Source: a virus (taxonomy: Duplodnaviria; Caudoviricetes). From it: DNA of 64,000 nucleotides. The notes beneath the pieces were generated by a model. The model did not search any database. It saw only the letters and a list, made by a program, of their open reading frames with translations, and had not been told where the DNA came from. The stretch covers positions 45,435 through 109,434 of the IMG/VR virus record IMGVR_UViG_2974770163_000001; one strand, 5' to 3'. Shown here in pieces: positions 1 to 64,000 of this stretch; position 1 is the stretch's first letter; each line of letters starts with the position of its first letter. The position numbers and the translations under genes were made by a program.

Positions 1-602
1 GACTTACCATATTCATAGAACGTCTTGAACCAGTTATTACCACGAGGTGTGGATATGAACAATGCTTTTGAATTAGGTTTGTCAAGTGTTGGCATCAACT
101 GTACTTGGAAGGCATCCCCACCCTTATCAGAAATTGCTGCCTCATCAAATATAATGAAGTCATATGAACGACCAACTGCGGAGTCAGCGTTACCTGCTGA
201 TGCCAGTTTGAATAGTGAGCCATTCGATAACTCAATCTCCTTGTCCTTAGCATTCTCTTTTTCTGTCTTGATACCATGTTTACGAATCAGCCCCTTAATG
301 AGATCCCATCCGATGTTAGCTAATGAATAGTTAGGTGCAATAACTAGCACCAACGTTCCAGGTTCTAGTAACTTTAAGAATCCTAGGTTATATGCAATAA
401 AAGACTTCCCTACACGACGTGATACACAAGCCGTTACAAAACGGTGTCGAGGGTCGTTAAGAGAATTTATAATTGCGATCTGAGGGCGATTAGGTGTAAT
501 GCCCTCTAGATCTAACATACCTTGTACGGATAACTTAAAGAAACTATTATCACCAAAGTCCAGTAGGTCTGTGGTGTTTATGTAGTCTCTAGATACTTCC
601 AT
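1..602 (-). CDS. terL: Terminase large subunit, N-terminal part (runs off window start)
   Basis: Minus-strand frame from ATG 602: MEVSRDYINTTDLLDFG...VSRRVGKS (terminase Walker A); N-terminus resembles T5 TerL; TAATG overlap with terS stop. Confidence 0.93.
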   Translation of the reverse strand, partial: MEVSRDYINTTDLLDFGDNSFFKLSVQGMLDLEGITPNRPQIAIINSLNDPRHRFVTACVSRRVGKSFIAYNLGFLKLLEPGTLVLVIAPNYSLANIGWDLIKGLIRKHGIKTEKENAKDKEIELSNGSLFKLASAGNADSAVGRSYDFIIFDEAAISDKGGDAFQVQLMPTLDKPNSKALFISTPRGNNWFKTFYEYGK

Positions 603-1075
603 TATTTACCTTGTAGTTTAGTAATAAGCGAAGCATAGTTAGGGTCATTAATTACCTGTACGTTAGTTTGGTTGGCTACGACTCTGTTTCCTGCTTGCTT
701 AATCTTCTCAAGCTCTACTTCCATCTTCATCTCGTCCATCTTCATTCTATGGACAGTTTTTAAAATATCCATAATATCTTGATCTGAGCCGAGGCCGGTC
801 TCGTCCATTTGTTCAAGCTTCATGTTGATAATCTTATCTAGGAGAGCGAATAGCTTATGTTTATTCCTAAATCCAGATTCGTTAAACAGAGTACTGATAT
901 ACTGCTTAACTTCTGGCTTGTTATAGATTTTGACCACACCCTCTTTGGGCATATTTAAGGCTACAGCAGCCTTATCAATATCAAAACCATTATTAAAGTA
1001 CGCCTCGACTACCATCATCCCCTCAGGGTCGATGAATTCAGGCGCCAATGCTGTTGGATTAGTTGCTGGTAACAT
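602..1075 (-). CDS. terS: Terminase small subunit
   Basis: 157 aa, immediately upstream of and coupled to terL, as in T5. Confidence 0.85.
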   Translation of the reverse strand: MLPATNPTALAPEFIDPEGMMVVEAYFNNGFDIDKAAVALNMPKEGVVKIYNKPEVKQYISTLFNESGFRNKHKLFALLDKIINMKLEQMDETGLGSDQDIMDILKTVHRMKMDEMKMEVELEKIKQAGNRVVANQTNVQVINDPNYASLITKLQGK

Positions 1076-1084
1076 ATTATTTCC

Positions 1085-2950
1085 TTACGAAAGAGCAGCA
1101 ATGCTCATAGTGTACGCTGGTACGTGAAACTTGGGATTAGCATTAAGAGACTGACCATTACCGCCTTTCTTACCAGGCATCGGGGCACCTCTGTGAGATA
1201 CTGATATCTCCACATTACCATTACCTAAATTCCTGAACCAGAATGCGATATTTGTAAGCCAAGCGTTTACTACGGGATCTGAGAAGTCAGCCCACCCACT
1301 ATCACTCTTATATGATTTTACTTCCATAAATTGCACATATTTATTTATGGGTAGGACAAGAATGCTATGGTCTCCTCCTACATTTGGGACAGTATTACTG
1401 GAGAGCTTCATAATACCACCGCCTACTCTAGCATAATATGCCTCATTTGGCAACCATACTCGAACATCAGTAGTATTGAGGTTCATTATAATTGTGGAAG
1501 ATCTATTTGTAGCTAGGCCTAGTGCTACTGTGGCAATAACCTTGCTTTCGGGATTTGCCAGTGCGATCTCAGATCCCCCGAAAGTAACTCTTTTGGTTGC
1601 CCCAGGAAGTAGTTTAAGCGCCATAGACCCACCTTTCCCCCATATCGTCCGAGTTTGAGTTCCTATAGAATCGGGGGTAATTACCCACCCATTTCCGGAA
1701 TTTTTCATATCTTGAATACCAAGGAAGTTATGTTGGTTTGGTGCTAGACTTACCATGGAGGACCCCGAGGTAGTATTAATACTCCTATCTGAAGCTACCC
1801 CCAATAAGGGCATTGCAGACCTCATATTGGGAAGACCATTACCATCATATGATGGATTAGCATACATATAGGTATAACCAGACCCTGTAGTACTAGGATT
1901 GATTTGATGCAGCATTTTGGCTGCTAAGGTTTTTATAGATACTCCCCCCACCTTAAAGTCATTCCTATCTAGCTTAATCTCCCCTGTTAAAGGGACTATA
2001 TTAGTCAGAGAATACCCTGAGTTAACATTATAAGTTAGATTCAGCTTTCTGATAATAATCTTGGTAAAGGTTACCGTAGGGTAGTCCCACAACTCCATAT
2101 AGCTGGCATTCCGGTTTCCATGCCATTTAGTAGTACCAGAAATAGTACCTAGTTTACGATGATTTAACCACCAGTTAGCGTACCTATCGCGGTCACTATA
2201 ATGCTGCATATCCTTTTCGAATTTCTGTGAAGCGTTAGCTAAAGCCCCTCGGGGGGCTCCTATTAAATTGTTAAATGGAGGTACCAGAATCCCTGAGTAA
2301 GTCCCCCCATAAAATCCTACACGATAGAACTTACTGGTGTCAATGGTTACAAATGAGTTATTATACCCGCACCTCCATAATCTATCCCTAGCAACATTGA
2401 AACTGTTAGCCTCACTATCACCACCAATTCTCATAGTATTGATACCAAAAGAATCTTGATCAAGGGTGGCTTGTCTAATATCAGTAGATTTATTGCCCAC
2501 AAAGAAACCTACATGTACACCTATCCCTGGGCGCATTGTTACATGTAAATCGTAGTCATGGAAGTCCATACGCCCATCCCAGTCATCCCAGGCATCCCCC
2601 GTATCAAACGAGGAGGTTATACTATGGCCATTAATTACTTTAGAGTATTCCTTACCGTTTACTGTGTAGAATACTTCAATAAGTGTAACAGTAGAACTAT
2701 TTTTAATAGCATTTATAGCACCCGCAGGTAGTGACCCTACTTTATACTTGCCAAGAATATTCCAACCACCGTATGTATCTCCCACAGCGGAAGCATCAAA
2801 ATTTGTTAGTGGAATAGTCCATTCATCAGTGATGAACACATGTGGCATTGAGGAGTGAAAAATAGTATCATTGCCAACCCCATTTCTAGCATCACTGGAT
2901 TCGGTTAAATGTAGGACAGTACCAGGACTCCCTTTTGCGTAAAAACCCAT
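1085..2950 (-). CDS. oad: Receptor-binding tail tip protein (T5 pb5/Oad-like)
   Basis: 621 aa; N-terminal TIFHSSMPHVFI resembles pb5 TIFHSDMSHV; position next to terS. Confidence 0.85.
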   Translation of the reverse strand: MGFYAKGSPGTVLHLTESSDARNGVGNDTIFHSSMPHVFITDEWTIPLTNFDASAVGDTYGGWNILGKYKVGSLPAGAINAIKNSSTVTLIEVFYTVNGKEYSKVINGHSITSSFDTGDAWDDWDGRMDFHDYDLHVTMRPGIGVHVGFFVGNKSTDIRQATLDQDSFGINTMRIGGDSEANSFNVARDRLWRCGYNNSFVTIDTSKFYRVGFYGGTYSGILVPPFNNLIGAPRGALANASQKFEKDMQHYSDRDRYANWWLNHRKLGTISGTTKWHGNRNASYMELWDYPTVTFTKIIIRKLNLTYNVNSGYSLTNIVPLTGEIKLDRNDFKVGGVSIKTLAAKMLHQINPSTTGSGYTYMYANPSYDGNGLPNMRSAMPLLGVASDRSINTTSGSSMVSLAPNQHNFLGIQDMKNSGNGWVITPDSIGTQTRTIWGKGGSMALKLLPGATKRVTFGGSEIALANPESKVIATVALGLATNRSSTIIMNLNTTDVRVWLPNEAYYARVGGGIMKLSSNTVPNVGGDHSILVLPINKYVQFMEVKSYKSDSGWADFSDPVVNAWLTNIAFWFRNLGNGNVEISVSHRGAPMPGKKGGNGQSLNANPKFHVPAYTMSIAALS

Positions 2951-2978
2951 GTTTTCTCCTTAATAATTAAAAAATTAG

Positions 2979-3007
2979 TTGCGTTCTGCCTCAATTCCTG
3001 ATATAAT
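2979..3007 (+). promoter_or_regulatory. Sigma70-type promoter
   Basis: TTGCGT-17-TATAAT followed by ATTTATATAAATT as in the other strong promoters. Confidence 0.75.
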
Positions 3008-3114
3008 ATTTATATAAATTAAAGAAGCAAATCGATAATAAACTAATTATACAACAGATTTGCCACGATGTAAAGAACATTTTTAAAATCAATCTAGACA
3101 AAAAGAGGTATAGT

Positions 3115-3636
3115 ATGGAAGTTATTTATAAAACATTTAATGGTACTGCTAGGACCGATTTAATACTAAGGGGTGAGAGAGCTAACCTGCTCAAATTTGA
3201 CCAATCACACATCTTAGGCGAAGTACTAAAGGTAACACCAGTTCACAATTTGACAAACAGACTAATAGATCTGTATATTGTGTTCAACAATAAGGAAGCT
3301 ACCGTTATAAAAGAAGTAACAAGTTATGAAATAAGAGGTGAGTACGGAGAATACAAGGATTCTTGTGAATTGTACCTCTTACCACCAATACCCAAAGGAC
3401 CTGCATGGAAAGCAGAACAGCAGCTTCTATCCGAGCACTCAGCGGAGATAATAAGACTCTTCAACAGCTACGAAGATCTAGATGAGAAGAAGCTAGATGA
3501 GATACATACTCGTCATGAGAAGTTAGAGAGGGAGGCTAGAGAAGCGGCAAGGATTGAGTTTGCTAAAAGCTTCTCCGCTGCGAAAGATCAGTTAATAAGT
3601 TGGATTAAGCCTCTAGGATGGAGTATAGTACAATGA
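3115..3636 (+). CDS. Hypothetical protein at the position occupied by llp in T5; no lipobox
   Basis: 173 aa ORF with GAGG RBS downstream of a promoter. Confidence 0.75.
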   Translation: MEVIYKTFNGTARTDLILRGERANLLKFDQSHILGEVLKVTPVHNLTNRLIDLYIVFNNKEATVIKEVTSYEIRGEYGEYKDSCELYLLPPIPKGPAWKAEQQLLSEHSAEIIRLFNSYEDLDEKKLDEIHTRHEKLEREAREAARIEFAKSFSAAKDQLISWIKPLGWSIVQ

Positions 3637-4252
3637 CAACTATACTTGTTATAATTATATTCGAGATATGTATATCTTCTACAATACTTAGCTAGGATAT
3701 GTTATGGGAATCTTAGAAATTACAGCCATAGTAGGTTTAGTATATGTGGTTATAGGACTACTTACCTGGGCAGCTCACAGAGGAGTATACTAGATGATAC
3801 CAGCTTGGGTATTAGGAGCAGTAATTGGTGGGGTAACAATCAGTATACCGTTAGCCTTATTTGTAGGAGCATGCTACGATGATTAGTTATCCGTTATTAA
3901 TAGTTTGTGCAGTAGCTGGATCTATAGTTGGCGCATGTTTGGGCATAACTGGGTATATGCCTTTAATTCTACGATTAGCAGGTAAACATGAGGAGAAACA
4001 TAAAGATGCGGAAGTCTGATGATGGGAAAAGCATAATCTTCACTGAAAGTGAAGCCATGTGGTTCTTCCTCCTGTTCCCAGGCATATGGTTTACCTTAGT
4101 TCTTGGTGGAATAGCAATTCTGTTACCATTCTTTATTTAGACTTAGTGAGGCTTTTATGGACGTAGTGAAACTTTTAGAGATTGTAGTGGGTTTTGGTGG
4201 GATGGCATTAGTCTTCTTACACTATAACGACTTGTGGATCTTTCGTAAGTAG
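3633..4252 (+). other. Six tandem small hydrophobic ORFs (3633-3695, 3704-3793, 3794-3886, 3879-4019, 4006-4140, 4157-4252)
   Basis: 20-46 aa each, one hydrophobic segment each, GGAG/AGGA/GAGG RBS, abutting or overlapping start/stop codons. Confidence 0.7.
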
Positions 4253-4268
4253 TAGTGAGACTTTAGTG

Positions 4269-4442
4269 AGACGCCTAAAGACTCTTTCATCGAAAAATCT
4301 TGATGCTTATAGACCATTGAGTGTGGTAGAACCGTTTAGACGCCTAAAGACCTTTCATCGAAAAATCCTGATGCCAAGTTCCCATTGAACGTGGTAGAAC
4401 CGTTTAGACGCCTAAAGACTAATTCATCGAAAAATCCTGATG
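4269..4442. repeat. Tandem repeat, ~68-bp unit, 2.5 copies
   Basis: AGACGCCTAAAGAC...TTCATCGAAAAATCYTGATG starts at 4269, 4338 and 4406. Confidence 0.95.
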
Positions 4443-4520
4443 GGTTACGTGTGGGTGTGTGCAATAGGGGTGGGGGCTTGGGCTAGTCTCCGAACCGCCC
4501 CCTATTGTATCACGGTTGCT

Positions 4521-4760
4521 TTAGTTTGTCAACGGTTGCACACTCAAAAGATTTGTAAAGTTTTGTAAGATAATTCTTAAAGCTAGGTCTTTACTATTTG
4601 GGCTACCATCTGACAAAGCACTTGATGCTATATCTATAATGGCATCAGCCGCTACCCGATTAATAACTAAGTAACCTTTAGCATTTAATTCTACTACTAA
4701 TTGATTAAGTTGTTCTTGGCTCATTTCTTTGTTAGGGCTTAATTCGATAACGTTTGACAT
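4521..4760 (-). CDS. Pre-early hypothetical protein
   Basis: ORF with GAGG RBS before MSNVIELS. Confidence 0.65.
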   Translation of the reverse strand: MSNVIELSPNKEMSQEQLNQLVVELNAKGYLVINRVAADAIIDIASSALSDGSPNSKDLALRIILQNFTNLLSVQPLTN

Positions 4761-4856
4761 AATGACCTCACACAATTTAAGAATATTGATATTAGCTGGT
4801 TAACGTCTAACTAAGTAACTAACTAGGGCTAACCAACTAATAGAGATTATATCAAA

Positions 4857-5591
4857 CTAGGCAGAAATAGCAACCAGTTTATTAAACTTACTGCTTAAAT
4901 AGTCTCTTTCTTCCTGAGTATAACTACACCATGCCGTTTCGATATGTTCCGCTAATGCTTCAGGGTCGTGTAGTTCTTCCATCACTTGATCAATGAATTG
5001 TTCACCAGCCATGCGATAACCAACGTTTAACACGTCATTAACAAGCGTAGCATCTACAACTTGAAAGCCCATTTCACGAGCAACAGATAACACGCCTTGA
5101 TGATCATCGTAAACGGTTATAACAGCGTTTGGATACATAGCTTGCAAGATTTCAAAGTATTTCCGCTTATATTCAGCATCACGGCTATAATAAACGTCTT
5201 TGATATCTTCAAGGGCAAAATAACGGGCTAAGGTAGTTCTGCTCATGATACTGGCGGCTTGCGGTTTATTAGTTGTTAAACCTTGTTTGCGTAGGTAGTA
5301 ATAATCGGATTTATACATTGTTCTGGCTGTTACTATTACGTTATGAGTATCACCCTTATTGATATTCTCTTTCATGACAGCCGCTAAGGGTAGCAGTGTA
5401 TCAGCTTGTACTAGCTCATGAGTACAAGCATTTTGGATATATCCAGTTAAATCTAGGTTGCCCGTTTCTTCGTCTAGGTATGGTCTAACACGATGAAAGC
5501 TATTTATTACAGTGCCATCAAGGTCAAAGATATTAAGAAACTTGATATCATTAAATACTCGTGTTTGTTGCATGGTTGTTACCTCTCGCAT
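4857..5591 (-). CDS. dmp: Deoxynucleoside-5'-monophosphatase (HAD family)
   Basis: IFDLDGTVINS HAD motif I, YDD motif IV; first conserved T5 pre-early gene; true start may be ATG 5573. Confidence 0.9.
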   Translation of the reverse strand: MREVTTMQQTRVFNDIKFLNIFDLDGTVINSFHRVRPYLDEETGNLDLTGYIQNACTHELVQADTLLPLAAVMKENINKGDTHNVIVTARTMYKSDYYYLRKQGLTTNKPQAASIMSRTTLARYFALEDIKDVYYSRDAEYKRKYFEILQAMYPNAVITVYDDHQGVLSVAREMGFQVVDATLVNDVLNVGYRMAGEQFIDQVMEELHDPEALAEHIETAWCSYTQEERDYLSSKFNKLVAISA

Positions 5592-5659
5592 TTAAGCGGT
5601 TTATTTTTGGAGTTCTAAGTATAAAGAAAGCCCCTGAGTATATCAAGGGCTTAACAGTG

Positions 5660-6124
5660 TTATTCTTCGGTGAACAAAGCAGGCTGAACAGGATTAATAA
5701 AAGTTACTTTAATTTTGTAAGGGCTTTCGCTTCTAGCATTAATAGGTGATACTAGCACTTGCCAGCCAGCTTCTACAAAGTCCGCTAGGTCTGAGAATAA
5801 AAAATCACTCTCTGTCATTAATACAATAACTTCGGTTACATTAACCTTAGTCGTATCAATATCAATAAAGGAGTAATAATCCTCTAATGATTTTGCAACA
5901 TTTTCTATATGTTGAGTAGGCAAGCCACCCGTTACACCCTCCGCAATGTTGCCAAAAATACGGGGTAAAGCCGATTCGATAGCAGCCGCAACGCTTGCCG
6001 CTTCTTGGTCGTTGTTGATCAAGCCTTTACCATAACGAATAATTGAGCCGTCAACAATGTTAATATTCTCAATAGCCCCGTTGTCAAATGTTTTGCCGTT
6101 GCTGTATACAGTGATCATTTTCAT
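5660..6124 (-). CDS. Pre-early hypothetical protein
   Basis: 154 aa ORF in the A2-A1-dmp operon. Confidence 0.75.
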   Translation of the reverse strand: MKMITVYSNGKTFDNGAIENINIVDGSIIRYGKGLINNDQEAASVAAAIESALPRIFGNIAEGVTGGLPTQHIENVAKSLEDYYSFIDIDTTKVNVTEVIVLMTESDFLFSDLADFVEAGWQVLVSPINARSESPYKIKVTFINPVQPALFTEE

Positions 6125-6146
6125 GGTTGTTCTCTCTTATTAAGGT

Positions 6147-6347
6147 TTATTCGATTTCGTAGCCATCACTATCTAGGATAGTAGAATCTACATTTTCGTT
6201 AAGTTGTTCTTGCTCCGCTTCGGTACGGATAGCGGCTTGCTGATCATATGTTAAGGAGTTCCATTCTTCAACGGATAACCCCGTTTCTACAACGTGGGCA
6301 GCCCCTAGCCCATAACCAAAAGTAACATGAATGTTAACAGTTTTCAT
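6147..6347 (-). CDS. Pre-early hypothetical protein
   Basis: 66 aa, abuts upstream ORF, AGGA RBS. Confidence 0.7.
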   Translation of the reverse strand: MKTVNIHVTFGYGLGAAHVVETGLSVEEWNSLTYDQQAAIRTEAEQEQLNENVDSTILDSDGYEIE

Positions 6348-6578
6348 TTAATTGTATTCCTGTTTAATTCGTGCTATTTGGTGCATTGGGTAAAAGTATT
6401 CAGTATCGGGCGTGTCAGTGAAACTCACAAACAAGCCAGCCGTGTCAATATCAACGGTATCGACATTCTCAAATACTACCTCTTTTGCATCTTCTTTAAG
6501 AAAGCCGTTAGCTTTTAACTTAGACATAACAGCATCAATAAAGATAACCTTAACAACAGTTACATGTTTCATATTCAT
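6348..6578 (-). CDS. Pre-early hypothetical protein
   Basis: 76 aa, GGAG RBS. Confidence 0.7.
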   Translation of the reverse strand: MNMKHVTVVKVIFIDAVMSKLKANGFLKEDAKEVVFENVDTVDIDTAGLFVSFTDTPDTEYFYPMHQIARIKQEYN

Positions 6579-6634
6579 TGCTCCAATGGTAGCCCCTACA
6601 CAATATAGGGGCGTTGGGTTTAAATTTAAATTAA

Positions 6635-8398
6635 TTAAGCGCGATACTTGCCATTTGTAATTCTTACTAGCTGGCGTTGCCCGTTGTTATAGGTAATCAA
6701 GTGCGTTTGAGTCCAGCTAGAAGCCCCGATATTATAGCCCATATCTAATGAGCCAGCAACTCCAGCAGTGTAACATAAGCCGTTTACGCTTGCACTATGA
6801 GTGTGACCAGTATTTAAGCGTCCTAACTTCGCAAACTGTTTTGGATTCCCTCGTGAGCCATTAGCCCCAACATGACCATGACAGCCCATTTCTACGCCAG
6901 CGACCTTGAAAGATTCGTCAACAACTAAGAAGCGTATTTGCTCGGCATTCTCTAGCTTAGCTATCTTTTTAAGCCCTACTTCTAGCGCATTCCAGCCACT
7001 GGCGGATTTATGTTCCGCAATATGGCGATATTTATCAAGGTTCATTTCATGATAGAGAATGGCGTTAGCAGGATCTAGCCCTATATTAACATCCCATGCT
7101 TTCAACCAATTTGCTAGGGCTAAATCGTGGTTTGACTCAACGACAACTATCTCACTAAATGGGCGCATGATATCGCGGAAAATGTTAGCCGTATCAATGA
7201 GATCTTGTTTAACGCTTTCTTGCCCTAAATAATAACGCTCCGCAATAAAATCATAATCACGTCTATTGTGATGATTTCGGCTTGTAAAGTCGTGGCTATC
7301 ATGACAGATAGTAAACTTAGGCTTTAACAAGTCAATCATCGACGGGTAGCCATGCAAGCCAGCACCCCATGAACAAGCCGCTACAACATGATCAATCTTT
7401 TCTGCATGAAGATCACCGAACTGTAAAGCAGAAACATGATTTTCAGCTCTAAACACTTGATCACTTGTTACATAAGTATCAAGATCATAAAACGAGCCAT
7501 CATCATTCATGCATTGTAAATGGCGTATAAATGGCGTGTCGTTATCGTCGAATTCTACTAAGATTGCACCATAGCAATGCAATGATTCTGCTTTCTGACC
7601 AGCTAGGCGCTGAATATAATTTCGATGCGTAACCGTTCCCGTTGTAGTTAACTCTCTAACTAGCTCACCTTTTAGAGCAGGAATATTAAACATCTGATAC
7701 TTGGCAGCAGGTACAACCGCATGATGATTGCCTATAATGCTTTCAATGCCTGTTAATGGGTTAATAGCAGTAGGGGAAATGCATAAAGCACCTAAGAAAG
7801 ATACTTTCTTGCTTTCGCCTAGAAACACGTTTTCCTCAACAAAATAAGGGGTTAATTCTGGCGCATACCACAATGAATCATCTTGCGCGGTCGGATTCGC
7901 GTAGCCTTTCTTGTTATATGCAAATTTAGAGATGATTAATTCAGCCCCTAAATATTCTGCATACGTTTCTAAGGATTTCAGGAAAGGCACGTTAACAGAC
8001 GTGTTATTTTGAGCCGTTGTCAAAATAAATGCCTTGCCTGATTTAACTTGCCATTTTGATTGAGCAGGTTTGAGCGAGCCACCATATACAGGCAAATCAG
8101 GGTTATCAGCTTTACGGGCTTTAGCCTTTGTTACTGGCTTGTTCTCATTCAGCCATACTCTGATAGCAGCCGTGAATTCTGGTTTAATGACTTGCTCCCC
8201 GTCCTCGGTGTCATACGCTAGATTTTCCGCTATAACATCCGCTAAACTAGACAGGGCAAACGCTTCGTTTGCCGTTTTATCTTTTACGGATTCTAGGCGT
8301 TTTCCATAGTAATTAACGCCTTTAGCGCATTCTAGCAGGTCAGCCGCCAGATTTTTATCTGCTAATAGGTCTGAAATAGTTTTTAAAATGGGATTCAT
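6635..8398 (-). CDS. A1: A1 protein (host DNA degradation / second-step transfer nuclease)
   Basis: 587 aa; TTAQNNT plus metallophosphoesterase motifs GDLH, SNHD, HGH, GHTHS; between dmp and A2. Confidence 0.92.
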   Translation of the reverse strand: MNPILKTISDLLADKNLAADLLECAKGVNYYGKRLESVKDKTANEAFALSSLADVIAENLAYDTEDGEQVIKPEFTAAIRVWLNENKPVTKAKARKADNPDLPVYGGSLKPAQSKWQVKSGKAFILTTAQNNTSVNVPFLKSLETYAEYLGAELIISKFAYNKKGYANPTAQDDSLWYAPELTPYFVEENVFLGESKKVSFLGALCISPTAINPLTGIESIIGNHHAVVPAAKYQMFNIPALKGELVRELTTTGTVTHRNYIQRLAGQKAESLHCYGAILVEFDDNDTPFIRHLQCMNDDGSFYDLDTYVTSDQVFRAENHVSALQFGDLHAEKIDHVVAACSWGAGLHGYPSMIDLLKPKFTICHDSHDFTSRNHHNRRDYDFIAERYYLGQESVKQDLIDTANIFRDIMRPFSEIVVVESNHDLALANWLKAWDVNIGLDPANAILYHEMNLDKYRHIAEHKSASGWNALEVGLKKIAKLENAEQIRFLVVDESFKVAGVEMGCHGHVGANGSRGNPKQFAKLGRLNTGHTHSASVNGLCYTAGVAGSLDMGYNIGASSWTQTHLITYNNGQRQLVRITNGKYRA

Positions 8399-8473
8399 TT
8401 ATATAGCTCCTAATTAAAGGGTTTTAGTGGTAACGAACTAGCCACCTCCGAAAAGGTGACTAGGGCGAATCAC

Positions 8474-8938
8474 TTATAAGCGATCGATGCCGTTTTCTTC
8501 CATAATGCCCTGTAATACATCATCAGGACATACCTTTTTAACAATCATAATGATTGTATCAAGGTTGGCTTTTTCAAGACTAGCCCAATCGTCTTTTTCT
8601 TGATCGTTGTCGGACATATCACGCTGAAGGGCACGAATCAGAGTGATTTTTTGTAATTTCTTACCGCCGCCAACTGGCTGCTTTACTTCAAGGGCACGAT
8701 AAATTTTGTTGCCGTTTTCATCTTTAGAAGATGACAACTTAGTACGGACAGCCGTAGCCGTGTACGTTTCACCATCACCGCTAATTTGTTCACCGATAGA
8801 CGCTAGATTATCGACAGCGTTTGCCGCTGTGATTTCCGCATCAGTTGGGGCGGTTGGGTCAGCAAATGCCGCTAAATATAAATCGATAGCTTTTGCGGTT
8901 ACTTCTTCATTCCAGCGTTTTTTAGATGGAGTAGACAT
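8474..8938 (-). CDS. A2: A2 DNA-binding protein
   Basis: WNEE..KA..Y, VRTKLSS, VGGG, ASLEKA motifs shared with T5 A2; directly upstream of A1. Confidence 0.88.
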   Translation of the reverse strand: MSTPSKKRWNEEVTAKAIDLYLAAFADPTAPTDAEITAANAVDNLASIGEQISGDGETYTATAVRTKLSSSKDENGNKIYRALEVKQPVGGGKKLQKITLIRALQRDMSDNDQEKDDWASLEKANLDTIIMIVKKVCPDDVLQGIMEENGIDRL

Positions 8939-9137
8939 AATTTAATACCTCATTTTTCATGGTTTAAGTTTAAGTTATACACTTCTCATTAGTGTATTAT
9001 GAATAGAGCCTGTCTGTCAAGCCCTATTAATTACACTATCAAGAGGAGTCTAAGCAATGGCAACTGCTTAATGAAGCCCTGAATTTCAAGGCTTGTTTAA
9101 GCATCCAATCTTAGCTATTTCACCGTGTTTTCCGTAT

Positions 9138-9204
9138 TGTTAAAGAGCGTGGTTAGTTGCCTAACCTTTGAATCTATCTTATATCAGCCGCCTGGTTAAG
9201 TCAA
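9138..9204 (-). promoter_or_regulatory. Pre-early promoter with boxB-like hairpin and boxA
   Basis: TTGACT-17-TAAGAT; hairpin GGTTAG-GCAA-CTAACC; boxA CGCTCTTTAACA (9138-9149). Confidence 0.8.
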
Positions 9205-9208
9205 GCGT

Positions 9209-9508
9209 TTATTTCCAAATACTTCTATTAATGCTTTGTTGCGATTCTATCGTTTCTACAACTTGAATCACTATACCTAGATTATGCCATGCTTCGCTTG
9301 CCTTGTCAAACAGTTTTTTATCACCGTTGAAATACTGATCTAGCGTAGCTTTGTAAGCGTTGCGAATTATCTTAGCTTCTTTCTTAAGCCTTGTCAAGTC
9401 AATTTTATGATCAATTCGCTCGGTTAACGCTTCGTTTGCTGTTATGCCTTGTGAAGCTACTAAGGTACATAACACTTGGTTAAAAGATTGTTTTGCCATG
9501 TTTGCCAT
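9209..9508 (-). CDS. Pre-early hypothetical protein
   Basis: 99 aa, own promoter. Confidence 0.7.
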   Translation of the reverse strand: MANMAKQSFNQVLCTLVASQGITANEALTERIDHKIDLTRLKKEAKIIRNAYKATLDQYFNGDKKLFDKASEAWHNLGIVIQVVETIESQQSINRSIWK

Positions 9509-9546
9509 TCCTCAATAGTTGGGTAGGCGGCTGATATAAGTTAGAT

Positions 9547-9603
9547 TATTAAAGAGCGTGTTTCTATGGTTAGTATCTTAAAGCCTAGTAAAGTTTTTGT
9601 CAA
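9547..9603 (-). promoter_or_regulatory. Pre-early promoter with boxA
   Basis: TTGACA-17-TAAGAT; CGCTCTTTAATA at 9547-9558. Confidence 0.8.
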
Positions 9604-9945
9604 TTACTTATTTGAGTATTGCATAACATTTTCAATATATACGATTCTAGCCGCTATATATAAGCAACGATAGAATCGTAAAGCTAACTGATCTTTACAT
9701 ATCCCATAGTGAGTGGGCATTTTTGACGCTTCGGGAAATTTTTCTTCTAGGTCTGATAATAAGCGAACTAATGAAGCCCATTTAACAGAACCATTATCAA
9801 GCCCCTTTTCAAGATCTAACATGATGCAAGTTGCTACCTTATCGATATCATTTCTAACCACTATAGGAAATGATAATAATTCTAGTATTAACTGTAATGT
9901 ATCATTGCTTAAAAAGGTTGCTTTAATCTTTCTTACTTTTGCCAT
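9604..9945 (-). CDS. Pre-early hypothetical protein
   Basis: 113 aa, GGAG RBS. Confidence 0.7.
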   Translation of the reverse strand: MAKVRKIKATFLSNDTLQLILELLSFPIVVRNDIDKVATCIMLDLEKGLDNGSVKWASLVRLLSDLEEKFPEASKMPTHYGICKDQLALRFYRCLYIAARIVYIENVMQYSNK

Positions 9946-9994
9946 TTGTACTTACTCCGATAGTATACACTAGGCTTTAAGATACTAACCGTAT

Positions 9995-10121
9995 TTTTAA
10001 AGAGCGTTACTACTAGGAACTTATCCAGTCATTCATATGCCACTGGCGGCTACTTCGTGGGCTTTCCTTGCCTTGTTCCTTACTATGTGGAGTATATTAT
10101 CACACTGATTAAAGAAAGCAA
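9995..10121 (-). promoter_or_regulatory. Pre-early promoter, structured leader and boxA
   Basis: TTGCTT-16-TAATAT; leader closed by AGGAAC/GTTCCT; CGCTCTTTAAAA at 9995-10006. Confidence 0.7.
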
Positions 10122-10299
10122 CTATTATTTTAGATTATTTTGCTGGCGGTAGGATATAAGGAAACGGGCGCGTGATTATACACAAGTTAACTAGGAAGTA
10201 AAGAAAAACTATTTAGTAAAAGATGCAAAAAGAGCTTGCATTTAATAACCGTGGTGCTAATATGTATCACATCGAAAGGCAAACAAAGGAGGGAGCAAA

Positions 10300-11379
10300 A
10301 TGACCGTCAAGGCACTTAAAAGCAATCGAGCGATAGCTCGAAGCGGTCACATTAACACAATTGAGCAATTAAGACAATCAGACGTTGGGGGTTTTCCATC
10401 AACTAGTATTGTTAGCCGAGCTACGCCTAGGCAGCTTAATAATATAATGCATACGGCAGGCAATGAGGAGCAATCTGTATTAACTCCTTTAAGTAGTCAA
10501 AGTGCGTATAAACATATTAAAAATTTGCTTGATTTACTTGTTTCCGGTGTGGTAGAATACATTACAATCTACTCGCCAGATGGTACGTTAATAAGTGATC
10601 ACTATTATTCTACACGTCGATCTATGGAGGAGGATTGCGATTCCGCTTACTCTAAGGCTAAGGACGATTTACTAATCTTAGCTAGATCTAGTAATGGCAT
10701 CATGTTAACATGGGGTAGCTATGACGCTAGAAAGTCGGCAGGTGTCGGGGTCAAGGTAGAGTGTGAGGTTTTCAATCAAAATGATAACCTATTTGACGCT
10801 ATCTATGATATATTTAACCATGCTAACTATAACGATTTAATTGACGTGGATTTATCCGATAAGCTACGCAATCAGGGCGTTATTATACAGGGTCATACAG
10901 TTAGCGAGAACAAGTATACACAAGTAATTATAGAGGAATTTTTAAAATCATCTATAAGCGAAGCTGGCGAAACAGCAGAGCAACCAATCGAAACCAAAGA
11001 GGAAACTAGCAAAATGAAAACAACATTCAGCACTATCTTAGCAGAAAACAAAGCAGCAGCAATCAACGCTGGCGAGATGGAAACGGGGCGTTTAGTCGTT
11101 AATCGTATTGTGGCAGTCGTTAAAAAGCGTGCTCCGCTAATGGTTAAAGGTTACATTGATACACCAGTAGGGCGCATTGCAGTAGCAAATTTATTTGCCG
11201 CTTTAGTGCGAGAATATCTACCTGATAACGCACTGGCAGGACGTGCGGCAGACGGGGCGGTGAAGTCGGCAGCTTATGAAGTATTGCGCGATATTGATAT
11301 ACCAGCAATTCTGGAAGAAGTATTGGCAGGATTCAAAGAAGCGGAACCAGCACCAGCAGACGAAAAGATCGCACTGTAA
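10300..11379 (+). CDS. Pre-early hypothetical protein
   Basis: 359 aa, AGGAGG RBS, promoter TTGCAT..TAATAT upstream; possible internal start at MKTTFS. Confidence 0.8.
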   Translation: MTVKALKSNRAIARSGHINTIEQLRQSDVGGFPSTSIVSRATPRQLNNIMHTAGNEEQSVLTPLSSQSAYKHIKNLLDLLVSGVVEYITIYSPDGTLISDHYYSTRRSMEEDCDSAYSKAKDDLLILARSSNGIMLTWGSYDARKSAGVGVKVECEVFNQNDNLFDAIYDIFNHANYNDLIDVDLSDKLRNQGVIIQGHTVSENKYTQVIIEEFLKSSISEAGETAEQPIETKEETSKMKTTFSTILAENKAAAINAGEMETGRLVVNRIVAVVKKRAPLMVKGYIDTPVGRIAVANLFAALVREYLPDNALAGRAADGAVKSAAYEVLRDIDIPAILEEVLAGFKEAEPAPADEKIAL

Positions 11380-11427
11380 CATAAAGGCAGGGGCTAGAAC
11401 TTAGCCCCTAATTAAAGAGGTGATACA

Positions 11428-11829
11428 ATGGCAAAAGTTATCAATTTTGAGTGTGTACACGTCTTAAATATCCGTACAACGGGGCAAGCGTTATCGTGGA
11501 AAAGCGCACTAGAACAGATTAGTAAGTGTACTAAATGCCAATATGTTACTGTTACATTAGGTCGCTTGGTTTTCCGTATTGACTGGCTAATACTGGCTAG
11601 TATTTACGAATCTTTACAATTAAATATGCCGTTTAGTGTTGCAGTAGGGGGCGAAATCTGGTATATTGAACAATATCAGGACGTGGAACAATTGTTTTAT
11701 AACGTTCCTGTAAGCCGTCTTTTTATGAAAGAGGGAGTAGCTTATTATGTGGGCGATATTATCGGGCTATGTGGAGAAGTTACTAAGGGTCAAGGGATTA
11801 CGAATCATAGTACTGCTAATTTTAGCTGA
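11428..11829 (+). CDS. Pre-early hypothetical protein
   Basis: 133 aa, GAGGTG RBS. Confidence 0.75.
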   Translation: MAKVINFECVHVLNIRTTGQALSWKSALEQISKCTKCQYVTVTLGRLVFRIDWLILASIYESLQLNMPFSVAVGGEIWYIEQYQDVEQLFYNVPVSRLFMKEGVAYYVGDIIGLCGEVTKGQGITNHSTANFS

Positions 11830-11880
11830 GTTATTATATCGTGTTTTCTTTGAATCTAAGTACTACTTTTATACGCTCCA

Positions 11881-12306
11881 ATGACCATATTTAAAGTGTT
11901 GCTAGTTAGTGGCTGTATATGTATAGTTTGGCATATATTAGCCCACTGGCTAGATAGTAGACGCTTAAAACGTATGGGTAAAGGCTGATATCTAACCTAT
12001 AGGGGGTTATAATGTGGGATCTATTTCTATCCCCCAATGGGGATTTAAGCTGGCTTTCTTTGTTGCTGGCGGCTGTATGCACTATAGCTATTTTAGTGAT
12101 CTTTGATGATAACGAGCCGTTACTATAGGGTTTTATATGAAGTGTGACAAGGTAGGCGTATATTGCAACATTCTAGCGGCTGGCATCTTTGGGTTAATGA
12201 TTTTATCATGTATCTTAAAGTAATTCTTTATATGTTGGCTATTTTATGCCCTGTGTTCGGGGCTTCAAGCGGCTTAATGTGGTTAATGACTGTATTAGCA
12301 GGATAG
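11881..12306 (+). other. Four small hydrophobic ORFs (11881-11988, 12012-12128, 12137-12223, 12232-12306)
   Basis: 24-38 aa, each with a hydrophobic stretch; the middle two have clear AGGG RBS. Confidence 0.55.
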
Positions 12307-12708
12307 CACAAAAAGCTAAAACAATTTAATCTAGATAGGGTAATATTACCCTACCAACACAAAACGAGGGTTTAAATATGGAAAAATTAAAACTGGCATT
12401 CCCTACTGCATTTTCTGAGCTAGTTGAATGCTTTGGGGAAAAGCAAGCTGAAATTGAGCTTGAGAAGTTAGTCGAGCGTCAAAAGGTTAACCCTAAATTA
12501 GATTTAGAAGATAAGCCATTATTAGCCGCTTTTGTGTGGGAAGAAACGGAACAGGGTCATGAGTACTGGCGAGAGCTTTTATACTCAAAAGACCTACTAT
12601 CACCTTTGTTCTATTTCTTGTCCGACTCTAGCCATACAGACGACGAATAGCACGAAAAGCTAAAACATTTAAATTCAGGTAGGGTAATATAGCCCTACCA
12701 ACACAAAT
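12304..12708 (+). repeat. ~60-bp direct repeat (12304-12364 and 12648-12708) containing palindrome TAGGGTAATATTACCCTA
   Basis: TAGCACRAAAAGCTAAAACA...TAGGGTAATAT..CCCTACCAACACAAA precedes two paralogous ORFs. Confidence 0.85.
12378..12650 (+). CDS. Hypothetical protein, paralog of next ORF
   Basis: Motif AAFVWEETEQGHEYW. Confidence 0.8.
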   Translation: MEKLKLAFPTAFSELVECFGEKQAEIELEKLVERQKVNPKLDLEDKPLLAAFVWEETEQGHEYWRELLYSKDLLSPLFYFLSDSSHTDDE

Positions 12709-12735
12709 AAACCAATGATTTGAGAGGTAGTAAAA

Positions 12736-13164
12736 ATGACCATTATCCAACGTATGCCTAAATTTGTTTCTACTATGGTAGCAGTATTTGACGGGGACGC
12801 AGACCTTGCAGCGCAGATCATTAACGAGTTAGAAGCGGCAGGAGTAGAATTCGCAGAAAAAGATTGTGTTAGCTTGGGGGCGGCTTTTGATTGGCAGCAA
12901 TCCCCGCAAGGTCGGGAGTATTGGGATATGATGGACGATAAAGCGGAGCAGGTACTAGGCGAAGATTACCGCTTGCCAGACTTTCAAGAGTGTGGTTGTC
13001 CAGCTTGTCAAATGACCGTTAAACTAGGCGGCACAATTGATGCAATCATGGTTGTAGGATCGCTGGGCTTGCTAGTAGAGGCTATTCCTGAGCCAATGAT
13101 CAAAGATATGGTAACTCGTGCTAAGGAAGATCGCCTTAAAGAAAGAGCAGGGCGCACGCACTAA
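12736..13164 (+). CDS. Hypothetical protein with CxCxxC extension
   Basis: Motif AAFDWQQSPQGREYW and CGCPAC. Confidence 0.8.
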   Translation: MTIIQRMPKFVSTMVAVFDGDADLAAQIINELEAAGVEFAEKDCVSLGAAFDWQQSPQGREYWDMMDDKAEQVLGEDYRLPDFQECGCPACQMTVKLGGTIDAIMVVGSLGLLVEAIPEPMIKDMVTRAKEDRLKERAGRTH

Positions 13165-13397
13165 CATTAATTTAGTTGCTAAGTTTATGCCCCCTCTATG
13201 TATAATAGGGGGCATCAAAAGAAAGGGGGTAGCAAATGATCTTATTTACTTTGTGGGGCGTTATTCAGTGGGCTACATTGGTTTATATCCTCGTTACCCC
13301 GTATGTATTAAATGCCGTAGTAGCCGCACAGTTAGCAGGCGTATAACTTCTAAGGAGGTTATACACAAGTTAACCGTAAACAATCGAGGGTATTAAA

Positions 13398-13667
13398 ATG
13401 AAATTATCTAAACTGGTATTAGCTACTTTAGTGTTAAGCTTGGCAGGTTGTGCGACTACTGGCGAAAAACCAGCTATAACCCCTAAAACGTGTATGGGTA
13501 TCATGGAAGTTTCGACCATGAATCGCACCTACTCAGTGGACTTGAAAGCCGTCAAAACTAACAAGTATGGCGAAACGTTCTATCAGGTTAAAGGCTACAA
13601 TCCATTTGTAGGCGGGGCAGGTTGGGTTCGTGAAGATGCTTTTCAGTCTGTAATATGTAATGAATGA
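13398..13667 (+). CDS. cor: Cor-like superinfection-exclusion lipoprotein
   Basis: Lipobox LAGC, two further Cys, T.Y...NPF...GWV...F...C pattern and size as in Cor proteins. Confidence 0.65.
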   Translation: MKLSKLVLATLVLSLAGCATTGEKPAITPKTCMGIMEVSTMNRTYSVDLKAVKTNKYGETFYQVKGYNPFVGGAGWVREDAFQSVICNE

Positions 13668-13860
13668 GATCATATATATTAAACGCTTTATATCCCTATA
13701 CTGGCATTTTATAGGGGTAGTCGAAGCGATGCACGAAAAGGCAGTTAGTGAGAATCACCAATACGGGATTGACCTAACTAGACGTAAACTAGACCGCCTT
13801 AAAATTGATCTGCTAGGCTGGCAAGATAAGCTGATGCACGAGATAAAAAATACAAAATAG
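13660..13860 (+). CDS. Pre-early hypothetical protein
   Basis: 66 aa, overlaps upstream stop. Confidence 0.6.
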   Translation: MNEIIYIKRFISLYWHFIGVVEAMHEKAVSENHQYGIDLTRRKLDRLKIDLLGWQDKLMHEIKNTK

Positions 13861-13924
13861 TCATTGACACTATAGCCCTTTCGATGTATATTATATGCAT
13901 ACACCAAAACGAGAGGGCTACAAA

Positions 13925-14194
13925 ATGATTATTCGTATTTCTGGCATTAACATAAATAACGATTTAGATATGTTTGACGCACTGGCGGGCGCAGGTTATG
14001 CAGGGGCACTAGATCGCCTAGACGATATAACAGCAGAGTTAGACGTGAGAGATTATGCCTTTAGACAACGGGCAGGGATCGAGGAAGCAGATGTATTACA
14101 AATGATCAGTGAGCTTACATCATTAGGACTAACTCTAACGATAGTCGGAGAACCTAACACTAGCCTATTAGAAGCCGTGATTGCAGGCAACTAA
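13925..14194 (+). CDS. Last pre-early hypothetical protein
   Basis: GAGGG RBS before MIIRISG; promoter TTGACA-17-TATATT at 13864-13892. Confidence 0.75.
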   Translation: MIIRISGININNDLDMFDALAGAGYAGALDRLDDITAELDVRDYAFRQRAGIEEADVLQMISELTSLGLTLTIVGEPNTSLLEAVIAGN

Positions 14195-14214
14195 CAACCA
14201 TAACAACCATAACA

Positions 14215-14240
14215 GCCTTGCAGAAATGCAGGGCTTTTTT
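14215..14240 (+). terminator. Intrinsic terminator
   Basis: GCCTTGCA-GAAA-TGCAGGGC followed by T6. Confidence 0.9.
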
Positions 14241-14352
14241 ATGCCCCTAGCCTCTCAAGCCCCTATAAGACTATCCCTATCACAATTAAACCTCTCACAA
14301 TGGCTTACAGTGCGTTTCATTGGACAACCGCATTATATGCTATCAGAGACTA

Positions 14353-14368
14353 CTGTATAAATAAACAG
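14353..14368. promoter_or_regulatory. LexA (SOS) box
   Basis: CTGTATAAATAAACAG = CTG-N10-CAG with AT-rich core. Confidence 0.85.
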
Positions 14369-14404
14369 GTTCAAAACTGTGGATAAGTCCTGTGGATAAG
14401 TCGA

Positions 14405-14420
14405 AATGAATCGATTCAGC
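14405..14420. promoter_or_regulatory. Cra/FruR-type operator
   Basis: AATGAATCGATTCAGC vs consensus GCTGAATCGATTCAGC (14/16). Confidence 0.75.
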
Positions 14421-14428
14421 AAGCCCCC

Positions 14429-14445
14429 AACTGGTCAGACCTGTG
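14429..14445. promoter_or_regulatory. FadR-type operator
   Basis: AACTGGTCAGACCTGTG vs AACTGGTCnGACCAGTT. Confidence 0.75.
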
Positions 14446-14455
14446 GATAACTTCT

Positions 14456-14486
14456 AAATGCAAGTGAGAAGCATTCGCATTCATTT
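14456..14486. promoter_or_regulatory. Fur-box-like site
   Basis: AAATGCAAGTGAGAAGCATTCGCATTCATTT; core 12/19 to GATAATGATAATCATTATC. Confidence 0.6.
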
Positions 14487-14558
14487 AGCCGTCTAAACGT
14501 CTGGACGTCTAAACGTCTAGACGGCTGGACGTCTGGAAGGCTGGACGTCTAGACGTCC
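14487..14558. promoter_or_regulatory. Nine tandem MetJ boxes
   Basis: AGCCGTCT AAACGTCT GGACGTCT AAACGTCT AGACGGCT GGACGTCT GGAAGGCT GGACGTCT AGACGTCC; consensus AGACGTCT, 8-bp period. Confidence 0.88.
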
Positions 14559-14686
14559 CTCTGCGCTTATGTGCATAATCGGGATCGCTTTTTCAAAACG
14601 TTACATGCGAGCTAGGCCACATGTGAATTTCTGAAAATGCAAATTCCAAAATTCTCGAAAAAATTTTTCCATTCGTAAAATATTCT

Positions 14687-15558
14687 CTCCTGCTCCCTGG
14701 CTGTTTCAATTTCCCTATACTATTTACTCTTCCACCAGCAGTTCTCCAGCCTCAAAAATAAAATGCAAATATAAAACTGAGTGCGTCTTTTCTATGGAAC
14801 TCCATTTTATTTTTGATTCTCAGGAATGTGATAGCCTTAGTTTATAAATCAGTTTTGAAAACTCCGAAAATTTTAAATGCCCAGATCTATCCCAGCAATC
14901 CAGTCAGCCAGGGAAGAGGAGAAAACCAAAGAAATCACTTGACAACCAGTTTTGCTAAAGTCAATTAACCAAATTGATCCACCAGCGTTTTATAAACTAG
15001 AATATTATTTGCCCTCAGAATTTAGGTGTGAGCAATTCTCCTGTTCCCCTTCCGAATCTATTGATGCAGAGGATTCTAGGAATGCAAAATATTTATCGCT
15101 GCTAATTTGAGTTGTGGGAAACCTTGGGAAGTTGTTTGGTGGATGCTTGGGGATTTGATCAGTTGTGCCGGGGAACAGGAGAGGATTTTGTGGGATGCTC
15201 AGAAAAATCGTTGTTCGCAGAAAAACGCATTTAAAACAACCCCCCTGGTAGCTAACCGCCCTATATCGAAAAATTATGACCTTAAAGGTGGGTAAAGGGC
15301 TTGAAAAATAAAAAATTCATGAGGCCCCAAGAACTGGATGATTCAACGGTCGGTATAAACAAATCTCTCCTGTTCCCAGGCTGTTTTAATTAGATATGAT
15401 GTGAGATGTGGGTAGGATGAACTTTTATTGTCTAGATATGATGTGGCACGTGGGTAGTGTGATGATTTATAAGGGTTAGGAAAGTCTAGGAGTGCACAAT
15501 TTGTGGAGGGAAGTCACGAGAAGCTTATAGATGTGGAAGTTGAAAAAGGGAACAGGAG
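14687..15558. repeat. Dispersed motif CTCCTGTTCCC(W)GGCTG, six copies in alternating orientation
   Basis: 14687(+), 14905(-), 15038(+), 15167(-), 15367(+), 15548(-). Confidence 0.85.
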
Positions 15559-15656
15559 AAATTTTTATCTAGGAATATCTAGGTAAATGAATCTCACACC
15601 TAGCAGAATTCCAGGGTATCAAAGGTTCCAGTTCTATTATTATGTTTAGTATAGAT

Positions 15657-15684
15657 AATAAAAAACCTCCTTGAGCGGAGGTTT
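15657..15684 (-). terminator. Intrinsic terminator ending early transcription
   Basis: AAACCTCC/GGAGGTTT stem with T run on minus strand. Confidence 0.8.
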
Positions 15685-15938
15685 ATTGGTTTTATTAAAC
15701 GAGTGGTTTTTAAAGAATAGAAGATCCCCAAGGATGCATAGCAGTCGCATGAAGCACTTACACGAGACTATGTACGTTGTACCGTGATGTAATCTGTCTC
15801 TCCTTTGGTTCCGAGCCATATACATCACTTCCTAGTCAAGTAAGTGCTTTGCTGCTGTATTGACGATAAATCTTGTTTATCTAATACAGATATTATAACA
15901 TCAAAACTTTGTCACGTCAATGAAAAAATTTAATTCCG

Positions 15939-16925
15939 TCAAAGGTCAGTTGCACCGGGTGGAGGGCAACCGTTGACTCCTATACTTGGACTTAGATCTT
16001 TCTTAGGTGGAGTTCTCTTAGGGCTTACAATACGTTTAATCATGAATTGTTTGAATCCATTTAGTCCCACCGATATTGCTTTTACTGCTGAGTTTGATGA
16101 GGGTTTCAAAGACTTAGTTTCTTCTCTGTTAAAGTCTCCTAGTTCCATGCCTAGGTAAGAGAGGTAAGTCACGAAATCTTCATCAGAGTGCGCAAGAGCT
16201 TGCTTCACCCATTCTGGGGCCGGTGCCTTTATATGTGACCACATCGCCAATGTTGATGCGATAAATGCTTGGGAAGTATTATGTGCATACTGTCTAGTGT
16301 ATGGTAACGTTGGCTGATCAATCAGGATTGTATTTCCTTTATATAAAATACTATCTCCTGTTAATGTACCATTGTATACTACTTCCGGTATATCCTTTTC
16401 ATCTAGCAGTGAGGTTAGTGGGGGTAATTCTACTACCTGTGTTCCTTCCCAGAACTCTGGTTCATCGGACATATACCCTACAACCTTACACATGTAGTAA
16501 CCAGTCTTTTGTGTATGTCTGATTCGGTTGAACTCCTTGAGTTTATCCTTAGACTTAGATTTGTAATACCTTAGAGGTTGATACTCTGGCTCAAAGATAG
16601 ACTTGAACGCCACATCCATTGCAAATCTAGAGTTATGGATTCTTACAGCTGGGAAACTTACCTCTTTGTCCTCATGAATAAGTAAGTCAAAGTTTGCCAC
16701 TGTCCTAGCTTCTGATAAGTCGATAGCTCCATGATAGGAGAGGAAGTGTAACGGATAAGCTGATATGCTACGTATACACTTTCTATCTGCTGAGGGATAA
16801 CGCTTGGTAAAGAAGTCCACTAGGCGCAACTCGTACTCGGAAAGCTCGGAGGTCTTCTTACCATTTAAGTCCATTAAGTCTTGATACGCTTGTTGAACTA
16901 GGGTTGGGTTTACTGATGATAACAT
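15939..16925 (-). CDS. Early hypothetical protein adjacent to the terminal repeat
   Basis: 328 aa, AGGAG RBS embedded in the repeated motif. Confidence 0.85.
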   Translation of the reverse strand: MLSSVNPTLVQQAYQDLMDLNGKKTSELSEYELRLVDFFTKRYPSADRKCIRSISAYPLHFLSYHGAIDLSEARTVANFDLLIHEDKEVSFPAVRIHNSRFAMDVAFKSIFEPEYQPLRYYKSKSKDKLKEFNRIRHTQKTGYYMCKVVGYMSDEPEFWEGTQVVELPPLTSLLDEKDIPEVVYNGTLTGDSILYKGNTILIDQPTLPYTRQYAHNTSQAFIASTLAMWSHIKAPAPEWVKQALAHSDEDFVTYLSYLGMELGDFNREETKSLKPSSNSAVKAISVGLNGFKQFMIKRIVSPKRTPPKKDLSPSIGVNGCPPPGATDL

Positions 16926-18139
16926 AATTATTTTCTCCTGTTCCCTGGCTGAATGAGCAAGGAACTACGGCTGTCTACGGAAGTCCTCTTACAGCCATCG
17001 GAGGACTTTCTGAATCTATACTTACATTATAACACAGTCCTCGGAAGACTGCAAGTAATCTTTCTTATTTATTGTCTATAAGCCAACAGAAAGCACAAAG
17101 CCCCACACACCATAGGCATGTGAGGAGAGTTGTTAGACTAAACATAAGTCTCTTCGTTGTTTAGTTTGACTTCTACGTAACGCTTAAGTACTGGTGCAAT
17201 AAGACTCATTGCCTCTTTAATCTTGGTAGCGTACTTATCTGCGGATTCTTTCTCAGTGAATACTCGGTGTTCCCATTCAATGTTAGGCATGTCCATAGCA
17301 CTATAACGAAGACTTGAGTAGACTGGGTATTTAACTGTCCATGAGCGAACCAATACTTTCTCTTTTAATTCGCCAATGTTATTTTCGTAAAGCTCTTTCT
17401 TAGGTGGAGTGAAGAAGAAATCTAGGAAAGCCATATAATTATCCTTATATAATGTTTGAGAAAAATTCAGTAATTGATTTGCCTAGGTGTGCTGCAACTA
17501 CATTTAGCGTAGTCCACAGCACCAGTATAACTACGATAGCAATAACTTTAAGCATTTTTGTTCTCCCTATCAAGATCCCTTAAACCTTTGAGAGTCTTAC
17601 TACCTGCCTTGATTGCCTTAGCCGTTATCTTCTTTAATTCTCTATCAGAAAGCTCTAACCTATCTGACAGCGTTGGAGTGGTGCGGGTTATGGTGTATAT
17701 TGTACCACCAACAACGGCGAAGATAATTACTAAGACGGTTAGGGCTATTAACATGATACTAATCATTCGTCTTTCTCCGGTGGTATCTGTAACTTATATT
17801 GTCTAACCGCTTCTATAGCCTCATCTAGCGCACCGCTTAGTTCTTTGTACTTTTGCTCTTCCGAGGGTACAGATATTGACCATGTTGAATCATCATTCCA
17901 AGATGGTGTCTTATAGTTTATAATCTCTTTGTAGAGATCAAGGTTTTCCTTATTCTGTTTACTTGCTAACATGCCGATAAGGAAAACTATAATACCAGCC
18001 ATTATGAGGATTATTACCGATAGAATCGTTACCATAATTGAATCCTAGAAAAATAAGGGGAGCCAAATAGGCATTGATACCAACGCTGCTCCCAGGATTA
18101 TAAATACTGGTAATACTATTGTGTCGTTGTTACCCATAT

Positions 18140-18769
18140 CTACTCCGTAATAACTAAGTTGTTTAACTTACCCTTTACTTTATCTAGGAAGACTTGATCA
18201 GGCTGGTAGAAGCTTCTGATTTGCACTAGCTTCTTCAGTGCCCAGTTAGATGCAGCTTTCTTAGACTTACTAAAGCTAATAGTTTCTGCGTTTCGATAAA
18301 TGTCTGCCAACTTAACCTGAGCAACTGCCGGTACGAAACTATATAGCTTATTGTTAGTCAATTGCTGGTCAATATCTTTAGTTAGTCGGTCAACGATAAA
18401 TGCAACATCATCACCAAATGCTCTTCTAACACTTTCTAGGTTGAGGTTTGTATCCTCAACGACATCGTGAAGCCATGCAGCGCATAGAGTCACGAGATGC
18501 TCATAGTCATTTGGGAAATCAAATTCTCTACCAACAATACGAGCTACCCCTGCTAGATGCATGTTCGTATAGTCGTCTTCATGACTAAAGCCTTCTCCTG
18601 AACGGAAAGCCTGATTTTTATGGGCTATTCTAGCTACGGAGCCTGCAATTTCCGCAGCAATCTCCTCTATATCTTCACCCTCTAGCAGAATCTCTAGATT
18701 AGCTCGGTTTTCCCAAGTAGGGTGTTTCAGTATAAAGATTACTGCGTCAATTAGTCTTTTGTCTTTCAT
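18140..18769 (-). CDS. HD-domain hydrolase, SpoT/Mesh1-like (small alarmone hydrolase)
   Basis: AH..Q.R, HL..VA, AAWLHDVVEDT, VKLAD..N motifs. Confidence 0.75.
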   Translation of the reverse strand: MKDKRLIDAVIFILKHPTWENRANLEILLEGEDIEEIAAEIAGSVARIAHKNQAFRSGEGFSHEDDYTNMHLAGVARIVGREFDFPNDYEHLVTLCAAWLHDVVEDTNLNLESVRRAFGDDVAFIVDRLTKDIDQQLTNNKLYSFVPAVAQVKLADIYRNAETISFSKSKKAASNWALKKLVQIRSFYQPDQVFLDKVKGKLNNLVITE

Positions 18770-20576
18770 TTTTCTCTCCCGTAGTATGAGTCGAATGTAT
18801 GTTGAAATGCTGTCTGGTCTACTCGAACTTTAAGAGTCCAGAACCATCTTGAGAAGAAAGTATGAACTCTGCTTTCAGGGTGCGGCATTCTGGATGTTTC
18901 TACTAACGTTACCGCCGGATAGATACCACGTAAGACTTCCACCAGCAAGTGAATATTTAAAACTCCATCATCGTTAATCTTAAAGATATTCTCTCCCTCT
19001 CGTAACTTTGGGCAGATATAACGTAATTCGTCTAGTGTTCTACGCAGTACATCACTATCTATATCGAATCTCATATTGCCCATCCTACTATTAACCAGAT
19101 TAAAAGAATAATGATAACGTATATCATTGAGGAGTTCAGTGTACTTGCATCTTTCTTAGCCTGACTATTTCTTATACACTTAGGAACTATTGGTACTCCA
19201 CCTAGTGTGTAGTATACTGGAGTATATTTATCCTCGAAAAGCAGATGCCAATTATGTCCATCAAACTCTTCTAAATTATCTGGAAACTCAGTTTGTAATT
19301 GGAAGTTTTCAACTATGAGACCTTTTGTCTTTACTCCTAAGATTAAAGCCTCACTTTCCTGTGCAATAAACCAAGTTTTGAGATTTGGCAACTCTGTTGC
19401 CTCAACAAAAAGCCTCATAAGTAAATCTCCTAGATTTTATTACCAAGAACGCTGTACTTAGTCTTGGCAATCATTATTGCATCAAATAGAGCTTTGTCCG
19501 CAGCAGCATTCATTTGTTCTATGTCCTTTAGTGTTGGACGTTTGTCTAATTGAATAACAATACGCTGAACAACAGATAGAGCACTATTAGTCTTTAGTAC
19601 TGTAGTTCCTGGGTTGATTGTATTAAACCCCGAATGGTGAATAAAACTAGCTACCAGTTCAGGGGAATCAAATTCCCTAGTTATGGTAAGATTCCTGAAG
19701 CGTACATCCTCCCTGAAATGATGGATGGGCTTATCTGCTAGACGAACAAAATAGAACGACATAAGATATTACTCCTGTTCTAAAATTTCCTGAAAATAAT
19801 CGTTAACTAGATCACGACGCTGTTCATCTGCTGCACGCATTTCTAAGTAAACGTCTTCAGACGTTTCACATTCTGTAATGCGGAACTGTAACAGGCGGCC
19901 TCCTTTGATTACTGCATCGGCACCTTGAAGTTCTGCCACTGCTACTGGGCTAATTGCTAATGCTGCTTCTTCTGCCCCTGCCCATGTGGTTGCTGTTTTA
20001 CATGCCATTACATCTTGTGGCAAGAATCCATTACGTGGGTCATTTAACCCAATGTTAACAACGCTGACCACAAATACTGTTTCTTTATCTTGCATCTAAC
20101 ACCTCTATGTTTATGTTGTCTAAGAAGTCTAAGACTTCATCGAAATCTAGCTTTGTTGCTAGGATTAAAGTTGAGTGGCTAATCTCTTTAACCACTCCAT
20201 CGAATTTTCTGAACCTGTTGCAGGTATCTGCTAAATCTGTAGTGTCTACAGTAAGTATTACATCTTCTGACATGCCAGCCACCGCTTGTACTTGTAGTCT
20301 AGAGTCTTAAACTGATGTTCCACGTCCCTAGATGTATAGTCTAGCTGTACCCTGGCAGGGCTTCTACCTTTTACCCATTCTAGGCTTAATCTATCATATG
20401 CTTCACCTGTCTGGTATACGAAAGTCCTACGAAGTCTTGTTTCTGCTGGTATGTGAATAGCAAAGATGCCTACGATAAATACTATTACAGCTAACAGTCC
20501 AACCAACCAGAAATCAGTGTAGATTGCTAAAAGTCCTAAGATGATCATTGGCACTAAGATAAACTTAAAGCCGTCT

Positions 20577-20999
20577 CTATTCTCTTTCTTTACAATTTCT
20601 GAGTATGTCACGGGTGTCTCCCTCCATCATTATAAGTTTAGGCTTAAAACCTACATAGTTGTATAGTTTTGCTGCCATAGACTCGCTATCTGCTTCTATT
20701 TGCACTCGACTAATCCCAAAGTCGTAGAATTGCTGTACAGCCGTTTCTATTAATTTAGAGGCAAAGCCATGTCCACGATACTCCGGTTTAATATACAGAG
20801 AAGTGATTACACCAATCATAGTATTATCAATGTCTACTGCTACTGATGTTCCAACAAAGCCAAAATATTGGTAGCAGCCACTATTATAGTCACTGTACGC
20901 ATGCGTTATCGTACCTAGATCAGAGTTAATACCAATTTCACTATCTAGTTCTTTTTTAAGTTCCGATATCGCTTCTTTGTTTACGTTAATAACTATCAA
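20577..20999 (-). CDS. GNAT acetyltransferase
   Basis: LYIKPEYRGHGFASKL (motif A) and A.KLY..VGF. Confidence 0.85.
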   Translation of the reverse strand: MIVINVNKEAISELKKELDSEIGINSDLGTITHAYSDYNSGCYQYFGFVGTSVAVDIDNTMIGVITSLYIKPEYRGHGFASKLIETAVQQFYDFGISRVQIEADSESMAAKLYNYVGFKPKLIMMEGDTRDILRNCKERE

Positions 21000-21524
21000 T
21001 GTATGGTCTCCGGTATGTCATCTATTTCTTTGAAACTAGTCATAACTGCTTCAGCACTTTTAGTTGATAAGGGTACAGACATTTCTATTTTAATATTTGC
21101 TCCCTCAATCTCTTTAGACTGGTGGAATGAAAAGGGCAGATTATCTTTAAATTGCTTCAATAGCCACATTGACGGTGTGACGCTTTCAAATGGCATCTTA
21201 ACTGATTCCACAAATAGATTATATACACCAGGTCTGCCCTCAAACTCTTTGATGTATATCTTATGTGGTATAAGAACTATTGAATCCATAAAATATACCC
21301 AATTAACCCAGTTGCCACAGCACAATAACTAATAAAGAAATCAACTGCCTTTTCCGCCTGTGGGTAGCCTAGCACACCAAACTTATCCCATATTGCAATT
21401 TCATATTTAGTGTGGGCAAACAGGCACACACAAAGGAACATTATGTATAATAACATTTTTACCTCTCTTATCAATTTATATAAATATTATATCAAATATT
21501 TAGGGTTTTGGCAAGTAATTTAAT

Positions 21525-21557
21525 AAAAAAGCCAAGTGGTTTCCCAGCTTGGCTTTT
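21525..21557. terminator. Bidirectional intrinsic terminator
   Basis: AAAAGCCAAG...CTTGGCTTTT. Confidence 0.8.
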
Positions 21558-21809
21558 AAAAGATTACGATCCGGTAATCAGTAAATAAATAAACTGGGAC
21601 ATTGGTATTGTAAACCCAAATGCCACAGCTATCCACGCTAGGGCAGATACAACTAAAACTGTAACAATAGTTTTACGAGAACGGATTGGGTAAATATACT
21701 TAATCAATGCTTCACGTACTGTCCTAGCCACTTCATATGCTGGATAAACCCCAAATAGGGCAACTATTAGAGTTTTGAGAACAAGCAATGTTATTGCTAA
21801 ACCTGTCAT

Positions 21810-22301
21810 TTATACCTCAATATCTAGTGTTTTGAATCTGTTATAGAATTGAATGCCTAGGTCAGTAATTCTATAACGATGAAAAATAGCGGGAACCTCA
21901 AAATCCCCTAGTTCGGTGTGTCGTATAGCTAGTTTCTTTGCGCAGTGAGGACATGAATGCCCATCCATATGTGTTGAAGCACGCTGCATAAAGAAGTCTT
22001 CATGGTCAGGGCACCAAATCTTGACTGGTAACGAACCTCTGACATACTCCACCTCTCTGTATCCATAAAATAATTCACCATGATATTTTATAGCCTGTAA
22101 TATAAAATATGCGTTTAAAGCGTCTTGCTGGTGCCACGGTTGTAATTGTTTAATTTTCCTGTGGTTTAGAGTTCCTGAGCGAGTCAGGAACTTATGCAAA
22201 GGAAAAGTTTTGGCATCTTCAAGAATCGCTATCTCGATGCTCGTCACTAATTCTTGAGTCATTATGAGCCATTCCAACTGGTGCAAACGAGTTTGCTGCA
22301 C
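21810..22301 (-). CDS. Zn-ribbon protein (CP.H...H..G..CP.C, DUF723-like)
   Basis: IWCPDHEDFFMQRASTHMDGHSCPHC; start uncertain. Confidence 0.6.
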   Translation of the reverse strand: MQQTRLHQLEWLIMTQELVTSIEIAILEDAKTFPLHKFLTRSGTLNHRKIKQLQPWHQQDALNAYFILQAIKYHGELFYGYREVEYVRGSLPVKIWCPDHEDFFMQRASTHMDGHSCPHCAKKLAIRHTELGDFEVPAIFHRYRITDLGIQFYNRFKTLDIEV

Positions 22302-24513
22302 GCTCAGGTCGTTGAGTTGCTATCCACCCTAGTGCTACTGGTCTAGGGATAACAAGACCTGTTTCTTCAAATACGCGCTGAATCCACTTGATTCCAGATT
22401 CATACTCGCCAAACACATAGTTAGCTTCTAGCCAATCTAGTGCGTCGGTATCAAAGATTTCCATTACACGGTACTTCACCAACTTAGAGCCACTAATGTC
22501 TAGTAGCACGTTAGCCCAAGTACCGAATGGTAAATCAGTTTCTGTCATTTCATTTAATAGCTGTACATTTAGGCGGTTATCCAATGAAATATACAACTGC
22601 ATAAATAAATCATTAAACTGACCAACACCATCTGGTGTAACTTCCCAATAAAGTTTAGAGATTGTATCTCTCATTAAATGTGTCTCCACTTAAACGACTT
22701 AGCTGGTAGTACTAAGACTTCTGCTGGGGCATTATGGATATTTGTTACGTCTTCTAGTGTTACTGTTTCTGGCGAGTAAGACCCACTTAGCTCTTTACGA
22801 ATTACCACACGTGTCCTTATTTCCCCTTCAACCGCTATGATAAACGGGGTAAACATTGGAGTAAGGATCTTACCTGAATTCCACGCCTCTTTTATAGAGG
22901 TCTGTAATCTGCGATAAATTGAGTCAACTGCTTCAGAGTCAACGTCAATAAACTCCAGCACAGATGCTAAAGTTGTTGCTTCATCATAAGTTAGATAAAA
23001 TTCCATTACTAGTACCCCACATCTATCTCGTTATCAACAATACGCTTAATATCCGCAATTGCCTTAACTTTCTGTGTTCTGTGGATATTCATATCTGCTA
23101 CTAAGTTGGTAATTTCTCTACCTAGTGAGCCAATTTTATTATCAGCACTAGAACGAATATTGTCAATTTGATTCTTAAACTCAGATTGCATTGCCTCTAG
23201 ACGAGCGTCTGCCTGTTCCATAGCCTCCTTTGCTATTTTCTGATAGTCTTGATACAAGGATTCTGCCACACGTTTGTCCTTTCTAGCTTTCATAGTATTA
23301 TATGATGCGTATATTGACCACACTAAACATACTAGACCAAAGATCCAAGCCCCTACCGCTACTGTAAAAGGAGTCATTATTTCTCCTTAGTCAGAGACTT
23401 AACTTTTTGCGTAAAGCGATCAATACGCTCACCAGCAAATTCGAAGCTAAACTTCCAATTCAGTTCAAACCAAGAAGAATTACCATCTTTCTTACGAGCT
23501 AAATTAGCCTTACTTCCTAGTACTAAGGTTATTGCAATAATCCATAGTAAAAATGCCATATTAATGTTTCTCCTTATTTAGATCTGCTAAGTATAGGTCA
23601 ATCACTTTTTCTGCTGATTCTAGTGCTCGATCAGCTTCTGTTTTATAGTCTGTAAATAAAATAGTAAGCTCAATATAGTTATGTTTTAGCTTTAGATATT
23701 TACAATACAGAGATAGTGCTACTATAGTACTTAGTATGGTAATAGCACTCAGTAGAATATAGAATATTGTCATTCTACTTCTTCTCTTTCAATTTGTTTT
23801 CAGCTTTACGCAGATCACGAGATAGTGCACGATTTCGTGCTTCTTCAACTTTTAGTAGTTCATACTGATTACGTTCTGCCTTACGAGCTTTATCACACTG
23901 CATAGCCATATTGCTAAGTGAACCATATAATGCGTTTAGAGCTTCGATGCTCATTTTATCAAACTGCTTACCTAAATGATCATCCAAACCTGTTAAAATT
24001 AACAGAGTGTTTACCATTTGTGCTTTGGTTAAGTTCAGTTCTTGCATGTGGTTAGGTACTGTAGCCATAATTTATTTTCCTTTCTTCTCATCAATTTATA
24101 AATATATTATACAGAAAAATTGGCATTTTAGCAAATGAATTTTTAAGATAAAATCATTATATCTTCTAAAGCCAGAACCATCTTCTTAAAGCGCTGCATC
24201 TGTGTATCCCATGCAGGGTTCGGGTAGGAGAATTCACCTAAGTCTAGCTTAGCCATACTTTCACGAAGTGGCATTGCTGTTGCTCGCACACGTATGAGAT
24301 TGTCAGTATCGATAAATACTTCTACATTGAAGTGCCCCGGCTTAGTAGGATTAGTAGCTAAAGAATACCAATCCTTGCATGCGGAGTGAGCATATACATC
24401 CATATCATATTCTTCGCAGATTTCTTCTACAGCCCACTTAAGCTTAACTAATGCAAGCACTTCCGGTGAAGACTCCTCTAGAAGTGCTTTTAGTTTTTCT
24501 TTATTATCCATGA

Positions 24514-25317
24514 TTACTCCAAAATAGTTTGACTAACTTCATGACAGTGTGTATCTTTATCCAGCTTAACAACTAATAACTCGTTCAGAGATGGTAAAGC
24601 TACAGCATACGTACCATAGAATACACCACCAAGATCTAGATAGACCCTGTTCCCTGACACGAGTGGATTGTCAATTACGGTGTGCCCATGGAATACCATA
24701 TCTATATTTTTAACTGGGTCGAAGATTCTGCCATGAATAACATCAGTTACTAAGTCACGATCCCAAACAAATGCTTCTAATGCTTGAGTGCCGAATGTGT
24801 GTAGAGCTTTTTCTACAAAGTTCCAGTCGTTATCAATAAATGTACCAACACCACCGTGAACTGGGATACCTGCATGAACGATACCAAACTTCTTACCGCG
24901 ATGCAGAACTGTCATTACCACTGGATGTTTAATCATTTTCATGAAAAAATCATGGTCAGTCTTATAACGTCCACCCTCTTGGTAGATGATATTCTGTTCC
25001 ATAGCCCATGAACCACCATTCATAACCCATAGGTTATATGCACTGGTAATAGGGAACAAGTCGTGATTTCCTAATACTGTGAACCAATTTGTTTCTTCGT
25101 TGAATGCATCTACTACTTCTAAGTTTTGGTGTCCACGATCTATAAGATCCCCACAACATACAAGGTAATCCGTGCCAAAACGAAAACCTACTGAGTCTAA
25201 TACTTCGTAGAGGTCATCTAATTTACCATGAATATCACCAATGACAAAAAGTTCTGATTCATCTGGAACTCTTAATGTCATGTGCATTTTAATACTTTCA
25301 AAATTGTCTAAAATCAT
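24514..25317 (-). CDS. Ser/Thr protein phosphatase (lambda PP/PrpA-like)
   Basis: GDIHG, GDLIDRG, GNHD, HAG, WDR, HGHT motifs. Confidence 0.9.
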   Translation of the reverse strand: MILDNFESIKMHMTLRVPDESELFVIGDIHGKLDDLYEVLDSVGFRFGTDYLVCCGDLIDRGHQNLEVVDAFNEETNWFTVLGNHDLFPITSAYNLWVMNGGSWAMEQNIIYQEGGRYKTDHDFFMKMIKHPVVMTVLHRGKKFGIVHAGIPVHGGVGTFIDNDWNFVEKALHTFGTQALEAFVWDRDLVTDVIHGRIFDPVKNIDMVFHGHTVIDNPLVSGNRVYLDLGGVFYGTYAVALPSLNELLVVKLDKDTHCHEVSQTILE

Positions 25318-25348
25318 AATAACCTCTAGGCGTAAAAAGCCAGCCCGA

Positions 25349-25897
25349 TTAAAGGCTGATTAATGGGTGGTGAGAAAAAAGCGTACCATCCTGTTTATTA
25401 ACATGTTTTCTAACAATATCTAGATTTACTGGTCTACCGACATTATCTACAGACACATTGATATATCTAGGGTCTTGAATAGTTTGATCATGAACATGCC
25501 CGTGAATATTAACTTTATGCCATAACTCATCTGGATGAATTGGTGCATGGCTAGCCCACATTTTGTATGAGCGTAATTTCATTAGACCTGAGCCAAAGTC
25601 TGATACTTTCGGGTGGTTAGCCACCTCTCTAAAGTACGATTTTCCTCGTTCAAAGTCATGATTACCGCCCATGTATATGACATTAGTGCTATCTGGGATA
25701 GCCGACATTAGTCTTTCAAAGCTTTCTAGATTAAACGCGTTATCTCCTAATAGGTAGATTTTATCACGTTTACGTATAGTCTCTGAAAGAGTGGTCAAGA
25801 TATACTCATCATGCTCTGCTACTGTAGTAAACATTGGTCTATACTTTAGGATGTTTCTATGACCTAAGTGGGTATCTGACCATGCGAATACTGCCAT
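25349..25897 (-). CDS. Calcineurin-like metallophosphoesterase
   Basis: SDTHLGH, LGD, GNHD, HAP, HGHVH, NVSVD. Confidence 0.88.
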   Translation of the reverse strand: MAVFAWSDTHLGHRNILKYRPMFTTVAEHDEYILTTLSETIRKRDKIYLLGDNAFNLESFERLMSAIPDSTNVIYMGGNHDFERGKSYFREVANHPKVSDFGSGLMKLRSYKMWASHAPIHPDELWHKVNIHGHVHDQTIQDPRYINVSVDNVGRPVNLDIVRKHVNKQDGTLFSHHPLISL

Positions 25898-26054
25898 CTT
25901 TACTCTCCTAAGTCTCTCAATTCCAATTCATCGTATACTTGCAGTACAGCAGCTTCGGTTGGCTCATTCAACCCCCAGTCACCTGTAGTACCATCTAGGT
26001 AGCCCATCTCGTAAAAATACTCAATAAGTCGTAATACTTGCTGAATATTCATAT

Positions 26055-26489
26055 TTATTCTCCTGCTCTAATTTTCATTAAGCCTTCGATTAATAATTTC
26101 ATATTAGCAACCGTTAGCTGTTCAATTCCGTCCTCTTTAACACCAATCATTTCAACTAAAGTCTCTATGTATGGTCGTTTTAGTCTACCCTCCGGACAAT
26201 CCATAGCGCATATCTTTTTTGTTTTAATTGCTTCTATGATACATTCCAGTGCTTCTAAGTTTGCTTTTGATACGTCTAGATCTACGCCCAGATCGTTAGC
26301 AATTTGTTTTGATATATCTTTCTTTGTCACTCGTTTTTTAGTCGAAGTTGCTGAGTATGAGTTAAGAGCCAATTTATCCAACTTAGCTTCAAGTTGTGCT
26401 CTACCCTCGTCTGTACGCATTTTTTGTTTCAGCTCACCCTCTGTCATATTAAAGGATTTAGCCATTTGAGAATAGTAGCGATCTGACAT
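26055..26489 (-). CDS. Conserved T5-like hypothetical protein
   Basis: MSDRYY..., PEGRLK.PY; own promoter at 26525-26554. Confidence 0.8.
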   Translation of the reverse strand: MSDRYYSQMAKSFNMTEGELKQKMRTDEGRAQLEAKLDKLALNSYSATSTKKRVTKKDISKQIANDLGVDLDVSKANLEALECIIEAIKTKKICAMDCPEGRLKRPYIETLVEMIGVKEDGIEQLTVANMKLLIEGLMKIRAGE

Positions 26490-26567
26490 AATAAAAAAAC
26501 CCCTCATTTCCGATTTATGATATTATTATATCAAAGAAATGAGGGGTTTGGCAAGTGATTTTATAAA

Positions 26568-26993
26568 TTATTCACTATCTAGAAGTTCAATATGTGGGGC
26601 GTCTAGGAACTTCGCAGGTTTATCGTTAGGATTAGAAGTCCAGGTATACCCAAATTTAATTCCAATCCCAAGTTCTGCTGCTACATTCATGATATGAGTT
26701 AGAATAGGTAACCACAATTCAGGGCGTTTACCCCAGTCCTGAGGTAGCTTAGTAGGGTAGATATCAACTGCACGTGCGTACCCATCTTTCTTACTAGCTA
26801 AGTGTTTAGACCCATCTATAGTCCTAGAAACACCTTTACGGTAATTCTCTAATTGTTGCTCTCTAGAACGTAAGCCTTCCTGGATACGGAAGTCACGTGG
26901 CGAGTCAACAATTGATGCTTCCATTAGTTTAACTAATTTAGGGTTTACACCCTCCAGCATCTTCTTACTCTGTGTCCCAAAATAGAATGCCAT
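26568..26993 (-). CDS. lys: Endolysin, L-Ala-D-Glu peptidase (M15)
   Basis: EGLRS.EQQ, SKH, AVD, DAPHIEL. Confidence 0.92.
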   Translation of the reverse strand: MAFYFGTQSKKMLEGVNPKLVKLMEASIVDSPRDFRIQEGLRSREQQLENYRKGVSRTIDGSKHLASKKDGYARAVDIYPTKLPQDWGKRPELWLPILTHIMNVAAELGIGIKFGYTWTSNPNDKPAKFLDAPHIELLDSE

Positions 26994-27661
26994 TATATAG
27001 ATCTCCCTAAGTACCTAGATGCAGAGTTACATATCTTTCCTAGGTATTCTTCATAATTAAGAAGTGACTGCGTATCCTCGATTTTCACTGGTAGTTCGTT
27101 CCATGCAATACCAATGTAACCAGAGTATATATTGTTTAAGTTGAAGAACGGGCAAGTATATACAAAATCAAAGTTTTGATTCCTGAATGTAGGAATGTTT
27201 CTCCCTTTGAAGTATTCACTTTCCATGTCCCACCTGACCGCTAAATTCTCTCCGGCTAATTGTGTGGAATAAAGTTCAGAAGACTTATCCACCGGTTTTG
27301 GCTCATAATCTATTTTTTCTAGTGGCATTTTTCCTTCCCAAACAAGTACACGTTGGTAGTCGTTAACTGCTTCTGGTTCATACTTCATAACGAATACCGC
27401 GTCTGCTTGAGTCTGTAGAAATAGAGCCATTGCCTTCTCTCTTGCTACAGCTGGAAACCTATCTTCTCTCTGCACTTGTATCTCTCTAAGTACAGAGGTG
27501 GTAGACAATGATTGTCCCCACTGTATCAAAGCTGGAAAATGCATAACTAATAAATATAGACAAACTGCAATAAACACTGATACTACGTTTGCCAATAATG
27601 CGCCAGGGCTTTTGCCGAAGTTAGCGAAGATTACTCCTAAAAGTTTTAAAAAGTTTTCCAC
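26993..27661 (-). CDS. hol: Holin (T4 T / T5 type)
   Basis: One N-terminal TM, periplasmic domain with YTCPFFNLNNIYSGYI, coupled to endolysin. Confidence 0.9.
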   Translation of the reverse strand: MENFLKLLGVIFANFGKSPGALLANVVSVFIAVCLYLLVMHFPALIQWGQSLSTTSVLREIQVQREDRFPAVAREKAMALFLQTQADAVFVMKYEPEAVNDYQRVLVWEGKMPLEKIDYEPKPVDKSSELYSTQLAGENLAVRWDMESEYFKGRNIPTFRNQNFDFVYTCPFFNLNNIYSGYIGIAWNELPVKIEDTQSLLNYEEYLGKICNSASRYLGRSI

Positions 27662-27780
27662 ACGAATATCCTCCTAGCTAATAACTATTATACTACACCT
27701 CCGTGTATTTTGCAAGAAGTATTTGAAATTCGAGTAGGCATAGGTTGAATAAAATGTCAAGTAAAGAATTCAAAACAAGA

Positions 27781-27811
27781 AAAAGCCCATCAGCAAAAAC
27801 TGATGGGCTTT
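27781..27811 (-). terminator. Intrinsic terminator
   Basis: AAAGCCCATCAG/CTGATGGGCTTT. Confidence 0.85.
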
Positions 27812-27818
27812 AATTACA

Positions 27819-28523
27819 TTAGGCAGGTGTGAAAGTAAATTTAATGTCCCCTGCACCCTGGTCAACATTAACTGATGCACCAGGATTTCGCTCGGCTATT
27901 GCAGCCTCGATAGCCGCTTTTTGAGCATCCAGGATTTCTAACTCCATCTGCTTCTCAGCCAACATACGCTGTTCGTGCAGAGCACCTAAGCGGTTAGTTA
28001 AATCTTCACCTTGGAACCACAAATCTTTACCATGCTCGATCATATCGTACAACTCCTCTTCTGTACAGAAGTGGGTAGCAAGGTCACGTAGGAACGTATT
28101 GATTTGGACAGTGTCTGCTTCAACACTTTGACGAATCTCTGGAGCCTTACCAAATACACCACCACGGTATGTGTGTAACATAACGCGAGAAGTCGGATAA
28201 GTATACCAAGAATCACATGCTAAAGCAATCATACCTTGAGCGGATAGGGCATCACCTAAGATATGTGCTTCTACCAGAGCATCGCAAGACTGAATCAGGT
28301 TACACAGCTGAACTGCTGTTGTTAAGTAGCCACCAGGTCCGTTGATCATCAGGCGGATAGTATCCTGTTCTGGTGCTGTCATGAGCAAGAGTGATAGATC
28401 ACGGTACTGTGAGGCTTCCTCAATATTCGTATCCAAGAAATATGTGTGTACATTACCTAAAGATGCAGGCTGTGTCAACATGTGAGTTGATGCAGGTAAT
28501 TGATCTAATTTTTCTTCGCTCAT
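27819..28523 (-). CDS. clpP: ClpP-like protease
   Basis: INGPGG, ALSA (Ser nucleophile), MLH, DLWF. Confidence 0.85.
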   Translation of the reverse strand: MSEEKLDQLPASTHMLTQPASLGNVHTYFLDTNIEEASQYRDLSLLLMTAPEQDTIRLMINGPGGYLTTAVQLCNLIQSCDALVEAHILGDALSAQGMIALACDSWYTYPTSRVMLHTYRGGVFGKAPEIRQSVEADTVQINTFLRDLATHFCTEEELYDMIEHGKDLWFQGEDLTNRLGALHEQRMLAEKQMELEILDAQKAAIEAAIAERNPGASVNVDQGAGDIKFTFTPA

Positions 28524-28534
28524 AAAATCCCCTA

Positions 28535-29239
28535 TTAAGAACCATACATAGCTTCACGAATTAGCTCCGTGAAAGTTTCATCGTAATTATTTGTGATAGA
28601 AAAGTCTACCTCAAAAGTGTGTGACGCAGATGGGTGGGTACTCTGGATAGCATAATCATCCTTAGTGGCAACTATACCCCAACGTGTTCCACCAGCTTCT
28701 TTTACCCAATCATGTTCATTAGGGAATCGTACATCTGTAATAATAACGCCTTTTTCTGACTTAGCATACTTAGCAGCTACTAAGTCTAGCCAAATGCCCT
28801 CTGAAAACCTTACTCTCCCTAATTCCGTTCCTAGATGTTCCAATATTTTACGTGGTGATATACGGTAAGCTGCTACCATATCATCACGTTCATTTAGGGC
28901 TATTGGTGCACGATATTGAGCTAAGTCAAACGTTAACCATTCAACTAACTCAGTTCTGGCATCTATATAGTCTAGATCTAGCATTTTAAGGATGTTTTCT
29001 GTATACTCAACTGCTTTGATAAGGTTTTCGTTATCCACTTGGAGAAAGAAAAACTTCTCTTTAGTAGGGCGATTGCCAAGTTCTTCTGCTGTCACGCCAA
29101 ATATTAGTCCAGCTAAGGTATATACTGGTTCTGCAAACGAGACGATTTCCACGTCTAATTGCTGAGCTACAAAATGAGCAGCAAAGTCTTTACCAGACCC
29201 TGCTGCCCCACTCAGACCTATTAAAGTCTTACTTGTCAT
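28535..29239 (-). CDS. dnk: Deoxynucleoside monophosphate kinase
   Basis: GAAGSGKD, SFA.P, SPR.ILE.LGTE, ITDVRFPNE. Confidence 0.92.
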   Translation of the reverse strand: MTSKTLIGLSGAAGSGKDFAAHFVAQQLDVEIVSFAEPVYTLAGLIFGVTAEELGNRPTKEKFFFLQVDNENLIKAVEYTENILKMLDLDYIDARTELVEWLTFDLAQYRAPIALNERDDMVAAYRISPRKILEHLGTELGRVRFSEGIWLDLVAAKYAKSEKGVIITDVRFPNEHDWVKEAGGTRWGIVATKDDYAIQSTHPSASHTFEVDFSITNNYDETFTELIREAMYGS

Positions 29240-29555
29240 TTAGTTTAGAACACCTTGTTTCGTCATATTGATAATAGCAAACCATTGCCATAAGGTCTCG
29301 AACAAATCGTTCCTTAGAAACTTGACCTTTGGAATAGTTCAGATAGTCTTTCAATGTAACCATAGCCCAGACTTCCCCATTGATGTTCTCAAATTTAAAG
29401 CTAGGCATAGTATAAGGTTGTACTGGTGCAGGCCACGGTATAGGTGGCTTCTGTACTTCTACTACAGGGTTAGGCAACGGTTCAGACAGCTTAGAAGTAC
29501 ACCCTACTATTGTGCTGGAGAGGATGAGCAATAATCCGTATTTCCAGTTAGACAT
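29229..29555 (-). CDS. o-spanin (Rz1-like lipoprotein)
   Basis: Lipobox IVGC, Pro-rich, overlaps the i-spanin 3' end. Confidence 0.8.
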   Translation of the reverse strand: MSNWKYGLLLILSSTIVGCTSKLSEPLPNPVVEVQKPPIPWPAPVQPYTMPSFKFENINGEVWAMVTLKDYLNYSKGQVSKERFVRDLMAMVCYYQYDETRCSKLNDK

Positions 29556-29959
29556 GAGAAGTTCTCCTCGTTTTCCTTGATAGCTTTTTTAGCTTTAAGG
29601 GTTGTTAACCCAGGCTTAGCTTCAAATGTACTTGCACGTGAAGCTGCTTTCTCTAGAGCTGCTATTCTAGCCTCAGATATGTTAAGATTTCTATTGATAG
29701 TAGAATAATGAGCATCTAACCTCTTATTGTTCTCTTCCATCTGTAACCTAAGATTATTCATGCTCTTTCGTATATCATTGTACGAGGCTGCATATATGTC
29801 ATTAGTGTTAGAGATGATTTCAATAGTCTTTTCTTGGGTATAGATCATCCTGATCCCTGACAAAATCAATAGTATTAATATTAAAATTGTCGCCCAATTA
29901 GCCGAAATAATACTGAAAAACCCCGCAGTTTTCGACAGTTGTTTAACTCCTTGTTCCAT
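29507..29959 (-). CDS. i-spanin (Rz-like)
   Basis: N-terminal TM, coiled coil, AKPGL and C-terminal Cys pair. Confidence 0.8.
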   Translation of the reverse strand: MEQGVKQLSKTAGFFSIISANWATILILILLILSGIRMIYTQEKTIEIISNTNDIYAASYNDIRKSMNNLRLQMEENNKRLDAHYSTINRNLNISEARIAALEKAASRASTFEAKPGLTTLKAKKAIKENEENFSCLTGNTDYCSSSPAQ

Positions 29960-30977
29960 TTAGTAGTTTACCTCGATTTTGAAGAAATGTTTCAATTTCT
30001 TGATGCATCCTATATGGATTGCTTTCAATTTTAGAGATACCCTGTACTATCATAGTGGAAGGATTTACAAGTACTAATGACCCCCCTCTATCAGCCGGTA
30101 CTGCTAGCAAAAGAGGCTCATCTTCTTTTTTCTTAAATACACTCATTGTGTCTATACCTACTACGGGTATTACCAGTTCCCCGCTTATAGCGTATACTTT
30201 GCCGACATAGTATATAAGGGCGTCTAGAGTCTCTGGTATTTTGTAATCATCAAAGTACGTTGATTGTCTACGTTCCCAAACAAACTCTTTATCCATTGAG
30301 TGTTGTAAATCATAAGAGTCTATGTAACTAGACTTAATTTCCATTGTTTAAGCTCCTAACTATATCTCTCGCTATGGTGTCTGCCCAGACTCCAAAGGGT
30401 GATAGTAGGGCGGACACTATTACAAATGTTAGTGGTATGGGTAGTAAGTGGGACTTACTTTTAACACCTAATCTGCGTAAGTGCGGGTTAACTGAGATTG
30501 ATTTCATATTCCTTATAGCAGTGAAAGCTAGGTAAAACCCAGTTACACACCATAGTAAAATAATTATTAGTAATAACATTATTCCTCCTACTATCTTGAC
30601 TAGTATAACACACTTAGTCATAGATTGCAAGCTAATATTTAAAAATCTTCTAGGCTACTGGCTAGGTCATTCCAAAAGTCGGTTTTAAGTTTTTTCTTAC
30701 GTGCTTCTAGCTCTTTCTCTTGGGAGAACATTTTAATCGACATATTAACGCTATCAGGATCTAGAATCTTATATTTAATTCCCATATCTAAGTCGTCCAT
30801 TAACCCTTTAACACGCGACACTCCACATTTAGCTAGTTTACCCTTTGCCCCTACTGGTACTAGTATTTCATCCCCACGTTTTAATGGAAGTTTTGATGGG
30901 TCATACAGGTACGCGTACTCTTTACCTAGTGAGCCAGGCTGATATCTGACATGAACAACATAAAGATCTGCTTTCAT
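29943..30977 (-). other. Three hypothetical ORFs (29943-30344, 30334-~30580, 30639-30977)
   Basis: Packed minus-strand ORFs with RBS. Confidence 0.7.
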
Positions 30978-31159
30978 TATAAAATCCTCAATATCTATTT
31001 AATATAAACATTATATCAAAATTGAATCAATTATGCAAGTGAATTTTCAATTAAATAACTTAATCCTGCGCCCTGGCGGCTATTCAATATCCTAGCTCAA
31101 ATTGTTACATGCGTATATACAAAAATACCCAGAGCACTTTCGTACACTGGGTATGGTTA

Positions 31160-31651
31160 CTATAGGCTCTCAGTGAATGTTCTAGCAACCACATCAGCTT
31201 GTTGTTCTGGTGTTAGCGCATTAAATCTCACCGCATACCCCGATACTCGAATTGTTAAGTTAGGGTATTTGTCAGGGTTCTTAATTGCATCTTCTAACAT
31301 CTCACGTTGTAAGACGTTAACGTTTAAGTGCTGACCTCCCTCGATTCTAATAGTTGGGGTTTGCTCAAGTTCAGAACCTACCTGCTCAACAGAAATAAAT
31401 TCTGCAATGTTTCGAGTGAACAATTCCTCTGGCACGCTTCGTGCTGCTTGGGCTACTTCATCGAACTTCTCTTGAGTCATTATAGAACCAGTAGGCACAA
31501 AGTCTTCATTAGTTGAAACTATAACTTTATTCCCTACTAGATCTACAGTGCTAGTATCTTGGTCGATTGGACACACCATAATAAAAGATACTACGGTAGG
31601 GATAGTAATGACCGCACCAACCATATTTGTTAGAACTGTTATTTCTCCCAC
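31160..31651 (-). CDS. grcA: Autonomous glycyl radical cofactor (GrcA/YfiD-like)
   Basis: [10 protein letters not shown]...[16 protein letters not shown]...RTFTESL; probable GTG start at 31651. Confidence 0.92.
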
Positions 31652-31661
31652 TAGACGTTCC

Positions 31662-32834
31662 TTATTGAATTTGTGACACAAGTTCCACAACTTCTGCTGT
31701 AATTAGTAGTCGTGTAAGATCACTAATTTCTTTTGCTACTCCTTGTTCGCCAGATGCATCAACTTCCGCACACTTAGCGAACTCTGCCTTTAAAGGAGCT
31801 ACTGCGTCTTCTGCAAACTTAGAAGCAATTGCTACTATTTCAGGATCAGTCAATGCTTTGGCTGTAGCCAAAAGACCACGTAACATAACTAATTGTGGAT
31901 TAAGTTGGTTAGACATATTATTCGCCTTCTTTAGTTGGTTTAACATCGAATAAATCACGAGCATAGATACTAGTGTTAGGATCGTCGGATGTAAATACTG
32001 TAATCATTGGATAATCTTCTGGAATCTGCTCGGGAACTGCATCATGTAAATAAGCGGTTGCAATACCAGCTAGGCTTTCTGTAATTTCACCATGGAATAC
32101 ATACTTAACCATATCTTCGTATGTTAAGTTATACTGACCAAACGCAATGAATGCTAGGTCTAATGCTACTTTCTCTACTAAGAAAGACTCTAAATCATCT
32201 TCTCCATCCCAAAAGGATTCAAAGGCTTGGTGACGGATAATTTTCAAAAAGGATTCAGTTAGACGTTCGTTCATTATTACTCCGCGTATTGTGACGATAA
32301 CGAGATCGTGATTAGATTTTGTGGATGAATTCTAGGATTAATTATAGTTAAAATATTCACTAACGGTTGTAGCCCAGTGGGTTCATCTATAATAAGTAAT
32401 ACCTCTTCGTATTGTGCCCCCGCTAATTCAGTAGCTAATACGTGTGGGTTTTCTGAGCTATCACATGTTACTATAACTTTAGTAAATATGTAATGATCTC
32501 TAGATCCTAGTCGGGTTTTACGAAGTATTTCTTCTTTTTCCACCATACTACGAACCGCAAATATAACTAACTTGGTACGTTTAGGTTCAAAATTGTTGTC
32601 TAGGTCTACCAGAGATTTTGGAACTTGTAGTGCCCAAGTATGGGCTGCATCGCGTAAAATCTGAGATTTACCAATACCACGTGGGACTGTGTAGTTGTGG
32701 TACTGAGATCCTGGGAGTGCAGTTGCTGCAAGCACAGCAGTTCTAATAGCTAGCTGAACTTCTTGTGCTGCTTTTAATTCCTCTGAAGCCTTCGCAACTT
32801 CCCGTTCAAGTACTGCAATAGGTTTTTTGACCAT
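31662..32834 (-). other. Three hypothetical ORFs (31662-~31916, 31918-32274, 32277-32834)
   Basis: Packed ORFs with RBS. Confidence 0.7.
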
Positions 32835-32848
32835 AAAATCCTCAAATG

Positions 32849-32924
32849 TGGAGGTTCTAGCTGGATTTGAACCAGCGACACACGCCGTATGAGAGCGCTA
32901 CTCTACCAACTGAGTTATAGAACC
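32849..32924 (-). tRNA. tRNA with CAT anticodon (Met or Ile2)
   Basis: Cloverleaf, loop CT-CAT-AC, encoded CCA. Confidence 0.88.
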
Positions 32925-32930
32925 GGTTAA

Positions 32931-33042
32931 TGGGGCGGGTCGTAGGGTTCGAACCTACATCGTTATTTCTAGTATTCCTATGGAGATACTAGTTTCAAAG
33001 CACGCCTTGAGAGCGCCGTCATTACATTATGACTATAACCGC
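32931..33042 (-). ncRNA. 112-nt tRNA-like RNA with ~41-nt variable arm (CAA anticodon in canonical register)
   Basis: GCGG/CCGC acceptor, GTCA/TGAC D arm, GTAGG-TTCGAAC-CCTAC T arm, CCA; insert hairpin CTAGTAT/ATACTAG. Confidence 0.75.
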
Positions 33043-33051
33043 AGTGTAAAT

Positions 33052-33127
33052 TGGAAGGGGAAGCGGGATTCGAACCCACGCTGTCAGAGTCAAAGGCTGA
33101 TGTGCTAACCACCTACACCATTCCCCA
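33052..33127 (-). tRNA. tRNA-Gln(TTG)
   Basis: Cloverleaf, CT-TTG-AC, CCA. Confidence 0.92.
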
Positions 33128-33133
33128 ATTGTT

Positions 33134-33216
33134 TGGTTGCGAGTACCGGAATCGAACCGATCTTGGCTATTGCCGGAGGGAATGAGCCTCCTGAGTTCCC
33201 AGAACTCTAACTCGCT
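33134..33216 (-). tRNA. Initiator-like tRNA-Met(CAT) with long variable arm
   Basis: A1.A72 mismatch, GGAGG-CTCATTC-CCTCC, extra arm GGC-AATA-GCC. Confidence 0.82.
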
Positions 33217-33402
33217 ATTGAAATTTTATATCTTTAATATGGATAGCACTTGGGTAGTACCCTTCCTCTCTTCCGAGAGTACGCTGAATATCAGCAGTGG
33301 TAGTGCCTTCCTCTACCCATAACAATTTTGGCTGTCTGGCTATATAACAATCAAGGTAGCCAGTGTTAATGCTATAATGAACTACAACTGGTACTTTAGC
33401 CA

Positions 33403-33666
33403 TTACTCATCCTCACAATCTTGGCAAACAGGGTCACAATGCTTATCAGACATTTCTGCGTATTCACAGTACCAACCACAGTTAGTACACTCAAATACTT
33501 CAGCTTCTACCAAAGCTGCTTCAAAAGTTTCTGAATCATCCTCTGGTAAATTAAATTCTTTGTTAAAATCTAAACGAGCATTGAAGTTTCTGTAAGTACA
33601 AGAACCCATAACATGGTCAACTACCCAGTTGTGCATGTCTGATGTTATAACCATTCTAAACTCCAA
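33403..33666 (-). CDS. Small Zn-finger protein
   Basis: CTNCGWYC...CQDC. Confidence 0.7.
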   Translation of the reverse strand: MEFRMVITSDMHNWVVDHVMGSCTYRNFNARLDFNKEFNLPEDDSETFEAALVEAEVFECTNCGWYCEYAEMSDKHCDPVCQDCEDE

Positions 33667-34177
33667 ATGTTGTATCTAAAACTTGTTTAAACGCTAACAG
33701 CTCGTCGTGTGTCATATCGTCTAGGTCTTTAGGTGACTGAACACCACCATGCTTAAATTTCTTTATTAACTTAGCACCAGCATTATCGGGATCACCTATC
33801 CAAACGAATTTTACGTTTGATTTATTTAATAATCGTAATAATGGTTTGTGCATTGAAGAACCTAGAACGCTTACTGCCGGAACACCAACACTATGTAAAG
33901 CTGTAGCTCTGAAAACTGCTTCTGTAACGTATACCACTTTTGCATCTTGAGGGACTGTATCTAATCCCCAAAGAGCTGGTTCTGACGACCAAGTAAAGTA
34001 TCTTGCATCACTTGGTTTATCTGCTTTCTTAGGTGAATCAGGAGAAAATACCTGAAAACCTACAAAACGACCATCTGTTGCGAAAAGAGGAAACGTTGCT
34101 TTGTTATTGTCGAGATCAACCCACACTTTGTGCTGGTCAGTAACTCGTTTTGCTTTAAGAGCATCTAAAACGTTCAT
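33656..34177 (-). CDS. Stand-alone TOPRIM (primase-like) protein
   Basis: FPLF, VYVTEAVF, IGDPDNAG, KDLDD. Confidence 0.8.
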   Translation of the reverse strand: MNVLDALKAKRVTDQHKVWVDLDNNKATFPLFATDGRFVGFQVFSPDSPKKADKPSDARYFTWSSEPALWGLDTVPQDAKVVYVTEAVFRATALHSVGVPAVSVLGSSMHKPLLRLLNKSNVKFVWIGDPDNAGAKLIKKFKHGGVQSPKDLDDMTHDELLAFKQVLDTTFGV

Positions 34178-34259
34178 TTATCAATTCCTCTCAATCAATT
34201 CAATATAAATATTATATCAAATCTGAAAGGAATTTGCAAATGATTTTTTGCTTTTAATT

Positions 34260-34348
34260 TGGCGGTAGGAGGAGGAATCGAACCCCCGCCATGTCCCCAC
34301 AACGTACCTGATTTCAAGTCAGGCTGCCCACCATTGAGCACTCCTACC
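34260..34348 (-). tRNA. tRNA-Ser(TGA)
   Basis: CCTGA-CTTGAAA-TCAGG, long variable arm, G73 CCA. Confidence 0.92.
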
Positions 34349-34684
34349 AAATTAGTTTTTAAATAAATCCATCAATACATCTAATATTTCTTCTACTGCA
34401 TGCTCTTTTTCTGTTGGATGAAAGTCTCGAACATCATTACAGATGGATTCACGAACTATTAATGCATCAACTGCTGTATATAATAGTTCTCTAAGATCTT
34501 TGTTTTCGTACTTTGACATATTACCCCTTAATAGAGTTAATTATCTTAGCAGCTTCGTCAGCATCATCTTTGTGGTAGTGCTTGCTAATAAGCCTGCCGT
34601 CTTTAGTGACAACAGCATACTCTCTGCAAGCACAGGTTTCTGGATGACAGCCCCAAGAATGACCAATATAGGTTACTATCACCA

Positions 34685-35190
34685 TTATGCGTATACCTTA
34701 CCTAAATCAACAATCTTAATCTCAACGGATATTAAAGACTGGAAGTAATCAGAGTTCCAGAAGTTATGGAATTTATGTACAGTTCCATCGTCCAGCTCTA
34801 ACTCAACCATGTAATCTTCGTACATTGAGTCGCTACGATCAGCGGTTCTTAAAATTACTTCAGAGGCTTTCTTAGCCAGTTCAATGCTTTCCCATTCATA
34901 AGGGATCTCATCTACTTCATCGTAAGAACCGAAAGAGTTACCATCACGGTACTCTATTACGATTTTGAATCTCATTTAATCACCTTTGCAGTATAAGTCG
35001 TTTTAAAGTAATCAGGTGTTTCAATAGTTTCCATATTTTCTGGCTTACCTAAGAATCTAGCAATAAATCCATCACCAGCATCGAATCCAACTGAATCACA
35101 CTTACACATCCAAAATTCACCGTATTCGGTAAAAGTATGTGTGTCACCACAAAGTTTACAACGTTTCGTTATAGGCGTGTACTTTTCCAT
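34685..35190 (-). other. Two hypothetical ORFs (34685-34975; 34972-35190, CxxC...CxC)
   Basis: RBS-supported starts downstream of tRNA-Trp. Confidence 0.7.
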
Positions 35191-35208
35191 TAGAAAGTCC
35201 TTATAAAT

Positions 35209-35282
35209 TGGCACAGGCTGGAGGAATCGAACCCCCGTCATTGGGTTTGGAAGCCAAGGTATTACCACTATACGAAGCCTAT
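35209..35282 (-). tRNA. tRNA-Trp(CCA)
   Basis: Loop TT-CCA-AA, G73 CCA, C.C mismatch at 31-39. Confidence 0.82.
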
Positions 35283-35294
35283 ATAAATATTATT

Positions 35295-35840
35295 CTAGAA
35301 AAATTCAACACGATCACGAATATCGAATGTAATAGAATAAACATCACCTTTAAACTCTTTTTCTGTTGTGAAGTTGTATTCCCCATCGTATTGGTGACGG
35401 TAGAAATGCACACCTTTATAAGTGAAGTCTTTTAAGTTTTCTAACTCACGAATAAACTCAAAGTAAGATAAGTTATTAGCCTTAGCTTTCTCAGAAAGTT
35501 CAGTAAAGTATTCAGTAAATATTTTACGTTCTTCAATAAAAATCATACCTGATTCAATGCGGGATAGCACAGAAGAGATATCTAGGATACCATAAGAATC
35601 CCCTAATACAGATTGAATAGTACGATACTCTTCTTCTGTAAGTTCTTTAACACAAAAAGTTGTGTCATGCAAGAATATTTGTTCATTAGTTCCAAAGTAA
35701 ATTTCTTGGTTCTCGACCTCTTCAAGACTGTTAAGTAGTTTAAGAGCTTGTTCTAATTCTTCACCCTTAAATAAGCCAAAACCTTCTACATCGAACTCGT
35801 CAGCATAGTTGTTTTCAACAGTGATTAACGCGTATTTCAT
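35295..35840 (-). CDS. Hypothetical acidic protein
   Basis: Start MKYALIT after AGGA; promoter at 35873-35901. Confidence 0.75.
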   Translation of the reverse strand: MKYALITVENNYADEFDVEGFGLFKGEELEQALKLLNSLEEVENQEIYFGTNEQIFLHDTTFCVKELTEEEYRTIQSVLGDSYGILDISSVLSRIESGMIFIEERKIFTEYFTELSEKAKANNLSYFEFIRELENLKDFTYKGVHFYRHQYDGEYNFTTEKEFKGDVYSITFDIRDRVEFF

Positions 35841-35919
35841 TTTTATTTTCCTTCTCATTAATTTATATAAATATTATATCAAATAAATGAGATTTTGGCA
35901 AATGAATTTAAAATTAAAT

Positions 35920-36043
35920 TGGTAGTCACTAAGGATTTGAACCTTATCACTGACTGCGGATTTACGGAGAAACCATCTAACCTAGGAATCGAACCTAGAC
36001 CTACCCTCGTGCCAGCCGGATTACACCACATCCGCGTTGACTA
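35920..36043 (-). ncRNA. 124-nt CCA-ended tRNA-like RNA with two T-arms and no anticodon arm
   Basis: CTAGG-TTCGATT-CCTAG and TAAGG-TTCAAAT-CCTTA; AGTCA/TGACT acceptor; GCGGAT/ATCCGC stem. Confidence 0.75.
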
Positions 36044-36129
36044 TATTAGTTGGGAGGGTTAGCAGCCCCTTAATAAGCATTTAGCAGATGCTTACTTACC
36101 CTTTAGCTTAGCTATATCGAATGATAATT

Positions 36130-36221
36130 TGGCAGAAGAAGTGGGAGTCGAACCCACAAGGCATATCGCTATACTCAGCTGCTTTCCAAGCAGTTCCCGT
36201 CGCCGATCGGTTTGTTCTTCT
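36130..36221 (-). tRNA. tRNA-Ser(GGA)
   Basis: TT-GGA-AA loop, long variable arm, CCA. Confidence 0.88.
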
Positions 36222-36227
36222 ATAAAT

Positions 36228-36304
36228 TGGTGGGACTAAGGAGAGTCGAACTCCTAAAATCTGCGTTCTAAGCACAGCACGTATGCCAGTTCCGTCATAG
36301 TCCC
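36228..36304 (-). tRNA. tRNA-Leu(TAG), short variable loop
   Basis: CTGTG-CTTAGAA-CGCAG, 77 nt. Confidence 0.9.
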
Positions 36305-36440
36305 TAATCTAATTTTATACTACGTACTTCATTATTCTGTTCTGCTTTTTCCTTAGCATCCATAAATCTTTTTAGTAGTAGATCCTTATCTCTCTTTATC
36401 TTATCAAAATCGATATTATTCATGTCTACTCCCATATGTT

Positions 36441-36517
36441 TGGTATCGAGGGCGGGGATCGAACCCGCAGAACCAGCATTTTAAGTGCTGTACGTTTGCC
36501 AATTACGTCACCTCGAC
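36441..36517 (-). tRNA. tRNA-Leu(TAA), short variable loop
   Basis: CAGCA-CTTAAAA-TGCTG, 77 nt. Confidence 0.9.
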
Positions 36518-36526
36518 ATTTTAAAT

Positions 36527-36600
36527 TGGAGCACCCTACTGGATTTTAACCAGTCTACGGAAGTTTGCAATTTCCTACCTAGTCACTCGGTCAAAGGCGC
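36527..36600 (-). tRNA. tRNA-Cys(GCA)
   Basis: TT-GCA-AA loop, U73, atypical T loop TTAAAAT. Confidence 0.85.
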
Positions 36601-36607
36601 ATTGAAT

Positions 36608-36919
36608 TTATTTTTGAGCAACGAATACTTCGATGCCTTTATCTAACAGTTGGTCAAGTTCTACGTCAACTTTAATATCTAAGCCCTCAACACGGGCTTT
36701 TATACCCAGTGCGGTACCTGTCCATGGGTACTCATGACCATGATCGTAATCAACACCACCGTATTCCCAGATCATTAACTTAAACTTGATACCATTGATC
36801 TTAACAGTATATTTCTTTTTGTCTTTGTAGTGAATATATACTGTCTCACCAGCTTCGTTAATAAAGAAGTAGCGGCGAGGTCCCCAATCTTGCTCGAACT
36901 GCATTTTAAAAAAGTTCAT
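36608..36919 (-). CDS. Hypothetical protein
   Basis: AGGAG RBS before MNFFKMQF. Confidence 0.75.
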   Translation of the reverse strand: MNFFKMQFEQDWGPRRYFFINEAGETVYIHYKDKKKYTVKINGIKFKLMIWEYGGVDYDHGHEYPWTGTALGIKARVEGLDIKVDVELDQLLDKGIEVFVAQK

Positions 36920-36934
36920 AGTAAACTCCTTATA

Positions 36935-37140
36935 GAGTTGATTAAAGCTATATGTATATGGTCTCGTTGAAGCCCCTTCGGTATATTCCACGGAGCAACC
37001 GAACAACCTAGACCCTTAAGATACTGACTCGCCAAAGTCAGGTGAGAAAACCACTTCTCACATCTCTGCATACTCAGTGTATCGCAGTCTTTTTGTTGGC
37101 AGCTGGTTCTGGTCATTTATACATATACTTTAATCAACTC
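36935..37140 (-). ncRNA. 206-nt structured RNA candidate
   Basis: ~23-bp terminal stem, four internal hairpins, two potential pseudoknots. Confidence 0.7.
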
Positions 37141-37295
37141 AGTTGATTAAAGGTGAGCATAGCCGAGTACTCACGTTGAATTAGTTAGATTCATTTGTTT
37201 ACGGTGCGAGCCACTTAAGGCGTCGGTTGGCGGAGCGCATTCTCCGTTCCCAACCCGTCCATACTAACTTCCAGCGGTAACTAGTCGCTATCCGT
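37141..37295 (-). ncRNA. ~150-nt structured RNA candidate
   Basis: Stems GGTTGG/CCAACC, CGGAG/CTCCG, GTGAG/CTCAC, TGAAT/ATTCA, with AGTTAG/CTAACT crossing pair. Confidence 0.55.
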
Positions 37296-37495
37296 TAATA
37301 TAAATTTTTAGAATCTAGATGGATAAATTTCTTTCAGCCTAGACTTTACATATCCTGTATCATCTCTAACGGCATTCTCAAGCTGTAAAATGTAGTCATA
37401 CACTGGTTTTGGTACAGCTACATGCTCAATAACACCATCACCTACCTGAACTGCCACGTTACAGTTACCATCTGAGTATGGTCTAAATGTCATGG

Positions 37496-38455
37496 CTACA
37501 CCTTTCCTTTAAAGTAGGCAACAGCTACTCGACTGATAGCCTTAGCCACATCTTTGAATTCGAGACCGGATGCTGCTAGTGTGTCACTTTCTTCTTTTAT
37601 GATATCCTTATTCAACCACTTAAGAAATGCTCCGGTATTAGCCAAATCAGCACCACCAACTTCAGTAATGCCTTGATCGAGTCTAGACTCGGTAGTCACA
37701 TATTCGACGAACTCGGTGATAGACTTAGCTACTTCAGGGTCTACAGACGCCAATGTACGAACTTTAGAAGATGAGTGTTTATCTCCTTTGACCTTAAACC
37801 ACAAATCTTTATTTTTAACAAGTTCATCGTCTAGTGGGCGCCATACAACTCCTTCTCCTGTACCAGAGATTCCGAAGTACGCTCCAGCTGGGCATTCCGC
37901 TTCAACCCTAACTGTAAGGTCAACTAATTCATTCTGAACTTCTGCCGGATTAGTTGGATCAATAGTAACGTAGTAAGCACCAAACTGTGAAATATTATAA
38001 ATCACTGGGCTGTATTGACCAATGTCATGATCAAACGGAAGCCATTCGATACTATCGTTGTTAGTAATATTTCCGTAGCCGAACACGGAGAAGAATTTTG
38101 GTAGACCATTTAACGCAACTCCACGTTGAATGTTGCCACCAGCAAACTCGCCACACATAATGATTGGCAATTTAGCCTCTGGATGGTTCTCTAAGATTTC
38201 CTGAGCCATCGCTTCAAATTTGTTGGCATAATCTTGGACGTACTGTGCAAAACCAGCGTTATCCTCGTCAACTGTTAAAAAACGTGTTTTGGATTGTGGA
38301 TACAAGTTAAAATTCTCATCCACAATTACAGATGCGTTCGTACCGTGCAGTTTTGTGTATCCAACATATTCTACGCTAGAAACACTGTCTAATCTACGTA
38401 ATTGAGAAACTGCATTACGAAACTGTTGAATAGATGGGAACTTTACGTTATTCAT
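37496..38455 (-). CDS. RNA ligase, Rnl2 family
   Basis: Motif I TKLHGTN, III GEFAG, IV EGVVWRP, V FKVK; promoter at 38487-38515. Confidence 0.88.
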   Translation of the reverse strand: MNNVKFPSIQQFRNAVSQLRRLDSVSSVEYVGYTKLHGTNASVIVDENFNLYPQSKTRFLTVDEDNAGFAQYVQDYANKFEAMAQEILENHPEAKLPIIMCGEFAGGNIQRGVALNGLPKFFSVFGYGNITNNDSIEWLPFDHDIGQYSPVIYNISQFGAYYVTIDPTNPAEVQNELVDLTVRVEAECPAGAYFGISGTGEGVVWRPLDDELVKNKDLWFKVKGDKHSSSKVRTLASVDPEVAKSITEFVEYVTTESRLDQGITEVGGADLANTGAFLKWLNKDIIKEESDTLAASGLEFKDVAKAISRVAVAYFKGKV

Positions 38456-38751
38456 TATTTATTTCCTCATTTCAGTTTATAAATATATTATAACTGAAAT
38501 TTAAGTATTTGACAATTGATTTTTTAATTTAATATCCGTAAACTATCAAAGGACATTAACGGTATTTCTTTAACAGGTACTTGTTCCATCACTAGAGTCT
38601 CTTCAAATACCTTTCGATCTACAAGAACTAACTGTTTACGAGTTGTTCTTTCAGGAATCTCCATAACTAAAATAGTTGGAGATTCTAGGATAATTGGCAT
38701 TCGTAACAGTGAGATCTTTGCTCTACTACGCATAGTAATTATCCTTAGAAT

Positions 38752-38827
38752 TGGCGCGGGCGAGGGGACTCGAACCCCTGCTGTACGGGTTGGAAGCCCG
38801 ACCGAATAGCCGCTATCTTACGCACGC
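38752..38827 (-). tRNA. Atypical tRNA-Gly(TCC)
   Basis: CGGG-CTTCCAA-CCCG, good T arm, weak D arm, G73; 5' end overlaps upstream CDS. Confidence 0.7.
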
Positions 38828-39108
38828 TTAAATAATTGTTTAAACTTATCCCAAAGTGTTGGCTCAGCTTTTTTAGTTGGCATTGCCGATGGGATGGTAT
38901 GTGCCTGCTTATATTCTTGTTCCGCTTGATCTCTAGTTTTTGCTAGAGTAGAGAACAAAGTATAGGATTCACCAAGTTCATCCAGTTCCTGTAATGTGAT
39001 GGTTTGATTATCTTCAAGATACACAAAATCTATACCCTTCTTAGTTGTATAAACTTTACTTACAGGATACTTCAGTAAAATATAACCTGATGCTAAGTAT
39101 TTTTGCAT
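38818..39108 (-). CDS. Hypothetical protein
   Basis: 96 aa, coupled to upstream ORF. Confidence 0.7.
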   Translation of the reverse strand: MQKYLASGYILLKYPVSKVYTTKKGIDFVYLEDNQTITLQELDELGESYTLFSTLAKTRDQAEQEYKQAHTIPSAMPTKKAEPTLWDKFKQLFKRA

Positions 39109-39464
39109 TAATAATGTACTCTTGTTAGTGTAACACCCATATCCGCTAAAAATTTCTTTGCAGACATCATAGATTCTGCCGCAGCAGGATTAGAGGTATG
39201 CACTGTAATACTTTCTAGTGCTGGAAACTCTTCGAAAAATACCATTGCTTCAACAGTATTGAAGATGTCTCTTCCCTCAACTTGCTCACCTAGGTCATTA
39301 TCAAGGTGAATATGTGTAATTAATTCTTTGTCACGATCAATAAACATCATCGCAGACTTAGAGTCTTGAGCTACCAAAATCTTTTTAAAATGATTTAATT
39401 CTGTCAGAAAATTCATGGGTAGACGTTCATCGTCTACCCACAGTAAAACTTTATCTTTAATCAT
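39108..39464 (-). CDS. Cyclic-phosphate-processing receiver-domain protein
   Basis: LWVDDER.P, IHLDNDLG, VHTSNP signature. Confidence 0.8.
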   Translation of the reverse strand: MIKDKVLLWVDDERLPMNFLTELNHFKKILVAQDSKSAMMFIDRDKELITHIHLDNDLGEQVEGRDIFNTVEAMVFFEEFPALESITVHTSNPAAAESMMSAKKFLADMGVTLTRVHY

Positions 39465-39663
39465 GGCACGATCTCTATTGGTTGCTTACCGTCCCAATTT
39501 GAATCAGCTAGGACACGTTTGTAGAACAAATATCCAATATCACCTTGATCTTGTGGATCTGTAATGATTTTGCCTACATCCTTATCGGAAAAGTAAAATG
39601 CTTTCGCTGCATCTGAACCTACGGATAACTTGAAAGTTTCCATAAAACCTCCGGTAATAAAAT

Positions 39664-39748
39664 TGGCGGGCGGTGTAGGATTTGAACCTACGTTGTCCTT
39701 TCGAACACGGATTAACAGTCCGTCGCTAAACCACTCAGCTAACCACCC
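39664..39748 (-). tRNA. tRNA-Asn(GTT) with long variable arm
   Basis: ACGGA-CTGTTAA-TCCGT, extra arm GTTC-GAAA-GGAC. Confidence 0.9.
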
Positions 39749-39754
39749 TTAAAT

Positions 39755-39831
39755 TGGTACTGCGACCTGGGTTTGAACCAGGGAACCTCTCGATTATCAG
39801 TCAAGTGCTCTACCAACTGAGCTATCGCAGT
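39755..39831 (-). tRNA. tRNA-Ile(GAT)
   Basis: CT-GAT-AA loop, CCA. Confidence 0.92.
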
Positions 39832-39931
39832 ATTAACTGTAAAAACACTCCTTGAATGTTCTTACAGTTAATTTTGTAAAACTAACTGGTTCAGCCTCTA
39901 TTGAGTTACGACAAGAACGTGCCGATGCATT

Positions 39932-40121
39932 TGGTGCTCTGGAACGGGAGTCGAACCCGCAAATACTAAGATCCTCATTCCTACTCACTGGTCTGCGTAG
40001 TCCAGCCCCTCGGTGCTATTGGATTCTTTTCTTCTGTACCCGAACCTAGTTACTATTTTAACCTCACAGCCTCAATCCACGCAGATGAAAGAGCTAAGCA
40101 ACCTAGTTGTACAACCAGACC
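39932..40121 (-). ncRNA. 190-nt RNA with tRNA acceptor/T arm and a large insert (tmRNA-like topology)
   Basis: 5' GGTCTGG pairs with 3' CCAGAGC-A-CCA; GCGGG-TTCGACT-CCCGT; TCTGCGTGG/CTACGCAGA stem. Confidence 0.75.
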
Positions 40122-40127
40122 ATAATT

Positions 40128-40205
40128 TGGCACTGTAGAAGGGAGTCGAACCCTCAATGCTCCACCTTGAAAGGGTGGTGACTTTACCAGTTTGTCCACT
40201 ACAGT
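40128..40205 (-). tRNA. tRNA-Glu(TTC)
   Basis: CCACC-CTTTCAA-GGTGG. Confidence 0.92.
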
Positions 40206-40211
40206 ATAATT

Positions 40212-40296
40212 TGGTGCAGGATCGTGGACTCGAACCACGGAACCCCGAGGGGTGGAGATTTACAGTCTCCTGTCATTGCCGCTAGACTAATCCTGC
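40212..40296 (-). tRNA. tRNA-Tyr(GTA)
   Basis: GGAGA-CTGTAAA-TCTCC, long arm. Confidence 0.92.
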
Positions 40297-40385
40297 TTAA
40301 TTCTTTATCAATTTCCTTTCTCTCAATTCAATATAAATATTATATCAAAGATTTGAGTATTTGGCAATTGAATTTTTAAATAATT

Positions 40386-40461
40386 TGGAGCACACTACAG
40401 GATTCGAACCTGTGACCGCTTCGTTCGTAGCGAAGAACTCTGTCCACTGAGTTAAGCGTGC
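40386..40461 (-). tRNA. tRNA-Arg(ACG)
   Basis: CTTCG-CTACGAA-CGAAG. Confidence 0.92.
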
Positions 40462-40462
40462 T

Positions 40463-40538
40463 TGGTGCCGACAGAGGGAATCGAACCCACGACCTGATGC
40501 TTACAAGGCAACTGCTCTACCTGCTGAGCTATATCGAC
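40463..40538 (-). tRNA. tRNA-Thr(TGT)
   Basis: CT-TGT-AA loop. Confidence 0.92.
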
Positions 40539-40543
40539 TAAAT

Positions 40544-40617
40544 TGGTACTCGCTGATGGAATCGAACCACCGCCTAGACCTTGTAAGGGACTAGTACTAC
40601 CATTATACTAAGCGAGT
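40544..40617 (-). tRNA. tRNA-Val(TAC)
   Basis: CT-TAC-AA loop. Confidence 0.9.
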
Positions 40618-40842
40618 ATTATAAGTGACCTGCTTTCTTCAACTGACGTTCCATAAACTTCTGACACACTTTCTGTAAATAGCCAGACTTAGTATGATCG
40701 TACAAAACTCTCATTTTATTAGTGAATAGGGTTGCCCCGTCTTCACGTGTTGCTGAGTACGTCATTGTTACTAGTCCGTCTCTGTAATCAGAGAATTGGT
40801 AGTTAAAGCTGATTTTCTTAGACATATAAGACTCCTATAAAT

Positions 40843-40920
40843 TGGGGTGACGGACGGGACTTGAACCCGCACATTCCCGAATCACAATCGGGGGCATTAA
40901 ACCAATTCTGCTACCGCCAC
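40843..40920 (-). tRNA. tRNA-His(GTG)
   Basis: CCCGA-TTGTGAT-TCGGG, C73; base at -1 is T. Confidence 0.9.
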
Positions 40921-41061
40921 ATCTAAGAAACCTCGTAAAGTACCTTAGATGTAGGCGGTAAAGCCTACACTAGATTTATGAGTATATTTTGTATCTGTCA
41001 CGATACTCAACACTACCGTTAATCTACAACGCCGTAAGCACCCCCTCACGGTGGAGACTTC

Positions 41062-41136
41062 TGGTGCACCATAGTGGTATCGAACCACTCTATCAGGCTC
41101 TTCAAACCTGCGCTAATCCATCTCAGCTAACGGTGC
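41062..41136 (-). tRNA. tRNA-Phe(GAA)
   Basis: CAGGT-TTGAAGA-GCCTG. Confidence 0.9.
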
Positions 41137-41360
41137 AAAATTCTTGTACTCACATGAAACCCCTGATATGGAAGAACTGTGGAGAGTACCTTTCTCAGTT
41201 TTGGCGATCTATTCTCTCAGGTTTTGCACGTCTCATAAATGGAGTGCTTCGTAAGGCTGCCTTTAGCTCAGACATTCACCATTACACGCCCAACCGTACC
41301 TCGGAATTTATAGTCTAGGAGGGTTGACTTAGAGCTATCTTATCTGCTTTTCAGCAAATT

Positions 41361-41437
41361 TGGCAGGTATGACGGGGATCGAACCCGCTATCTCCGCAGT
41401 GACAGTGCGGTGTCTTGACCATTTCGACCTCATACCT
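41361..41437 (-). tRNA. tRNA-Asp(GTC)
   Basis: CCGCA-CTGTCAC-TGCGG. Confidence 0.92.
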
Positions 41438-41443
41438 ATTGTT

Positions 41444-41520
41444 TGGTGGAGTCACTCAGGTTTGAACTGAGTTCAAAAGCTTGCAAGGCTAATAGTTTAA
41501 CCATATTAACGTATAACCCC
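41444..41520 (-). tRNA. Atypical tRNA-Ala(TGC)
   Basis: G3.U70 and A73 present; anticodon stem has only 3 pairs. Confidence 0.7.
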
Positions 41521-41524
41521 ATAA

Positions 41525-41608
41525 TTAATAAGTAACCTCGAAGTAGGTGCTGTCTCTACTTCAAGATAGCCATCAGCACTGGTAAGACTATTTGGAGTTA
41601 CTTATTAA
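41525..41608 (-). ncRNA. 84-nt three-way junction RNA with kissing loops
   Basis: 12-bp closing stem; loops carry complementary GTGCTG/CAGCAC. Confidence 0.72.
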
Positions 41609-41636
41609 GTGACCTTTATAAGTAAAGGTCGAAAAC

Positions 41637-41712
41637 TGGTGGAGAAGATGGGAGTTGAACCCACGACCGTCTGCTTGCAAAGCAGGTGCTCTACCAATTG
41701 AGCTACATCCCC
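41637..41712 (-). tRNA. tRNA-Ala(TGC)
   Basis: Canonical cloverleaf, G3.U70. Confidence 0.93.
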
Positions 41713-41719
41713 ATAAATT

Positions 41720-41796
41720 TGGTCTCGAATAAAGGATTTGAACCTTTGACCCCACCGCCCCAAACGGCGTACTCTACCAGACTGAGCTAATCCGAG
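41720..41796 (-). tRNA. tRNA-Pro(TGG)
   Basis: CGCCG-TTTGGGG-CGGTG; overlaps upstream CDS end. Confidence 0.92.
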
Positions 41797-42314
41797 ATGA
41801 TCTCACTACCTAGTTCAATATGAGCTATTTCTAGACGATCTCCACGTTCCCAATCATCACACTGCATATCAACTTTTTCAAATATGAAGTCTTGACTTTC
41901 TTGACTAGTCATAGACTTCAGGCTTTCAAATTCTTCATCAGTCAAAACTACTTCTGATGTAACTTCAATAACTTCTGTTGCATATACTTTATAAACACGT
42001 TTAGTCATTTTTTATTTCCTTTCTCAAGTTTATAAATATATTATACAGTAAATTTAAGCATTTAGCAACTGATTTAATAAACTTTTTGCTTACTGCATAC
42101 CTAGGAACTCATACGGTGTAAACACGTCGAAACCATTAAAATCTTCTGGATGGTTTATATCTTGAGTGTACGTATGTCCAAATTTATTTCTCTCTTGAGA
42201 AAAACATTTACCTTTCCATATAGCTATAGTAGAGTTTCGGCTAGTACCTTTATAGATACCACCAACAACTAAATCACTCTTCGGTATTACATCTTTCATA
42301 AAGACCTCGGAAAT

Positions 42315-42409
42315 TGGAGGAAGAAGCGGGACTTGAACCCGCACACCATCTTTCGACAGCTACTAACTGTTTAGCAAACAGCTCCCTTACCTATTAGGGT
42401 TACTCTTCC
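42315..42409 (-). tRNA. tRNA-Ser(GCT)
   Basis: TT-GCT-AA loop, long arm. Confidence 0.9.
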
Positions 42410-42643
42410 AAATTTAAATAGACTAATTCATTAGATAGCCGCAAAAGTTCTTCTTTCTTCAGATCAAACCCAGCATCTGGCTTTTCAGCATGGGCTTTAT
42501 CTAAGATAGGGAGCATTGCTTCAACTAATGCAAGTGCTGCCATACTCATTTTATGTAGGCTTTCTCTAGCTCCTAGTTTATCGTGTGTCATGTGTGCCCC
42601 CTATTTATTTTGCTTTTTCTAACCGGTATTATAGGTATAATAG

Positions 42644-43111
42644 TTAATCATCATATTCGCCATAATCACCAAAATATTCATTGTTGCGTATAGCGGTAAC
42701 ACTACTCTTGTATACCCTAGATAGGTATTCCTCAATAAGTTGAATGTTGTCAACTTTGCAGATGACTTCATCATAAAACACTACGTCACCTTTCGTATTT
42801 GTATAGCTTTGCTTAACTACCTGATATAGGTCAGGCATTAAAAAGCGCATAAAATCCCAATCATTAAGTTGATCTTCTGTTAGAACCGGAGCATCTGCAA
42901 TTACAATACCATTTTTAATCCATTCACGAAAAACGTTCTCTACATAGTCGTAGTCTACACTATCATAACAGTGAGCTGAAGGGATCAGGCTAATATTAGC
43001 TTCTGGGTGCTTCTCACACTCAACAAGCCAGCCCGATGCGTAACCACCCCCACAAGTTTCGCAATCCATAGAATCATGTAAATAAGTTACTTTAACACAA
43101 AACTGTTCCAT
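42644..43111 (-). CDS. Hypothetical protein with CxxC / C..H motifs
   Basis: AGGAG RBS before MEQFCVK. Confidence 0.75.
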   Translation of the reverse strand: MEQFCVKVTYLHDSMDCETCGGGYASGWLVECEKHPEANISLIPSAHCYDSVDYDYVENVFREWIKNGIVIADAPVLTEDQLNDWDFMRFLMPDLYQVVKQSYTNTKGDVVFYDEVICKVDNIQLIEEYLSRVYKSSVTAIRNNEYFGDYGEYDD

Positions 43112-43129
43112 CTTGTCTCCTAGTAAAAT

Positions 43130-43203
43130 TGGTGCAGCGTACAGGAGTCGAACCTGTCTCCCCAGATTAAAAGTCTGGTGCTCAGCCGATAAGCCAACGC
43201 TAC
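43130..43203 (-). tRNA. tRNA-Lys(TTT), divergent copy
   Basis: CCAGA-CTTTTAA-TCTGG. Confidence 0.85.
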
Positions 43204-43209
43204 TAAATT

Positions 43210-43285
43210 TGGTGCGTAGTATAGGATTTGAACCTATGACCTTGGGATTAAAAGTCCCCTGCTCTACCAACTAAGCTAACTACGC
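43210..43285 (-). tRNA. tRNA-Lys(TTT)
   Basis: GGGA-CTTTTAA-TCCC. Confidence 0.92.
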
Positions 43286-43530
43286 ATTATTCTTTTGGAT
43301 GTTTGTTAACTTCTGCCTTAGCAAAGGCTAATTCGTCTAACAGAGATGTTACCAAATCTTCCGCTAAGAGTTCTAAATCATTGATGCTTTGTAAGAACCC
43401 CTCCGCTTTCTTATTAGAAATGCTAGATGCGTAAAGCTCGGCATCTAAACTCTCTAGGAACGAGTTGATTTTTCTTACAGCTTCAATTGCACTAATTCGT
43501 GTACCGATCATATTTGACTCCCTGGTCAAA

Positions 43531-43841
43531 ATTAATTAAGGTTGATTTCCCTGTGCCCTGGCAGAGGCAAACTAAGCCACCACAGCTTAGAACTTCTTTG
43601 AGACGGTCTTGCGAAGAGAATTAGTCACCTAGTTATTCACACTCACCGTTTCAAGGAGTAAATGTTACTAGAACTGGTACGAGGTATGCTCTTTCTCACC
43701 ACTCGAGCTGCTGTAGGGACTCGAACCCTACAGAGCATAGGTTTACCCTCTAAACTGTACCTTCGCCCGTTTCGTGCTTGCCACACGCTCGTATCGGACT
43801 CAGTAATAACTCAAAGATTTCAGGAAAATCACTTAATTAAT
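43531..43841 (-). ncRNA. 311-nt multi-domain RNA containing a tRNA-elbow mimic
   Basis: 21-bp terminal stem; T arm then D-like arm inside TATGCTCT/AGAGCATA; promoter at 43860-43888 directly upstream. Confidence 0.78.
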
Positions 43842-43967
43842 CTCGATTTCATAAAATATATTATATCAATAAATTAACCATTTGACAAGTAATTTTTTAA
43901 ATATTTACTAGAGAGCTAGTGGCTAACTGTCTAGTAAATATCCCCTCCAGAGAGGGAATATTACAAT

Positions 43968-44537
43968 TTACTTGGTGAACTTAATGGATTCTTGAACACG
44001 AGTTTCAAAGATACCTTGAGTTCTAGCATCAGATACGATTTCACATAATGAATCAATATCTTTCTTAGGGAATCCAGCAAAGGCTAAGAATCGACCCTTC
44101 CAGAAGTATTCTAATTGATTACGATACGTCGCACACTGTTCCAACTTACGATTCTGAGCAATAGCAAATTCGTTACGACCAGCCGTGATTTCATGTTGGA
44201 TATTCAAGTATAATGCTGAATCCAAGTTCAGGTTACGTTCTTGAATCCATTGAAAAACAGCCTTAGAGCCGTCTGCACCATAACGACCTTGGAAAGTCTC
44301 TTTAATAACTTCTTTCAAATCGTTTTTATACATTTCAGGGACTTGAATGATTTCCCCAATTTTTACGGTGTAGTTGCTAAGTTTGTTCTCGGACTCCTTA
44401 TCTAAGCGAACGATGTTGTTTTCCATTCGTGTAGCTTCGTTTGATGTAGATACGTACCCTGCAAAGATACCTAAACCACCAACGATAAGAACAGTTAATA
44501 ACACTAGAATAGCTACTAGACCTTTGGTCAATTTCAT
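43968..44537 (-). CDS. Membrane-anchored helical protein (LemA-like)
   Basis: N-terminal TM, helical body, C-terminal Y...L..F...FL..AGFP. Confidence 0.65.
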   Translation of the reverse strand: MKLTKGLVAILVLLTVLIVGGLGIFAGYVSTSNEATRMENNIVRLDKESENKLSNYTVKIGEIIQVPEMYKNDLKEVIKETFQGRYGADGSKAVFQWIQERNLNLDSALYLNIQHEITAGRNEFAIAQNRKLEQCATYRNQLEYFWKGRFLAFAGFPKKDIDSLCEIVSDARTQGIFETRVQESIKFTK

Positions 44538-45583
44538 TATAAATCCTCTTTAATACAAAAGATTGCAAAGCCGATATTGGCAATAAAGTTTAATACGATT
44601 ACAAAGATTAATGCACTAGTTGGAATATCAACTACATCATCTAGGTACTTAAATGTATCATTTGGTAATCGCTTGTAGTGTTTAACAATTAAATCGTACT
44701 GTGTCTGTACTAGACTTAAATTGAACTCTGGAGACTCAAGACCGGTAGCTGCTAATTTAGTCAGCAATAGTTGGTTGTCTTGTCCATTTCCTATGGTATT
44801 CGCTCTTAACCATTTTACCCTATTATCGTCATCCAAACTGTAGACGATAACAACATCATTCTTTTTACCACCATGCCACTTGTTCATTAGTGCGTCAAAG
44901 AAATCTTCACCAGCTTGTGTAACCACTAACGTTACATTGAGTTGGTAAGTAGAACCATCTAACCTCAACTTTTCGTTGAGAAAGTTGTTGATATCAGGTG
45001 CATACTTACCAACAATTCTATTCATTCTGTAGTAGTCGTATACTCGCGGATACTCCGGTAAACTATCAGCGTACTTTTCTAAAGTAGCATCTTCCACAAC
45101 GTACATACCTTTATCCAACTTAGTGTAATTATTAACACTAAAGGTAGAGGAGTAGGGCTCACCTACTACTGCTGCTGACCATCTAGGTGGTTCTTTAAGT
45201 CCACGTCGATCTACTCGGCTAATTCTTGAGTAATCAATAGTAGATTCAACAATCCAATCTACGTCGTATGAATGCTCATCACAATAGATTGGTATACAAG
45301 TCCTATTGCCTTTTGAATCTGTAGAACATGTTTCACCACATTTATATTGGTGTTCACAACTAACACGTTCAGAATATTTTTTGGTTACATAACCATTTCG
45401 TATTTCAGTATCCCATTTACCGGAGCTTGCTGCAAAAACAGCCATTCCTAGCATTAATAGAGAACTGAATGCTGCTACCCCTAACTGAATAAGTAGCTCT
45501 TTTCTAGAGATCTTATGTCTAAAGAAAATGTTAGAGATAGCAACTACAAACAGGGAACAGGCAAATAAGATAATGAAATACAT
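44537..45583 (-). CDS. Multi-pass membrane protein with Cys-rich periplasmic domain
   Basis: Two N-terminal and one C-terminal TM; CEH.Y.C...C...C..HSYD; W.GGKKND. Confidence 0.8.
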   Translation of the reverse strand: MYFIILFACSLFVVAISNIFFRHKISRKELLIQLGVAAFSSLLMLGMAVFAASSGKWDTEIRNGYVTKKYSERVSCEHQYKCGETCSTDSKGNRTCIPIYCDEHSYDVDWIVESTIDYSRISRVDRRGLKEPPRWSAAVVGEPYSSTFSVNNYTKLDKGMYVVEDATLEKYADSLPEYPRVYDYYRMNRIVGKYAPDINNFLNEKLRLDGSTYQLNVTLVVTQAGEDFFDALMNKWHGGKKNDVVIVYSLDDDNRVKWLRANTIGNGQDNQLLLTKLAATGLESPEFNLSLVQTQYDLIVKHYKRLPNDTFKYLDDVVDIPTSALIFVIVLNFIANIGFAIFCIKEDL

Positions 45584-45618
45584 CTGGTTTCCTTAGATTG
45601 TAGTTGCTTTATTAAAAT

Positions 45619-45694
45619 TGGTGCACCTAGGAGGGACTCGAACCCACAACCAAGCCCTTATGAGGGGCACGCTCTACCATTGAGCTACTGGTGC
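45619..45694 (-). tRNA. tRNA with CAT anticodon, probably Ile2
   Basis: CT-CAT-AA loop; C4-G69 and C5-G68 (TilS determinants), A73. Confidence 0.85.
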
Positions 45695-45702
45695 GGTAAA
45701 AC

Positions 45703-46083
45703 TTAAGCTACTAACGCGTATAGATCGCCCGCTAACAGTTCGTAAGATTCTCCTGTCTCACCATGAGTAACGCCCATGATAACAACATCTTCATCTTCAC
45801 CACCTTGTTTAACTTGCTCAGCCATAACAGAGAATACATGTACTGCATTATCATTTAGGTCGCCATTCTCGATTGCGAAGATAACATCTTCCATCATCAG
45901 AGTTGCTTCGCCGTCTTCACTTGGAACTACGATGAACCAATCTTCTAACATACCCTCTGCGATTGCTAATCGCATGAACTCAACAACGTCTGCTGGAGTT
46001 TCAACGTTGATACCTTGGTTTTCCAGTTCCGCAGTCATAACAGCAGAAACAACACCAGCGATTTTAACAGATACTTTAGACAT
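45703..46083 (-). CDS. Acidic hypothetical protein
   Basis: 126 aa; promoter at 46122-46150. Confidence 0.75.
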   Translation of the reverse strand: MSKVSVKIAGVVSAVMTAELENQGINVETPADVVEFMRLAIAEGMLEDWFIVVPSEDGEATLMMEDVIFAIENGDLNDNAVHVFSVMAEQVKQGGEDEDVVIMGVTHGETGESYELLAGDLYALVA

Positions 46084-46171
46084 ATTTTATTTCCTTTTGG
46101 ATTGATTAATTTATAAGATATATTATACAGAAAAATTCAGGATTTGACAATTGAATTTTTAAGTTTTAAAG

Positions 46172-46246
46172 TGGTACTCCCTGTAGGATTCGAACCTACG
46201 TCTATCGGTTTAGAAGACCGATGCCTATCCTCTAGACTAAGGGAGT
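46172..46246 (-). tRNA. tRNA-Arg(TCT)
   Basis: TCGGT-CTTCTAA-ACCGA. Confidence 0.92.
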
Positions 46247-47241
46247 GGAATTAATTCTACTGTTACTGGAACACAGCCTGTTGGAGGATTTTCAAAAACA
46301 TCCTCACACTTAACAGTATATGCCGGTTCTGGAGCAAATTCTAGCATTTGGTTGGCTAGGGCACTATCTGCCTGAATGTTGTTATTTATGAGCCATGATC
46401 GGAGAGTTGGAACCATCCAACCCTTAATCTGATCTTTGTCTTTGGCAGGAGACTCTAAGATCTCCTGTTCTCCGGTATCAATATATGTAATAAGAATATC
46501 TTCTTTAAGAATAATTGGCAAGATTGCCTCCTACACCTCTAGCATAGTTATGTTTACTAGACTATTAGTAGCAGTGTGAGTACCTACACACTCTTCTCTA
46601 ATGATTAGATCAAATAGGGCTTGGTCATCGATATTGATACCTAAATCATCAGCCAACATGTTCTGTACGTCTGCTGGAGTAGTCTCATCCCCATCAAGCA
46701 TAATCTGAACTTGTTCAAATTTCTCTGTCTGTAAAATCGTAATAATGTAGTCCATTAATGACTCCTTGTAGGTTATAATTAGTGAGCAGTTTTGGAGATG
46801 CTCAGCTCCACGGTTCCCCAAGGTAGTAGGGAATTAATCTAATTCAACCCAATCATTATTGGATATATTTTGACCGAAAACACCGCCGTAGAAATAATCA
46901 TCTTCATCCGTGCTCGGGAACACGATATTACCTCCGTAGTACCCATTATGCTCAGTGCGGCATTCGATATCCATTACACCAGTAGTTGTATTGATCTTGC
47001 AACCATAACGGTCTGTAACATCTCCCCATTCACTATCACTTATAGAATCAAGAGTATATGTATCTATACTAGTGATCGTAAAAGGCATACTAACTGGTAG
47101 ATCTACGTGCTGGAAGAAGCTATTAGCACAGCAGTCTCCGTCTACACGGATGATTAGATCCTCGCCTTGATCTGTAACTAATTTAATAGCTAAATCGTCG
47201 GACGCTTTAAACACTTGTACAATTGTTTTTCCGATTAACAT
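46237..47241 (-). other. Three hypothetical ORFs (46237-46521, 46531-~46755, 46834-47241)
   Basis: RBS-supported; the last has DCC...HNGYYGG motif. Confidence 0.7.
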
Positions 47242-47254
47242 TGTTTAATCTCCT

Positions 47255-47939
47255 AAAGTTGAAAGTGGTATGGGTTTAGGCTTTCTTCGTCTGCTTGACT
47301 GCCGGTTAGACCTGGCTTGCTGCATGTAGTGCCAGCGATGCTTAATTATAAGCCTCAGTTATCCTATTCTTTGCCATGTTATGGTTAACTGCATAGTCCA
47401 TCACCCCATAGCCAGTGTTATAACATAAGCGAGTTCGACACACCCATTTCGGGAAGTACTCTACACTTTTTCCAAATATCCATCTTAGATATGCAATCTA
47501 GGTCGGAGGTAGCCTCTCCTTTTATTTGGTGTGCTACGAGTAAAGTATATCCCGAAATGGGGAGTGATCAATTCCTCATTTCCAAGTTAAGTACTTGGGA
47601 CTCAGTAGTTCTAGTTCGCGACCTAGACTACCTATTCGTTGTTTTCACACATCATGCTCCTCGGGCGGAGGAATCGAACCTCACTAGAGCGCTATTTCCC
47701 AGAACCCCGTATCTTCGCAGTCTTTGTGCTACTTACTGCTTCTCCATACACTGCCCAGAGGGGGTTTCACCGTATTCGGCTCTCGTATATGGAAAGACAG
47801 AGTTTAGTGAGAGGGTTAACTTACTCTCAACATATTCTCTCAGACTCTGCACATTGTACTATGAGTCTCAGCGTAGTATGCCCGCTGTGCCTCTTATTAA
47901 ATCGTACTTTTAGACTTAATTGCCGTGTTCCGATTCAAT
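47255..47939 (-). ncRNA. ~680-nt large structured RNA candidate
   Basis: Follows promoter TTGACA-17-TATAAT (47946-47974); no RBS-supported ORF; 12-bp and 9-bp crossing helices; T-loop hairpin. Confidence 0.72.
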
Positions 47940-48278
47940 ATAAATATTATATCAAATAATAAATCAAATGTCAATTGATTTTTTAATTATTTTATTTCGA
48001 ACCCTGCAACTAGAGAATCTAGAGTTTCTAGAAACTTTAACGTTTCATTACGTTCTGCATACAAGCGCTGGCGTTCTGCATCAAGTATATCAGTTATAGC
48101 CTGTAGCACCTCAGGGCGTAAATCCCCGTGCCTAAACTCAGTTCCGAATATGTATGGACTTACTCCTACTCCGGAATTAATTTTATGGGCTGTTACTAAC
48201 GCTTTGCCTACCCTATCTAGGACTCTCTCAAGAAACTCCTGGTGTAGTTGAACTTCTTTAACTGTTTTCATTAAACAC

Positions 48279-48713
48279 CTACTTAGTGATTAGTGGTAAA
48301 ACTGAACGAGCTACAGAGCTAGCTAACTTACCGTCGTATTGACCTAAGCGACGTGCTTTTAGAGTAGCCATAAGCTCACCTAAGTTTTCAGCACCTGCAC
48401 ACTCTTTTGTGAAGAAGTCATACAGATCATCCTCAGTCATTTGTACTGGTAACATACTTGTCAAAAGTTTTACGTACAGAGGGTCAGCTTCATATACTTG
48501 ACCACTTAAAGCTGCCTTAGATCTAGTATCCTCTATAGCTTTTAACTGAGATTTAGCCCAAGTAATCATTTGATCACGAGAAACAAAATCTTTGCCAAAT
48601 TTGTATTCTAAGTCACTGATGGCTGTAGAAACCACTTTAACCCATGCAGTGTCCTTACGTAAACGTGCTTGAAGCATTTCAGCTCGCAGGAAGTCTAACA
48701 TTGACTCTTCCAT
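48279..48713 (-). CDS. GatB/YqeY-domain protein
   Basis: L....M.QA...KD, LP.QMTE, LGELM..LK....GQYDGKLAS. Confidence 0.85.
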   Translation of the reverse strand: MEESMLDFLRAEMLQARLRKDTAWVKVVSTAISDLEYKFGKDFVSRDQMITWAKSQLKAIEDTRSKAALSGQVYEADPLYVKLLTSMLPVQMTEDDLYDFFTKECAGAENLGELMATLKARRLGQYDGKLASSVARSVLPLITK

Positions 48714-48714
48714 T

Positions 48715-49152
48715 TTATTTTCCTTTTAGTGAATAGAAACGGTGTCCACCAATCTTCTCAATGAAATCCAACCTAGAATGATAAGCTAAAGGTTTTCCAC
48801 TATGGAAGAATAGTGCATCGGGTACTGTCTCAGTAATATTACCAAAGTGGTAAGATACCATTGCTACTGCCTTAGATCTTATCCACATTTTAGGTTCTCT
48901 AATCGGGTATTTATGTGCCGTCCAAGAGAACTGGTACTTTTGGTATATTACTCCGCAGTGTGTCGTAGGCTTAAATACTTTACTGTCTACTCGGTTATTT
49001 GTAACCTCAGCAACAGCAAATAATCCTCTAAGCGGCTCAGCTCTAGCCTCGTAGTAAATATTCTCAGTAAGGCAAGTAACTTGAGGATTATCAGCTAGGC
49101 TAGGGACATTAGCCATTAACATCCCTAGTGTAAATGCTAGTTCAGGAGCCAT
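48715..49152 (-). CDS. SleB-like cell wall hydrolase
   Basis: CL.ENIYYEAR.EP, V.NRV, VIYQ.YQFSW, IGGHRFY. Confidence 0.9.
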   Translation of the reverse strand: MAPELAFTLGMLMANVPSLADNPQVTCLTENIYYEARAEPLRGLFAVAEVTNNRVDSKVFKPTTHCGVIYQKYQFSWTAHKYPIREPKMWIRSKAVAMVSYHFGNITETVPDALFFHSGKPLAYHSRLDFIEKIGGHRFYSLKGK

Positions 49153-51450
49153 TAAAGACCCTTTTGCTCCATCAGACGTAACGCAGCATCGTTGTCAGAG
49201 GCTACTCGTCCACCTGTGGCGCGGTCTAAAATACGCAGCATCTTACGAATACCTGCTTCACGAACTTGAGCACGTTCTACAAGACGTTCCATTTTGCGAT
49301 GAATCAATTTAGGACTTACCATACGACCACCAGCGTATTTAGACGCACGACCCGCCTCATCACGCATACGAATCATTTTTGCGTAGTTAAATACGTTTTG
49401 TGCTTGTTCCGCTGTTAAGCCGTATCCAGTCATTAATCCAGCAATACTAGAAGTGTCTACACCATCTAATTCATCATGGGTGATTAGGTCAGCTTTAGTA
49501 CCTACTAATTGAGTTTCTTGTTTAGTCATTTTTGTTATCCTTAGTTAATTGCGTCAGTTAAAATTGCATGGCTTAAGTGAGCTTCTGCTAGTGCGTCGAA
49601 TAATGCATCATGATAATTCGGTACTAGGTCAAAGTGTTCAATCAAAGACTTAGGAAGATTTGAGAATACCCATTTAGCATATTCTTCAGCATTCTTCACT
49701 AAATACCCGTAGGTTTCTGGACTGAAACGCTGTCTTGCCAACCATTTAAGCGTTCTTGCAGATCCCACTTCTGTAAATCTGTACACCTTATGGTCAGGAA
49801 AGTGCAGATCGAAGATACCCATGTCAAACTCTGGTCCATTTCCTAGTGCGTGAGGTTCCTTACCTAGGTGGCTACGGAAAATTTGTGATACATCTTCGAA
49901 TTGCCTACTTCCGATAAACGACATAGTGTTGCCAGTATTAAATACATCGTTAAGCACAGGACCTACCATAGCGTATAGGGGCTCTGCATTGTTCCAGGTA
50001 CGCAACTGAGACTCTCGTACAGCCTGAGCTATACGTTCAGATGTAAGCCACCAGTTCTCTGTATCTGGGTCTGAGTGAAAATTTCCACTATCAACTTGAG
50101 ACATAACATCCATCTTACCAATAAATAAGTACGGAAGTTCATGCTCTGGTACTATTGCGGCAAACGCAAATGTAGTCATGATAGGAATCAGTCCTGCAAA
50201 TGCTGCTTCTTTAGGTCGAGATCTAGTTTCGATATCTAGAGCTACGACCGCCTTAGTTAATTCTTTCATTATTGTCCTCTTAGTATAAAGAAATCTATCA
50301 AAGACGTGCTCTTTGATAGACATCCTCGTAAGGATTGTCTAATTCATAATGATATTGCTCATCTAACATATCTTCATATTCGGATAAGCAATCATCTAAG
50401 TTAGGTTTCTGGCGAACAAAATCCTTGGCGGAGCGATGTGCTCCACCTCGGTTAAAGTCATGCTTTGCGACTAGGTTTCTGGCGGCGACGGGTTTTGCGT
50501 TTTTCATTATCCTTCTCCTTTAGTGCCTTAGCACGTTTTTCTTCGTCGCGAATACGACGTGTAGTTTCCCACACTTCTTCATGCTTCGCAAACTTAGATT
50601 CAGACACAAACAACTCTTTGTTGCCTGCCTCATCTACAATCCAGACTTTAGCATCTGGAAAGTTCCCCTTGCTCTTAGGCTTAGAGCGTGCAGTACCTTT
50701 AAAACCATCCTTAGACTGTACGTCATTTGGATGAGCTTTCAGGTGGCGAGCCAGACGACGCTCACGATTCTTCTGAGTCGTGATAGCCTTAGTATCAACC
50801 TTAACTTCAACTGCTTTCTTAGGTGCTTTAGCCATAATTTTATTTCCTTTTTGTTGTGCCTAGCTGCAACTAGGCTTTATGAAATACATTTGATTAGTAA
50901 TTTTCTTATTTAATTTATAAGAAATATTATACGTTAAATTTCAGTATTTGGCAAATGAATTTTTAATTTTCTTCGAAATACTTATTGAACATTTCAAATA
51001 CCCTTTCCATACCTTTAGAATGAGAAGAAGCATCACCATATACTCTAGAGGCTAACAGTGCTTTAAATATATCGTCTTTACGTTCTTGTAAAGAACGTGT
51101 ATCTTTTACTGGTGGAGAGGTTAATTTTGCCGGTGGTGGAGTAAACTCCGTTGATGGCTTACGGCTTGCATTCATCGTCCTATATCCTTAGCCTGCTCTT
51201 CTGAGGCAATATATTGATATGCACCTTTATTGTACGCTGGTGCTGTACACAGTTTCTTTCTTTCAATTTCTTCCTGAGCTAAACGTTCACGCTCTTGCAT
51301 TTCAGGATCTTCATATACTGTACTAACCACCTCAGTAGGCTTAAACTCTGGTTTTCCAATCTTTACATTTGATTGCCTGCCACGAGGAGGTGAGTATTTT
51401 GGCTTTCTATCAACTGCGAAAGTTGGAGGAGTATTATACGGCTTTTTCAT
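49152..51450 (-). other. Hypothetical ORFs 49152-49529, 50298-50507, 50458-50835, 50963-51175, 51172-51450
   Basis: Packed ORFs with RBS; promoters at 50926-50954 and 51482-51510. Confidence 0.7.
49541..50323 (-). CDS. DEDDh 3'-5' exonuclease-like protein
   Basis: ALDIET, GNGPEFD, HDALFDA; start probably at MKELTK. Confidence 0.72.
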   Translation of the reverse strand: MSIKEHVFDRFLYTKRTIMKELTKAVVALDIETRSRPKEAAFAGLIPIMTTFAFAAIVPEHELPYLFIGKMDVMSQVDSGNFHSDPDTENWWLTSERIAQAVRESQLRTWNNAEPLYAMVGPVLNDVFNTGNTMSFIGSRQFEDVSQIFRSHLGKEPHALGNGPEFDMGIFDLHFPDHKVYRFTEVGSARTLKWLARQRFSPETYGYLVKNAEEYAKWVFSNLPKSLIEHFDLVPNYHDALFDALAEAHLSHAILTDAIN

Positions 51451-51518
51451 ATTTTTCCTCTTTTCTCAAATTTATGAGACTATTATACAGATATTTGAGA
51501 TATTTTGCAAATGATTTT

Positions 51519-52016
51519 TTAGAAATTTTCCAATTCGATATCTGCGATGGCTGCCTGGTTTAACGCATCTACGAATAGATTCCCCTTCGAGGTGTCATGG
51601 GCCTTAACCCACTCAATTCTAGGTGGCTTAATTAGCGAGTGATACGCCTTGTGGATTTCCTGCCAAAGCTCAGCATTTTCTAACTTCTTATTACCAGCTT
51701 TCTTCCAACCACGAGAACGCCACCCTTCCATCCACTCCATCATACCCCGTTTGGTTAACATGGAGTCAGTATAGATAACGTCAATATGCCAATTAATATC
51801 TGGTAAAGCCTTTAAGAGTTCTAACATGGCTGTCATTTCCATGCGATTGTTTGTAGTATGTTTCTCACCACCCCAGTCTTTCAGCTCAGTACCAAAAGGT
51901 GATGTTGCTATGGTATCTCCATTAAAGATAGCCCATGCCCAACCACCAGGTCCTGGGTTGCCATGACAGCCTCCATCTGTGTAGCCTTGTGCGCTAGGAA
52001 TTTCCCAAGTTTTCAT
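51519..52016 (-). CDS. rnhA: Ribonuclease HI
   Basis: YTDGGC.GNPGPGGW, TTNNRME, TDS, WVKAH, GN..VD. Confidence 0.95.
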   Translation of the reverse strand: MKTWEIPSAQGYTDGGCHGNPGPGGWAWAIFNGDTIATSPFGTELKDWGGEKHTTNNRMEMTAMLELLKALPDINWHIDVIYTDSMLTKRGMMEWMEGWRSRGWKKAGNKKLENAELWQEIHKAYHSLIKPPRIEWVKAHDTSKGNLFVDALNQAAIADIELENF

Positions 52017-52415
52017 TATTGCACCTCAATAAGTTTAAATTCGTGAATAGTTCCCGAAAATTTACCGTCTATAATATCAATTTCATATGCGATGCGATAA
52101 CCTGTTCCCGCTAATAGAGCATTCATCATGCCAACTACACCGGTTTCTATCTCAGAGTGTTTATTCAGTGAACAAACAAAGATCATATCATCAGCATATT
52201 CTAGTGGAATATCTAAGACGAAAGCTGAAGTTACCATTTTTGTAACCCCAATAGGATCTATATCGAGTAGCTGATTAAGCTCGTTTACTACGTCTTGAGG
52301 TAGTATTTGCATTTAATTTTCCTCTGCTAATTAACAATATAAATATTATATAATAAAATTGTGTAATTAAGCAAGTAATTTTATTATATAATAGCCCCCG
52401 TAGGGGCTGTACTAG

Positions 52416-53261
52416 TTAAACTGTAAATGGGTGCTTAATAGGGGGATGTGACTCATAGCCCTCAATGGTGAAATCATCAGGGGTTACCCAAGTCAATACG
52501 TCTTCCAAGGTTTTAATATTAGGATTAATATGTAGCTTAGGAAGATCAAATGGTTCTCTCCAGATCTGTTCATTCATTGTGTCTATCTGATTCTCATAAA
52601 TGTGAGCATTAACAATTTTGTGGTACGCTATGCCTGCTTTGTGACCAGTTATTTGAGCCATAAGGGCGCACAGAACGAAGCATTGGATTTGATTAAACAC
52701 TAGACCAAGTGGTACATCGCAGCTACGCTGGTATGATGTAAGGTATAACACACCATCTAACAAAGAGAAAGTATGGGTGTGCATACACGGTCTTAGGCAT
52801 CCAAGATCAAACTCACCCGGATTCCAGAACGTTACAATCTCACCTCTGTCATCCTTACCCTTCAACAAATCATTATAGACCTTTTGTAACTGGTCAACGC
52901 TTCCGTTAGGAGAAGCCCATTGTCGCCCTTGGACACCATAGACTCTGCCCATGTCCCCATGACCTTTACGGTTTGGATTTGCTAGCCACGCAGCATTATC
53001 ATTAGCATTTGCATGCCAGGTGTTGCAACCAATAGAGGCAAATTGTTCAGCGTTGTCATACCCACGTAAGTAACCTAGGAGTTCGGCTACAGCAGCTTTA
53101 AAGTTTACCTTACGAGTTGTTAGCATTGGGAATTTGTTGTTAGCCACGTCGTACTCTAGATCTGCATTGATTACTGTAAGACAGCCAACACCAGTGCGTT
53201 CGTTAGGGATCATAGTCCCTTCTCTCATTATACGTTTTGCTAAATCTAGATATTGTTTCAT
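52416..53261 (-). CDS. thyA: Thymidylate synthase
   Basis: [30 protein letters not shown]. Confidence 0.96.
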
Positions 53262-53785
53262 TGGGGCTTCCTATAAACGTAGTGTGTTGCTGACTGATCA
53301 GTATGTGGGGCTGGGTCTAATTCTACCTCTGACTCTATTTCTAAGTCTGATAATACATCTGCTAATAGCTCCATATCTAACCAAACATCTGCTGGCATAC
53401 GAGTATGGCTACCAATTAGGGTAGTATATACTGAATCTACCTCTTCAGTCATCATGATAGTTTCTAGTAAGAATGCTCCACCTATACAGGCATACTTAAC
53501 GCCTTCCGGCAAAGCCGTTAATAGATGGGTTAGGGAATTTTCACCTGATATTACTTGCAGATTCCCACCAAACATAGTATCTAACCTACGTTTGACTGCT
53601 GCAGGTAGGGAGTTCCAAGTATTCTTACCTACTACTATGATTCTACCCTCCTCTTTGACGTACTGCAAGGATTCCCAGAATAGGGCTAGTTCTTCGGGGT
53701 AACTGCCCCAAGGCAGCTTCCCTTCATTTCCGAACTCACCATCTACCCCTACAGCAAAATGCAGGGAGAATGTTGCGTCTCTCAT
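53258..53785 (-). CDS. dfr: Dihydrofolate reductase
   Basis: [21 protein letters not shown]; coupled to thyA. Confidence 0.9.
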
Positions 53786-54888
53786 TACATTAAGTCCCCT
53801 AAACCAGCCCAATCATCACTAGAACCTTGAGTAGTTTGACCCACACGATATGACGTTACTGAAGTCTCTTGCGGAGCTACTTGGAAACGGTCTGGATCTA
53901 GGTAGTTATCCATAAACAGTAATGGGTTTTGCGGTACAATTTCCATACCATTTGGCATATCAATACCTAAGAAATGGAATGATACATAACCAATGTGGAA
54001 TAAGTAGTACTGTAGTTCCTCAGCACTCTGCAATTTACTTAATGAACGACCATCACGTAAGATGTAGTTACCCCATGCAATTTCACGCTGTACTACATTC
54101 CATAGTATTGTAGGTGCTTTCTCCATTACTTCCTCAACTAAATGAGGTTTCATTTGAGACATGTGGATCAGAATAACTTCTTTACTCATATGAGTGTGCA
54201 ATGCTTCGTCTTTAGCGATTAATTGCAAGTTATTAGCGATACCCGTAAACACATCCTCTTCTGCTAAAGCGAAAGTACATGCAAATGAAGCGTAGAACTG
54301 AATTGATTCTAGGGCATAAATATGTAAGTATGCTTCTAGGATCATTTGCTGCATTTGTTCAAAGTGGGATTTAGATGGATTTTCAGTGTCTTCCCAGTTA
54401 CGTGCTGCTCTATATAATTCATCAAAGAATCCAACTGCACCTGCAATACGCTCGAATGCTTCTTGGTTATCAACAATAGAACGAATGAATAGTGCTGGAT
54501 CTGGTAAAACAGTTTGGATAATGTTAGAATATGCACGACTATGAATATTCTCAAAATATCCCCATTCCTTGATCATACCCTCTAGCTCTGGACGACTAAC
54601 TAAAGGAGCAATGGATGCTTCCGGTGCACGTGCGATAAAACTATCGGTCATAGTCTGCCAAGCTAAGTTCTCTAGCGTGATTAGGCGGTAGCTTTCTGGT
54701 ACTTGAGGCCACATCTTAGTGTCGTCAGCCATCTTAACTTCTGTCTCAATCCAGTACTGAGAACGTTGTTTCAATGCTAATTCTTCTAAACGTGGGTGTG
54801 CAATATTAATAAAGTCAGCTAGACCAACTTTTTGGGACAGGAATAATGTAGGATCAGATGAATCCCAAGATAGATTTAATAAACTCAT
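53785..54888 (-). CDS. nrdB: Ribonucleotide reductase class Ia beta subunit
   Basis: ENIHSRAY, LESIQFYASFA, DEALH, APQE. Confidence 0.95.
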   Translation of the reverse strand: MSLLNLSWDSSDPTLFLSQKVGLADFINIAHPRLEELALKQRSQYWIETEVKMADDTKMWPQVPESYRLITLENLAWQTMTDSFIARAPEASIAPLVSRPELEGMIKEWGYFENIHSRAYSNIIQTVLPDPALFIRSIVDNQEAFERIAGAVGFFDELYRAARNWEDTENPSKSHFEQMQQMILEAYLHIYALESIQFYASFACTFALAEEDVFTGIANNLQLIAKDEALHTHMSKEVILIHMSQMKPHLVEEVMEKAPTILWNVVQREIAWGNYILRDGRSLSKLQSAEELQYYLFHIGYVSFHFLGIDMPNGMEIVPQNPLLFMDNYLDPDRFQVAPQETSVTSYRVGQTTQGSSDDWAGLGDLM

Positions 54889-54960
54889 GAATTTTCTCCA
54901 ATTTGAAAACGTAAAAGCATTCTACACCAAAATGATGTAGAATGCAAGTGAAATTTTTAA

Positions 54961-57345
54961 TTACAGGGAGCAACCACCACTTGAACAGCTTTGAGTTTCT
55001 ACTTCATGAGAAGAACCACCGTTAGCCGCATTAAACCATGCGTAGTACATAGATTTCCAGCCATATCTATGCGCTAGAATCATATGCTTAACTACTTCGG
55101 TCACTGGAATCTTACCACCCGGGTAGTCGTCATAAACGTACCATTGGTCGGCACTAATAGATTGACTGAACCATTTCTGTACAACCCCCACGAATTTAAT
55201 CCATTCAACCTTGTCAATGTCGAAAGCGTATTTATACACTGACTCGTCTACTTCACCACTAGTTACACCATAAGCTACTTGAGGAACCATGTTGATTCCG
55301 CTTTTCTTAATAACTACGATATCGCGGATTGGGTTGATACTGTTTGATACGCCCAATACTACAGAGGAGGATTCTCCAGGCATTTGTGCGGTAAGTACAG
55401 AGTTACGCATACCATGCTCTAAAATCTCTGCACGTAATGCTTCCCAGTCGTGCTGTAAGCCAACTGTAACTAGCTCATCAACAGTTTTCTTATATGTATC
55501 AACTACTAAGATTCCCTTAGCTGGAGCTGTGTAGTCAAACCATTCAGCTTTACCACGTTCTTTAGCTAATTGAACAGATGCTTTATGTAGGTAGAAAGCA
55601 TGGTCTTCCATCTCCCTATGCATCCAGTTTCTAGCTTCAACTCCCTCGAATTGTAAGCCCTCTTTAGCCATCGCACCCGCAGCGTTCATAACACCGATAC
55701 CTACGTTTCTACGAGCTTTAGCCGTAAATTCCATAGCTGGGAATGTATAGTCTTGGATCTCAATAATAGAGTCTACGAATTTAAGAAGAATGTAGTATAC
55801 ACGTTCTTTTTCCCAAGGCTGGCAGCTACCTAAAACAAAACCACCTAAGTTACAAAGAGAGACTTCTCCGTTCTCTCCAGGTTTTGAGCCTGCAAGTTGT
55901 TCAGAAGTCTTATACAAGTCTACTACATGGTTAAATGCATAAGTTGGTTGGTTGATCTCAACACATAAGTTACTCATCTTAATAGGTTCTAAGAAGTTAC
56001 TATGAGAGTTTGTGTTGTCCATAAATTGGAAATACAGACGACCAGTTTCCATACGGACTGCAATGGCTGTGCTCAATAATTCAGCAGCAGGTAGTACTTC
56101 AACAACTGGGATTTGTGATCCACCTTTACCAATCTTAGTCTTACCGGCTAAACGTTTCTCCGCAGCTTCGTATACTTCTCTAAAGTGATTAATGTCACCG
56201 TCTGGGTGAACGAATGCGTCGAATACCTCTGGTGCATAGAAGATGCTCATCAGAGTAATGTTCTGACCTTTAATAGCACGCTCTAGGACTAATCCATTGA
56301 ACTGGATCAAGAAGTCACTTTTATCTAGACGATCTTCTGCTGCCGAACGTTGAGACTTGGATGCAATGATCTTAAGAACTTCTGCATCGAAGAATGGGAC
56401 GTTGGCTGTCATGCTTCCACCACGAGTTTGTTGGGTGTTAGCTTGAGTGGAGATTAATGCATGTCTTAAGTAAGGGATTTTACCTGTACTTACAAATGAA
56501 CCATTACGGATTGGGTCACCTGTTGCACGACTACGTAGTAAATACCCAATACCTGCGCGTGCTGCAACCATCTTGAATACGATATGTTCTGCTGCATCAA
56601 TACTGTCTAGCGTATCAGCTGCTTCCATTAAGCAACATGAGGCAAAACCTTTATCTGGAGTACGTAAACCAACTAGAGGTGGGGTAGGTACGTTAATTTT
56701 ATGTAAGCTAAATGCATTATATAACTCAATGATTTCTGTTAAAGACCAGTCCCCCGTTCTAGCGATTGCCATTGCCATACCCATGTATGTAAACTGTGGT
56801 GTTTCATAGATTTCATCAGTATGGATGTTACGACGTGCATACTTATCTGCGAACTGTTTCAGACCTGAATAACTAAATTTATGATCTCGTGTATGATCAA
56901 TGGCTTCTTCTAGGTGGGGCCAGTAGTGATCTGGAATCCAAGGCATTTCTTCCCAAACGCCTAAATCCATTAAGTGAGATGCCCAACCACGTAATGATGG
57001 TGGCTCAAAGGAGTCATATACTGACTTACGTAGACGTGCTAAGTAAAGTTCTCGTGCTGCAATATCAAACTCTGGATTCATTTTAACTAATGACTCAGCG
57101 GAACGAATTAAAAGATCCTGTAAATCATCTGAGTCTATAGTACTTTTAGTGGTAAAACGAAGTGCGCTACGTACAATCTGTTTCCAGTCTGCTGTAGCTG
57201 TCTTTTGGCAAGCCCATTCTGCCCAGCCATCTAGCTTAACAATATCAAACGGCTCGATGAAGCCATCGCGTTTACGGACGAATTGAACGTTGCCCAAACG
57301 TGTAGTTGTTGCAGGTTTCTTTAAAAAATGATCTACGCCAGCCAT
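54961..57345 (-). CDS. nrdA: Ribonucleotide reductase class Ia alpha subunit
   Basis: ATP-cone VRKRDG, ASCC, SNLCVEI, LCNL, C-terminal CSSGGC. Confidence 0.96.
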   Translation of the reverse strand: MAGVDHFLKKPATTTRLGNVQFVRKRDGFIEPFDIVKLDGWAEWACQKTATADWKQIVRSALRFTTKSTIDSDDLQDLLIRSAESLVKMNPEFDIAARELYLARLRKSVYDSFEPPSLRGWASHLMDLGVWEEMPWIPDHYWPHLEEAIDHTRDHKFSYSGLKQFADKYARRNIHTDEIYETPQFTYMGMAMAIARTGDWSLTEIIELYNAFSLHKINVPTPPLVGLRTPDKGFASCCLMEAADTLDSIDAAEHIVFKMVAARAGIGYLLRSRATGDPIRNGSFVSTGKIPYLRHALISTQANTQQTRGGSMTANVPFFDAEVLKIIASKSQRSAAEDRLDKSDFLIQFNGLVLERAIKGQNITLMSIFYAPEVFDAFVHPDGDINHFREVYEAAEKRLAGKTKIGKGGSQIPVVEVLPAAELLSTAIAVRMETGRLYFQFMDNTNSHSNFLEPIKMSNLCVEINQPTYAFNHVVDLYKTSEQLAGSKPGENGEVSLCNLGGFVLGSCQPWEKERVYYILLKFVDSIIEIQDYTFPAMEFTAKARRNVGIGVMNAAGAMAKEGLQFEGVEARNWMHREMEDHAFYLHKASVQLAKERGKAEWFDYTAPAKGILVVDTYKKTVDELVTVGLQHDWEALRAEILEHGMRNSVLTAQMPGESSSVVLGVSNSINPIRDIVVIKKSGINMVPQVAYGVTSGEVDESVYKYAFDIDKVEWIKFVGVVQKWFSQSISADQWYVYDDYPGGKIPVTEVVKHMILAHRYGWKSMYYAWFNAANGGSSHEVETQSCSSGGCSL

Positions 57346-57364
57346 TCTCTTTTCCTTATCGGTT

Positions 57365-57393
57365 AAAAAGCCAGACCTTTTACAGTCTGGCTT
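57365..57393 (-). terminator. Intrinsic terminator
   Basis: AAGCCAGAC/GTCTGGCTT with T run on minus strand. Confidence 0.8.
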
Positions 57394-57510
57394 GAGTTAA
57401 ATTCCTGCGCCCTCCGAGGGTACAGTCTAGGTTGTTAAAGTGTTACGTGTGGATAAAAGTCCATGTCTGGATGCTCATCGAACATTGTCTATACGCCCCA
57501 GTTCTCTTCA

Positions 57511-58230
57511 TTAAGCATTGATTAATCCTTCTGAGTAGAATATATCATAGAATGCTGATGATTCTCGAGATCTAACGTTCTCTTCCAGCTCAATATGCCT
57601 GAATGGAGTATACTCGTACTTATCTTTAATGTCCATTAGCATCTTGAGTCCAGATTTACCGTGTAGGTCTTTCTGAGCAATATCACCACAGATAATCATT
57701 CGGCAGTCTTCCCCAATACGGGTTAGAATAGCGATCATAGCTTCTGGAGTAATATTCTGTGCTTCATCAACAATTACGAAACAGTTATTAAAGGTACGTC
57801 CTCTTACGTGTTCGACAGCGACAAATTGAATTCGTTCATCTTTGAAAAGACCTTCGTATCCGTATTTACCGATTGCCCACACAATCCCATCTTTGATAGG
57901 CACTAACCAAGGCTCTAGTTTTTCCTTGAGGTCTCCGGGCAGCATACCCAGTGACTTACCAAGTGGTTCATTTGGTCTAATTAAAACAACGCGCTCAAAC
58001 GGAGATTTGTGTTTGTATAATTCTTGTGCTGCTAGGACAGCAGGAATAAAGGTCTTACCAGTACCTGGCTTACCTGTACAAACTACTACGGTTGAGTTCT
58101 TAATAGCATTGATGTAAGATTTCTGTTCAGAGTTCTTTGGTACTAAAGTCTTATCCGAACCTAATCTTCCACAGGATGTTGTTTGATCAACGTCCTTTTG
58201 CTTTTTACGTTCTTTCTTTGGTTTTGCCAT
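57511..58230 (-). CDS. phoH: PhoH-like ATPase
   Basis: GKPGTGKT, G.LPGDL.EK, RGRTF, DEAQN, TRIGE, GD..QKD; AGGAG before MAKPKK. Confidence 0.93.
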   Translation of the reverse strand: MAKPKKERKKQKDVDQTTSCGRLGSDKTLVPKNSEQKSYINAIKNSTVVVCTGKPGTGKTFIPAVLAAQELYKHKSPFERVVLIRPNEPLGKSLGMLPGDLKEKLEPWLVPIKDGIVWAIGKYGYEGLFKDERIQFVAVEHVRGRTFNNCFVIVDEAQNITPEAMIAILTRIGEDCRMIICGDIAQKDLHGKSGLKMLMDIKDKYEYTPFRHIELEENVRSRESSAFYDIFYSEGLINA

Positions 58231-58428
58231 TTGCACTCCTTTATGCACGCAGAGGAATATGAGATATATTCTTGCTTTTTTCCACTTTACATACATATTA
58301 TAGCTTAAATCGTGGCAAATTGCAAGTAGAATTTTTAATTCCGACTGTCGGCTTGAATTCTTTCCTTTATTATAACGTGCACGCGTACATATAACATAGT
58401 TTTCAAGGGCTTGTCAAGAAAATTTTTT

Positions 58429-58498
58429 GTTAATAAAATGTTACCACCTGTAACAATTAAAAACTTCATTTGACCTTTACAGTGATTTGTAGTATAAT
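58429..58498 (+). promoter_or_regulatory. nrdD promoter with upstream ArcA-like box
   Basis: TTGACC-17-TATAAT (58470-58498); GTTAATAAAATGTTA (58429-58443). Confidence 0.65.
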
Positions 58499-58523
58499 AG
58501 TAGGATTAATTGGAGGAATGTAT

Positions 58524-60395
58524 ATGAACGATAAACTAAATAAAATGCTAGAGAATGTTCGAGGTATATTATCGAGTTCAGCTAGCGATGAATTGCTATT
58601 TAATAATGCTAACAAGCCTTCCGAGCGGTTCCCCACGCAACGAGATATGATTGCCGGAGAAGTGAGTAAATATCTGTTGTCAGAAATGTTACCACGTAAT
58701 ATCTGGGATGCTCATGAACGTGGTGAGATTCACTTCCACGATGCTGACTACTCGGCTATGGGCATGACTAACTGTTGTCTAGTAGATCTAGAAGGGATGT
58801 TGAGGGATGGTTTACGTGTTGGGAATGCTAATATTGAAACGCCTAAGTCAATCGGAACAGCAGTGGCGATCACTGCACAGATTATTGCACAAGTTTCTAG
58901 CCATCAATATGGTGGTACTTCTATAGACAGATTTGACGAAGTATTATCGACCTATGTACGTAAGTCCTATGATAAAAATCATGCATTTGCTAGGCGTTGG
59001 ACTAAAGATGAAGCTAAAGCATCTGTAATGGCTACTGAAATGACTGAGAAAAACGTTGAAGATGCTATGCAGGGTTTCGAATATGAAGTCAATACACTCT
59101 TCAACAGTAATGGTCAGTCCCCTTTCATTACAATAGGTTTTGGTTTGGGTACTAGTTGGGAAGCTAGAATGGTTCAGAAACATCTGTTATTAACACGCAT
59201 GCGAGGTCTAGGTGCTGGTAAACATACTGCTATATTCCCTAAGCTGGTATTTGTTCTTAAACAGGGGCTGAATATGAAGCCTGGTGATGTTAACTACGAT
59301 ATTAAACAGCTAGCAATGAAATGTACTTCTCAGCGTATGTACCCTGACTACATCAGCTATGAGAAGCTCGTGGAAGTAACTGGTGACTACAAGGTTAGTA
59401 TGGGTTGTAGATCCTTTCTTTCAGCTATTGAGTCTGGTGAGATATCAGGACGTAACAACCTAGGAGTTGTATCAATAAATCTGCCTAGAATAGCTATGGA
59501 GTCTGAGGGTAACTTTGACGAATTCTTTGTTATCTTAGGTGAACGTCTTAGACTAGCTGCTCTAGCTCAGAAATGGCGTATTGCGCATCTAGCAAATGTA
59601 CAGGCTAAGTCTGCTCCAATCCTATATATGTATGGAGGTTTTGGACTAAGACTAGATCCAGATGAATATGTTTTAGAACACCTACGTGGTCGTGCGTCTA
59701 TTTCTATGGGTTATATAGGCTGCCATGAAATGTTGCAGGTTATGTATGGTGAGTGTGTAGATACATTAGCACCTGAATGTGTTAGCTTTGTTCAAGATGT
59801 TCTTGAAGTAATGTCAACATACTGTGAAGAACTCAGGAACGAAACTGGATTTGGGTTTAGTCTTTATGCTACCCCATCTGAGTCTCTGTGTGATAGGTTT
59901 AACCGTATAGACAGAGAAGTTTTCCCCGAATACCATTGGTTATTTGAAAAAGGATATTATACCAATAGTCACCACCTAAGTGTGGATAGAAAGGTAGCTC
60001 CTGATGTCAAATTTGATTTTGAATCTAACTTTACTAGTATTGCTAGTGGCGGCTGTATTTCTTATGTAGAACTTCCTGATATGAAGAAGTTTCCTCAAGG
60101 TCTAGAATGGGTGATTGATTACGCTGCAAGCAAGGTGCACTACTTCGGTATTAATACCCCAGTGGACTCATGTGATGCTTGTGGGTTCATGGGTGAGACA
60201 GTACCTACTGAAAATGGGTTCACATGCCCATCTTGTGGTAACCATGACCCTGACAAGCTAGAAATTACTAGACGTGTCTGTGGGTACTTAGGTAATCCTG
60301 GTAGTCGTCCATTTAATCCTGGTAAGCAGCACGAGGTTATGGATAGGGTTAAGCATGCCGATGTTCGCAAAGGAAAGGTGCAAGTAAAGAAATAA
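58524..60395 (+). CDS. nrdD: Anaerobic (class III) ribonucleotide reductase
   Basis: NANK, HFHD, TNCC, MGCRS, CxxC/CxxC, RRVCGYLG; GGAGG before MNDKL. Confidence 0.96.
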   Translation: MNDKLNKMLENVRGILSSSASDELLFNNANKPSERFPTQRDMIAGEVSKYLLSEMLPRNIWDAHERGEIHFHDADYSAMGMTNCCLVDLEGMLRDGLRVGNANIETPKSIGTAVAITAQIIAQVSSHQYGGTSIDRFDEVLSTYVRKSYDKNHAFARRWTKDEAKASVMATEMTEKNVEDAMQGFEYEVNTLFNSNGQSPFITIGFGLGTSWEARMVQKHLLLTRMRGLGAGKHTAIFPKLVFVLKQGLNMKPGDVNYDIKQLAMKCTSQRMYPDYISYEKLVEVTGDYKVSMGCRSFLSAIESGEISGRNNLGVVSINLPRIAMESEGNFDEFFVILGERLRLAALAQKWRIAHLANVQAKSAPILYMYGGFGLRLDPDEYVLEHLRGRASISMGYIGCHEMLQVMYGECVDTLAPECVSFVQDVLEVMSTYCEELRNETGFGFSLYATPSESLCDRFNRIDREVFPEYHWLFEKGYYTNSHHLSVDRKVAPDVKFDFESNFTSIASGGCISYVELPDMKKFPQGLEWVIDYAASKVHYFGINTPVDSCDACGFMGETVPTENGFTCPSCGNHDPDKLEITRRVCGYLGNPGSRPFNPGKQHEVMDRVKHADVRKGKVQVKK

Positions 60396-60460
60396 ATTTC
60401 TTGCTTAATAGCTCTCGTTTTGGTATAATATCTATAAATTAACTAAAGCGAGGGTTTATC

Positions 60461-61378
60461 ATGTTACAAGAGTCAGTTAACGCAATTATAGAAGAATCAT
60501 TGGGGGATAGAGTTAAGGAATTGGTAGGTATTGTTCATAATGGTATCATCCAATCTGCAAAGAAAAGGAGCTTCTGTAGCTCAATTCAGATTAATAATGC
60601 TACCAAACAATTTAGCCTTAATAAACAAGAACTAGTTTCATTACTACAAATTGTTTCAGCTATTTTTGAAGCAGAGGGCGGAATACTAATGACTTACGCT
60701 ATCTCTGGTAGTAACAATGACCTATCTATTGGGGTAGATGTATTAGTATCACCTACTGATACACTTGCATCTTATCTTGTAAAAATTTATGATTCGGAGA
60801 ATGATAATGGCTGATTTCTGTAGAGACTGTGCAATTGATATTTTGGGTTTCGATACCAAGGATCTTGCAGGTTTGATCACGAAAGAAGATATGTATAACG
60901 GAATCCGTGCCCACGTGATATGTGAGGGCTGTGGATGGATTCTAGTAGACCATAATGGTGTTCGTGTTTCGGTTGATGATAACATTCAGGAAGAGTACGC
61001 AGGTGCCTCTTCTGACCTATCTGGGGCTGGTTCGCTAACCAAAGAATCTATGTACAACTTACCTAAAGAGGGTTAATCATGCGTATTTTAGTGCCACGCC
61101 CAGAACATATGCCACGTAGTCAGAATGATCTGCCAGATGAAGTATACTATAATATATGGGCAGCAGATCAGCTAGCTAGTATTGTAGGTTACATGTTATC
61201 CTACACCAACGAGTTCCATAAAGAAGGCAAGTTTGATATCACACTTACAAATACTGGAGGCTCAGAGGTACGTAGGCGCGTAACTGAGGCATTAGCTGAA
61301 CAAGGCTGGGAAGCTACATATGAGCTTGAGAAGTACCAGCAACCTTTACTGACGTTACGCCCACTTGACGACCTGTAA
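60461..61378 (+). other. Three hypothetical ORFs (60461-60814; ~60807-61076 with CxxC and CEGCG; 61079-61378)
   Basis: Promoter TTGCTT-17-TATAAT at 60401-60429, RBSs. Confidence 0.75.
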
Positions 61379-61480
61379 AGTTTAGAAAGTGGTGGGAAAT
61401 TTGGCTGTCCAAATAGGTACCACCACCTCGATTTATAAAAATTTCTTGCAATCGTCGAAAACTTTTGTTATAATATATTC

Positions 61481-62020
61481 ATAGTTTGGAAATTCTTAGG
61501 CGTTTAAGAAAAGCGCCTAACGATTTGTAAACTCTAGATTGATTTACATTTGTCACTCAGTATGTATCCGGTTCGTGGGGCAACCCCAACGTAGATAACA
61601 CTGATTATCTCTAACCACATAAATTCTTAACGAGTTCGACAGCTATAAAGCTGGCTTTGCTACCTGAAATCCGACCTGTTGTGCGGTGTAGTCTTATGAA
61701 GTCTCTTCGGAGAAAACCATGTTGTCATAGGGCTAGGGTAACGATAAGAACGCGGTCAATTAAACTTCTCGACGACTGTAGGTACGCCCTGGTTCTCGAG
61801 CCCACCTGCTTAGCGGCGAATCATGAGGTGGCGTGCGAAGTTTATGTAGACTAGCAATAGCAGTCCGGCGGAGTGAGACCAAAGGCGTATAGTGAGAATG
61901 AGAAGAGAGTGTATGTGGTTAGGATGTTTTCTTTTAATAGAACTCGAACAAATATAAGTTGATTGGATAGTATGGAGAACCCTCGGGCAACCGACACAGT
62001 ATCTAGATTATCTTAGAGTA
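61481..62020 (+). ncRNA. ~540-nt structured RNA / leader upstream of obp
   Basis: Promoter TTGCAA-17-TATAAT (61446-61474); GCAA and TTCG tetraloops; 11-bp long-range helix and crossing pairs. Confidence 0.7.
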
Positions 62021-62089
62021 TAACTGTTCCCTGGCTTAACAGGATGGACAGGATAATTGTAACCTTTTAACTATAGGAGTAGACTCTGC

Positions 62090-64000
62090 GTGTTCACGGT
62101 TTTAGAGGGACATGAGGGATGGACAAGAGATCAAGCAACCGGTAATTGGATTCCGTCAAACGAAGACTTTGTGTTTGCTAAAGAGTTCTCTGAGCAGTTT
62201 CCAATGGGTAAGCCACACTCACTTCCAACTAAATTTAATGTTGTGGACGAGTATGATCCCAAAACACTCCCTGAAATGATGGATTTATTAAAGTTAATCA
62301 CCGCCAACCCTCAGTGGATGGTTATTCGTGCAAAACCGAAGGCAGCTCGACGTGCAATTTATAGACGTAAAGTGAATTTCGAAACTTCTAATAAATCAAA
62401 TATAATCGCTATCGACGTGGATGATTTTCCACTTCCTGACGATATATCTCCGTTTGATATTGCCTCTCAAGGACGTTATGTTCTAGGCATCCTTAATTCA
62501 ATTAGTGAGGAGATGTTTCCATTAGATGCTGGTTTCATAGCCCATGCATCATCTTCTGCTGGTATTAAGTCTGGTATTCGTCTGCATATGTTCTTTCAGA
62601 CTAATATTCCAGTTACTCAAGGACAATTGAAATTCACGTTCTCATCTATTAATGAATCTTCACGAGAGAAATATAATGGGGCTAACGTAATTGACTTGGC
62701 TTACTATTCAGCTGTTCAGGCACATTACTTTGCCGATCCAATATTCAAAGCACCTTTTACCGATCCTTTTATTAAGGAGAGAGTCTCACGTCTGAAATAT
62801 GTTTCCGGTGGAACAATAAATATGCCGGACAATGTACCAGACTTTGAGTCTACTAAGGGTGAGTTTAAAGAGGAATTTTACTCTTTGTTAGATCAAATTA
62901 AAGGTAAACGTTCCACATCTGATAAAGTTGAGAGAATTATAGGAGAGCTAGAAGATGCAGAGGATGGAGTTTATTTAAGGATTATTCCTAAACTTTATCA
63001 CAATGCACTAGAAGAGGGCATAGACCTTGCATGGCTCGAAAAAGAGATTACACCAGCTTTGTCTCTTTATGTGGCTCATAAAGACAATCGTAGAACTATT
63101 CAAGAGTACTTTACCAATGGACGTAAGCAGGCATTAAAGGCTTTCGTAAATAACTCTAAACGAGAAATTCCATTCAACCTTAAAGGTGTTCCTATTAAGC
63201 AGCTTGAAACTAATTCTGCTGAACAAGATAAGTTTTTACGATTAGATAAATTACCGCCCGAGGGGACAATGACATTCGTTAAGTCTAGTCTGGGAACAGG
63301 TAAAACAACTGCGATTATTAAGTGGTTAGATTCTGGTATGATTGATGGGGGATTCCTAGCAATCACGAATACTCGTGCATTGGTTTCTTCAAACGCTAAG
63401 AAATTCACATCTGGTCAATATAACAAATCAATTGATATGTTAGACTTTAAAAGGGGTGGATTAACTAGAATGTCTTCCACAATTCACTCAATCCATAAAT
63501 TCAAAGGTCTAGTTGATAAGGTTGACTTTGTATTTATAGATGAGGCAGATGCGGTAATGAATGATTTATTATTTGCACCTGTTGTTAAGAATCGCAGACA
63601 GTGTATCGAAACGTTACGTGATCTTTTATTAAATGCAAAACATGTAATTTTATCAGATGGTGATATCAGTGCAGAAACCGTAGAAGCTTACGGTAGTCTT
63701 ATTGATTTTGATAAACCAATCAATTTCTTTAATCATCATCGTCGAATGTTACAAGGTGCTCAAGCATATGAATTCTCAGATGCAGAGTCGGTCTGGGTCG
63801 CTTTTCAAACTTCATTAGAAATGGGTGAGAAGTCAATCATAGTAACAGACTGTGGACCTGCAGAATTAGGTGAACGTGGTATTGCCTTACGAGAAGCCAC
63901 TGGTTGTATAGTTAAAGAGATCCATTCCAACTCAACCGAAGACCCTGACATTCGCAAAATACTAGACTATACTAATGAAGAACTTATCAATCAAAATGTT
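62090..64000 (+). CDS. obp: Replication origin-binding protein / helicase (partial, runs off window)
   Basis: GTG start after AGGAG, MFTVLEGHEG as in T5 obp; Walker A SLGTGKTT, Walker B FIDEAD. Confidence 0.9.
   Translation, partial: MFTVLEGHEGWTRDQATGNWIPSNEDFVFAKEFSEQFPMGKPHSLPTKFNVVDEYDPKTLPEMMDLLKLITANPQWMVIRAKPKAARRAIYRRKVNFETSNKSNIIAIDVDDFPLPDDISPFDIASQGRYVLGILNSISEEMFPLDAGFIAHASSSAGIKSGIRLHMFFQTNIPVTQGQLKFTFSSINESSREKYNGANVIDLAYYSAVQAHYFADPIFKAPFTDPFIKERVSRLKYVSGGTINMPDNVPDFESTKGEFKEEFYSLLDQIKGKRSTSDKVERIIGELEDAEDGVYLRIIPKLYHNALEEGIDLAWLEKEITPALSLYVAHKDNRRTIQEYFTNGRKQALKAFVNNSKREIPFNLKGVPIKQLETNSAEQDKFLRLDKLPPEGTMTFVKSSLGTGKTTAIIKWLDSGMIDGGFLAITNTRALVSSNAKKFTSGQYNKSIDMLDFKRGGLTRMSSTIHSIHKFKGLVDKVDFVFIDEADAVMNDLLFAPVVKNRRQCIETLRDLLLNAKHVILSDGDISAETVEAYGSLIDFDKPINFFNHHRRMLQGAQAYEFSDAESVWVAFQTSLEMGEKSIIVTDCGPAELGERGIALREATGCIVKEIHSNSTEDPDIRKILDYTNEELINQNV

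Follow-up and report, generated by a model that had tools for sequence, protein, structure and literature searches.

The window, i.e., the whole 64,000-nucleotide (64-kb) stretch of viral DNA analysed here, comes from a Priunavirus which, as judged by sequence comparison, is close to Providencia phage PR1. When its ten pre-early ORFs were compared with Pfam, DUF7566 alone scored above the cut-off and one other ORF gave a chance-level match. The DUF7566 ORF and that of the A1 protein, the latter 98.1% identical to the PR1 'DNA transfer protein A1', lie upstream of a dense array of predicted binding sites for host regulators. The array is flanked by convergent terminators at 14214-14235 (plus strand) and 15684-15663 (minus strand), the first of which has an identical counterpart, annotated as a terminator, in PR1; the last rightward ORF before it matched no Pfam family. 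As the initial annotation had reported, the array is devoid of ORFs (none of at least 30 aa in 14361-14592 in the ORF list), and all the strings quoted there were found at the positions given for them. The next gene downstream is met only after ~1.3 kb, and no Rfam family came near threshold in 13800-16100. The features of the locus are the following:

13895 to 14194, plus strand: last rightward pre-early ORF (99 aa, from the ORF list), corresponding to PR1_16, just left of the PR1 match
14214 to 14235, plus strand: intrinsic terminator at the end of the rightward pre-early unit (9 pairs, T run)
14351 to 14370, no strand assigned: LexA-type palindrome, counterpart of the T5 'palindrome D' (16/20 to the consensus)
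14378 to 14386, minus strand: predicted DnaA box 1, exact 9-mer (motif scan)
14391 to 14399, minus strand: predicted DnaA box 2, exact 9-mer, 4 bp from box 1 (motif scan; 13-bp tandem unit)
14405 to 14420, no strand assigned: Cra-type (LacI-family) palindrome (12-bp core a perfect match to the consensus)
14429 to 14445, plus strand: FadR-type (GntR-family) box, whose last 4 bases are shared with DnaA box 3 (15/17 match to the consensus)
14442 to 14450, minus strand: predicted DnaA box 3, exact 9-mer, 51 bp from box 2 (motif scan; one change in PR1)
14454 to 14488, no strand assigned: imperfect palindrome, initially annotated as a 'Fur-like box' (inverted repeat; aligned with T5, Aeromonas and Vibrio phage units)
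14487 to 14558, no strand assigned: nine in-phase 8-bp Met boxes, a MetJ-type super-operator (61/72 matches, period-8 repeat)
14557 to 14566, plus strand: homolog of the T5 7.9% nick site, CCCT(CT)GCGC (the window reads CCCTCTGCGC)
14570 to 14578, minus strand: relaxed DnaA box in the first 'direct repeat D'-like copy (relaxed-pattern match; compare T5 direct repeat D copy 1, which adjoins the nick)

On sequence grounds, the stretch 14351-14558 is the predicted T5-type injection-stop region, i.e., the counterpart of the T5 "Repeat Region 3". This location had been proposed from the start, and the layout, the mapping on PR1 and the nick-site homolog all agree with it for a T5-like phage. The stop signal of T5 (AY587007), with Repeat Region 3, IRD'-spacer-IRC', palindrome D, direct repeats C/E, the 7.9% nick and direct repeats D, is likewise gene-free, follows the rightward pre-early genes and their terminator, and lies close to the inner boundary of the left terminal repeat. 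In PR1, where the annotated terminal repeat spans 1-10461, the equivalent of the array is found at ~9485-9691, inside the repeat and about 770 bp (~0.8 kb) from its inner boundary. The array of the window ends 2-3 bases short of the homolog of the T5 7.9% nick site, annotated in T5 at 9661-9668 as 'major single-stranded nick 1, 7.9%' and reading CCCTGCGC. The same motif is present 3' of the arrays in Aeromonas, Vibrio and Klebsiella phages, and in the window an element resembling the T5 'direct repeat D' stands directly to its right. Furthermore, the order palindrome, paired DnaA boxes, spacer of ~51-52 bp and further DnaA box is common to the window phage, T5, Shivani, and the Klebsiella, Aeromonas and Vibrio phages, and in both T5 and the window phage it continues with repeats, the nick motif and D-type repeats. 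The two phages nevertheless differ in several respects: the window phage has a single arm, without the second LexA/DnaA module upstream; its DnaA pair is spaced by 4 bp, that of T5 by 3; its spacer carries Cra- and FadR-type sites; and the Fur-like units of T5 are replaced by one diverged unit and nine Met boxes.

The sequence from 14353 to ~14700 is nearly identical between the window phage and PR1, the parts outside the motifs included, so that conservation between these two phages does not single out the motifs. Searches retrieved no closer relatives: the A1 protein found four distant loci only in IMG/VR, the DUF7566 protein gave 56 pattern matches in metagenome contigs, none of which was confirmed, and a 28-base stretch of the window had 0 matches in metagenome contigs and 0 in genome contigs. 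PR1 is thus the one phage by which site-level conservation inside Priunavirus can be judged. In the Rhizobium phage RHph_TM34, which has an alpha-proteobacterial host, the A1 homolog belongs to a T7-like replication module and no comparable region was found.

The motif scans covered the whole window and used consensus strings rather than curated matrices; the natural operators used for comparison are those of E. coli K-12, and PR1, to which the window phage is close, is a Providencia phage. The LexA-type palindrome at 14351 has an exact CTGT-N8-ACAG core and a spacer made of A/T at 8/8 positions, with four mismatches to the 20-mer, for which it is the single site in the window at up to five mismatches; the core pattern by itself has two sites, the other one being at 23990. 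Used as a query against an 8-kb K-12 recA stretch, the phage site gave its top match (14/20) in the 79-bp gap upstream of recA, and the T5 copy of the palindrome is identical at 17/20 positions to the site upstream of this gene. When comparable operator clusters were looked for in related phages, a LexA-core palindrome was found in all 12 T5-like phages sampled, mostly beside DnaA boxes: 15 of their 20 palindromes lie within 120 bp of an exact box. The density of such palindromes is 10.8 per 100 kb, as against 1.5 per 100 kb across 1.5 Mb of DNA from other loci. In most of the T5-like copies CTGTAT/ATACAG is constant and the central four bases vary, which is the pattern expected from LexA recognition. 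The phage palindrome therefore resembles the SOS boxes of the LexA regulon (e.g., that of recA) in its core and in its A/T spacer, but it has no conserved promoter or gene, and throughout the phage family it is paired with DnaA boxes as a fixed module.

Exact DnaA 9-mers are found five times in the window, and three of them fall in the array, within 73 bp and in the same orientation. DnaA boxes have already been described in the T5 stop region and proposed to bind membrane-bound DnaA (Davison 2020 bioRxiv 10.1101/866236). LexA and MetJ have 0 occurrences each in the text of this preprint, whose extra repeats are described in supplements. In the part of the literature that was searched, DnaA boxes alone were found, and within that part the multi-regulator reading of the initial annotation is undescribed.

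The spacer between DnaA boxes 2 and 3 carries the Cra- and FadR-type sites, found among the 12 T5-like phages sampled in the window phage and PR1 only. The 12-mer core of Cra, with up to one mismatch allowed, has a single site in the window, at 14407, with 0 mismatches. When the Cra-type site was used as query against 10 kb of E. coli K-12, the two best matches (14/16 and 12/16; 13/14 with the 14-mer) lay upstream of fruB, and in PR1 the palindrome is kept, with changes compatible with the consensus. In the same way, the FadR 17-mer, with up to three mismatches, has a single site in the window, at 14429 (two mismatches), and this box used as query finds its best matches at promoter-proximal positions in the K-12 fabA, fadL and fadI regions (13/17 each), the fabA match being tied with one coding-region site. 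The K-12 sites matched upstream of fruB, fabA, fadL and fadI are presumably the published operators of Cra and FadR. The likeness thus extends to the Cra operators of fruBKA and to the FadR sites of fabA, fadL and fadIJ; unlike these, the phage sites have no attached regulated gene, and the FadR-type one forms a composite with a DnaA box. The same FadR-type 18-mer, fused to a DnaA box, is present in 35 unrelated viral contigs, which clouds the initial assignment of the box to FadR, although the 15/17 match to the consensus and the fab/fad-type matches speak in its favour.

The Fur-like box that had also been reported does not stand: the window contains 41 matches to the Fur 19-mer with up to six mismatches, none of them in 14300-14600. 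Comparison of the 14454..14488 element with K-12 iron promoters gave a mixed result. From its alignment, this element is instead a predicted diverged copy of a conserved palindromic unit which is Fur-like in T5, where the units match the fhuA promoter at 15/19 positions and the fepA-fes gap at 13/19.

The right part of the array consists of the Met boxes. Their strict phasing was borne out, whereas no single box is a perfect consensus: eight have one mismatch and one has three (61/72, i.e., 85%). The majority consensus derived from the nine phage boxes is nonetheless the MetJ consensus, and PR1 also has nine boxes with 61/72 matches. A two-box MetJ pattern with up to three mismatches is found at six positions in the 64 kb, all within 14487-14558, and the same scan in 10 kb of K-12 picks exactly the metJ/metB and metF operators and nothing else. 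The latter consist of four boxes each, with 24/32 and 22/32 matches (75% and 69%), the phage array being about twice as long and a better match. In common with the E. coli met operators, which are bound cooperatively by MetJ-SAM, the array has tandem 8-bp boxes in strict phase, an identical consensus and box variants of the same kinds; it differs, besides its length and quality, in having no met gene or conserved promoter, in belonging to a lytic phage and in adjoining the nick site. In fact, where a promoter of a methionine or SAM gene might be expected under the Met array, there is no gene for ~1.3 kb downstream and just a promoter-like site of 9/12.

With these thresholds, the 64 kb contain no LexA, Cra, FadR or two-box MetJ match other than those of the array. 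A model of independent bases with the composition of the window, applied to 206 bp, gave chance estimates of 4e-4 for the LexA site, 1e-4 for Cra, 2e-5 for FadR, ~1e-10 for the three DnaA boxes and 2e-24 for the nine Met boxes; multiplied by 300 for the possible regulators, the values become 0.12 for LexA alone, 0.03-0.04 for Cra and 0.006 for FadR. A chance origin of the array as a whole was considered as well, and was ruled out by the 206-bp estimates together with the lack of other such matches in the 64 kb. As far as motifs can tell, the predicted sites of operator quality which the block contains for DnaA, LexA, MetJ, Cra and a FadR-type protein exceed chance by far, and among the six host regulators initially listed it is Fur that has lost its box.

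Such sites might be ordinary transcriptional operators or a roadblock insulator, by which weak promoters of the gap would be kept silent and RNA polymerase leaving the rightward pre-early unit would be prevented from reading on toward the leftward early genes. The position of the block between convergent terminators agrees with this idea, as do two promoter-like sites that overlap it, one of 10/12 on the minus strand over the LexA-type box and the 9/12 one at 14550-14579; promoter-like sites number 11 in all, compared to 5.2 +/- 2.3 in shuffles. Moreover, in the unrelated viral contig L036 a similar cluster lies within a divergent intergenic region, where promoters are expected. However, neither of the two promoter-like sites is retained in PR1 or in the Klebsiella phage, by reading of the alignments, and the initial statement that the block has no obvious promoter is roughly right, these two sites notwithstanding. 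The lack of a gene in the following ~1.3 kb and of any Rfam family at threshold also speaks against a transcriptional role, and nine Met boxes go far beyond the needs of repression; we regard this possibility as distinctly unlikely.

The slot that precedes the nick site is occupied differently in different T5-like phages: some lineages have Met-box arrays there, T5 has Fur-like units, and others have further kinds of tandem repeat. Met-box runs in this slot comprise 9 boxes in PR1, 16 in Aeromonas phage AhSzw-1, and 9, 8 and 4+4 in the Vibrio phages VPT02, D254 and Chester, respectively, and the arrays of VCPH (15 bp x 8.8) and D411 (48 bp x 3.9) were matched to no host regulator. In T5 the pause occurs with no Met, Cra or FadR box present, which speaks against the host-protein coat favoured below. 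A degenerate five-box Met pattern, searched in IMG/VR, returned 20 stretches, all simple perfect microsatellites but for one, which was the Aeromonas phage itself. This variability bears on the proposal, made in the initial annotation, of a multi-input sensor. In such a sensor the release of LexA, MetJ, Cra and FadR, upon damage, low SAM, fructose and fatty acids, would time the second-step transfer. Each of these regulators is controlled by a ligand or by cleavage, and the early breakdown of host DNA could plausibly trigger the cleavage of LexA. However, since related phages swap regulators in the slot, the inputs are not conserved as a fixed set; cleavage of LexA would leave DnaA and the Met-box row in place on the DNA, and the restart is known to need A1 and A2. 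The sensor is weakened by the quite different arrays of the relatives, which suggest that dense occupancy matters more than particular signals, and it appears very unlikely to us.

A repressor sponge, titrating host regulators so as to derepress host genes, had been suggested too. The sites are stronger than natural operators, as such a role would favour, but each infecting genome brings a single copy of them, and repressors are present in hundreds to thousands of molecules per cell. Moreover, derepression would find little to act on, since T5-type phages are described as destroying the host DNA within minutes (Davison 2020 bioRxiv 10.1101/866236). On both counts we judge the sponge to be extremely improbable.

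The slot arrays of VCPH and D411, which fit no assigned host regulator, are consistent with an explanation of another kind, according to which DNA structure (hairpins, cruciforms, bends) or sites for virion-carried or phage proteins are what matters, the likeness to host operators being incidental. The region has classically been described as repeats together with inverted repeats and palindromes, and the single-stranded 14340-14600 sequence folds better than shuffled sequences (z = -3.15, 2/200 shuffles as good). Structure alone, however, leaves unexplained a likeness to LexA, Cra, FadR and MetJ sites strong enough to pick natural K-12 operators, and against a phage-encoded binder stands the lack of MetJ, LexA DNA-binding or RHH_1 domains in the 109-kb phage genome. 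Furthermore, ejection of T5 DNA in FhuA proteoliposomes is reported to be complete, with no stop (Davison preprint 10.1101/866236, section 4.1.1), which argues against a stop that is purely DNA- or virion-borne. We hold this explanation to be improbable.

Other observations point toward the ends of the genome. The arrays could recruit host proteins that bend or mark the DNA near the place where the terminase starts or ends packaging, their position at the injection pause being secondary; a model for this is offered by IHF, which helps at lambda cosB. The distance of ~770 bp between the PR1 array and the inner boundary annotated for the terminal repeat would be compatible with such a function, and in T5 the repeats flanking the terminal-repeat boundary start right after the nick site. 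An Asteriusvirus jumbo coliphage (OQ718158) shows, in its turn, phased 8-bp Met-like boxes (14+4, 75% match) in gene-free DNA of the annotated terminal repeat, at 765-917, ~0.8 kb in from the record's left end. This phage is of a different family, and no DnaA/LexA module was seen by eye beside the array in 1.76 kb; to our knowledge, two-step injection has not been reported for such jumbo phages. In addition, clusters of LexA, DnaA and FadR-type sites are found beside terminase genes in unrelated viral contigs, including L022 and L036, where a DnaA/FadR-type cluster lies directly beside them; these clusters point to a role at genome ends or in early control rather than in an injection stop. Against a packaging function it can be said that the arrays lie apart from the actual cut site, and that this model does not require a strong match to host operators. 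We consider it unlikely.

The explanation that we favour, tentatively and without calling it probable, is that a coat of host proteins holds the DNA at the injection pause. Starting from the sites, whose quality, position and conservation have been described above, we infer that proteins would bind them, and everything that the binding would do depends on this step. Abundant host DNA-binding proteins would occupy the sites immediately upon entry of the DNA into the cell: DnaA would sit on its three exact boxes and LexA on its palindrome as one dimer, up to nine MetJ-SAM dimers would line up cooperatively, and they would probably be joined by Cra and possibly by FadR or another GntR-type protein. 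About 200 bp would thus be coated at the cytoplasmic mouth of the injection channel, and the coat, perhaps anchored to the membrane by way of DnaA, following Davison's proposal, would act as a clamp or brake on the DNA during the pause, until the phage A1 and A2 proteins restart the transfer. Because the relatives fill the slot with different arrays, it would be dense and long-lived occupancy, and not metabolic signals, that has been selected.

The stop of T5-type phages after ~8% of the DNA has gone unexplained for more than 50 years. According to the Davison preprint (10.1101/866236), it needs a living cell and no new proteins; section 4.1.1 of the same source states for T5 that the stop occurs without protein synthesis. 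A role for host proteins rather than newly made phage proteins fits these published facts. A 2023 paper on phage BF23 says that functional studies of the stop region are lacking, and nothing on rifampicin and first-step transfer was found in the literature search. Strong predicted sites for host regulators at the pause are a testable lead on how the pause works, and if host regulators do load at the stop region the pause becomes open to cheap experiments. If the favoured explanation is true, lytic phages use host repressors as structural parts and not as gene switches, and arrays of this kind that lie close to genome ends in other phages could be accounted for as well. If, instead, the proteins do not bind or their binding is irrelevant, the arrays are an unexplained but well-mapped feature.

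A broader version of the host-protein coat can also be formulated, which we find conceivable but rather doubtful. The long-sought host factor of the pause would not be one protein; each lineage would have recruited abundant host DNA-binding proteins, with LexA and DnaA everywhere and then MetJ, Fur, Cra, FadR-type proteins or others according to the lineage, to coat operators stronger than the natural ones and hold or brake the DNA until A1/A2 act; jumbo coliphages, and other phages too, may resort to the same device, operator arrays close to the genome ends.

From a physical perspective, it is hard to see how proteins sitting on DNA that is already inside the cell would stop DNA that is still being pushed in; bound proteins could more easily prevent the DNA from sliding back.

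The source virus record from which the window was taken is 109 kb long, and the closest named relative of the phage is Providencia phage vB_PreS_PR1 (PR1; Demerecviridae, genus Priunavirus). Both terminal repeats appear to have been merged into one by the assembly, because window 1-9000 aligns with PR1 103662-112243 and runs from the right-end genes (terminase and others) into the annotated repeat region. The array of putative regulator sites at window 14351-14558 has its PR1 counterpart at about 9485-9691, within annotated repeat 1-10461, and is accompanied by the following features:

6635-8398, minus strand: ORF of 587 aa, homolog of A1, with 98.1% identity to PR1 "DNA transfer protein A1"
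13895-14194: last rightward pre-early ORF, upstream of the array
14214-14235: terminator, between this ORF and the array

In the annotation of the T5 record, a terminator is followed by palindrome D, then by inverted repeats D' and C' with direct repeats B, by direct repeats C with palindromes E-J, by the 7.9% nick and finally by direct repeats D; the window phage has its elements in the same order. The LexA-type palindrome stands in the place of palindrome D, which matches the LexA consensus at 19/20 positions; CCCTCTGCGC, the counterpart of the 7.9% nick feature CCCTGCGC, begins 2-3 bases past the end of the Met boxes. The array region is the known T5-type injection-stop region and the feature is real.

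The initial annotation had read this block as operators for six host regulators, and every site string that it quoted is found in the window. The 64 kb were scanned for exact DnaA 9-mers and, with plain consensus strings rather than curated matrices, for the LexA 20-mer (5 mismatches at most), the Cra core (1), the FadR 17-mer (3) and the two-box MetJ pattern (3). At these thresholds, LexA, Cra, FadR and two-box MetJ matches occur in the array only, together with three of the window's five exact DnaA 9-mers. The nine 8-bp Met boxes match at 61/72 positions and their majority consensus is the MetJ consensus. Simple binomial estimates of chance occurrence per 206 bp are 4e-4 for LexA, 1e-4 for Cra, 2e-5 for FadR, about 1e-10 for the three DnaA boxes and 2e-24 for the Met array; multiplied by 300 for the number of matchable regulators, the LexA value becomes 0.12, marginal taken alone. 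At the sequence level, the DnaA, LexA, MetJ and Cra content is upheld as real, FadR is ambiguous and Fur drops out, no Fur 19-mer match with up to 6 mismatches being present in the array region. The so-called Fur-like box (14454-14488) aligns instead to the T5-type palindromic unit, the Fur-like core having diverged in the window's copy. The sole other CTGT-N8-ACAG palindrome of the window (23990-24005) has an all-A/T spacer and lies far from any DnaA box.

To be independent of consensus strings, the phage sites themselves were also cut out by coordinates and searched against stretches of E. coli K-12, whose target sites are taken to be the published operators. For the Cra-type 16-mer, the two top-scoring matches within 10 kb (14/16 and 12/16) are found upstream of fruB, where the 14-mer scores 13/14. 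The best match of the LexA-type 20-mer in 8 kb sits in the 79-bp gap upstream of recA (14/20; 17/20 for T5 palindrome D). The best FadR-type 17-mer matches are the promoter-proximal sites of fabA, fadL and fadI (13/17 each), with one coding-region site in the fabA stretch scoring as high as the fabA site. T5 repeat units, used as Fur queries, match 15/19 positions in the fhuA promoter and 13/19 in the fepA-fes gap, and the window's Fur-like element gave a mixed result against K-12 iron promoters. That the array serves as a transcriptional roadblock or as operators is rather improbable. A Met-box phase scan of 10 kb found four-box runs upstream of metJ/metB (24/32) and metF (22/32) and none elsewhere; compared with these operators, the phage array is longer and nearer to consensus. 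A role as a sponge seems very remote.

The comparison with relatives covered a sample of 12 T5-like phages (window phage, PR1, T5, Shivani, a Klebsiella phage, Pectobacterium DU_PP_V, Aeromonas AhSzw-1 and Vibrio phages Chester, D411, VPT02, D254 and VCPH). At least one LexA-core palindrome is present in 12/12, and 15 of 20 such palindromes have an exact DnaA box within 120 bp; their density is 10.8 per 100 kb, versus 1.5 per 100 kb across 1.5 Mb taken from other loci. Most copies share an invariant CTGTAT/ATACAG and differ in the four bases at the centre. From the DnaA module to the nick motif there is a slot whose content differs among lineages: Met-box runs occupy it in PR1 (9), AhSzw-1 (16), VPT02 (9), D254 (8) and Chester (4+4), Fur-like units fill it in T5, Shivani and the Klebsiella phage, and two further Vibrio phages carry other tandem arrays, neither of which could be matched to a binding protein:

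VCPH (L182), 1655-1802: 15 bp x 8.8, containing a CAACTGTTG palindrome
D411 (L009), 4791-4976: 48 bp x 3.9

Sites of the Cra and FadR types are confined in this region, among the 12, to the window phage and PR1. These two phages hardly differ over the entire block up to about 14700, and therefore their comparison does not single out motifs. A physiological sensor is a still less probable reading than operators. Overlapping Fur-type 19-mers also lie at the far left of the terminal repeat in three phages (L004 12819-12843, L003 228-252, L007 13307-13331), within or adjoining the first gene (dmp or kinase gene); those of the Klebsiella phage have 2 mismatches, those of T5 and Shivani 3-4.

As for the binder, the Davison preprint states that the T5 stop happens without protein synthesis and that ejection into FhuA proteoliposomes is complete; it describes the host factor as not known and proposes membrane-bound DnaA, with 0 mentions of LexA or MetJ (bioRxiv 10.1101/866236). 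In the phage genome, no MetJ, LexA DNA-binding or RHH_1 domain was found, and DUF7566 is the only Pfam match above cut-off among the ten pre-early ORFs. The single-stranded fold of the array region is better than that of shuffles (z = -3.15); an explanation by DNA structure or a phage protein is nonetheless unlikely. From its site content, the array might tentatively be regarded as a clamp or brake at the injection pause. Passages of a 2023 BF23 paper describe the region by repeats and DnaA boxes only and say that functional studies are lacking, those of a 2026 T5 preprint call it repeat- and palindrome-rich, and a search for literature joining LexA or MetJ with T5-like phages found nothing relevant.

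Similar clusters occur in unrelated viruses. An 18-mer spanning the FadR-type box and the start of DnaA box 3 has exact copies in 35 IMG/VR contigs (G+C 44-49%, 18 flank groups), flanked in nearly all by a DnaA box on each side; A1 is absent from these contigs. Across IMG/VR, pairs of DnaA boxes 9 bases apart are frequent and the spacer sequences diverse. The cluster adjoins terminase genes in two viral contigs (L022, L036). The closest named terminase relatives are uncultured phages and Streptomyces phages (43-46% identity). In the jumbo coliphage vB_Ec-M-J (Escherichia phage, OQ718158), Met-like boxes form a 14+4 array at 765-917; the DNA there is gene-free, and the annotated 21.5-kb terminal repeat begins about 0.8 kb away. 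For the window array, a role in packaging or at the genome end is, like an account by DNA structure, unlikely, and a clamp or brake is the reading to which we lean. A short CAGTACTGA-type motif is repeated many times near the OQ718158 array.

In L036 (3220-3570; also in L016), a gene-free block adjoining lysozyme, terminase and portal genes holds one perfect LexA-core palindrome, four exact DnaA boxes, two FadR-type boxes and two TGCACC-N5-GGTGC palindromes, presumably NtrC-like. An intergenic gap of Vibrio phage HNL01 (MZ456352, an Aliivibrio phage) contains four Met-like boxes in a row (25/32; L181 1504-1535), a run of natural size that might be a normal MetJ operator carried by a phage. Beyond the array, the remaining gene-free DNA (window 14686-15566) contains at least six copies of the 12-base motif TCTCCTGYTCCC and its complement in alternating orientation, and a 36-base direct repeat has copies at 14676 and 15356. 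On the minus strand, 15920-15892 resembles a strong promoter (TTGACG-17-TATAAT, 11/12) and points towards a two-way terminator at 15663-15684, which suggests a short transcript with no convincing ORF.

Follow-up and report, generated by a model that had tools for sequence, protein, structure and literature searches.

What is encoded between the tRNA genes of a T5-like phage, where its tRNA island is interrupted by stretches that hold no conserved open reading frame (ORF)? The window analyzed here, 64,000 nucleotides in full, comes from such a phage, whose nearest relative is Providencia phage PR1. ARAGORN finds 27 tRNAs, every one on the minus strand, and the Rfam tRNA model adds a 28th, tRNA-Cys at 36527–36600 (37.3 bits; also found by relaxed ARAGORN). 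The island contains duplicates: tRNA-Ala(tgc) and tRNA-Lys(ttt) occur twice each, and the anticodon CAT three times. A preliminary description of this DNA had listed 11 start coordinates for an archipelago of ornate non-coding RNAs. These correspond to nine tRNA-free gaps (E1 to E9) on the tRNA strand, all lacking a conserved ORF.

The tRNA island and its nine gaps

The gaps, the elements within them, and the relevant neighbors are as follows.

32925–33051, minus strand: gap E1, a tRNA-shaped RNA between tRNA-Gln and tRNA-Met
35905–36129, minus strand: gap E2, comprising E2b and E2a
35918–36044, minus strand: E2b, tRNA-like in shape, with a pair of T-loop hairpins and ACCA at its 3' end
36045–36129, minus strand: E2a, a pair of hairpins immediately following tRNA-Ser(gga)
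36920–37307, minus strand: gap E3, a structured RNA of ~390 nt flanked by genes of the RNA-ligase operon and by a 103-aa ORF
37496–38455, minus strand: RNA ligase gene just upstream of E3 (Pfam PF09414, E = 1.8e-11, 45 bits against a cutoff of 27)
39832–40127, minus strand: gap E4, comprising E4b and E4a
39832–39928, minus strand: E4b, three hairpins, one of 19 pairs, upstream of tRNA-Ile
39929–40127, minus strand: E4a, an acceptor plus T-arm minihelix with a ~160-nt inserted domain and a CACCA end
40921–41061, minus strand: gap E5, a four-hairpin RNA between tRNA-Phe and tRNA-His
41137–41360, minus strand: gap E6, an ORF-free spacer of 224 nt between tRNA-Asp and tRNA-Phe
41521–41636, minus strand: gap E7, a hairpin and a domain with a 12-pair closing stem, between the two tRNA-Ala(tgc) copies
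43530–43859, minus strand: gap E8, a structured leader of ~330 nt with a T-loop hairpin, ending at ORF 43287–43529
43888–43860, minus strand: promoter of E8 (11/12 match, extended -10 TG)
47242–47945, minus strand: gap E9, a large structured RNA of ~700 nt
47946–47974, minus strand: sigma-70 promoter of E9 (TTGACA, 17 nt, TATAAT, extended -10 TG; 12/12 consensus)
48279–48713, minus strand: YqeY-like gene upstream of E9 (Pfam YqeY, 24 bits, under the cutoff of 27)

Several features of the island had been named in the preliminary description, which reported T-loops, CCA ends, two elements starting at strong promoters, and flanking tRNAs, and inferred co-expression with tRNAs and an RNA ligase. 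T-loop hairpins (GGTTCRAnnCC plus stem) are present in five of the nine gaps (E1, E4, E8, E9, and twice in E2), and an acceptor-like strand followed by NCCA in three (E1, E2, and E4). E1, E4, E5, E6, and E7 have tRNAs on either side, and the elements share promoter-driven units with the tRNAs. No ToxI-like tandem arrays were found.

Relative to dinucleotide shuffles, predicted folding is unusually stable in E3 (z = -4.9), E7 (-4.8), E8 (-4.4), E9 (-4.4), and E5 (-2.7), and weaker in E1 (-1.7), E4 (-1.6), E2 (0.0), and E6 (+0.2). Coding controls from the same phage (11 windows of 300 nt) gave z scores from -1.26 to +1.39, with 0/11 at -2.6. Covariation backs E9 and E3 and, within E2, the rna2-like portion. 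Changes on both sides affect 26 of 153 predicted pairs in E9 (shuffles, 11.8 ± 2.4, 0/500 as high; slid controls, 3–5) and 22 of 79 in E3 (shuffles, 11.3 ± 2.3, 0/500; slid controls, 0–6). The controls are inflated in both cases: about three independent lineages are represented in the alignments, which also served to predict the structures. Against PR1, E1, E4, E5, and E8 together show 9 compensatory, 10 one-sided, and 0 broken pairs, the structure being fitted to both sequences and so biased toward unbroken pairs.

The archipelago of structured RNAs therefore holds for most gaps, through covariation in E9, E3, and E2b and through the changes relative to PR1 in E1, E4, E5, and E8. E7 has no homologue in the phage collection for comparison, so what speaks for it is its fold energy. 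E6 is not supported as part of the set: it lacks a fold signal and has no blastn homologue in 50,697 phage records, its likeness to E9 is not significant, and the Phe and Asp tRNAs of PR1 are adjacent without it. The claim that the elements are ORF-free also stands in large part, since 0/7 ORFs inside them match Pfam or PHROGs and none is conserved in E9, where each lineage has ORFs of a different strand, position, and length. The exception is E3, in which a 66-aa ORF is open in 5/7 homologues and broken in two (PM135 and VTCCBPA139).

The elements form a mosaic differing greatly in phylogenetic depth rather than one coordinated set. One is family-wide, one is common to T5 and one to Novosibvirus, four are otherwise found in PR1 only, and two occur in the window phage only. 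E1, E4, E5, E7, and E8 each have at most one other holder, and E6, E7, and E2a have no counterpart in PR1.

A large RNA at the head of the island

E9 is the most extensive element, and conservation, covariation, and fold energy all mark it as structured. It is kept in PR1 (82% identity) and five Proteus phages, the identity to five Novosibvirus phages being ~64%. In the alignment of seven sequences, 94.2% of cells are paired. The following parts can be distinguished.

47787–47892, minus strand: block A, the 5' domain, with a CAGCR/YGCTG hairpin and GAGAGAATA...TAAACTCT motifs
47666–47684, minus strand: T-loop hairpin with a GGTTCGATTCC loop and a covarying stem
47611–47626, minus strand: hairpin with a self-complementary UCGCGA loop, invariant in 7/7 Priunavirus and Novosibvirus sequences
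47443–47561, minus strand: domain closed by a long-range helix (CCCATTTCGGGA / TCCCGAAATGGG)
47339–47452, minus strand: block B, in which a conserved helix of 12 pairs is capped by a variable insert

The stem of the T-loop hairpin reads GAGG/CCTC, TGGG/CCCA, TACGG/CCGTA, or TAGG/CCTA across homologues, and the Rfam tRNA model does not match it. The UCGCGA loop might make a kissing-loop contact. Helix 17, which closes the 47443–47561 domain, has 28 pairs (19 invariant; 93.8% of cells paired), and its inner helices 18–20 contain seven pairs changed on both sides. The pairs that would close E9 into a single molecule are weak: long-range helix 3 comprises four pairs, is broken in 2/7 sequences, and shows no covariation. 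E9 may thus be a string of separate modules and not one RNA, because block A has been lost independently.

Blocks A and B also occur in T5-like, Epseptimavirus, Sugarlandvirus, and Pectobacterium phages. A profile of the seven Priunavirus and Novosibvirus E9 sequences matches 39/72 other loci, each time in the syntenic position and nowhere else in 758,642 nt. Block B is matched by nhmmer at 39 loci (E = 7.5e-10 to 3.9e-4), all syntenic. Among 18 block B sequences from at least six lineages, 10 of the 17 pairs counted are changed on both sides (2/500 shuffles as high; slid controls, 0–2), and 299/299 cells are paired; the 12-pair helix forms in 18/18 sequences, with 5/12 pairs covarying. Its tip carries a plain 41-nt hairpin in the window phage and an insert annotated as a pseudo-tRNA in T5-like phages. 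A regular expression recovers block A (nhmmer E = 0.00088 and 0.00065) from 27 distinct sequences, among them Tequintavirus, Epseptimavirus, Sugarlandvirus, and Pectobacterium phage DU_PP_V; the block is absent from 10/41 T5-like loci, including T5.

Large RNAs of the T5 type are present in 540 phage records and those of the Priunavirus/Novosibvirus type in 13. The region always heads the tRNA island and precedes tRNA-Arg(tct) in every case in which this gene was found, and PR1, Novosibvirus, and T5-like phages have a promoter-like repeat at the position of the E9 promoter. The YqeY-like gene, annotated as "tRNA amidotransferase" and matched in 498 phage records (tblastn), lies directly upstream of the region in Tequintavirus, Epseptimavirus, and part of the Novosibvirus loci. 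A small ORF intervenes in the window phage, where it encodes 94 aa, and in PR1 and Stubb. T5-type versions have ordinary fold energy (z = -1.0 in MM-1 and -1.5 in DU_PP_V), and one Epseptimavirus has an HNH endonuclease gene inside the region. The T5 copy falls within the dispensable st0 deletion.

The T5 region is covered by contigs in RNA libraries from 4/4 studies, these being assemblies that may include DNA and cannot show transcription as such. The contigs span the YqeY gene through the large RNA region. Two RIP-seq studies share an adapter-flanked break at position 5712 of locus L057, 37 nt upstream of tRNA-Arg.

An intercistronic fold, tRNA-shaped elements, and hairpin-rich spacers

E3 is 95% identical to PR1 and 66–70% identical to Novosibvirus, and occurs in 12 phage records. 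Its most prominent feature is a long-range helix.

37118–37139, minus strand: 5' strand of helix 8 (22 pairs, 3 covarying, 98.7% of cells paired)
36935–36958, minus strand: 3' strand of this helix, 5 nt ahead of a TAAGGAG ribosome-binding site

The ribosome-binding site belongs to the ORF starting at 36919. A helix of 22 pairs is about the length of an RNase III substrate. The alignment also offers a candidate hairpin in which the 37118–37139 strand would pair instead with an upstream copy of CTTTAATCAAC.

Among the tRNA-shaped elements, E2b is, judged by sequence, the orthologue of the T5 misc_RNA rna2. The two match reciprocally in nhmmer (E = 0.0078 and 0.0021), and an alignment of nine sequences contains 26 pairs, 13 of them compensatory. 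A second T-loop hairpin replaces the anticodon arm. E1 combines a 5-nt "anticodon" loop with a long variable arm, T-arm, and CCA; it differs from PR1 by two compensatory and no broken pairs, and is matched by neither the Rfam tRNA and tRNA-Sec models nor ARAGORN. E4a, with a homologue in PR1 only, is 100% identical to it over ~200 nt, in surroundings that differ by ~10%; relaxed ARAGORN calls a weak "tRNA-Leu" at 39932–40008 within it. E4b has diverged from PR1, and E4 as a whole shows five compensatory, five one-sided, and no broken pairs. Because their anticodon arms are defective or replaced, these elements are no obvious targets for anticodon nucleases.

The remaining elements are less widely shared or simpler. 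E2a recurs in Novosibvirus (blastn, 85% identity; locus L010, 14563–14632). E5 is 86% identical to PR1, with one compensatory, four one-sided, and no broken pairs. E8 is 98% identical to PR1, its sole other holder, and hence shows a single compensatory change.

Competing explanations and known systems

Conservation, covariation, promoters, and synteny are all observed, no ORF is conserved, and a T5 homologue is present in RNA libraries. We consider it probable that the gaps encode genuine non-coding RNAs, made from strong early promoters in precursors shared with tRNAs and small ORFs. A rather unlikely alternative is that the folds work in cis inside the precursor, as RNase III or RNase E entry sites, 5' stabilizers, antitermination elements, or translational switches, with stable fragments as by-products. 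In both E8 and E9 a promoter lies on one side and the first downstream gene on the other, with no terminator after either element; the E3 helix is as long as an RNase III substrate and ends just before a ribosome-binding site, and its conserved candidate hairpin, which would compete with it, suggests a switch. T5 contigs continue from the YqeY gene into the RNA region, and the sharp break before tRNA-Arg in the T5 libraries is expected of a processing site. However, the downstream partner varies, a DUF7448 ORF following E9 in the window phage and PR1 and tRNA-Arg directly following the large RNA in Novosibvirus and T5-like phages. Furthermore, 0.7–1.3 kb with conserved unpaired blocks far exceeds the needs of known leaders, and the complete pseudo-tRNA on block B in T5-like phages has no evident use in one.

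It is unlikely that the tRNA-shaped RNAs and the pseudo-tRNA are decoys that bind or distract tRNA-targeting nucleases or their sensors. T5 tRNAs are reported to counter PARIS and retron Eco7; an RNA ligase gene lies within the island, the elements vary in presence between close relatives, like many counter-defense genes, and selection retains the tRNA-like halves. Yet the defense nucleases named in these reports cut anticodon or variable loops, whereas the anticodon arms of E1 and E2b are lost, and E9 of the window phage has a T-loop hairpin without the pseudo-tRNA. Decaying tRNA duplicates separated by neutral filler between mobile cassettes are quite improbable. Duplicated tRNAs, the signal-free E6, homing endonuclease genes invading the region in relatives, and the annotators' term pseudo-tRNA would all fit, but relics would not maintain pairing through compensatory changes. 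In addition, rna2 and blocks A and B persist although the neighboring YqeY proteins are only ~33% identical, and E4a is unchanged where its surroundings are not. Short protein genes missed in annotation are highly improbable: the E3 ORF overlaps the start of the next gene (ATGA), and the PR1 and Stubb annotations place small CDSs within the E9 region, but the residues conserved in the E3 ORF fall where blocks of the RNA itself are conserved, indels shift its frame, and the E9 ORFs differ by lineage.

If the gaps do encode non-coding RNAs, three classes may be proposed. E9 would represent, in Priunavirus, a large modular RNA (0.7–1.3 kb) that heads the tRNA island in enterobacterial Demerecviridae, including T5, with two conserved core blocks, lineage-specific stems, and, in T5-like phages, a pseudo-tRNA apparently grafted onto a conserved helix tip. 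E3 would be a large intercistronic fold whose closing helix adjoins the ribosome-binding site of the next gene. E1, E2b (in the rna2 family), and E4a would keep the acceptor/T-arm half and NCCA, having lost a working anticodon arm; E5, E7, and E8 may be hairpin-rich spacers or leaders. Stable RNAs of the T4 and T5 tRNA clusters are reported to be cut out by RNase P and 3' tRNA-trimming enzymes, and the tRNA-like halves and flanking tRNAs could direct the same enzymes to excise and stabilize the RNAs here. The elements might serve accessory host-interaction functions, not core replication, because even closely related phages gain, lose, and swap them, and because T5 can dispense with the segment that carries its copy of the large RNA.

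Thus, the observations of the preliminary description are partly confirmed and its interpretation partly supported. Its proposed likeness to the small stable RNAs of T5 is borne out: six misc_RNAs, rna2 among them, are annotated between the T5 tRNA genes (GenBank AY692264), so that small non-tRNA RNAs of these clusters are already known. The large E9-type RNA family looks new; our literature search found no description of it, and E9 matches no Rfam family. The least supported part of our proposal is that this RNA most likely acts as a free-standing, self-folded particle broadly comparable to GOLLD or ROOL, in trans on some part of tRNA metabolism. The likeness to GOLLD and ROOL had also been raised and holds in part: although E9 is matched by neither Rfam model, it resembles both RNAs in its location near tRNAs and in its size.

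Structured elements between the tRNA genes

The window forms the final 64 kb of a 109,434-bp IMG/VR virus record. Its tRNA region is most closely matched by Providencia phage vB_PreS_PR1 (PR1; Demerecviridae, Priunavirus), with 90.5% identity over 75% of its length, and after PR1 by Proteus phages of the genus Novosibvirus. ARAGORN predicts 27 tRNAs in the window, all on the - strand, and at default settings misses a tRNA-Cys(gca) at 36527-36600 (-) that is recovered by Rfam (37.3 bits) and by relaxed ARAGORN and whose equivalent is annotated in PR1. Three window tRNAs bear the anticodon CAT (32849-32924, 33134-33216, and 45619-45694). The tRNA-Lys(ttt) is duplicated (43130-43285; one annotated Lys in PR1), and tRNA-Ala(tgc) occurs twice (41444-41520 and 41637-41712; a single Ala in PR1), the second copy having arrived jointly with the gap that we call E7.

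Nine tRNA-free gaps lie on the tRNA strand (z, minimum free energy relative to dinucleotide shuffles):

E1, 32925-33051 (-): tRNA-shaped element; z -1.7
E2, 35905-36129 (-): two elements, E2b (35918-36044, rna2-like) and E2a (36045-36129); z 0.0
E3, 36920-37307 (-): element with a long closing helix; z -4.9
E4, 39832-40127 (-): two elements, E4a (39929-40127, minihelix with insert) and E4b (39832-39928); z -1.6
E5, 40921-41061 (-): small element between tRNAs; z -2.7
E6, 41137-41360 (-): gap between tRNAs, without a strong fold; z +0.2
E7, 41521-41636 (-): small element between tRNAs, with a strong fold; z -4.8
E8, 43530-43859 (-): element at a promoter; z -4.4
E9, 47242-47945 (-): large RNA of ~700 nt, with block A (47787-47892) and block B (47339-47452); z -4.4

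The preliminary description had taken these gaps to be ORF-free and rich in structure. None of the seven ORFs within them matches Pfam or PHROGs, and the Rfam search that it had called for returned only tRNAs from the window, at curated and relaxed thresholds alike. Richness in structure holds for most gaps, on fold energy, pair changes, or both, and is not supported for E6, which has neither a low fold energy nor a homologue among the phage records searched. As a control, 11 coding windows of 300 nt from the same phage gave z values of -1.26 to +1.39.

Several of the recurring features that had been pointed out are also present. T-loop hairpins occur in E1, E2 (two), E4, E8, and E9; E1, E2, and E4 carry NCCA after an acceptor-like strand; tRNAs flank both sides of E1, E4, E5, E6, and E7; and the two promoter starts correspond to E8 and E9, which directly follow promoter matches of 11/12 and 12/12 positions. 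Several of its positions were reached again independently: 35920 and 39932 are CCA ends, and the helix that closes E3 has one strand at 36935 and the other at 37141. Position 47939 agrees with the expected start of E9 past its promoter. The comparison of homologues for covariation, also proposed there, yielded pairs changed on both sides in E9, E3, and the rna2-like E2b. It is well supported that most gaps are structured non-coding RNAs, co-transcribed with the tRNAs. These RNAs are under selection for structure and turn over quickly between related phages.

tRNA-like elements, rna2, and E3

In GenBank record AY692264, the tRNA genes of T5 are accompanied by six annotated misc_RNAs (RNAI, RNAIII, RNAIV, RNA1, rna2, and RNA2H); this kind of small RNA was therefore already on record. 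Like the window elements, the T5 RNAs alternate with tRNAs and share their strand, some directly follow promoters, and they have similar sizes (103-172 nt), terminal stems, T-loop hairpins, and NCCA-like ends. We know of no function for them. The suggested likeness to small stable RNAs of T5 amounts to homology in one case. Reciprocal nhmmer searches pair E2b with T5 rna2 over the same interval, 35918-36044 (E 0.0078 from the window to T5 and 0.0021 in the other direction), and an alignment of nine rna2 family sequences has 26 consensus pairs, 13 of them with compensatory changes. E2b adopts the rna2 fold, made up of a terminal stem, a D-like hairpin, a long arm that harbors a T-loop hairpin, and a T-arm. 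It has the shape of a tRNA whose anticodon arm has been swapped for a long arm carrying a second T-loop hairpin. No homologue of the other five T5 misc_RNAs was detected in the window, nor one of E1, E3, E4, E5, E7, or E8 in T5. We place the small RNAs in the class already annotated in T5, one of them as an orthologue and the others as new members.

A weak nhmmer match to E2 (E 0.00056) overlaps tRNA-Asn in the Demerecviridae tRNA cluster of Vibrio phage Bennett (our locus L034, 1680-1876). It could represent either an rna2-like element or mere T-arm similarity.

E1, E2b, and E4a share with tRNAs a T-arm (loop GGTTCRAnnCC), an acceptor-like stem, and a discriminator followed by CCA. E1 resembles a tRNA in shape; its "anticodon" loop has 5 nt, and its long variable arm shows two compensatory changes relative to PR1. 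In E4a, ~160 nt are inserted into an acceptor/T-arm minihelix, and its ~200 nt are identical to PR1. Unlike in tRNAs, the anticodon arms of these tRNA-shaped elements are defective or replaced, and ARAGORN reports them at relaxed thresholds only, if at all. As tRNAs proper (RF00005, ≥29 bits, cloverleaf, 7-nt loop), E1, E2b, E4a, E8, and the E9 hairpin were rejected, giving no match at E ≤ 5. Two further candidates were likewise discarded: tmRNA (zero genes by ARAGORN -m, no Rfam match) and antitoxin mimics of the ToxI type, which have tandem repeats of ~34-36 nt, where we detected only six AT-rich micro-repeats with a period of 9-12 and ~2 copies.

The other small elements have narrow distributions. 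PR1 is the only other holder of E4 and E8, and a 24-mer from E4 retrieved no relatives from IMG/VR. Between the window and PR1, E4b, E5, and E8 differ by compensatory or one-sided changes, with zero broken pairs. E2a is common to the window and Novosibvirus and absent from PR1. For E6 and E7, blastn found no homologue among 50,697 phage records, making them unique to the window phage. At the place syntenic to E4, the Novosibvirus Glu-Ile gap (L003, 17427-17594; also L009, L010, and L011) holds its own spacer of 167-170 nt with two long closing stems and no sequence relation to E4.

E3 was found in 12 phage records. Both-side changes affect 22 of its 79 predicted pairs; none of 500 shuffles scored as high, and sliding the partners left 0-6. 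The domain closed by its 22-pair helix measures ~165 nt, and the helix stops 5 nt short of the ribosome-binding site of the following ORF. The 3' strand of this helix has a copy further upstream that makes a competing local hairpin possible, and, as read from the alignment, variation in the copy keeps wobble pairing. A 66-aa ORF within E3 is open in five of seven homologues and broken in two, its conserved residues coinciding with conserved RNA blocks. Two genes upstream of E3, within the tRNA island, lies a 319-aa RNA ligase (PF09414; 37496-38455, -). The PR1 annotation lists no such product opposite the ligase, with shorter hypothetical genes instead. Profile searches detected no second copy of E3 or E9 within the window.

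A large RNA family at the head of the tRNA island

By blastn, E9 is present in 13 phage records, including PR1 (two records, 82% identity) and Novosibvirus (~72% identity over 59-65% of its length), and it stands at the head of the tRNA island in every locus examined. Seven aligned sequences consist of invariant blocks with variable stems between them. RNAalifold predicts 153 pairs, with 94.2% of cells paired. Both-side changes occur in 26 pairs, compared with 11.8 ± 2.4 in shuffles (0/500 as high) and 3-5 with partners slid, in a test that covers about three independent lineages and a structure derived from the same alignment. E9 contains no conserved ORF, and a 140-aa antisense ORF is unique to the window. 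In Priunavirus and Novosibvirus, ~400 nt separate blocks A and B; this interval contains a T-loop hairpin whose stem covaries and an invariant 12-pair helix that closes a domain.

The neighborhood of E9 is uneven. The YqeY-like protein (48279-48713) is 100% identical between the window and PR1, while E9, beyond an intervening 94-aa ORF, is merely 82% identical, and for this reason we regard the E9 region as fast-evolving or mosaic. The difference might reflect either a sharp mosaic boundary or fast RNA evolution. The first ORF past E9 encodes a DUF7448 protein (46834-47241, -; E 2.8e-24), whereas in Novosibvirus and T5-like phages tRNA-Arg follows the large RNA. An 18-mer from E9 matched only two known Proteus phages, plus three chance matches in unrelated coding sequence. 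Loci related via the YqeY-like protein were only those of distant, unrelated phages and were left out of the analysis. Paralogy between E6 and E9 was rejected: their 20-nt likeness was equaled in 38 of 500 shuffles and surpassed by a coding control.

We find that E9 belongs to a wider family. A profile of the seven sequences matches Tequintavirus MM-1 as two co-linear blocks, at the syntenic site between the YqeY-like gene and tRNA-Arg, and also matches Epseptimavirus, Sugarlandvirus, and, for block A, Pectobacterium phage DU_PP_V. Among 72 loci (758,642 nt), 39 were matched, always at the syntenic site; many of these loci had been fetched by the family motif, so that the 39 measure specificity and not prevalence. 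The profile matched none of 20 unrelated phage loci, nor the T5 st0 record or the Vibrio phage Bennett locus. We found the T5-type region in 540 phage records, whereas the family motif was retrieved from 31 loci of IMG/VR and 11 contigs from metagenomes; no match to the motif was found in 185,579 bacterial and archaeal species genomes. Rfam returned only tRNAs and weak chance matches from four T5-like loci. Across genera, MAFFT alignment of whole regions aligned T-arms instead of the core blocks, and it was used for the modular layout only.

Block B carries the motif GGTGT(1-3 nt)GAAMTSRCTTATGTNNYAAC pairing with AAGA...GATAACT around a variable insert (47339-47452 in the window). Its helix comprises 12 pairs and two conserved mismatches, is paired in 18 of 18 sequences, and covaries at five of the 12 pairs. 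The 18 sequences represent at least six lineages, and for the 17 pairs that were counted, each of the 299 cells is paired. Both-side changes affect 10 of the 17, a count reached by 2/500 shuffles and compared with 0-2 in slid controls. The tip of the helix is a plain hairpin of 26-45 nt in the window phage, PR1, Novosibvirus, and one Epseptimavirus, and a pseudo-tRNA of 60-85 nt in T5-like phages. The latter scores 26.6-38.3 bits with the Rfam tRNA model and goes under several names in annotations: pseudo-tRNA (unnamed or tRNA-OTHER), tRNA-OTHER, tRNA-Sec, or tRNA-Ser. The large RNA accounts for the "pseudo-tRNA", "tRNA-OTHER", and "tRNA-Sec" calls across T5-like genomes, the element so called being an insert on one of its conserved helices.

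Block A is a CAGCR...YGCTG hairpin followed by GARAGAAT/GAATAGA...TAAACTCT. As a regular expression, this motif retrieves 27 distinct sequences, that of the window (47787-47892) and 26 others. In T5-like phages, blocks A and B are adjacent and are followed by a different 3' extension. Block A is missing from 10 of 41 T5-like loci, T5 among them, and is hence not universal in the family. In MM-1-type Tequintaviruses it measures ~150 nt and lies between promoter and block B (MM-1 locus L033, 4491-4642), and it is missing in T5 (L057, 6385-6445) and eight other loci. Block A is a presence/absence polymorphism among close relatives. In Salmonella phage MET_P1_137_112 (Epseptimavirus; L035, 444-926), an HNH homing endonuclease gene replaces it, between the YqeY-like gene and the pseudo-tRNA.

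Two self-complementary sequences accompany the family. UCGCGA, in a predicted hairpin loop at 47611-47626, is present in 7/7 Priunavirus and Novosibvirus sequences. RAGTCATGAC is found in 30/30 T5-like loci with enough sequence and in 5/5 Novosibvirus, and is absent from the window and PR1.

In wild-type T5 (AY587007), the 840 nt between ORF076 and tRNA-Arg carry a pseudo-tRNA annotation only, and we found no description of a large T5 RNA in Rfam 15 or in the literature searched (1980s T5 papers and supplements excepted). The T5 stretch is present in 14 runs recorded as RNA, from four studies; in one run from each of the four, contigs cover the large-RNA region fully, which lends weak support to expression, as assembled contigs are blind to strand, level, and true ends and may include DNA carry-over. 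The T5 st0 deletion mutant (AY692264) lacks the entire segment, and the large RNA is therefore dispensable in the laboratory.

Interpretation and comparison with known RNA systems

We propose that tRNA-like halves and flanking tRNAs would direct the release of the RNAs, that the gap RNAs may be accessory, and that the large RNA would be a free-standing particle of the GOLLD/ROOL kind. In its full form, which we consider improbable, the proposal is that the large RNA is a new ornate phage RNA class, shared by the model phage T5 and hundreds of its relatives, that would fold on its own, as GOLLD and ROOL do, and build a multimeric particle via its conserved self-complementary loops. The particle would hold a tRNA-like module inside or on display, and its target would be tRNA metabolism or host defence directed at tRNAs. 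If true, the role of large phage RNAs near tRNA islands would become a tractable question in E. coli, with T5 st0 as a natural deletion mutant.

The main rival is that the elements work in cis, as leaders or processing sites. The large RNA family heads the tRNA island, with a strong promoter directly before it and a YqeY-like or endolysin gene upstream. In two RIP-seq studies, contigs break at L057:5712 with adapters on both sides. The break, at the foot of a conserved hairpin and 37 nt before T5 tRNA-Arg begins, is a candidate processing site. Fold energies of the T5-type region (z -1.0 in MM-1, -1.5 in DU_PP_V) speak against a highly stable fold. A role as decoys is possible, though the loss of anticodon arms fits poorly with it. 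For the large RNA we tentatively prefer the free-standing particle.

At least one small RNA (rna2) and one very large RNA are common to several Demerecviridae genera. In annotation, small hypothetical proteins should not be called in such stretches.

Stable non-tRNA RNAs have been on record for decades in the tRNA cluster of T4, which belongs to a different phage family. T4 RNAs C and D (species 1 and 2) are small, are co-transcribed with phage tRNAs, are matured by tRNA-processing enzymes, and have tRNA-like ends. We know of no function for these two RNAs, of no established purpose for stable non-tRNA RNAs in phage tRNA clusters generally, and of nothing of 0.7 kb in the T4 cluster.

For large RNAs, the sections of PMC12286853 that we draw on describe ROOL and GOLLD as phage or prophage RNAs of unknown function, often near tRNA islands, and state that Rfam 15 includes models of both. 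According to the same sections, one part of GOLLD is conserved and another less so, tRNAs sometimes occur in its linker, and ROOL is reportedly non-essential (PMC12286853). E9 resembles both in exceeding 500 nt, in being phage-encoded, and in lying near a tRNA island, a likeness in kind of RNA and not in membership: the GOLLD and ROOL models gave no match at E ≤ 5 in the window (32500-48300) or at E ≤ 1 in four T5-like loci. Unlike GOLLD and ROOL, the E9 family is carried by virulent enterobacterial siphoviruses, and the fold energy of its T5-type members is unremarkable. The sole hint of a homo-oligomeric cage of the GOLLD/ROOL kind is the self-complementary loops (UCGCGA and RAGTCATGAC). Like GOLLD, the family combines conserved blocks with variable decorations and, in T5-like phages, a pseudo-tRNA insert; like ROOL, its T5 copy lies within a deletable segment, which is not annotated as RNA in AY587007 and is deleted in AY692264. 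We rate the family, which matches neither the GOLLD nor the ROOL model, as a new class within the known kind of large phage RNA at tRNA islands. It may be an equivalent of GOLLD and ROOL in a phage and host for which genetics, RNA-seq, and biochemistry are routine.

Follow-up and report, generated by a model that had tools for sequence, protein, structure and literature searches.

A large pseudoknotted non-coding RNA in the tRNA region of a T5-like phage, probably a divergent form of RNAX

What is encoded in the roughly 680 nucleotides that lie between a consensus promoter and the next recognizable gene, ahead of a large phage tRNA island? The question is raised by a window of 64,000 nucleotides of viral DNA (positions 45,435 to 109,434 of IMG/VR record IMGVR_UViG_2974770163_000001), which is the whole stretch analysed here. 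The source record is 109,434 bases long, is 96% complete by its own estimate and contains one copy of the element; the nearest named relative of the window is Providencia phage vB_PreS_PR1 (Demerecviridae, Priunavirus). ARAGORN identifies 27 tRNA genes in the window, all on the minus strand and spanning 32849–46246, and the genes flanking the RNA stretch are likewise on the minus strand. Upstream are an exonuclease-like gene, a gene for a SleB-type cell wall hydrolase, a YqeY-like gene (48279..48713) and a 94-residue open reading frame (ORF); these are followed by the promoter (47974..47946), the RNA, three small ORFs and tRNA-Arg(tct) (46172..46246). Immediately downstream of the RNA is a gene for a DUF7448 protein and then small ORFs without assigned function. 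The elements that delimit the stretch are:

47946..47974, minus strand: sigma-70 promoter with extended −10 element (TTGACA, 17-nucleotide spacer, TATAAT, plus TG), 12 of 12 consensus positions
47270..47939, minus strand: RNAX-type non-coding RNA as a whole, about 670 nucleotides, with the 5′ end inferred from the promoter
47241..47254, minus strand: Shine–Dalgarno sequence AGGAG and ATG of the next gene (DUF7448 protein, 46834..47241)

A folded non-coding RNA on the minus strand

The promoter, already noted in a preliminary description of this DNA, ranks first among the 11 promoter-like sites present in 46000–49000 (7.8 expected by chance). Its −10 element and the first transcribed bases show no variation in seven homologues, and the equivalent site is labelled 'promoter P16-17' in the BF23 record. 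Judged from the promoter position, transcription would start near 47939; as the 3′ limit of the RNA we used its last conserved base, 47270. Terminator-like sites are absent from the minus strand of 46000–49000, all four sites found being on the plus strand, and there are none between the RNA and the DUF7448 gene.

The preliminary description had also seen no supported ORF in these ~680 nucleotides. This holds: from the promoter to the ATG at 47241, no minus-strand ORF exceeds 39 residues and none is conserved. The plus strand contains two ORFs, of 140 and 106 residues (47491..47913 and 47639..47959), for which codon-type conservation had been named as the sign of a protein gene; we found none. 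Both frames are missing or broken in six of six homologues, the substitutions relative to PR1 are spread evenly over the three codon positions (19/17/22 and 16/18/14), and the insertions and deletions measure 1, 2, 7, 14 and 3 nucleotides. For the neighbouring DUF7448 gene, the same comparison with PR1 gives 23/15/63 substitutions by codon position and in-frame insertions and deletions only.

The predicted minus-strand fold has a free energy of −205.5 kcal/mol (z-score −5.6, with none of 20 shuffled sequences as good), and the plus-strand fold of the same stretch is weaker (z-score −3.2). In the alignment of seven window-clade sequences, invariant blocks alternate with hairpins whose two sides co-vary. 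The structure derived from it comprises 57 pairs in nine helices, with 100% of alignment cells paired and 12 pairs changed on both sides, compared with 31–39% of cells paired when the partners are slid. The preliminary description had pointed to covariation among homologues as a check, and covarying helices are found in all three of the alignments used here, the controls with slid partners giving 27–46% of cells paired across the three. The covariation counts are somewhat inflated, since the sequences are related and the structures were derived from those same sequences. Conserved G–U pairs (15 of 17 sequences at one pair of the pseudoknot PK1 described below, and 7 of 16 in helix P7) would be mismatches on the opposite strand and tie the RNA to the minus strand. 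Positions 47270–47939 are thus a large, real, pseudoknotted non-coding RNA gene on the minus strand, much as the preliminary description had it, an ornate RNA heading the tRNA island; the covariation in three alignments and the lack of a conserved ORF or codon pattern, both established here, support this.

Relationship to RNAX of T5-like phages

The records of phages BF23 (AJ604530), DT57C (KM979354) and DT571/2 (KM979355) carry a feature named RNAX, described as a 'stable RNA with unknown functions', the word 'stable' coming from the wording of these three records alone. This annotation has been present in records of T5 relatives for about 20 years. The rnaX misc_RNA is 636 nucleotides long in DT57C and DT571/2 and 784 nucleotides long in BF23, where it lies 3′ of 'promoter P16-17' and flush with tRNA-Arg. 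The annotated site, after the YqeY-like gene and a promoter and before tRNA-Arg, is syntenic with the window RNA. T5 has about 830 unannotated bases between its YqeY-like gene and tRNA-Arg(UCU), and this stretch contains the same promoter type, first hairpin and core motifs as the window RNA. The preliminary description did not recognize the element as a member of the annotated RNAX family.

Profile searches connect the two groups in both directions. A profile built from the seven window-clade sequences matches seven of ten T5-like loci at the same site and on the same strand (E values 2e-11 to 2e-6), with a weaker, correctly ordered second match on the 5′ domain of these loci. Conversely, a profile of six T5-group sequences (T5, DT57C, BF23 and three Epseptimavirus phages) matches positions 47444–47330 of the window on the minus strand with an E value of 4.4e-7 in a search of the 64-kb window; on the window 5′ domain alone its match is not significant (E value 1.7). 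The stretch resembles the T5-like RNAX loci in its place and strand, with a YqeY-like gene and an early promoter upstream and tRNA-Arg(UCU) downstream, and in having a homologous 5′ domain (P1, P2, PK1 and UAAACUCU) and 3′ core (P5–P9). Both common domains covary across phages of Escherichia, Salmonella, Klebsiella, Pectobacterium, Proteus and Providencia.

By blastn, the window stretch matches 12 phage records and no others, and none of the T5 group: two PR1 records at 81.8% identity over the whole stretch, and ten records of Proteus phages of the genus Novosibvirus at about 70% identity in the 3′ half. In the Proteus phages, the homologous region is an ORF-poor gap of about 800 nucleotides between a coding sequence and tRNA-Arg(tct), and the RNA directly adjoins tRNA-Arg in these phages as it does in BF23 and DT57C. 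T5-type RNAX is found by blastn in 535 phage records, mostly of Salmonella, Escherichia and Klebsiella phages, and it is also present in Pectobacterium phages My1 and DU_PP_V. Beyond these groups, neither the Vibrio phage Kronos locus nor 20 distant IMG/VR loci found through the window YqeY-like protein gave a family-profile match at E values up to 0.01. Five conserved-motif scans of sequence collections, four viral and one metagenomic, recovered the Stubb and PM135 copies only, plus chance matches; loci L008, L009, L012 and L033–L036, brought up by motif scan, proved unrelated on alignment. A degenerate pattern of the P2 hairpin picked out 62 stretches, 26 of which have UAAACUCU downstream, the rest being mostly coding sequence or chance matches. 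No paper describing RNAX was found in the literature searched, and the word RNAX does not occur in the BF23 genome paper (PMC10644984).

GOLLD and ROOL RNAs usually occur in prophages, or in phages near tRNA genes. The preliminary description had placed the stretch in their size class and context, and this part of the comparison stands: a length of 600–800 nucleotides, many helices and pseudoknots, phage origin, proximity to tRNA genes and a function that is unassigned. The likeness does not extend to the covariance models, which give no match at E values up to 1, nor to the carriers, as the window family is found in lytic T5-like phages of enterobacteria. An Rfam cmscan of 30000–52000 at E values up to 1 returned 31 matches, all of them tRNA genes, with none in 47242–47986; the T5 locus likewise gave tRNA matches only, besides a sub-threshold match to an antisense sRNA (Hrs13, E value 0.06). 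In T5 st0 (AY692264), the annotated genes RNAI, RNAIII, RNAIV, RNA1, rna2 and RNA2H are also non-tRNA genes amid phage tRNA genes, likewise carrying no functional assignment, but, in a comparison by annotation only, they are 100–170 nucleotides long and lie elsewhere in the island.

Very probably, the stretch is RNAX in the form that PR1-like (Priunavirus) and Proteus (Novosibvirus) phages possess. As judged from sequence and profile comparisons, the window RNA appears to belong to the RNAX family, as a divergent member of different construction, and not to be a GOLLD, ROOL or OLE RNA.

Architecture of the RNA and its optional modules

The 5′ region consists of a clade-specific first hairpin, the domain common to T5 RNAX and a variable segment:

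47899..47936, minus strand: P0 hairpin (GAAUCG/CGAUUU), window clade only, T5 being without it
47793..47894, minus strand: 5′ domain common to T5 RNAX, with P1, P2, P3, P4 and UAAACUCU
47889–47894 with 47793–47798, minus strand: P1 closing helix, differing in sequence in almost every lineage
47869–47887, minus strand: P2 hairpin, within the 5′ domain
47842–47868, minus strand: P3 hairpin, four of five pairs changed on both sides in the seven-sequence alignment
47809–47828, minus strand: P4 hairpin, within the 5′ domain
47799–47806, minus strand: invariant UAAACUCU, directly 5′ of the P1 3′ strand
47830..47881, minus strand: pseudoknot PK1, P2 loop GCAUA (47877–47881) with UAUGU (47830–47834), spanning P3
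47710..47792, minus strand: fast-evolving variable hairpins, about 80 nucleotides, from the 5′ domain to the tRNA-like module

The six pairs of P0 form in all seven window-clade sequences, and a single pair varies, on one side only. The alignment of the 5′ domain (A5, 17 sequences) has 97.4% of cells paired, compared with 32–46% when the partners are slid; 9 of its 16 pairs are changed on both sides, and its covariation score was reached by none of 500 shuffles. Throughout the family, at least one variable hairpin lies between the downstream strand of PK1 and UAAACUCU. The segment of variable hairpins that follows the 5′ domain aligns poorly even with PR1.

PK1 occurs in A5 with four partner combinations, the loop variants being GCCGA, GCAUA, GCAGA and GCCUA. 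The first three form five of five standard pairs; GCCUA, found in two metagenomic contigs, forms four of five after realignment by hand, both contigs being misaligned in A5. The pairs 18–95 and 19–94 change on both sides. PK1 is therefore strongly supported, from the aligned sequences, as a conserved pseudoknot. The preliminary description had placed its pseudoknot elsewhere, in a 9-bp helix (47497–47505 with 47619–47627) crossing a 12-bp helix. The 9-bp helix is perfect in the window, but across seven homologues only 74.6% of its cells are paired, none of its pairs is changed on both sides, and three of nine pairs are broken in five of the seven sequences. Its two arms are parts of covarying local hairpins (Pc1 and Hh, below), between which a residual contact of 4–5 bp may form.

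Between the 5′ region and the 3′ core, the window clade possesses an additional central domain, about 270 nucleotides long (47443–47709), that T5 is without:

47661..47709, minus strand: tRNA-like minihelix, a T-arm inside an acceptor-like stem
47668–47682, minus strand: T-arm, stem GAGG/CCUC with the canonical 7-nucleotide loop UUCGAUU
47706–47709 (CGGG) with 47662–47665 (CCCG), minus strand: acceptor-like enclosing stem
47562..47632, minus strand: first half of the central domain, with the Pc1 hairpin and helix Hc around Pc2
47604–47632, minus strand: Pc1 hairpin with invariant 8-nucleotide loop GUCGCGAA, nine pairs, two changed on both sides
47562–47603, minus strand: helix Hc enclosing the Pc2 hairpin (Pc2 with six pairs, two changed on both sides)
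47443..47561, minus strand: long hairpin with the 12-bp helix, He, Hf, Hg and Hh
47550–47561 with 47443–47454, minus strand: 12-bp helix, invariant in seven of seven sequences
47540–47546 with 47458–47464, minus strand: He extension, lineage-specific in sequence, still complementary
47523–47529 with 47472–47478, minus strand: Hf, lineage-specific in sequence, still complementary
47505–47519, minus strand: Hg hairpin, within the long hairpin
47486–47500, minus strand: Hh hairpin, two pairs changed on both sides

The T-loop hairpin is located where the preliminary description had it. Its loop is conserved across lineages while both stems of the minihelix change sequence: the T-stems read GAGG, UACGG, CUGGG and CUAGG, and the enclosing stems CGGG, UACGGG, UCCAAG, GUUAUCUG and AUCCGUUA. 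Neither ARAGORN nor Rfam calls a tRNA at 47661–47709, which contains a T-arm and an enclosing stem and no full cloverleaf. In six of seven sequences a spacer of 1–3 nucleotides separates the T-arm from the 3′ strand, so that the minihelix in these lineages would be without stacking of the true-tRNA type. Modules of tRNA-like shape embedded in larger RNAs are also known from the tRNA-like domain of tmRNA and from MALAT1-mascRNA. As in these, the module is a T-arm whose 7-nucleotide T-loop is closed by a G–C pair, combined with an acceptor-like helix inside a larger RNA, and by analogy it could be a handle for tRNA-recognizing enzymes. Unlike tmRNA, it has no CCA end and no tag reading frame, and in most lineages the spacer breaks the acceptor/T-arm stack; a tmRNA is not detected in the window by ARAGORN, nor do the tmRNA families of Rfam match it.

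In the rest of the central domain, all cells of Pc1 and Pc2 are paired in seven of seven sequences. The hairpin with the GUCGCGAA loop is followed by a three-way junction and then by the long hairpin based on the 12-bp helix. That helix had been reported in the preliminary description as perfect, and it is identical in all seven homologues; the local stems reported with it are confirmed as well, Hf being one example. The complementarity of He and Hf was read by eye from sequences and folds.

The 3′ core is again common to T5 RNAX:

47270..47447, minus strand: 3′ core common to T5 RNAX, with P5, P6/P7, P8 and P9
47443–47447 (AUGGG) with 47270–47274 (CCCAU), minus strand: P5, long-range closing helix
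47420–47428 with 47359–47367, minus strand: P6/P7, broken by a conserved G opposite G, with a variable insert at the tip
47373..47412, minus strand: plain hairpin of 40 nucleotides at the P7 tip, where the T5 group has a tRNA-like insert
47340–47354, minus strand: P8 hairpin, which covaries in alignment A6
47331–47333 (GGC) with 47279–47281 (GCC), minus strand: P9

Its alignment (A6, 16 sequences) has 94.9% of cells paired, compared with 27–39% when slid, and 14 of 22 pairs changed on both sides, a score that none of 500 shuffles reached. The single strands AACACUG, AAGA, UCGC and UAAACC are conserved. A candidate RNase P-like reading of GAAGAAAGCC together with GGCUUAU was rejected: GGCUUAU is a covarying hairpin of its own, P8, and T5 is without GAAGAAAGCC. 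Inside GGGUGUGUCGAAC, no helix has a consistent register across clades. A boxA-like antitermination signal was also set aside, as the candidate is present in the window and PR1 only and the Proteus clade is without it.

P5 and the 12-bp helix of the window clade lay claim to the same five bases, 47443–47447, which belong to the 5′ strand of the one and to the 3′ strand of the other. With the 12-bp helix imposed, folding returns the minimum free energy (−203.6 kcal/mol); imposing P5 is 12 kcal/mol less favourable, and 7 bp of the 12-bp helix persist even then. Compensatory changes across clades support P5; the 12-bp helix does not vary and hence gives no covariation signal. Competition between the two helices could conceivably allow the RNA to switch between two architectures.

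The two groups differ in what is attached to the common domains. The window clade adds P0 and the central domain, with its minihelix, GUCGCGAA hairpin and 12-bp helix. In T5, BF23 and DT57C the P7 tip bears a tRNA-like insert, where the window has the plain hairpin; this insert as a T5-group feature is a description made here and not a published definition. The Rfam tRNA model gives it 35.5 bits, ARAGORN does not call it, and annotators have variously assigned it to Ser, Sec, Pro or 'OTHER'. A further T5-group feature is a 3′ extension of about 430 nucleotides, which the window clade is without; it holds the self-complementary octamer GUCAUGAC, present in 37 of 43 family loci. According to folds, the Proteus clade has this octamer in the loop of hairpin Hh; unlike T5, the window and PR1 are without the GUCAUGAC loop and have three small genes before tRNA-Arg.

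Individual domains also come and go. RNAX of DT57C is without the 5′ domain, phages gmork and KFSSM have a homing-endonuclease ORF where the 5′ domain would be, and the 5′ module occurs by itself beside or inside tRNA arrays of unrelated metagenomic phage contigs, in one of which (L069) it lies mid-array among tRNA genes. At the promoter, the window is near-identical to PR1 on one side and diverged on the RNA side, which suggests a recombination boundary here. Contigs of four public runs contain relatives. In run X9 (wastewater cDNA) they cover 47567–47925 and tRNAs and none of the flanking genes, a pattern from which, being that of contigs, expression cannot be read. A contig of RNA-seq run X19 is identical to 47866–47955, has 217 unlike letters in place of the 204 bases of 47662–47865, and continues with a ~90% match to 47270–47661, 345 other letters, tRNA-Arg and tRNA-Met; this composition shows a third lineage whose middle part is different again. 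No RNAX match was obtained in the complete genome recorded for the T5 deletion mutant st0, against matches in three of three control records; the recombination site annotated for st0 is flanked by tRNA-Asp and a truncated YqeY-like gene. The RNA is thus probably accessory and dispensable in the laboratory.

Possible modes of action

The best explanation of the locus as a whole, to which we assign a probability of about 45%, is an RNAX-type RNA gene whose product acts in trans. Host RNA polymerase would transcribe the RNA as the first part of a long tRNA/ORF transcript, from which the tRNA-processing machinery would cut it free. Where the RNA runs flush into tRNA-Arg(UCU), as in BF23, DT57C and the Proteus phages, its 3′ end would be generated by RNase P; the window differs from this flush arrangement by the three small genes in between. 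The released RNA would persist as a compact folded species, as the wording of the RNAX records suggests. It might then act in trans, the tRNA-like module on its rigid scaffold occupying a host factor that reads tRNA shape, candidate targets being defence nucleases that cleave tRNA and enzymes that process or modify it. We hold this engagement of a tRNA-shape-recognizing host factor only tentatively. It is favoured by the fact that both clades keep a tRNA-shaped module on a conserved scaffold, and it would agree with the function in anti-defence already demonstrated for a section of the tRNA region of T5. According to one preprint (10.1101/2023.03.15.532788), T5 and SP15 spontaneously lose about 8 kb, a region termed an 'anti-defence island' that holds tRNA-Tyr and anti-retron genes. 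Against the trans-acting reading, the minihelix departs from true-tRNA stacking and is recognized by no tRNA model, the tRNA-like parts lie at different places in the two clades and may be independent additions, and the losses of modules would fit a loose collection of modules as well as one machine. To go further and see in RNAX a modular machine that displays tRNA-shaped modules on a rigid, pseudoknotted scaffold, traps or redirects a host enzyme and may switch architectures seems improbable to us.

Alternatively, the RNA could be a purely cis-acting leader, its modules protecting, insulating or guiding the processing of the tRNA/ORF transcript (by offering RNase P or RNase E a point of entry, shielding the 5′ end or countering premature termination) and the released RNA being without a job. 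The strong promoter directly upstream, the absence of terminator-like sites before the next gene, the abutment on tRNA-Arg in BF23, DT57C and the Proteus phages and the occurrence, in metagenomic contigs of unrelated phages, of the 5′ module beside or between tRNA genes would all suit a leader, as would the loss of modules and, in the T5 st0 record, of the whole RNA. However, a spacer would not call for the many unpaired nucleotides, the pseudoknot and the long-range helices that phages of six host genera conserve, annotators labelled the RNA as stable, and a position at the start of a transcript is evidently not required, given that the core in gmork and KFSSM is off the promoter and the 5′ module of L069 is mid-array. 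We consider a leader role of this kind rather unlikely as the full account.

We give still less credence to an RNA-only multimer of the ROOL/GOLLD kind, in which loop–loop contacts would join copies into a cage or ring. The size class, phage origin and tRNA-gene neighbourhood are those of ROOL and GOLLD (cryo-EM paper 10.1101/2024.12.08.627333), and the self-complementary GUCAUGAC of most family loci would, in the hairpin loop of the Proteus clade, suit kissing-loop pairing; yet the window and PR1 are without this palindromic loop, and Rfam, GOLLD, ROOL and OLE included, yielded no matching family at E values up to 1. Most improbable by far is a plus-strand protein gene (47491..47913 or 47639..47959) or a DNA element such as an origin or recombination site. 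The length of the two plus-strand ORFs, a plus-strand coding sequence annotated there in the PR1 record and the recombination boundary at the promoter speak for it, but the ORFs are kept in none of six homologues, show no third-position bias and contain frame-breaking insertions and deletions, and the compensatory changes and strand-specific G–U pairs point to RNA.

RNAX-type sequence occurs in more than 500 T5-like phage records by blastn, among them those of model phages and of candidates for therapy, and has no Rfam family. As a divergent branch, the window allows what is conserved in RNAX (the 5′ domain with its pseudoknot and the 3′ core with its five helices) to be told apart from what is optional (the central domain, the palindromic loop and the inserts of tRNA-like shape). 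The covariation-backed structure provides a basis for the design of mutants, with T5 st0, whose record is without the RNA, as a ready control, and the role of stable RNAs in the T5 tRNA region can be tested directly in ordinary laboratory hosts. If the RNA does trap a factor that reads tRNA shape, RNAX would be an RNA-only counter-defence or takeover factor.

The 5′ domain as a separable module

The 5′ domain of the RNA (window 47793–47894) does not always accompany the 3′ core. In metagenomic phage contigs it occurs as a solitary module, comprising P1, P2, the pseudoknot partner and a UAAACC motif, and none of these contigs (L069, L070 and L063) has a match among named phages. The L069 copy lies within an 18-gene tRNA array, and the L063 copy is directly followed by tRNA-Ile. 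Conversely, in the Salmonella phages gmork and KFSSM, an open reading frame (ORF) of approximately 160 residues, annotated as ‘homing endonuclease’ in KFSSM and as ‘hypothetical protein’ in gmork, separates the promoter from the RNAX core and occupies the usual site of the 5′ domain. In DT57C (L039), RNAX simply lacks the 5′ domain.

Solitary 5′ domain modules, and ORFs in place of the 5′ domain
L069, 3155–3290: solitary module
L070, 511–646: solitary module
L063, 7153–7214: solitary module
gmork (L045), 1238–1720: ~160-residue ORF
KFSSM (L046), 717–1199: ~160-residue ORF

Alternative pairing and a self-complementary octamer

Five bases at 47443–47447 are able to pair either with 47557–47561, as part of the 12-bp helix, or with 47270–47274, as part of P5. 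Of these two competing closures, the 12-bp helix is invariant and P5 is found across clades; the RNA may thus be able to switch between two structures here.

Of the 43 family loci, 37 contain the self-complementary octamer GUCAUGAC. It is not found in the window or in the closest named relative, Providencia phage PR1, and four of the remaining loci that lack it are truncated. In the folds of the Proteus clade, the octamer is located inside a hairpin loop with GGG/CCC closing pairs, a predicted placement that would suit loop–loop dimerization.

Position of GUCAUGAC relative to the start of the core
T5-type loci: about 417 nt after
Proteus phages (for example, L002): 55 nt before

The tRNA island

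In T5 st0 (L108, AY692264; 4168–4347), a deletion takes out rnaX, a portion of the YqeY-like gene and the genes as far as T5p066. The tRNA region of AY692264 carries annotations for six further small stable RNAs (RNAI, RNAIII, RNAIV, RNA1, rna2 and RNA2H). In the window, 36530–36600 (minus strand) scores 37.3 bits with the Rfam tRNA model (threshold 29), with no ARAGORN call at this position, and may be the 28th tRNA or tRNA-like gene of the island.

Variable middle of the RNA and mosaicism relative to PR1

The fastest-evolving segment of the RNA extends from P3 through the T-arm (47662–47865) and aligns poorly even to PR1. One contig from the public RNA-seq run X19 has 217 unlike letters in its place, with both flanks still similar. 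Comparison of the window with PR1 also reveals a mosaic boundary at about 47960 (47987–49152 compared with 46834–47945): upstream of the promoter, each of three genes shows one or two substitutions, and downstream of it the genes for the RNA and the DUF7448 protein show dozens of differences. Because divergence from PR1 is low upstream of the promoter and high downstream of it, the RNA appears to belong to an exchanged module whose start is the promoter.
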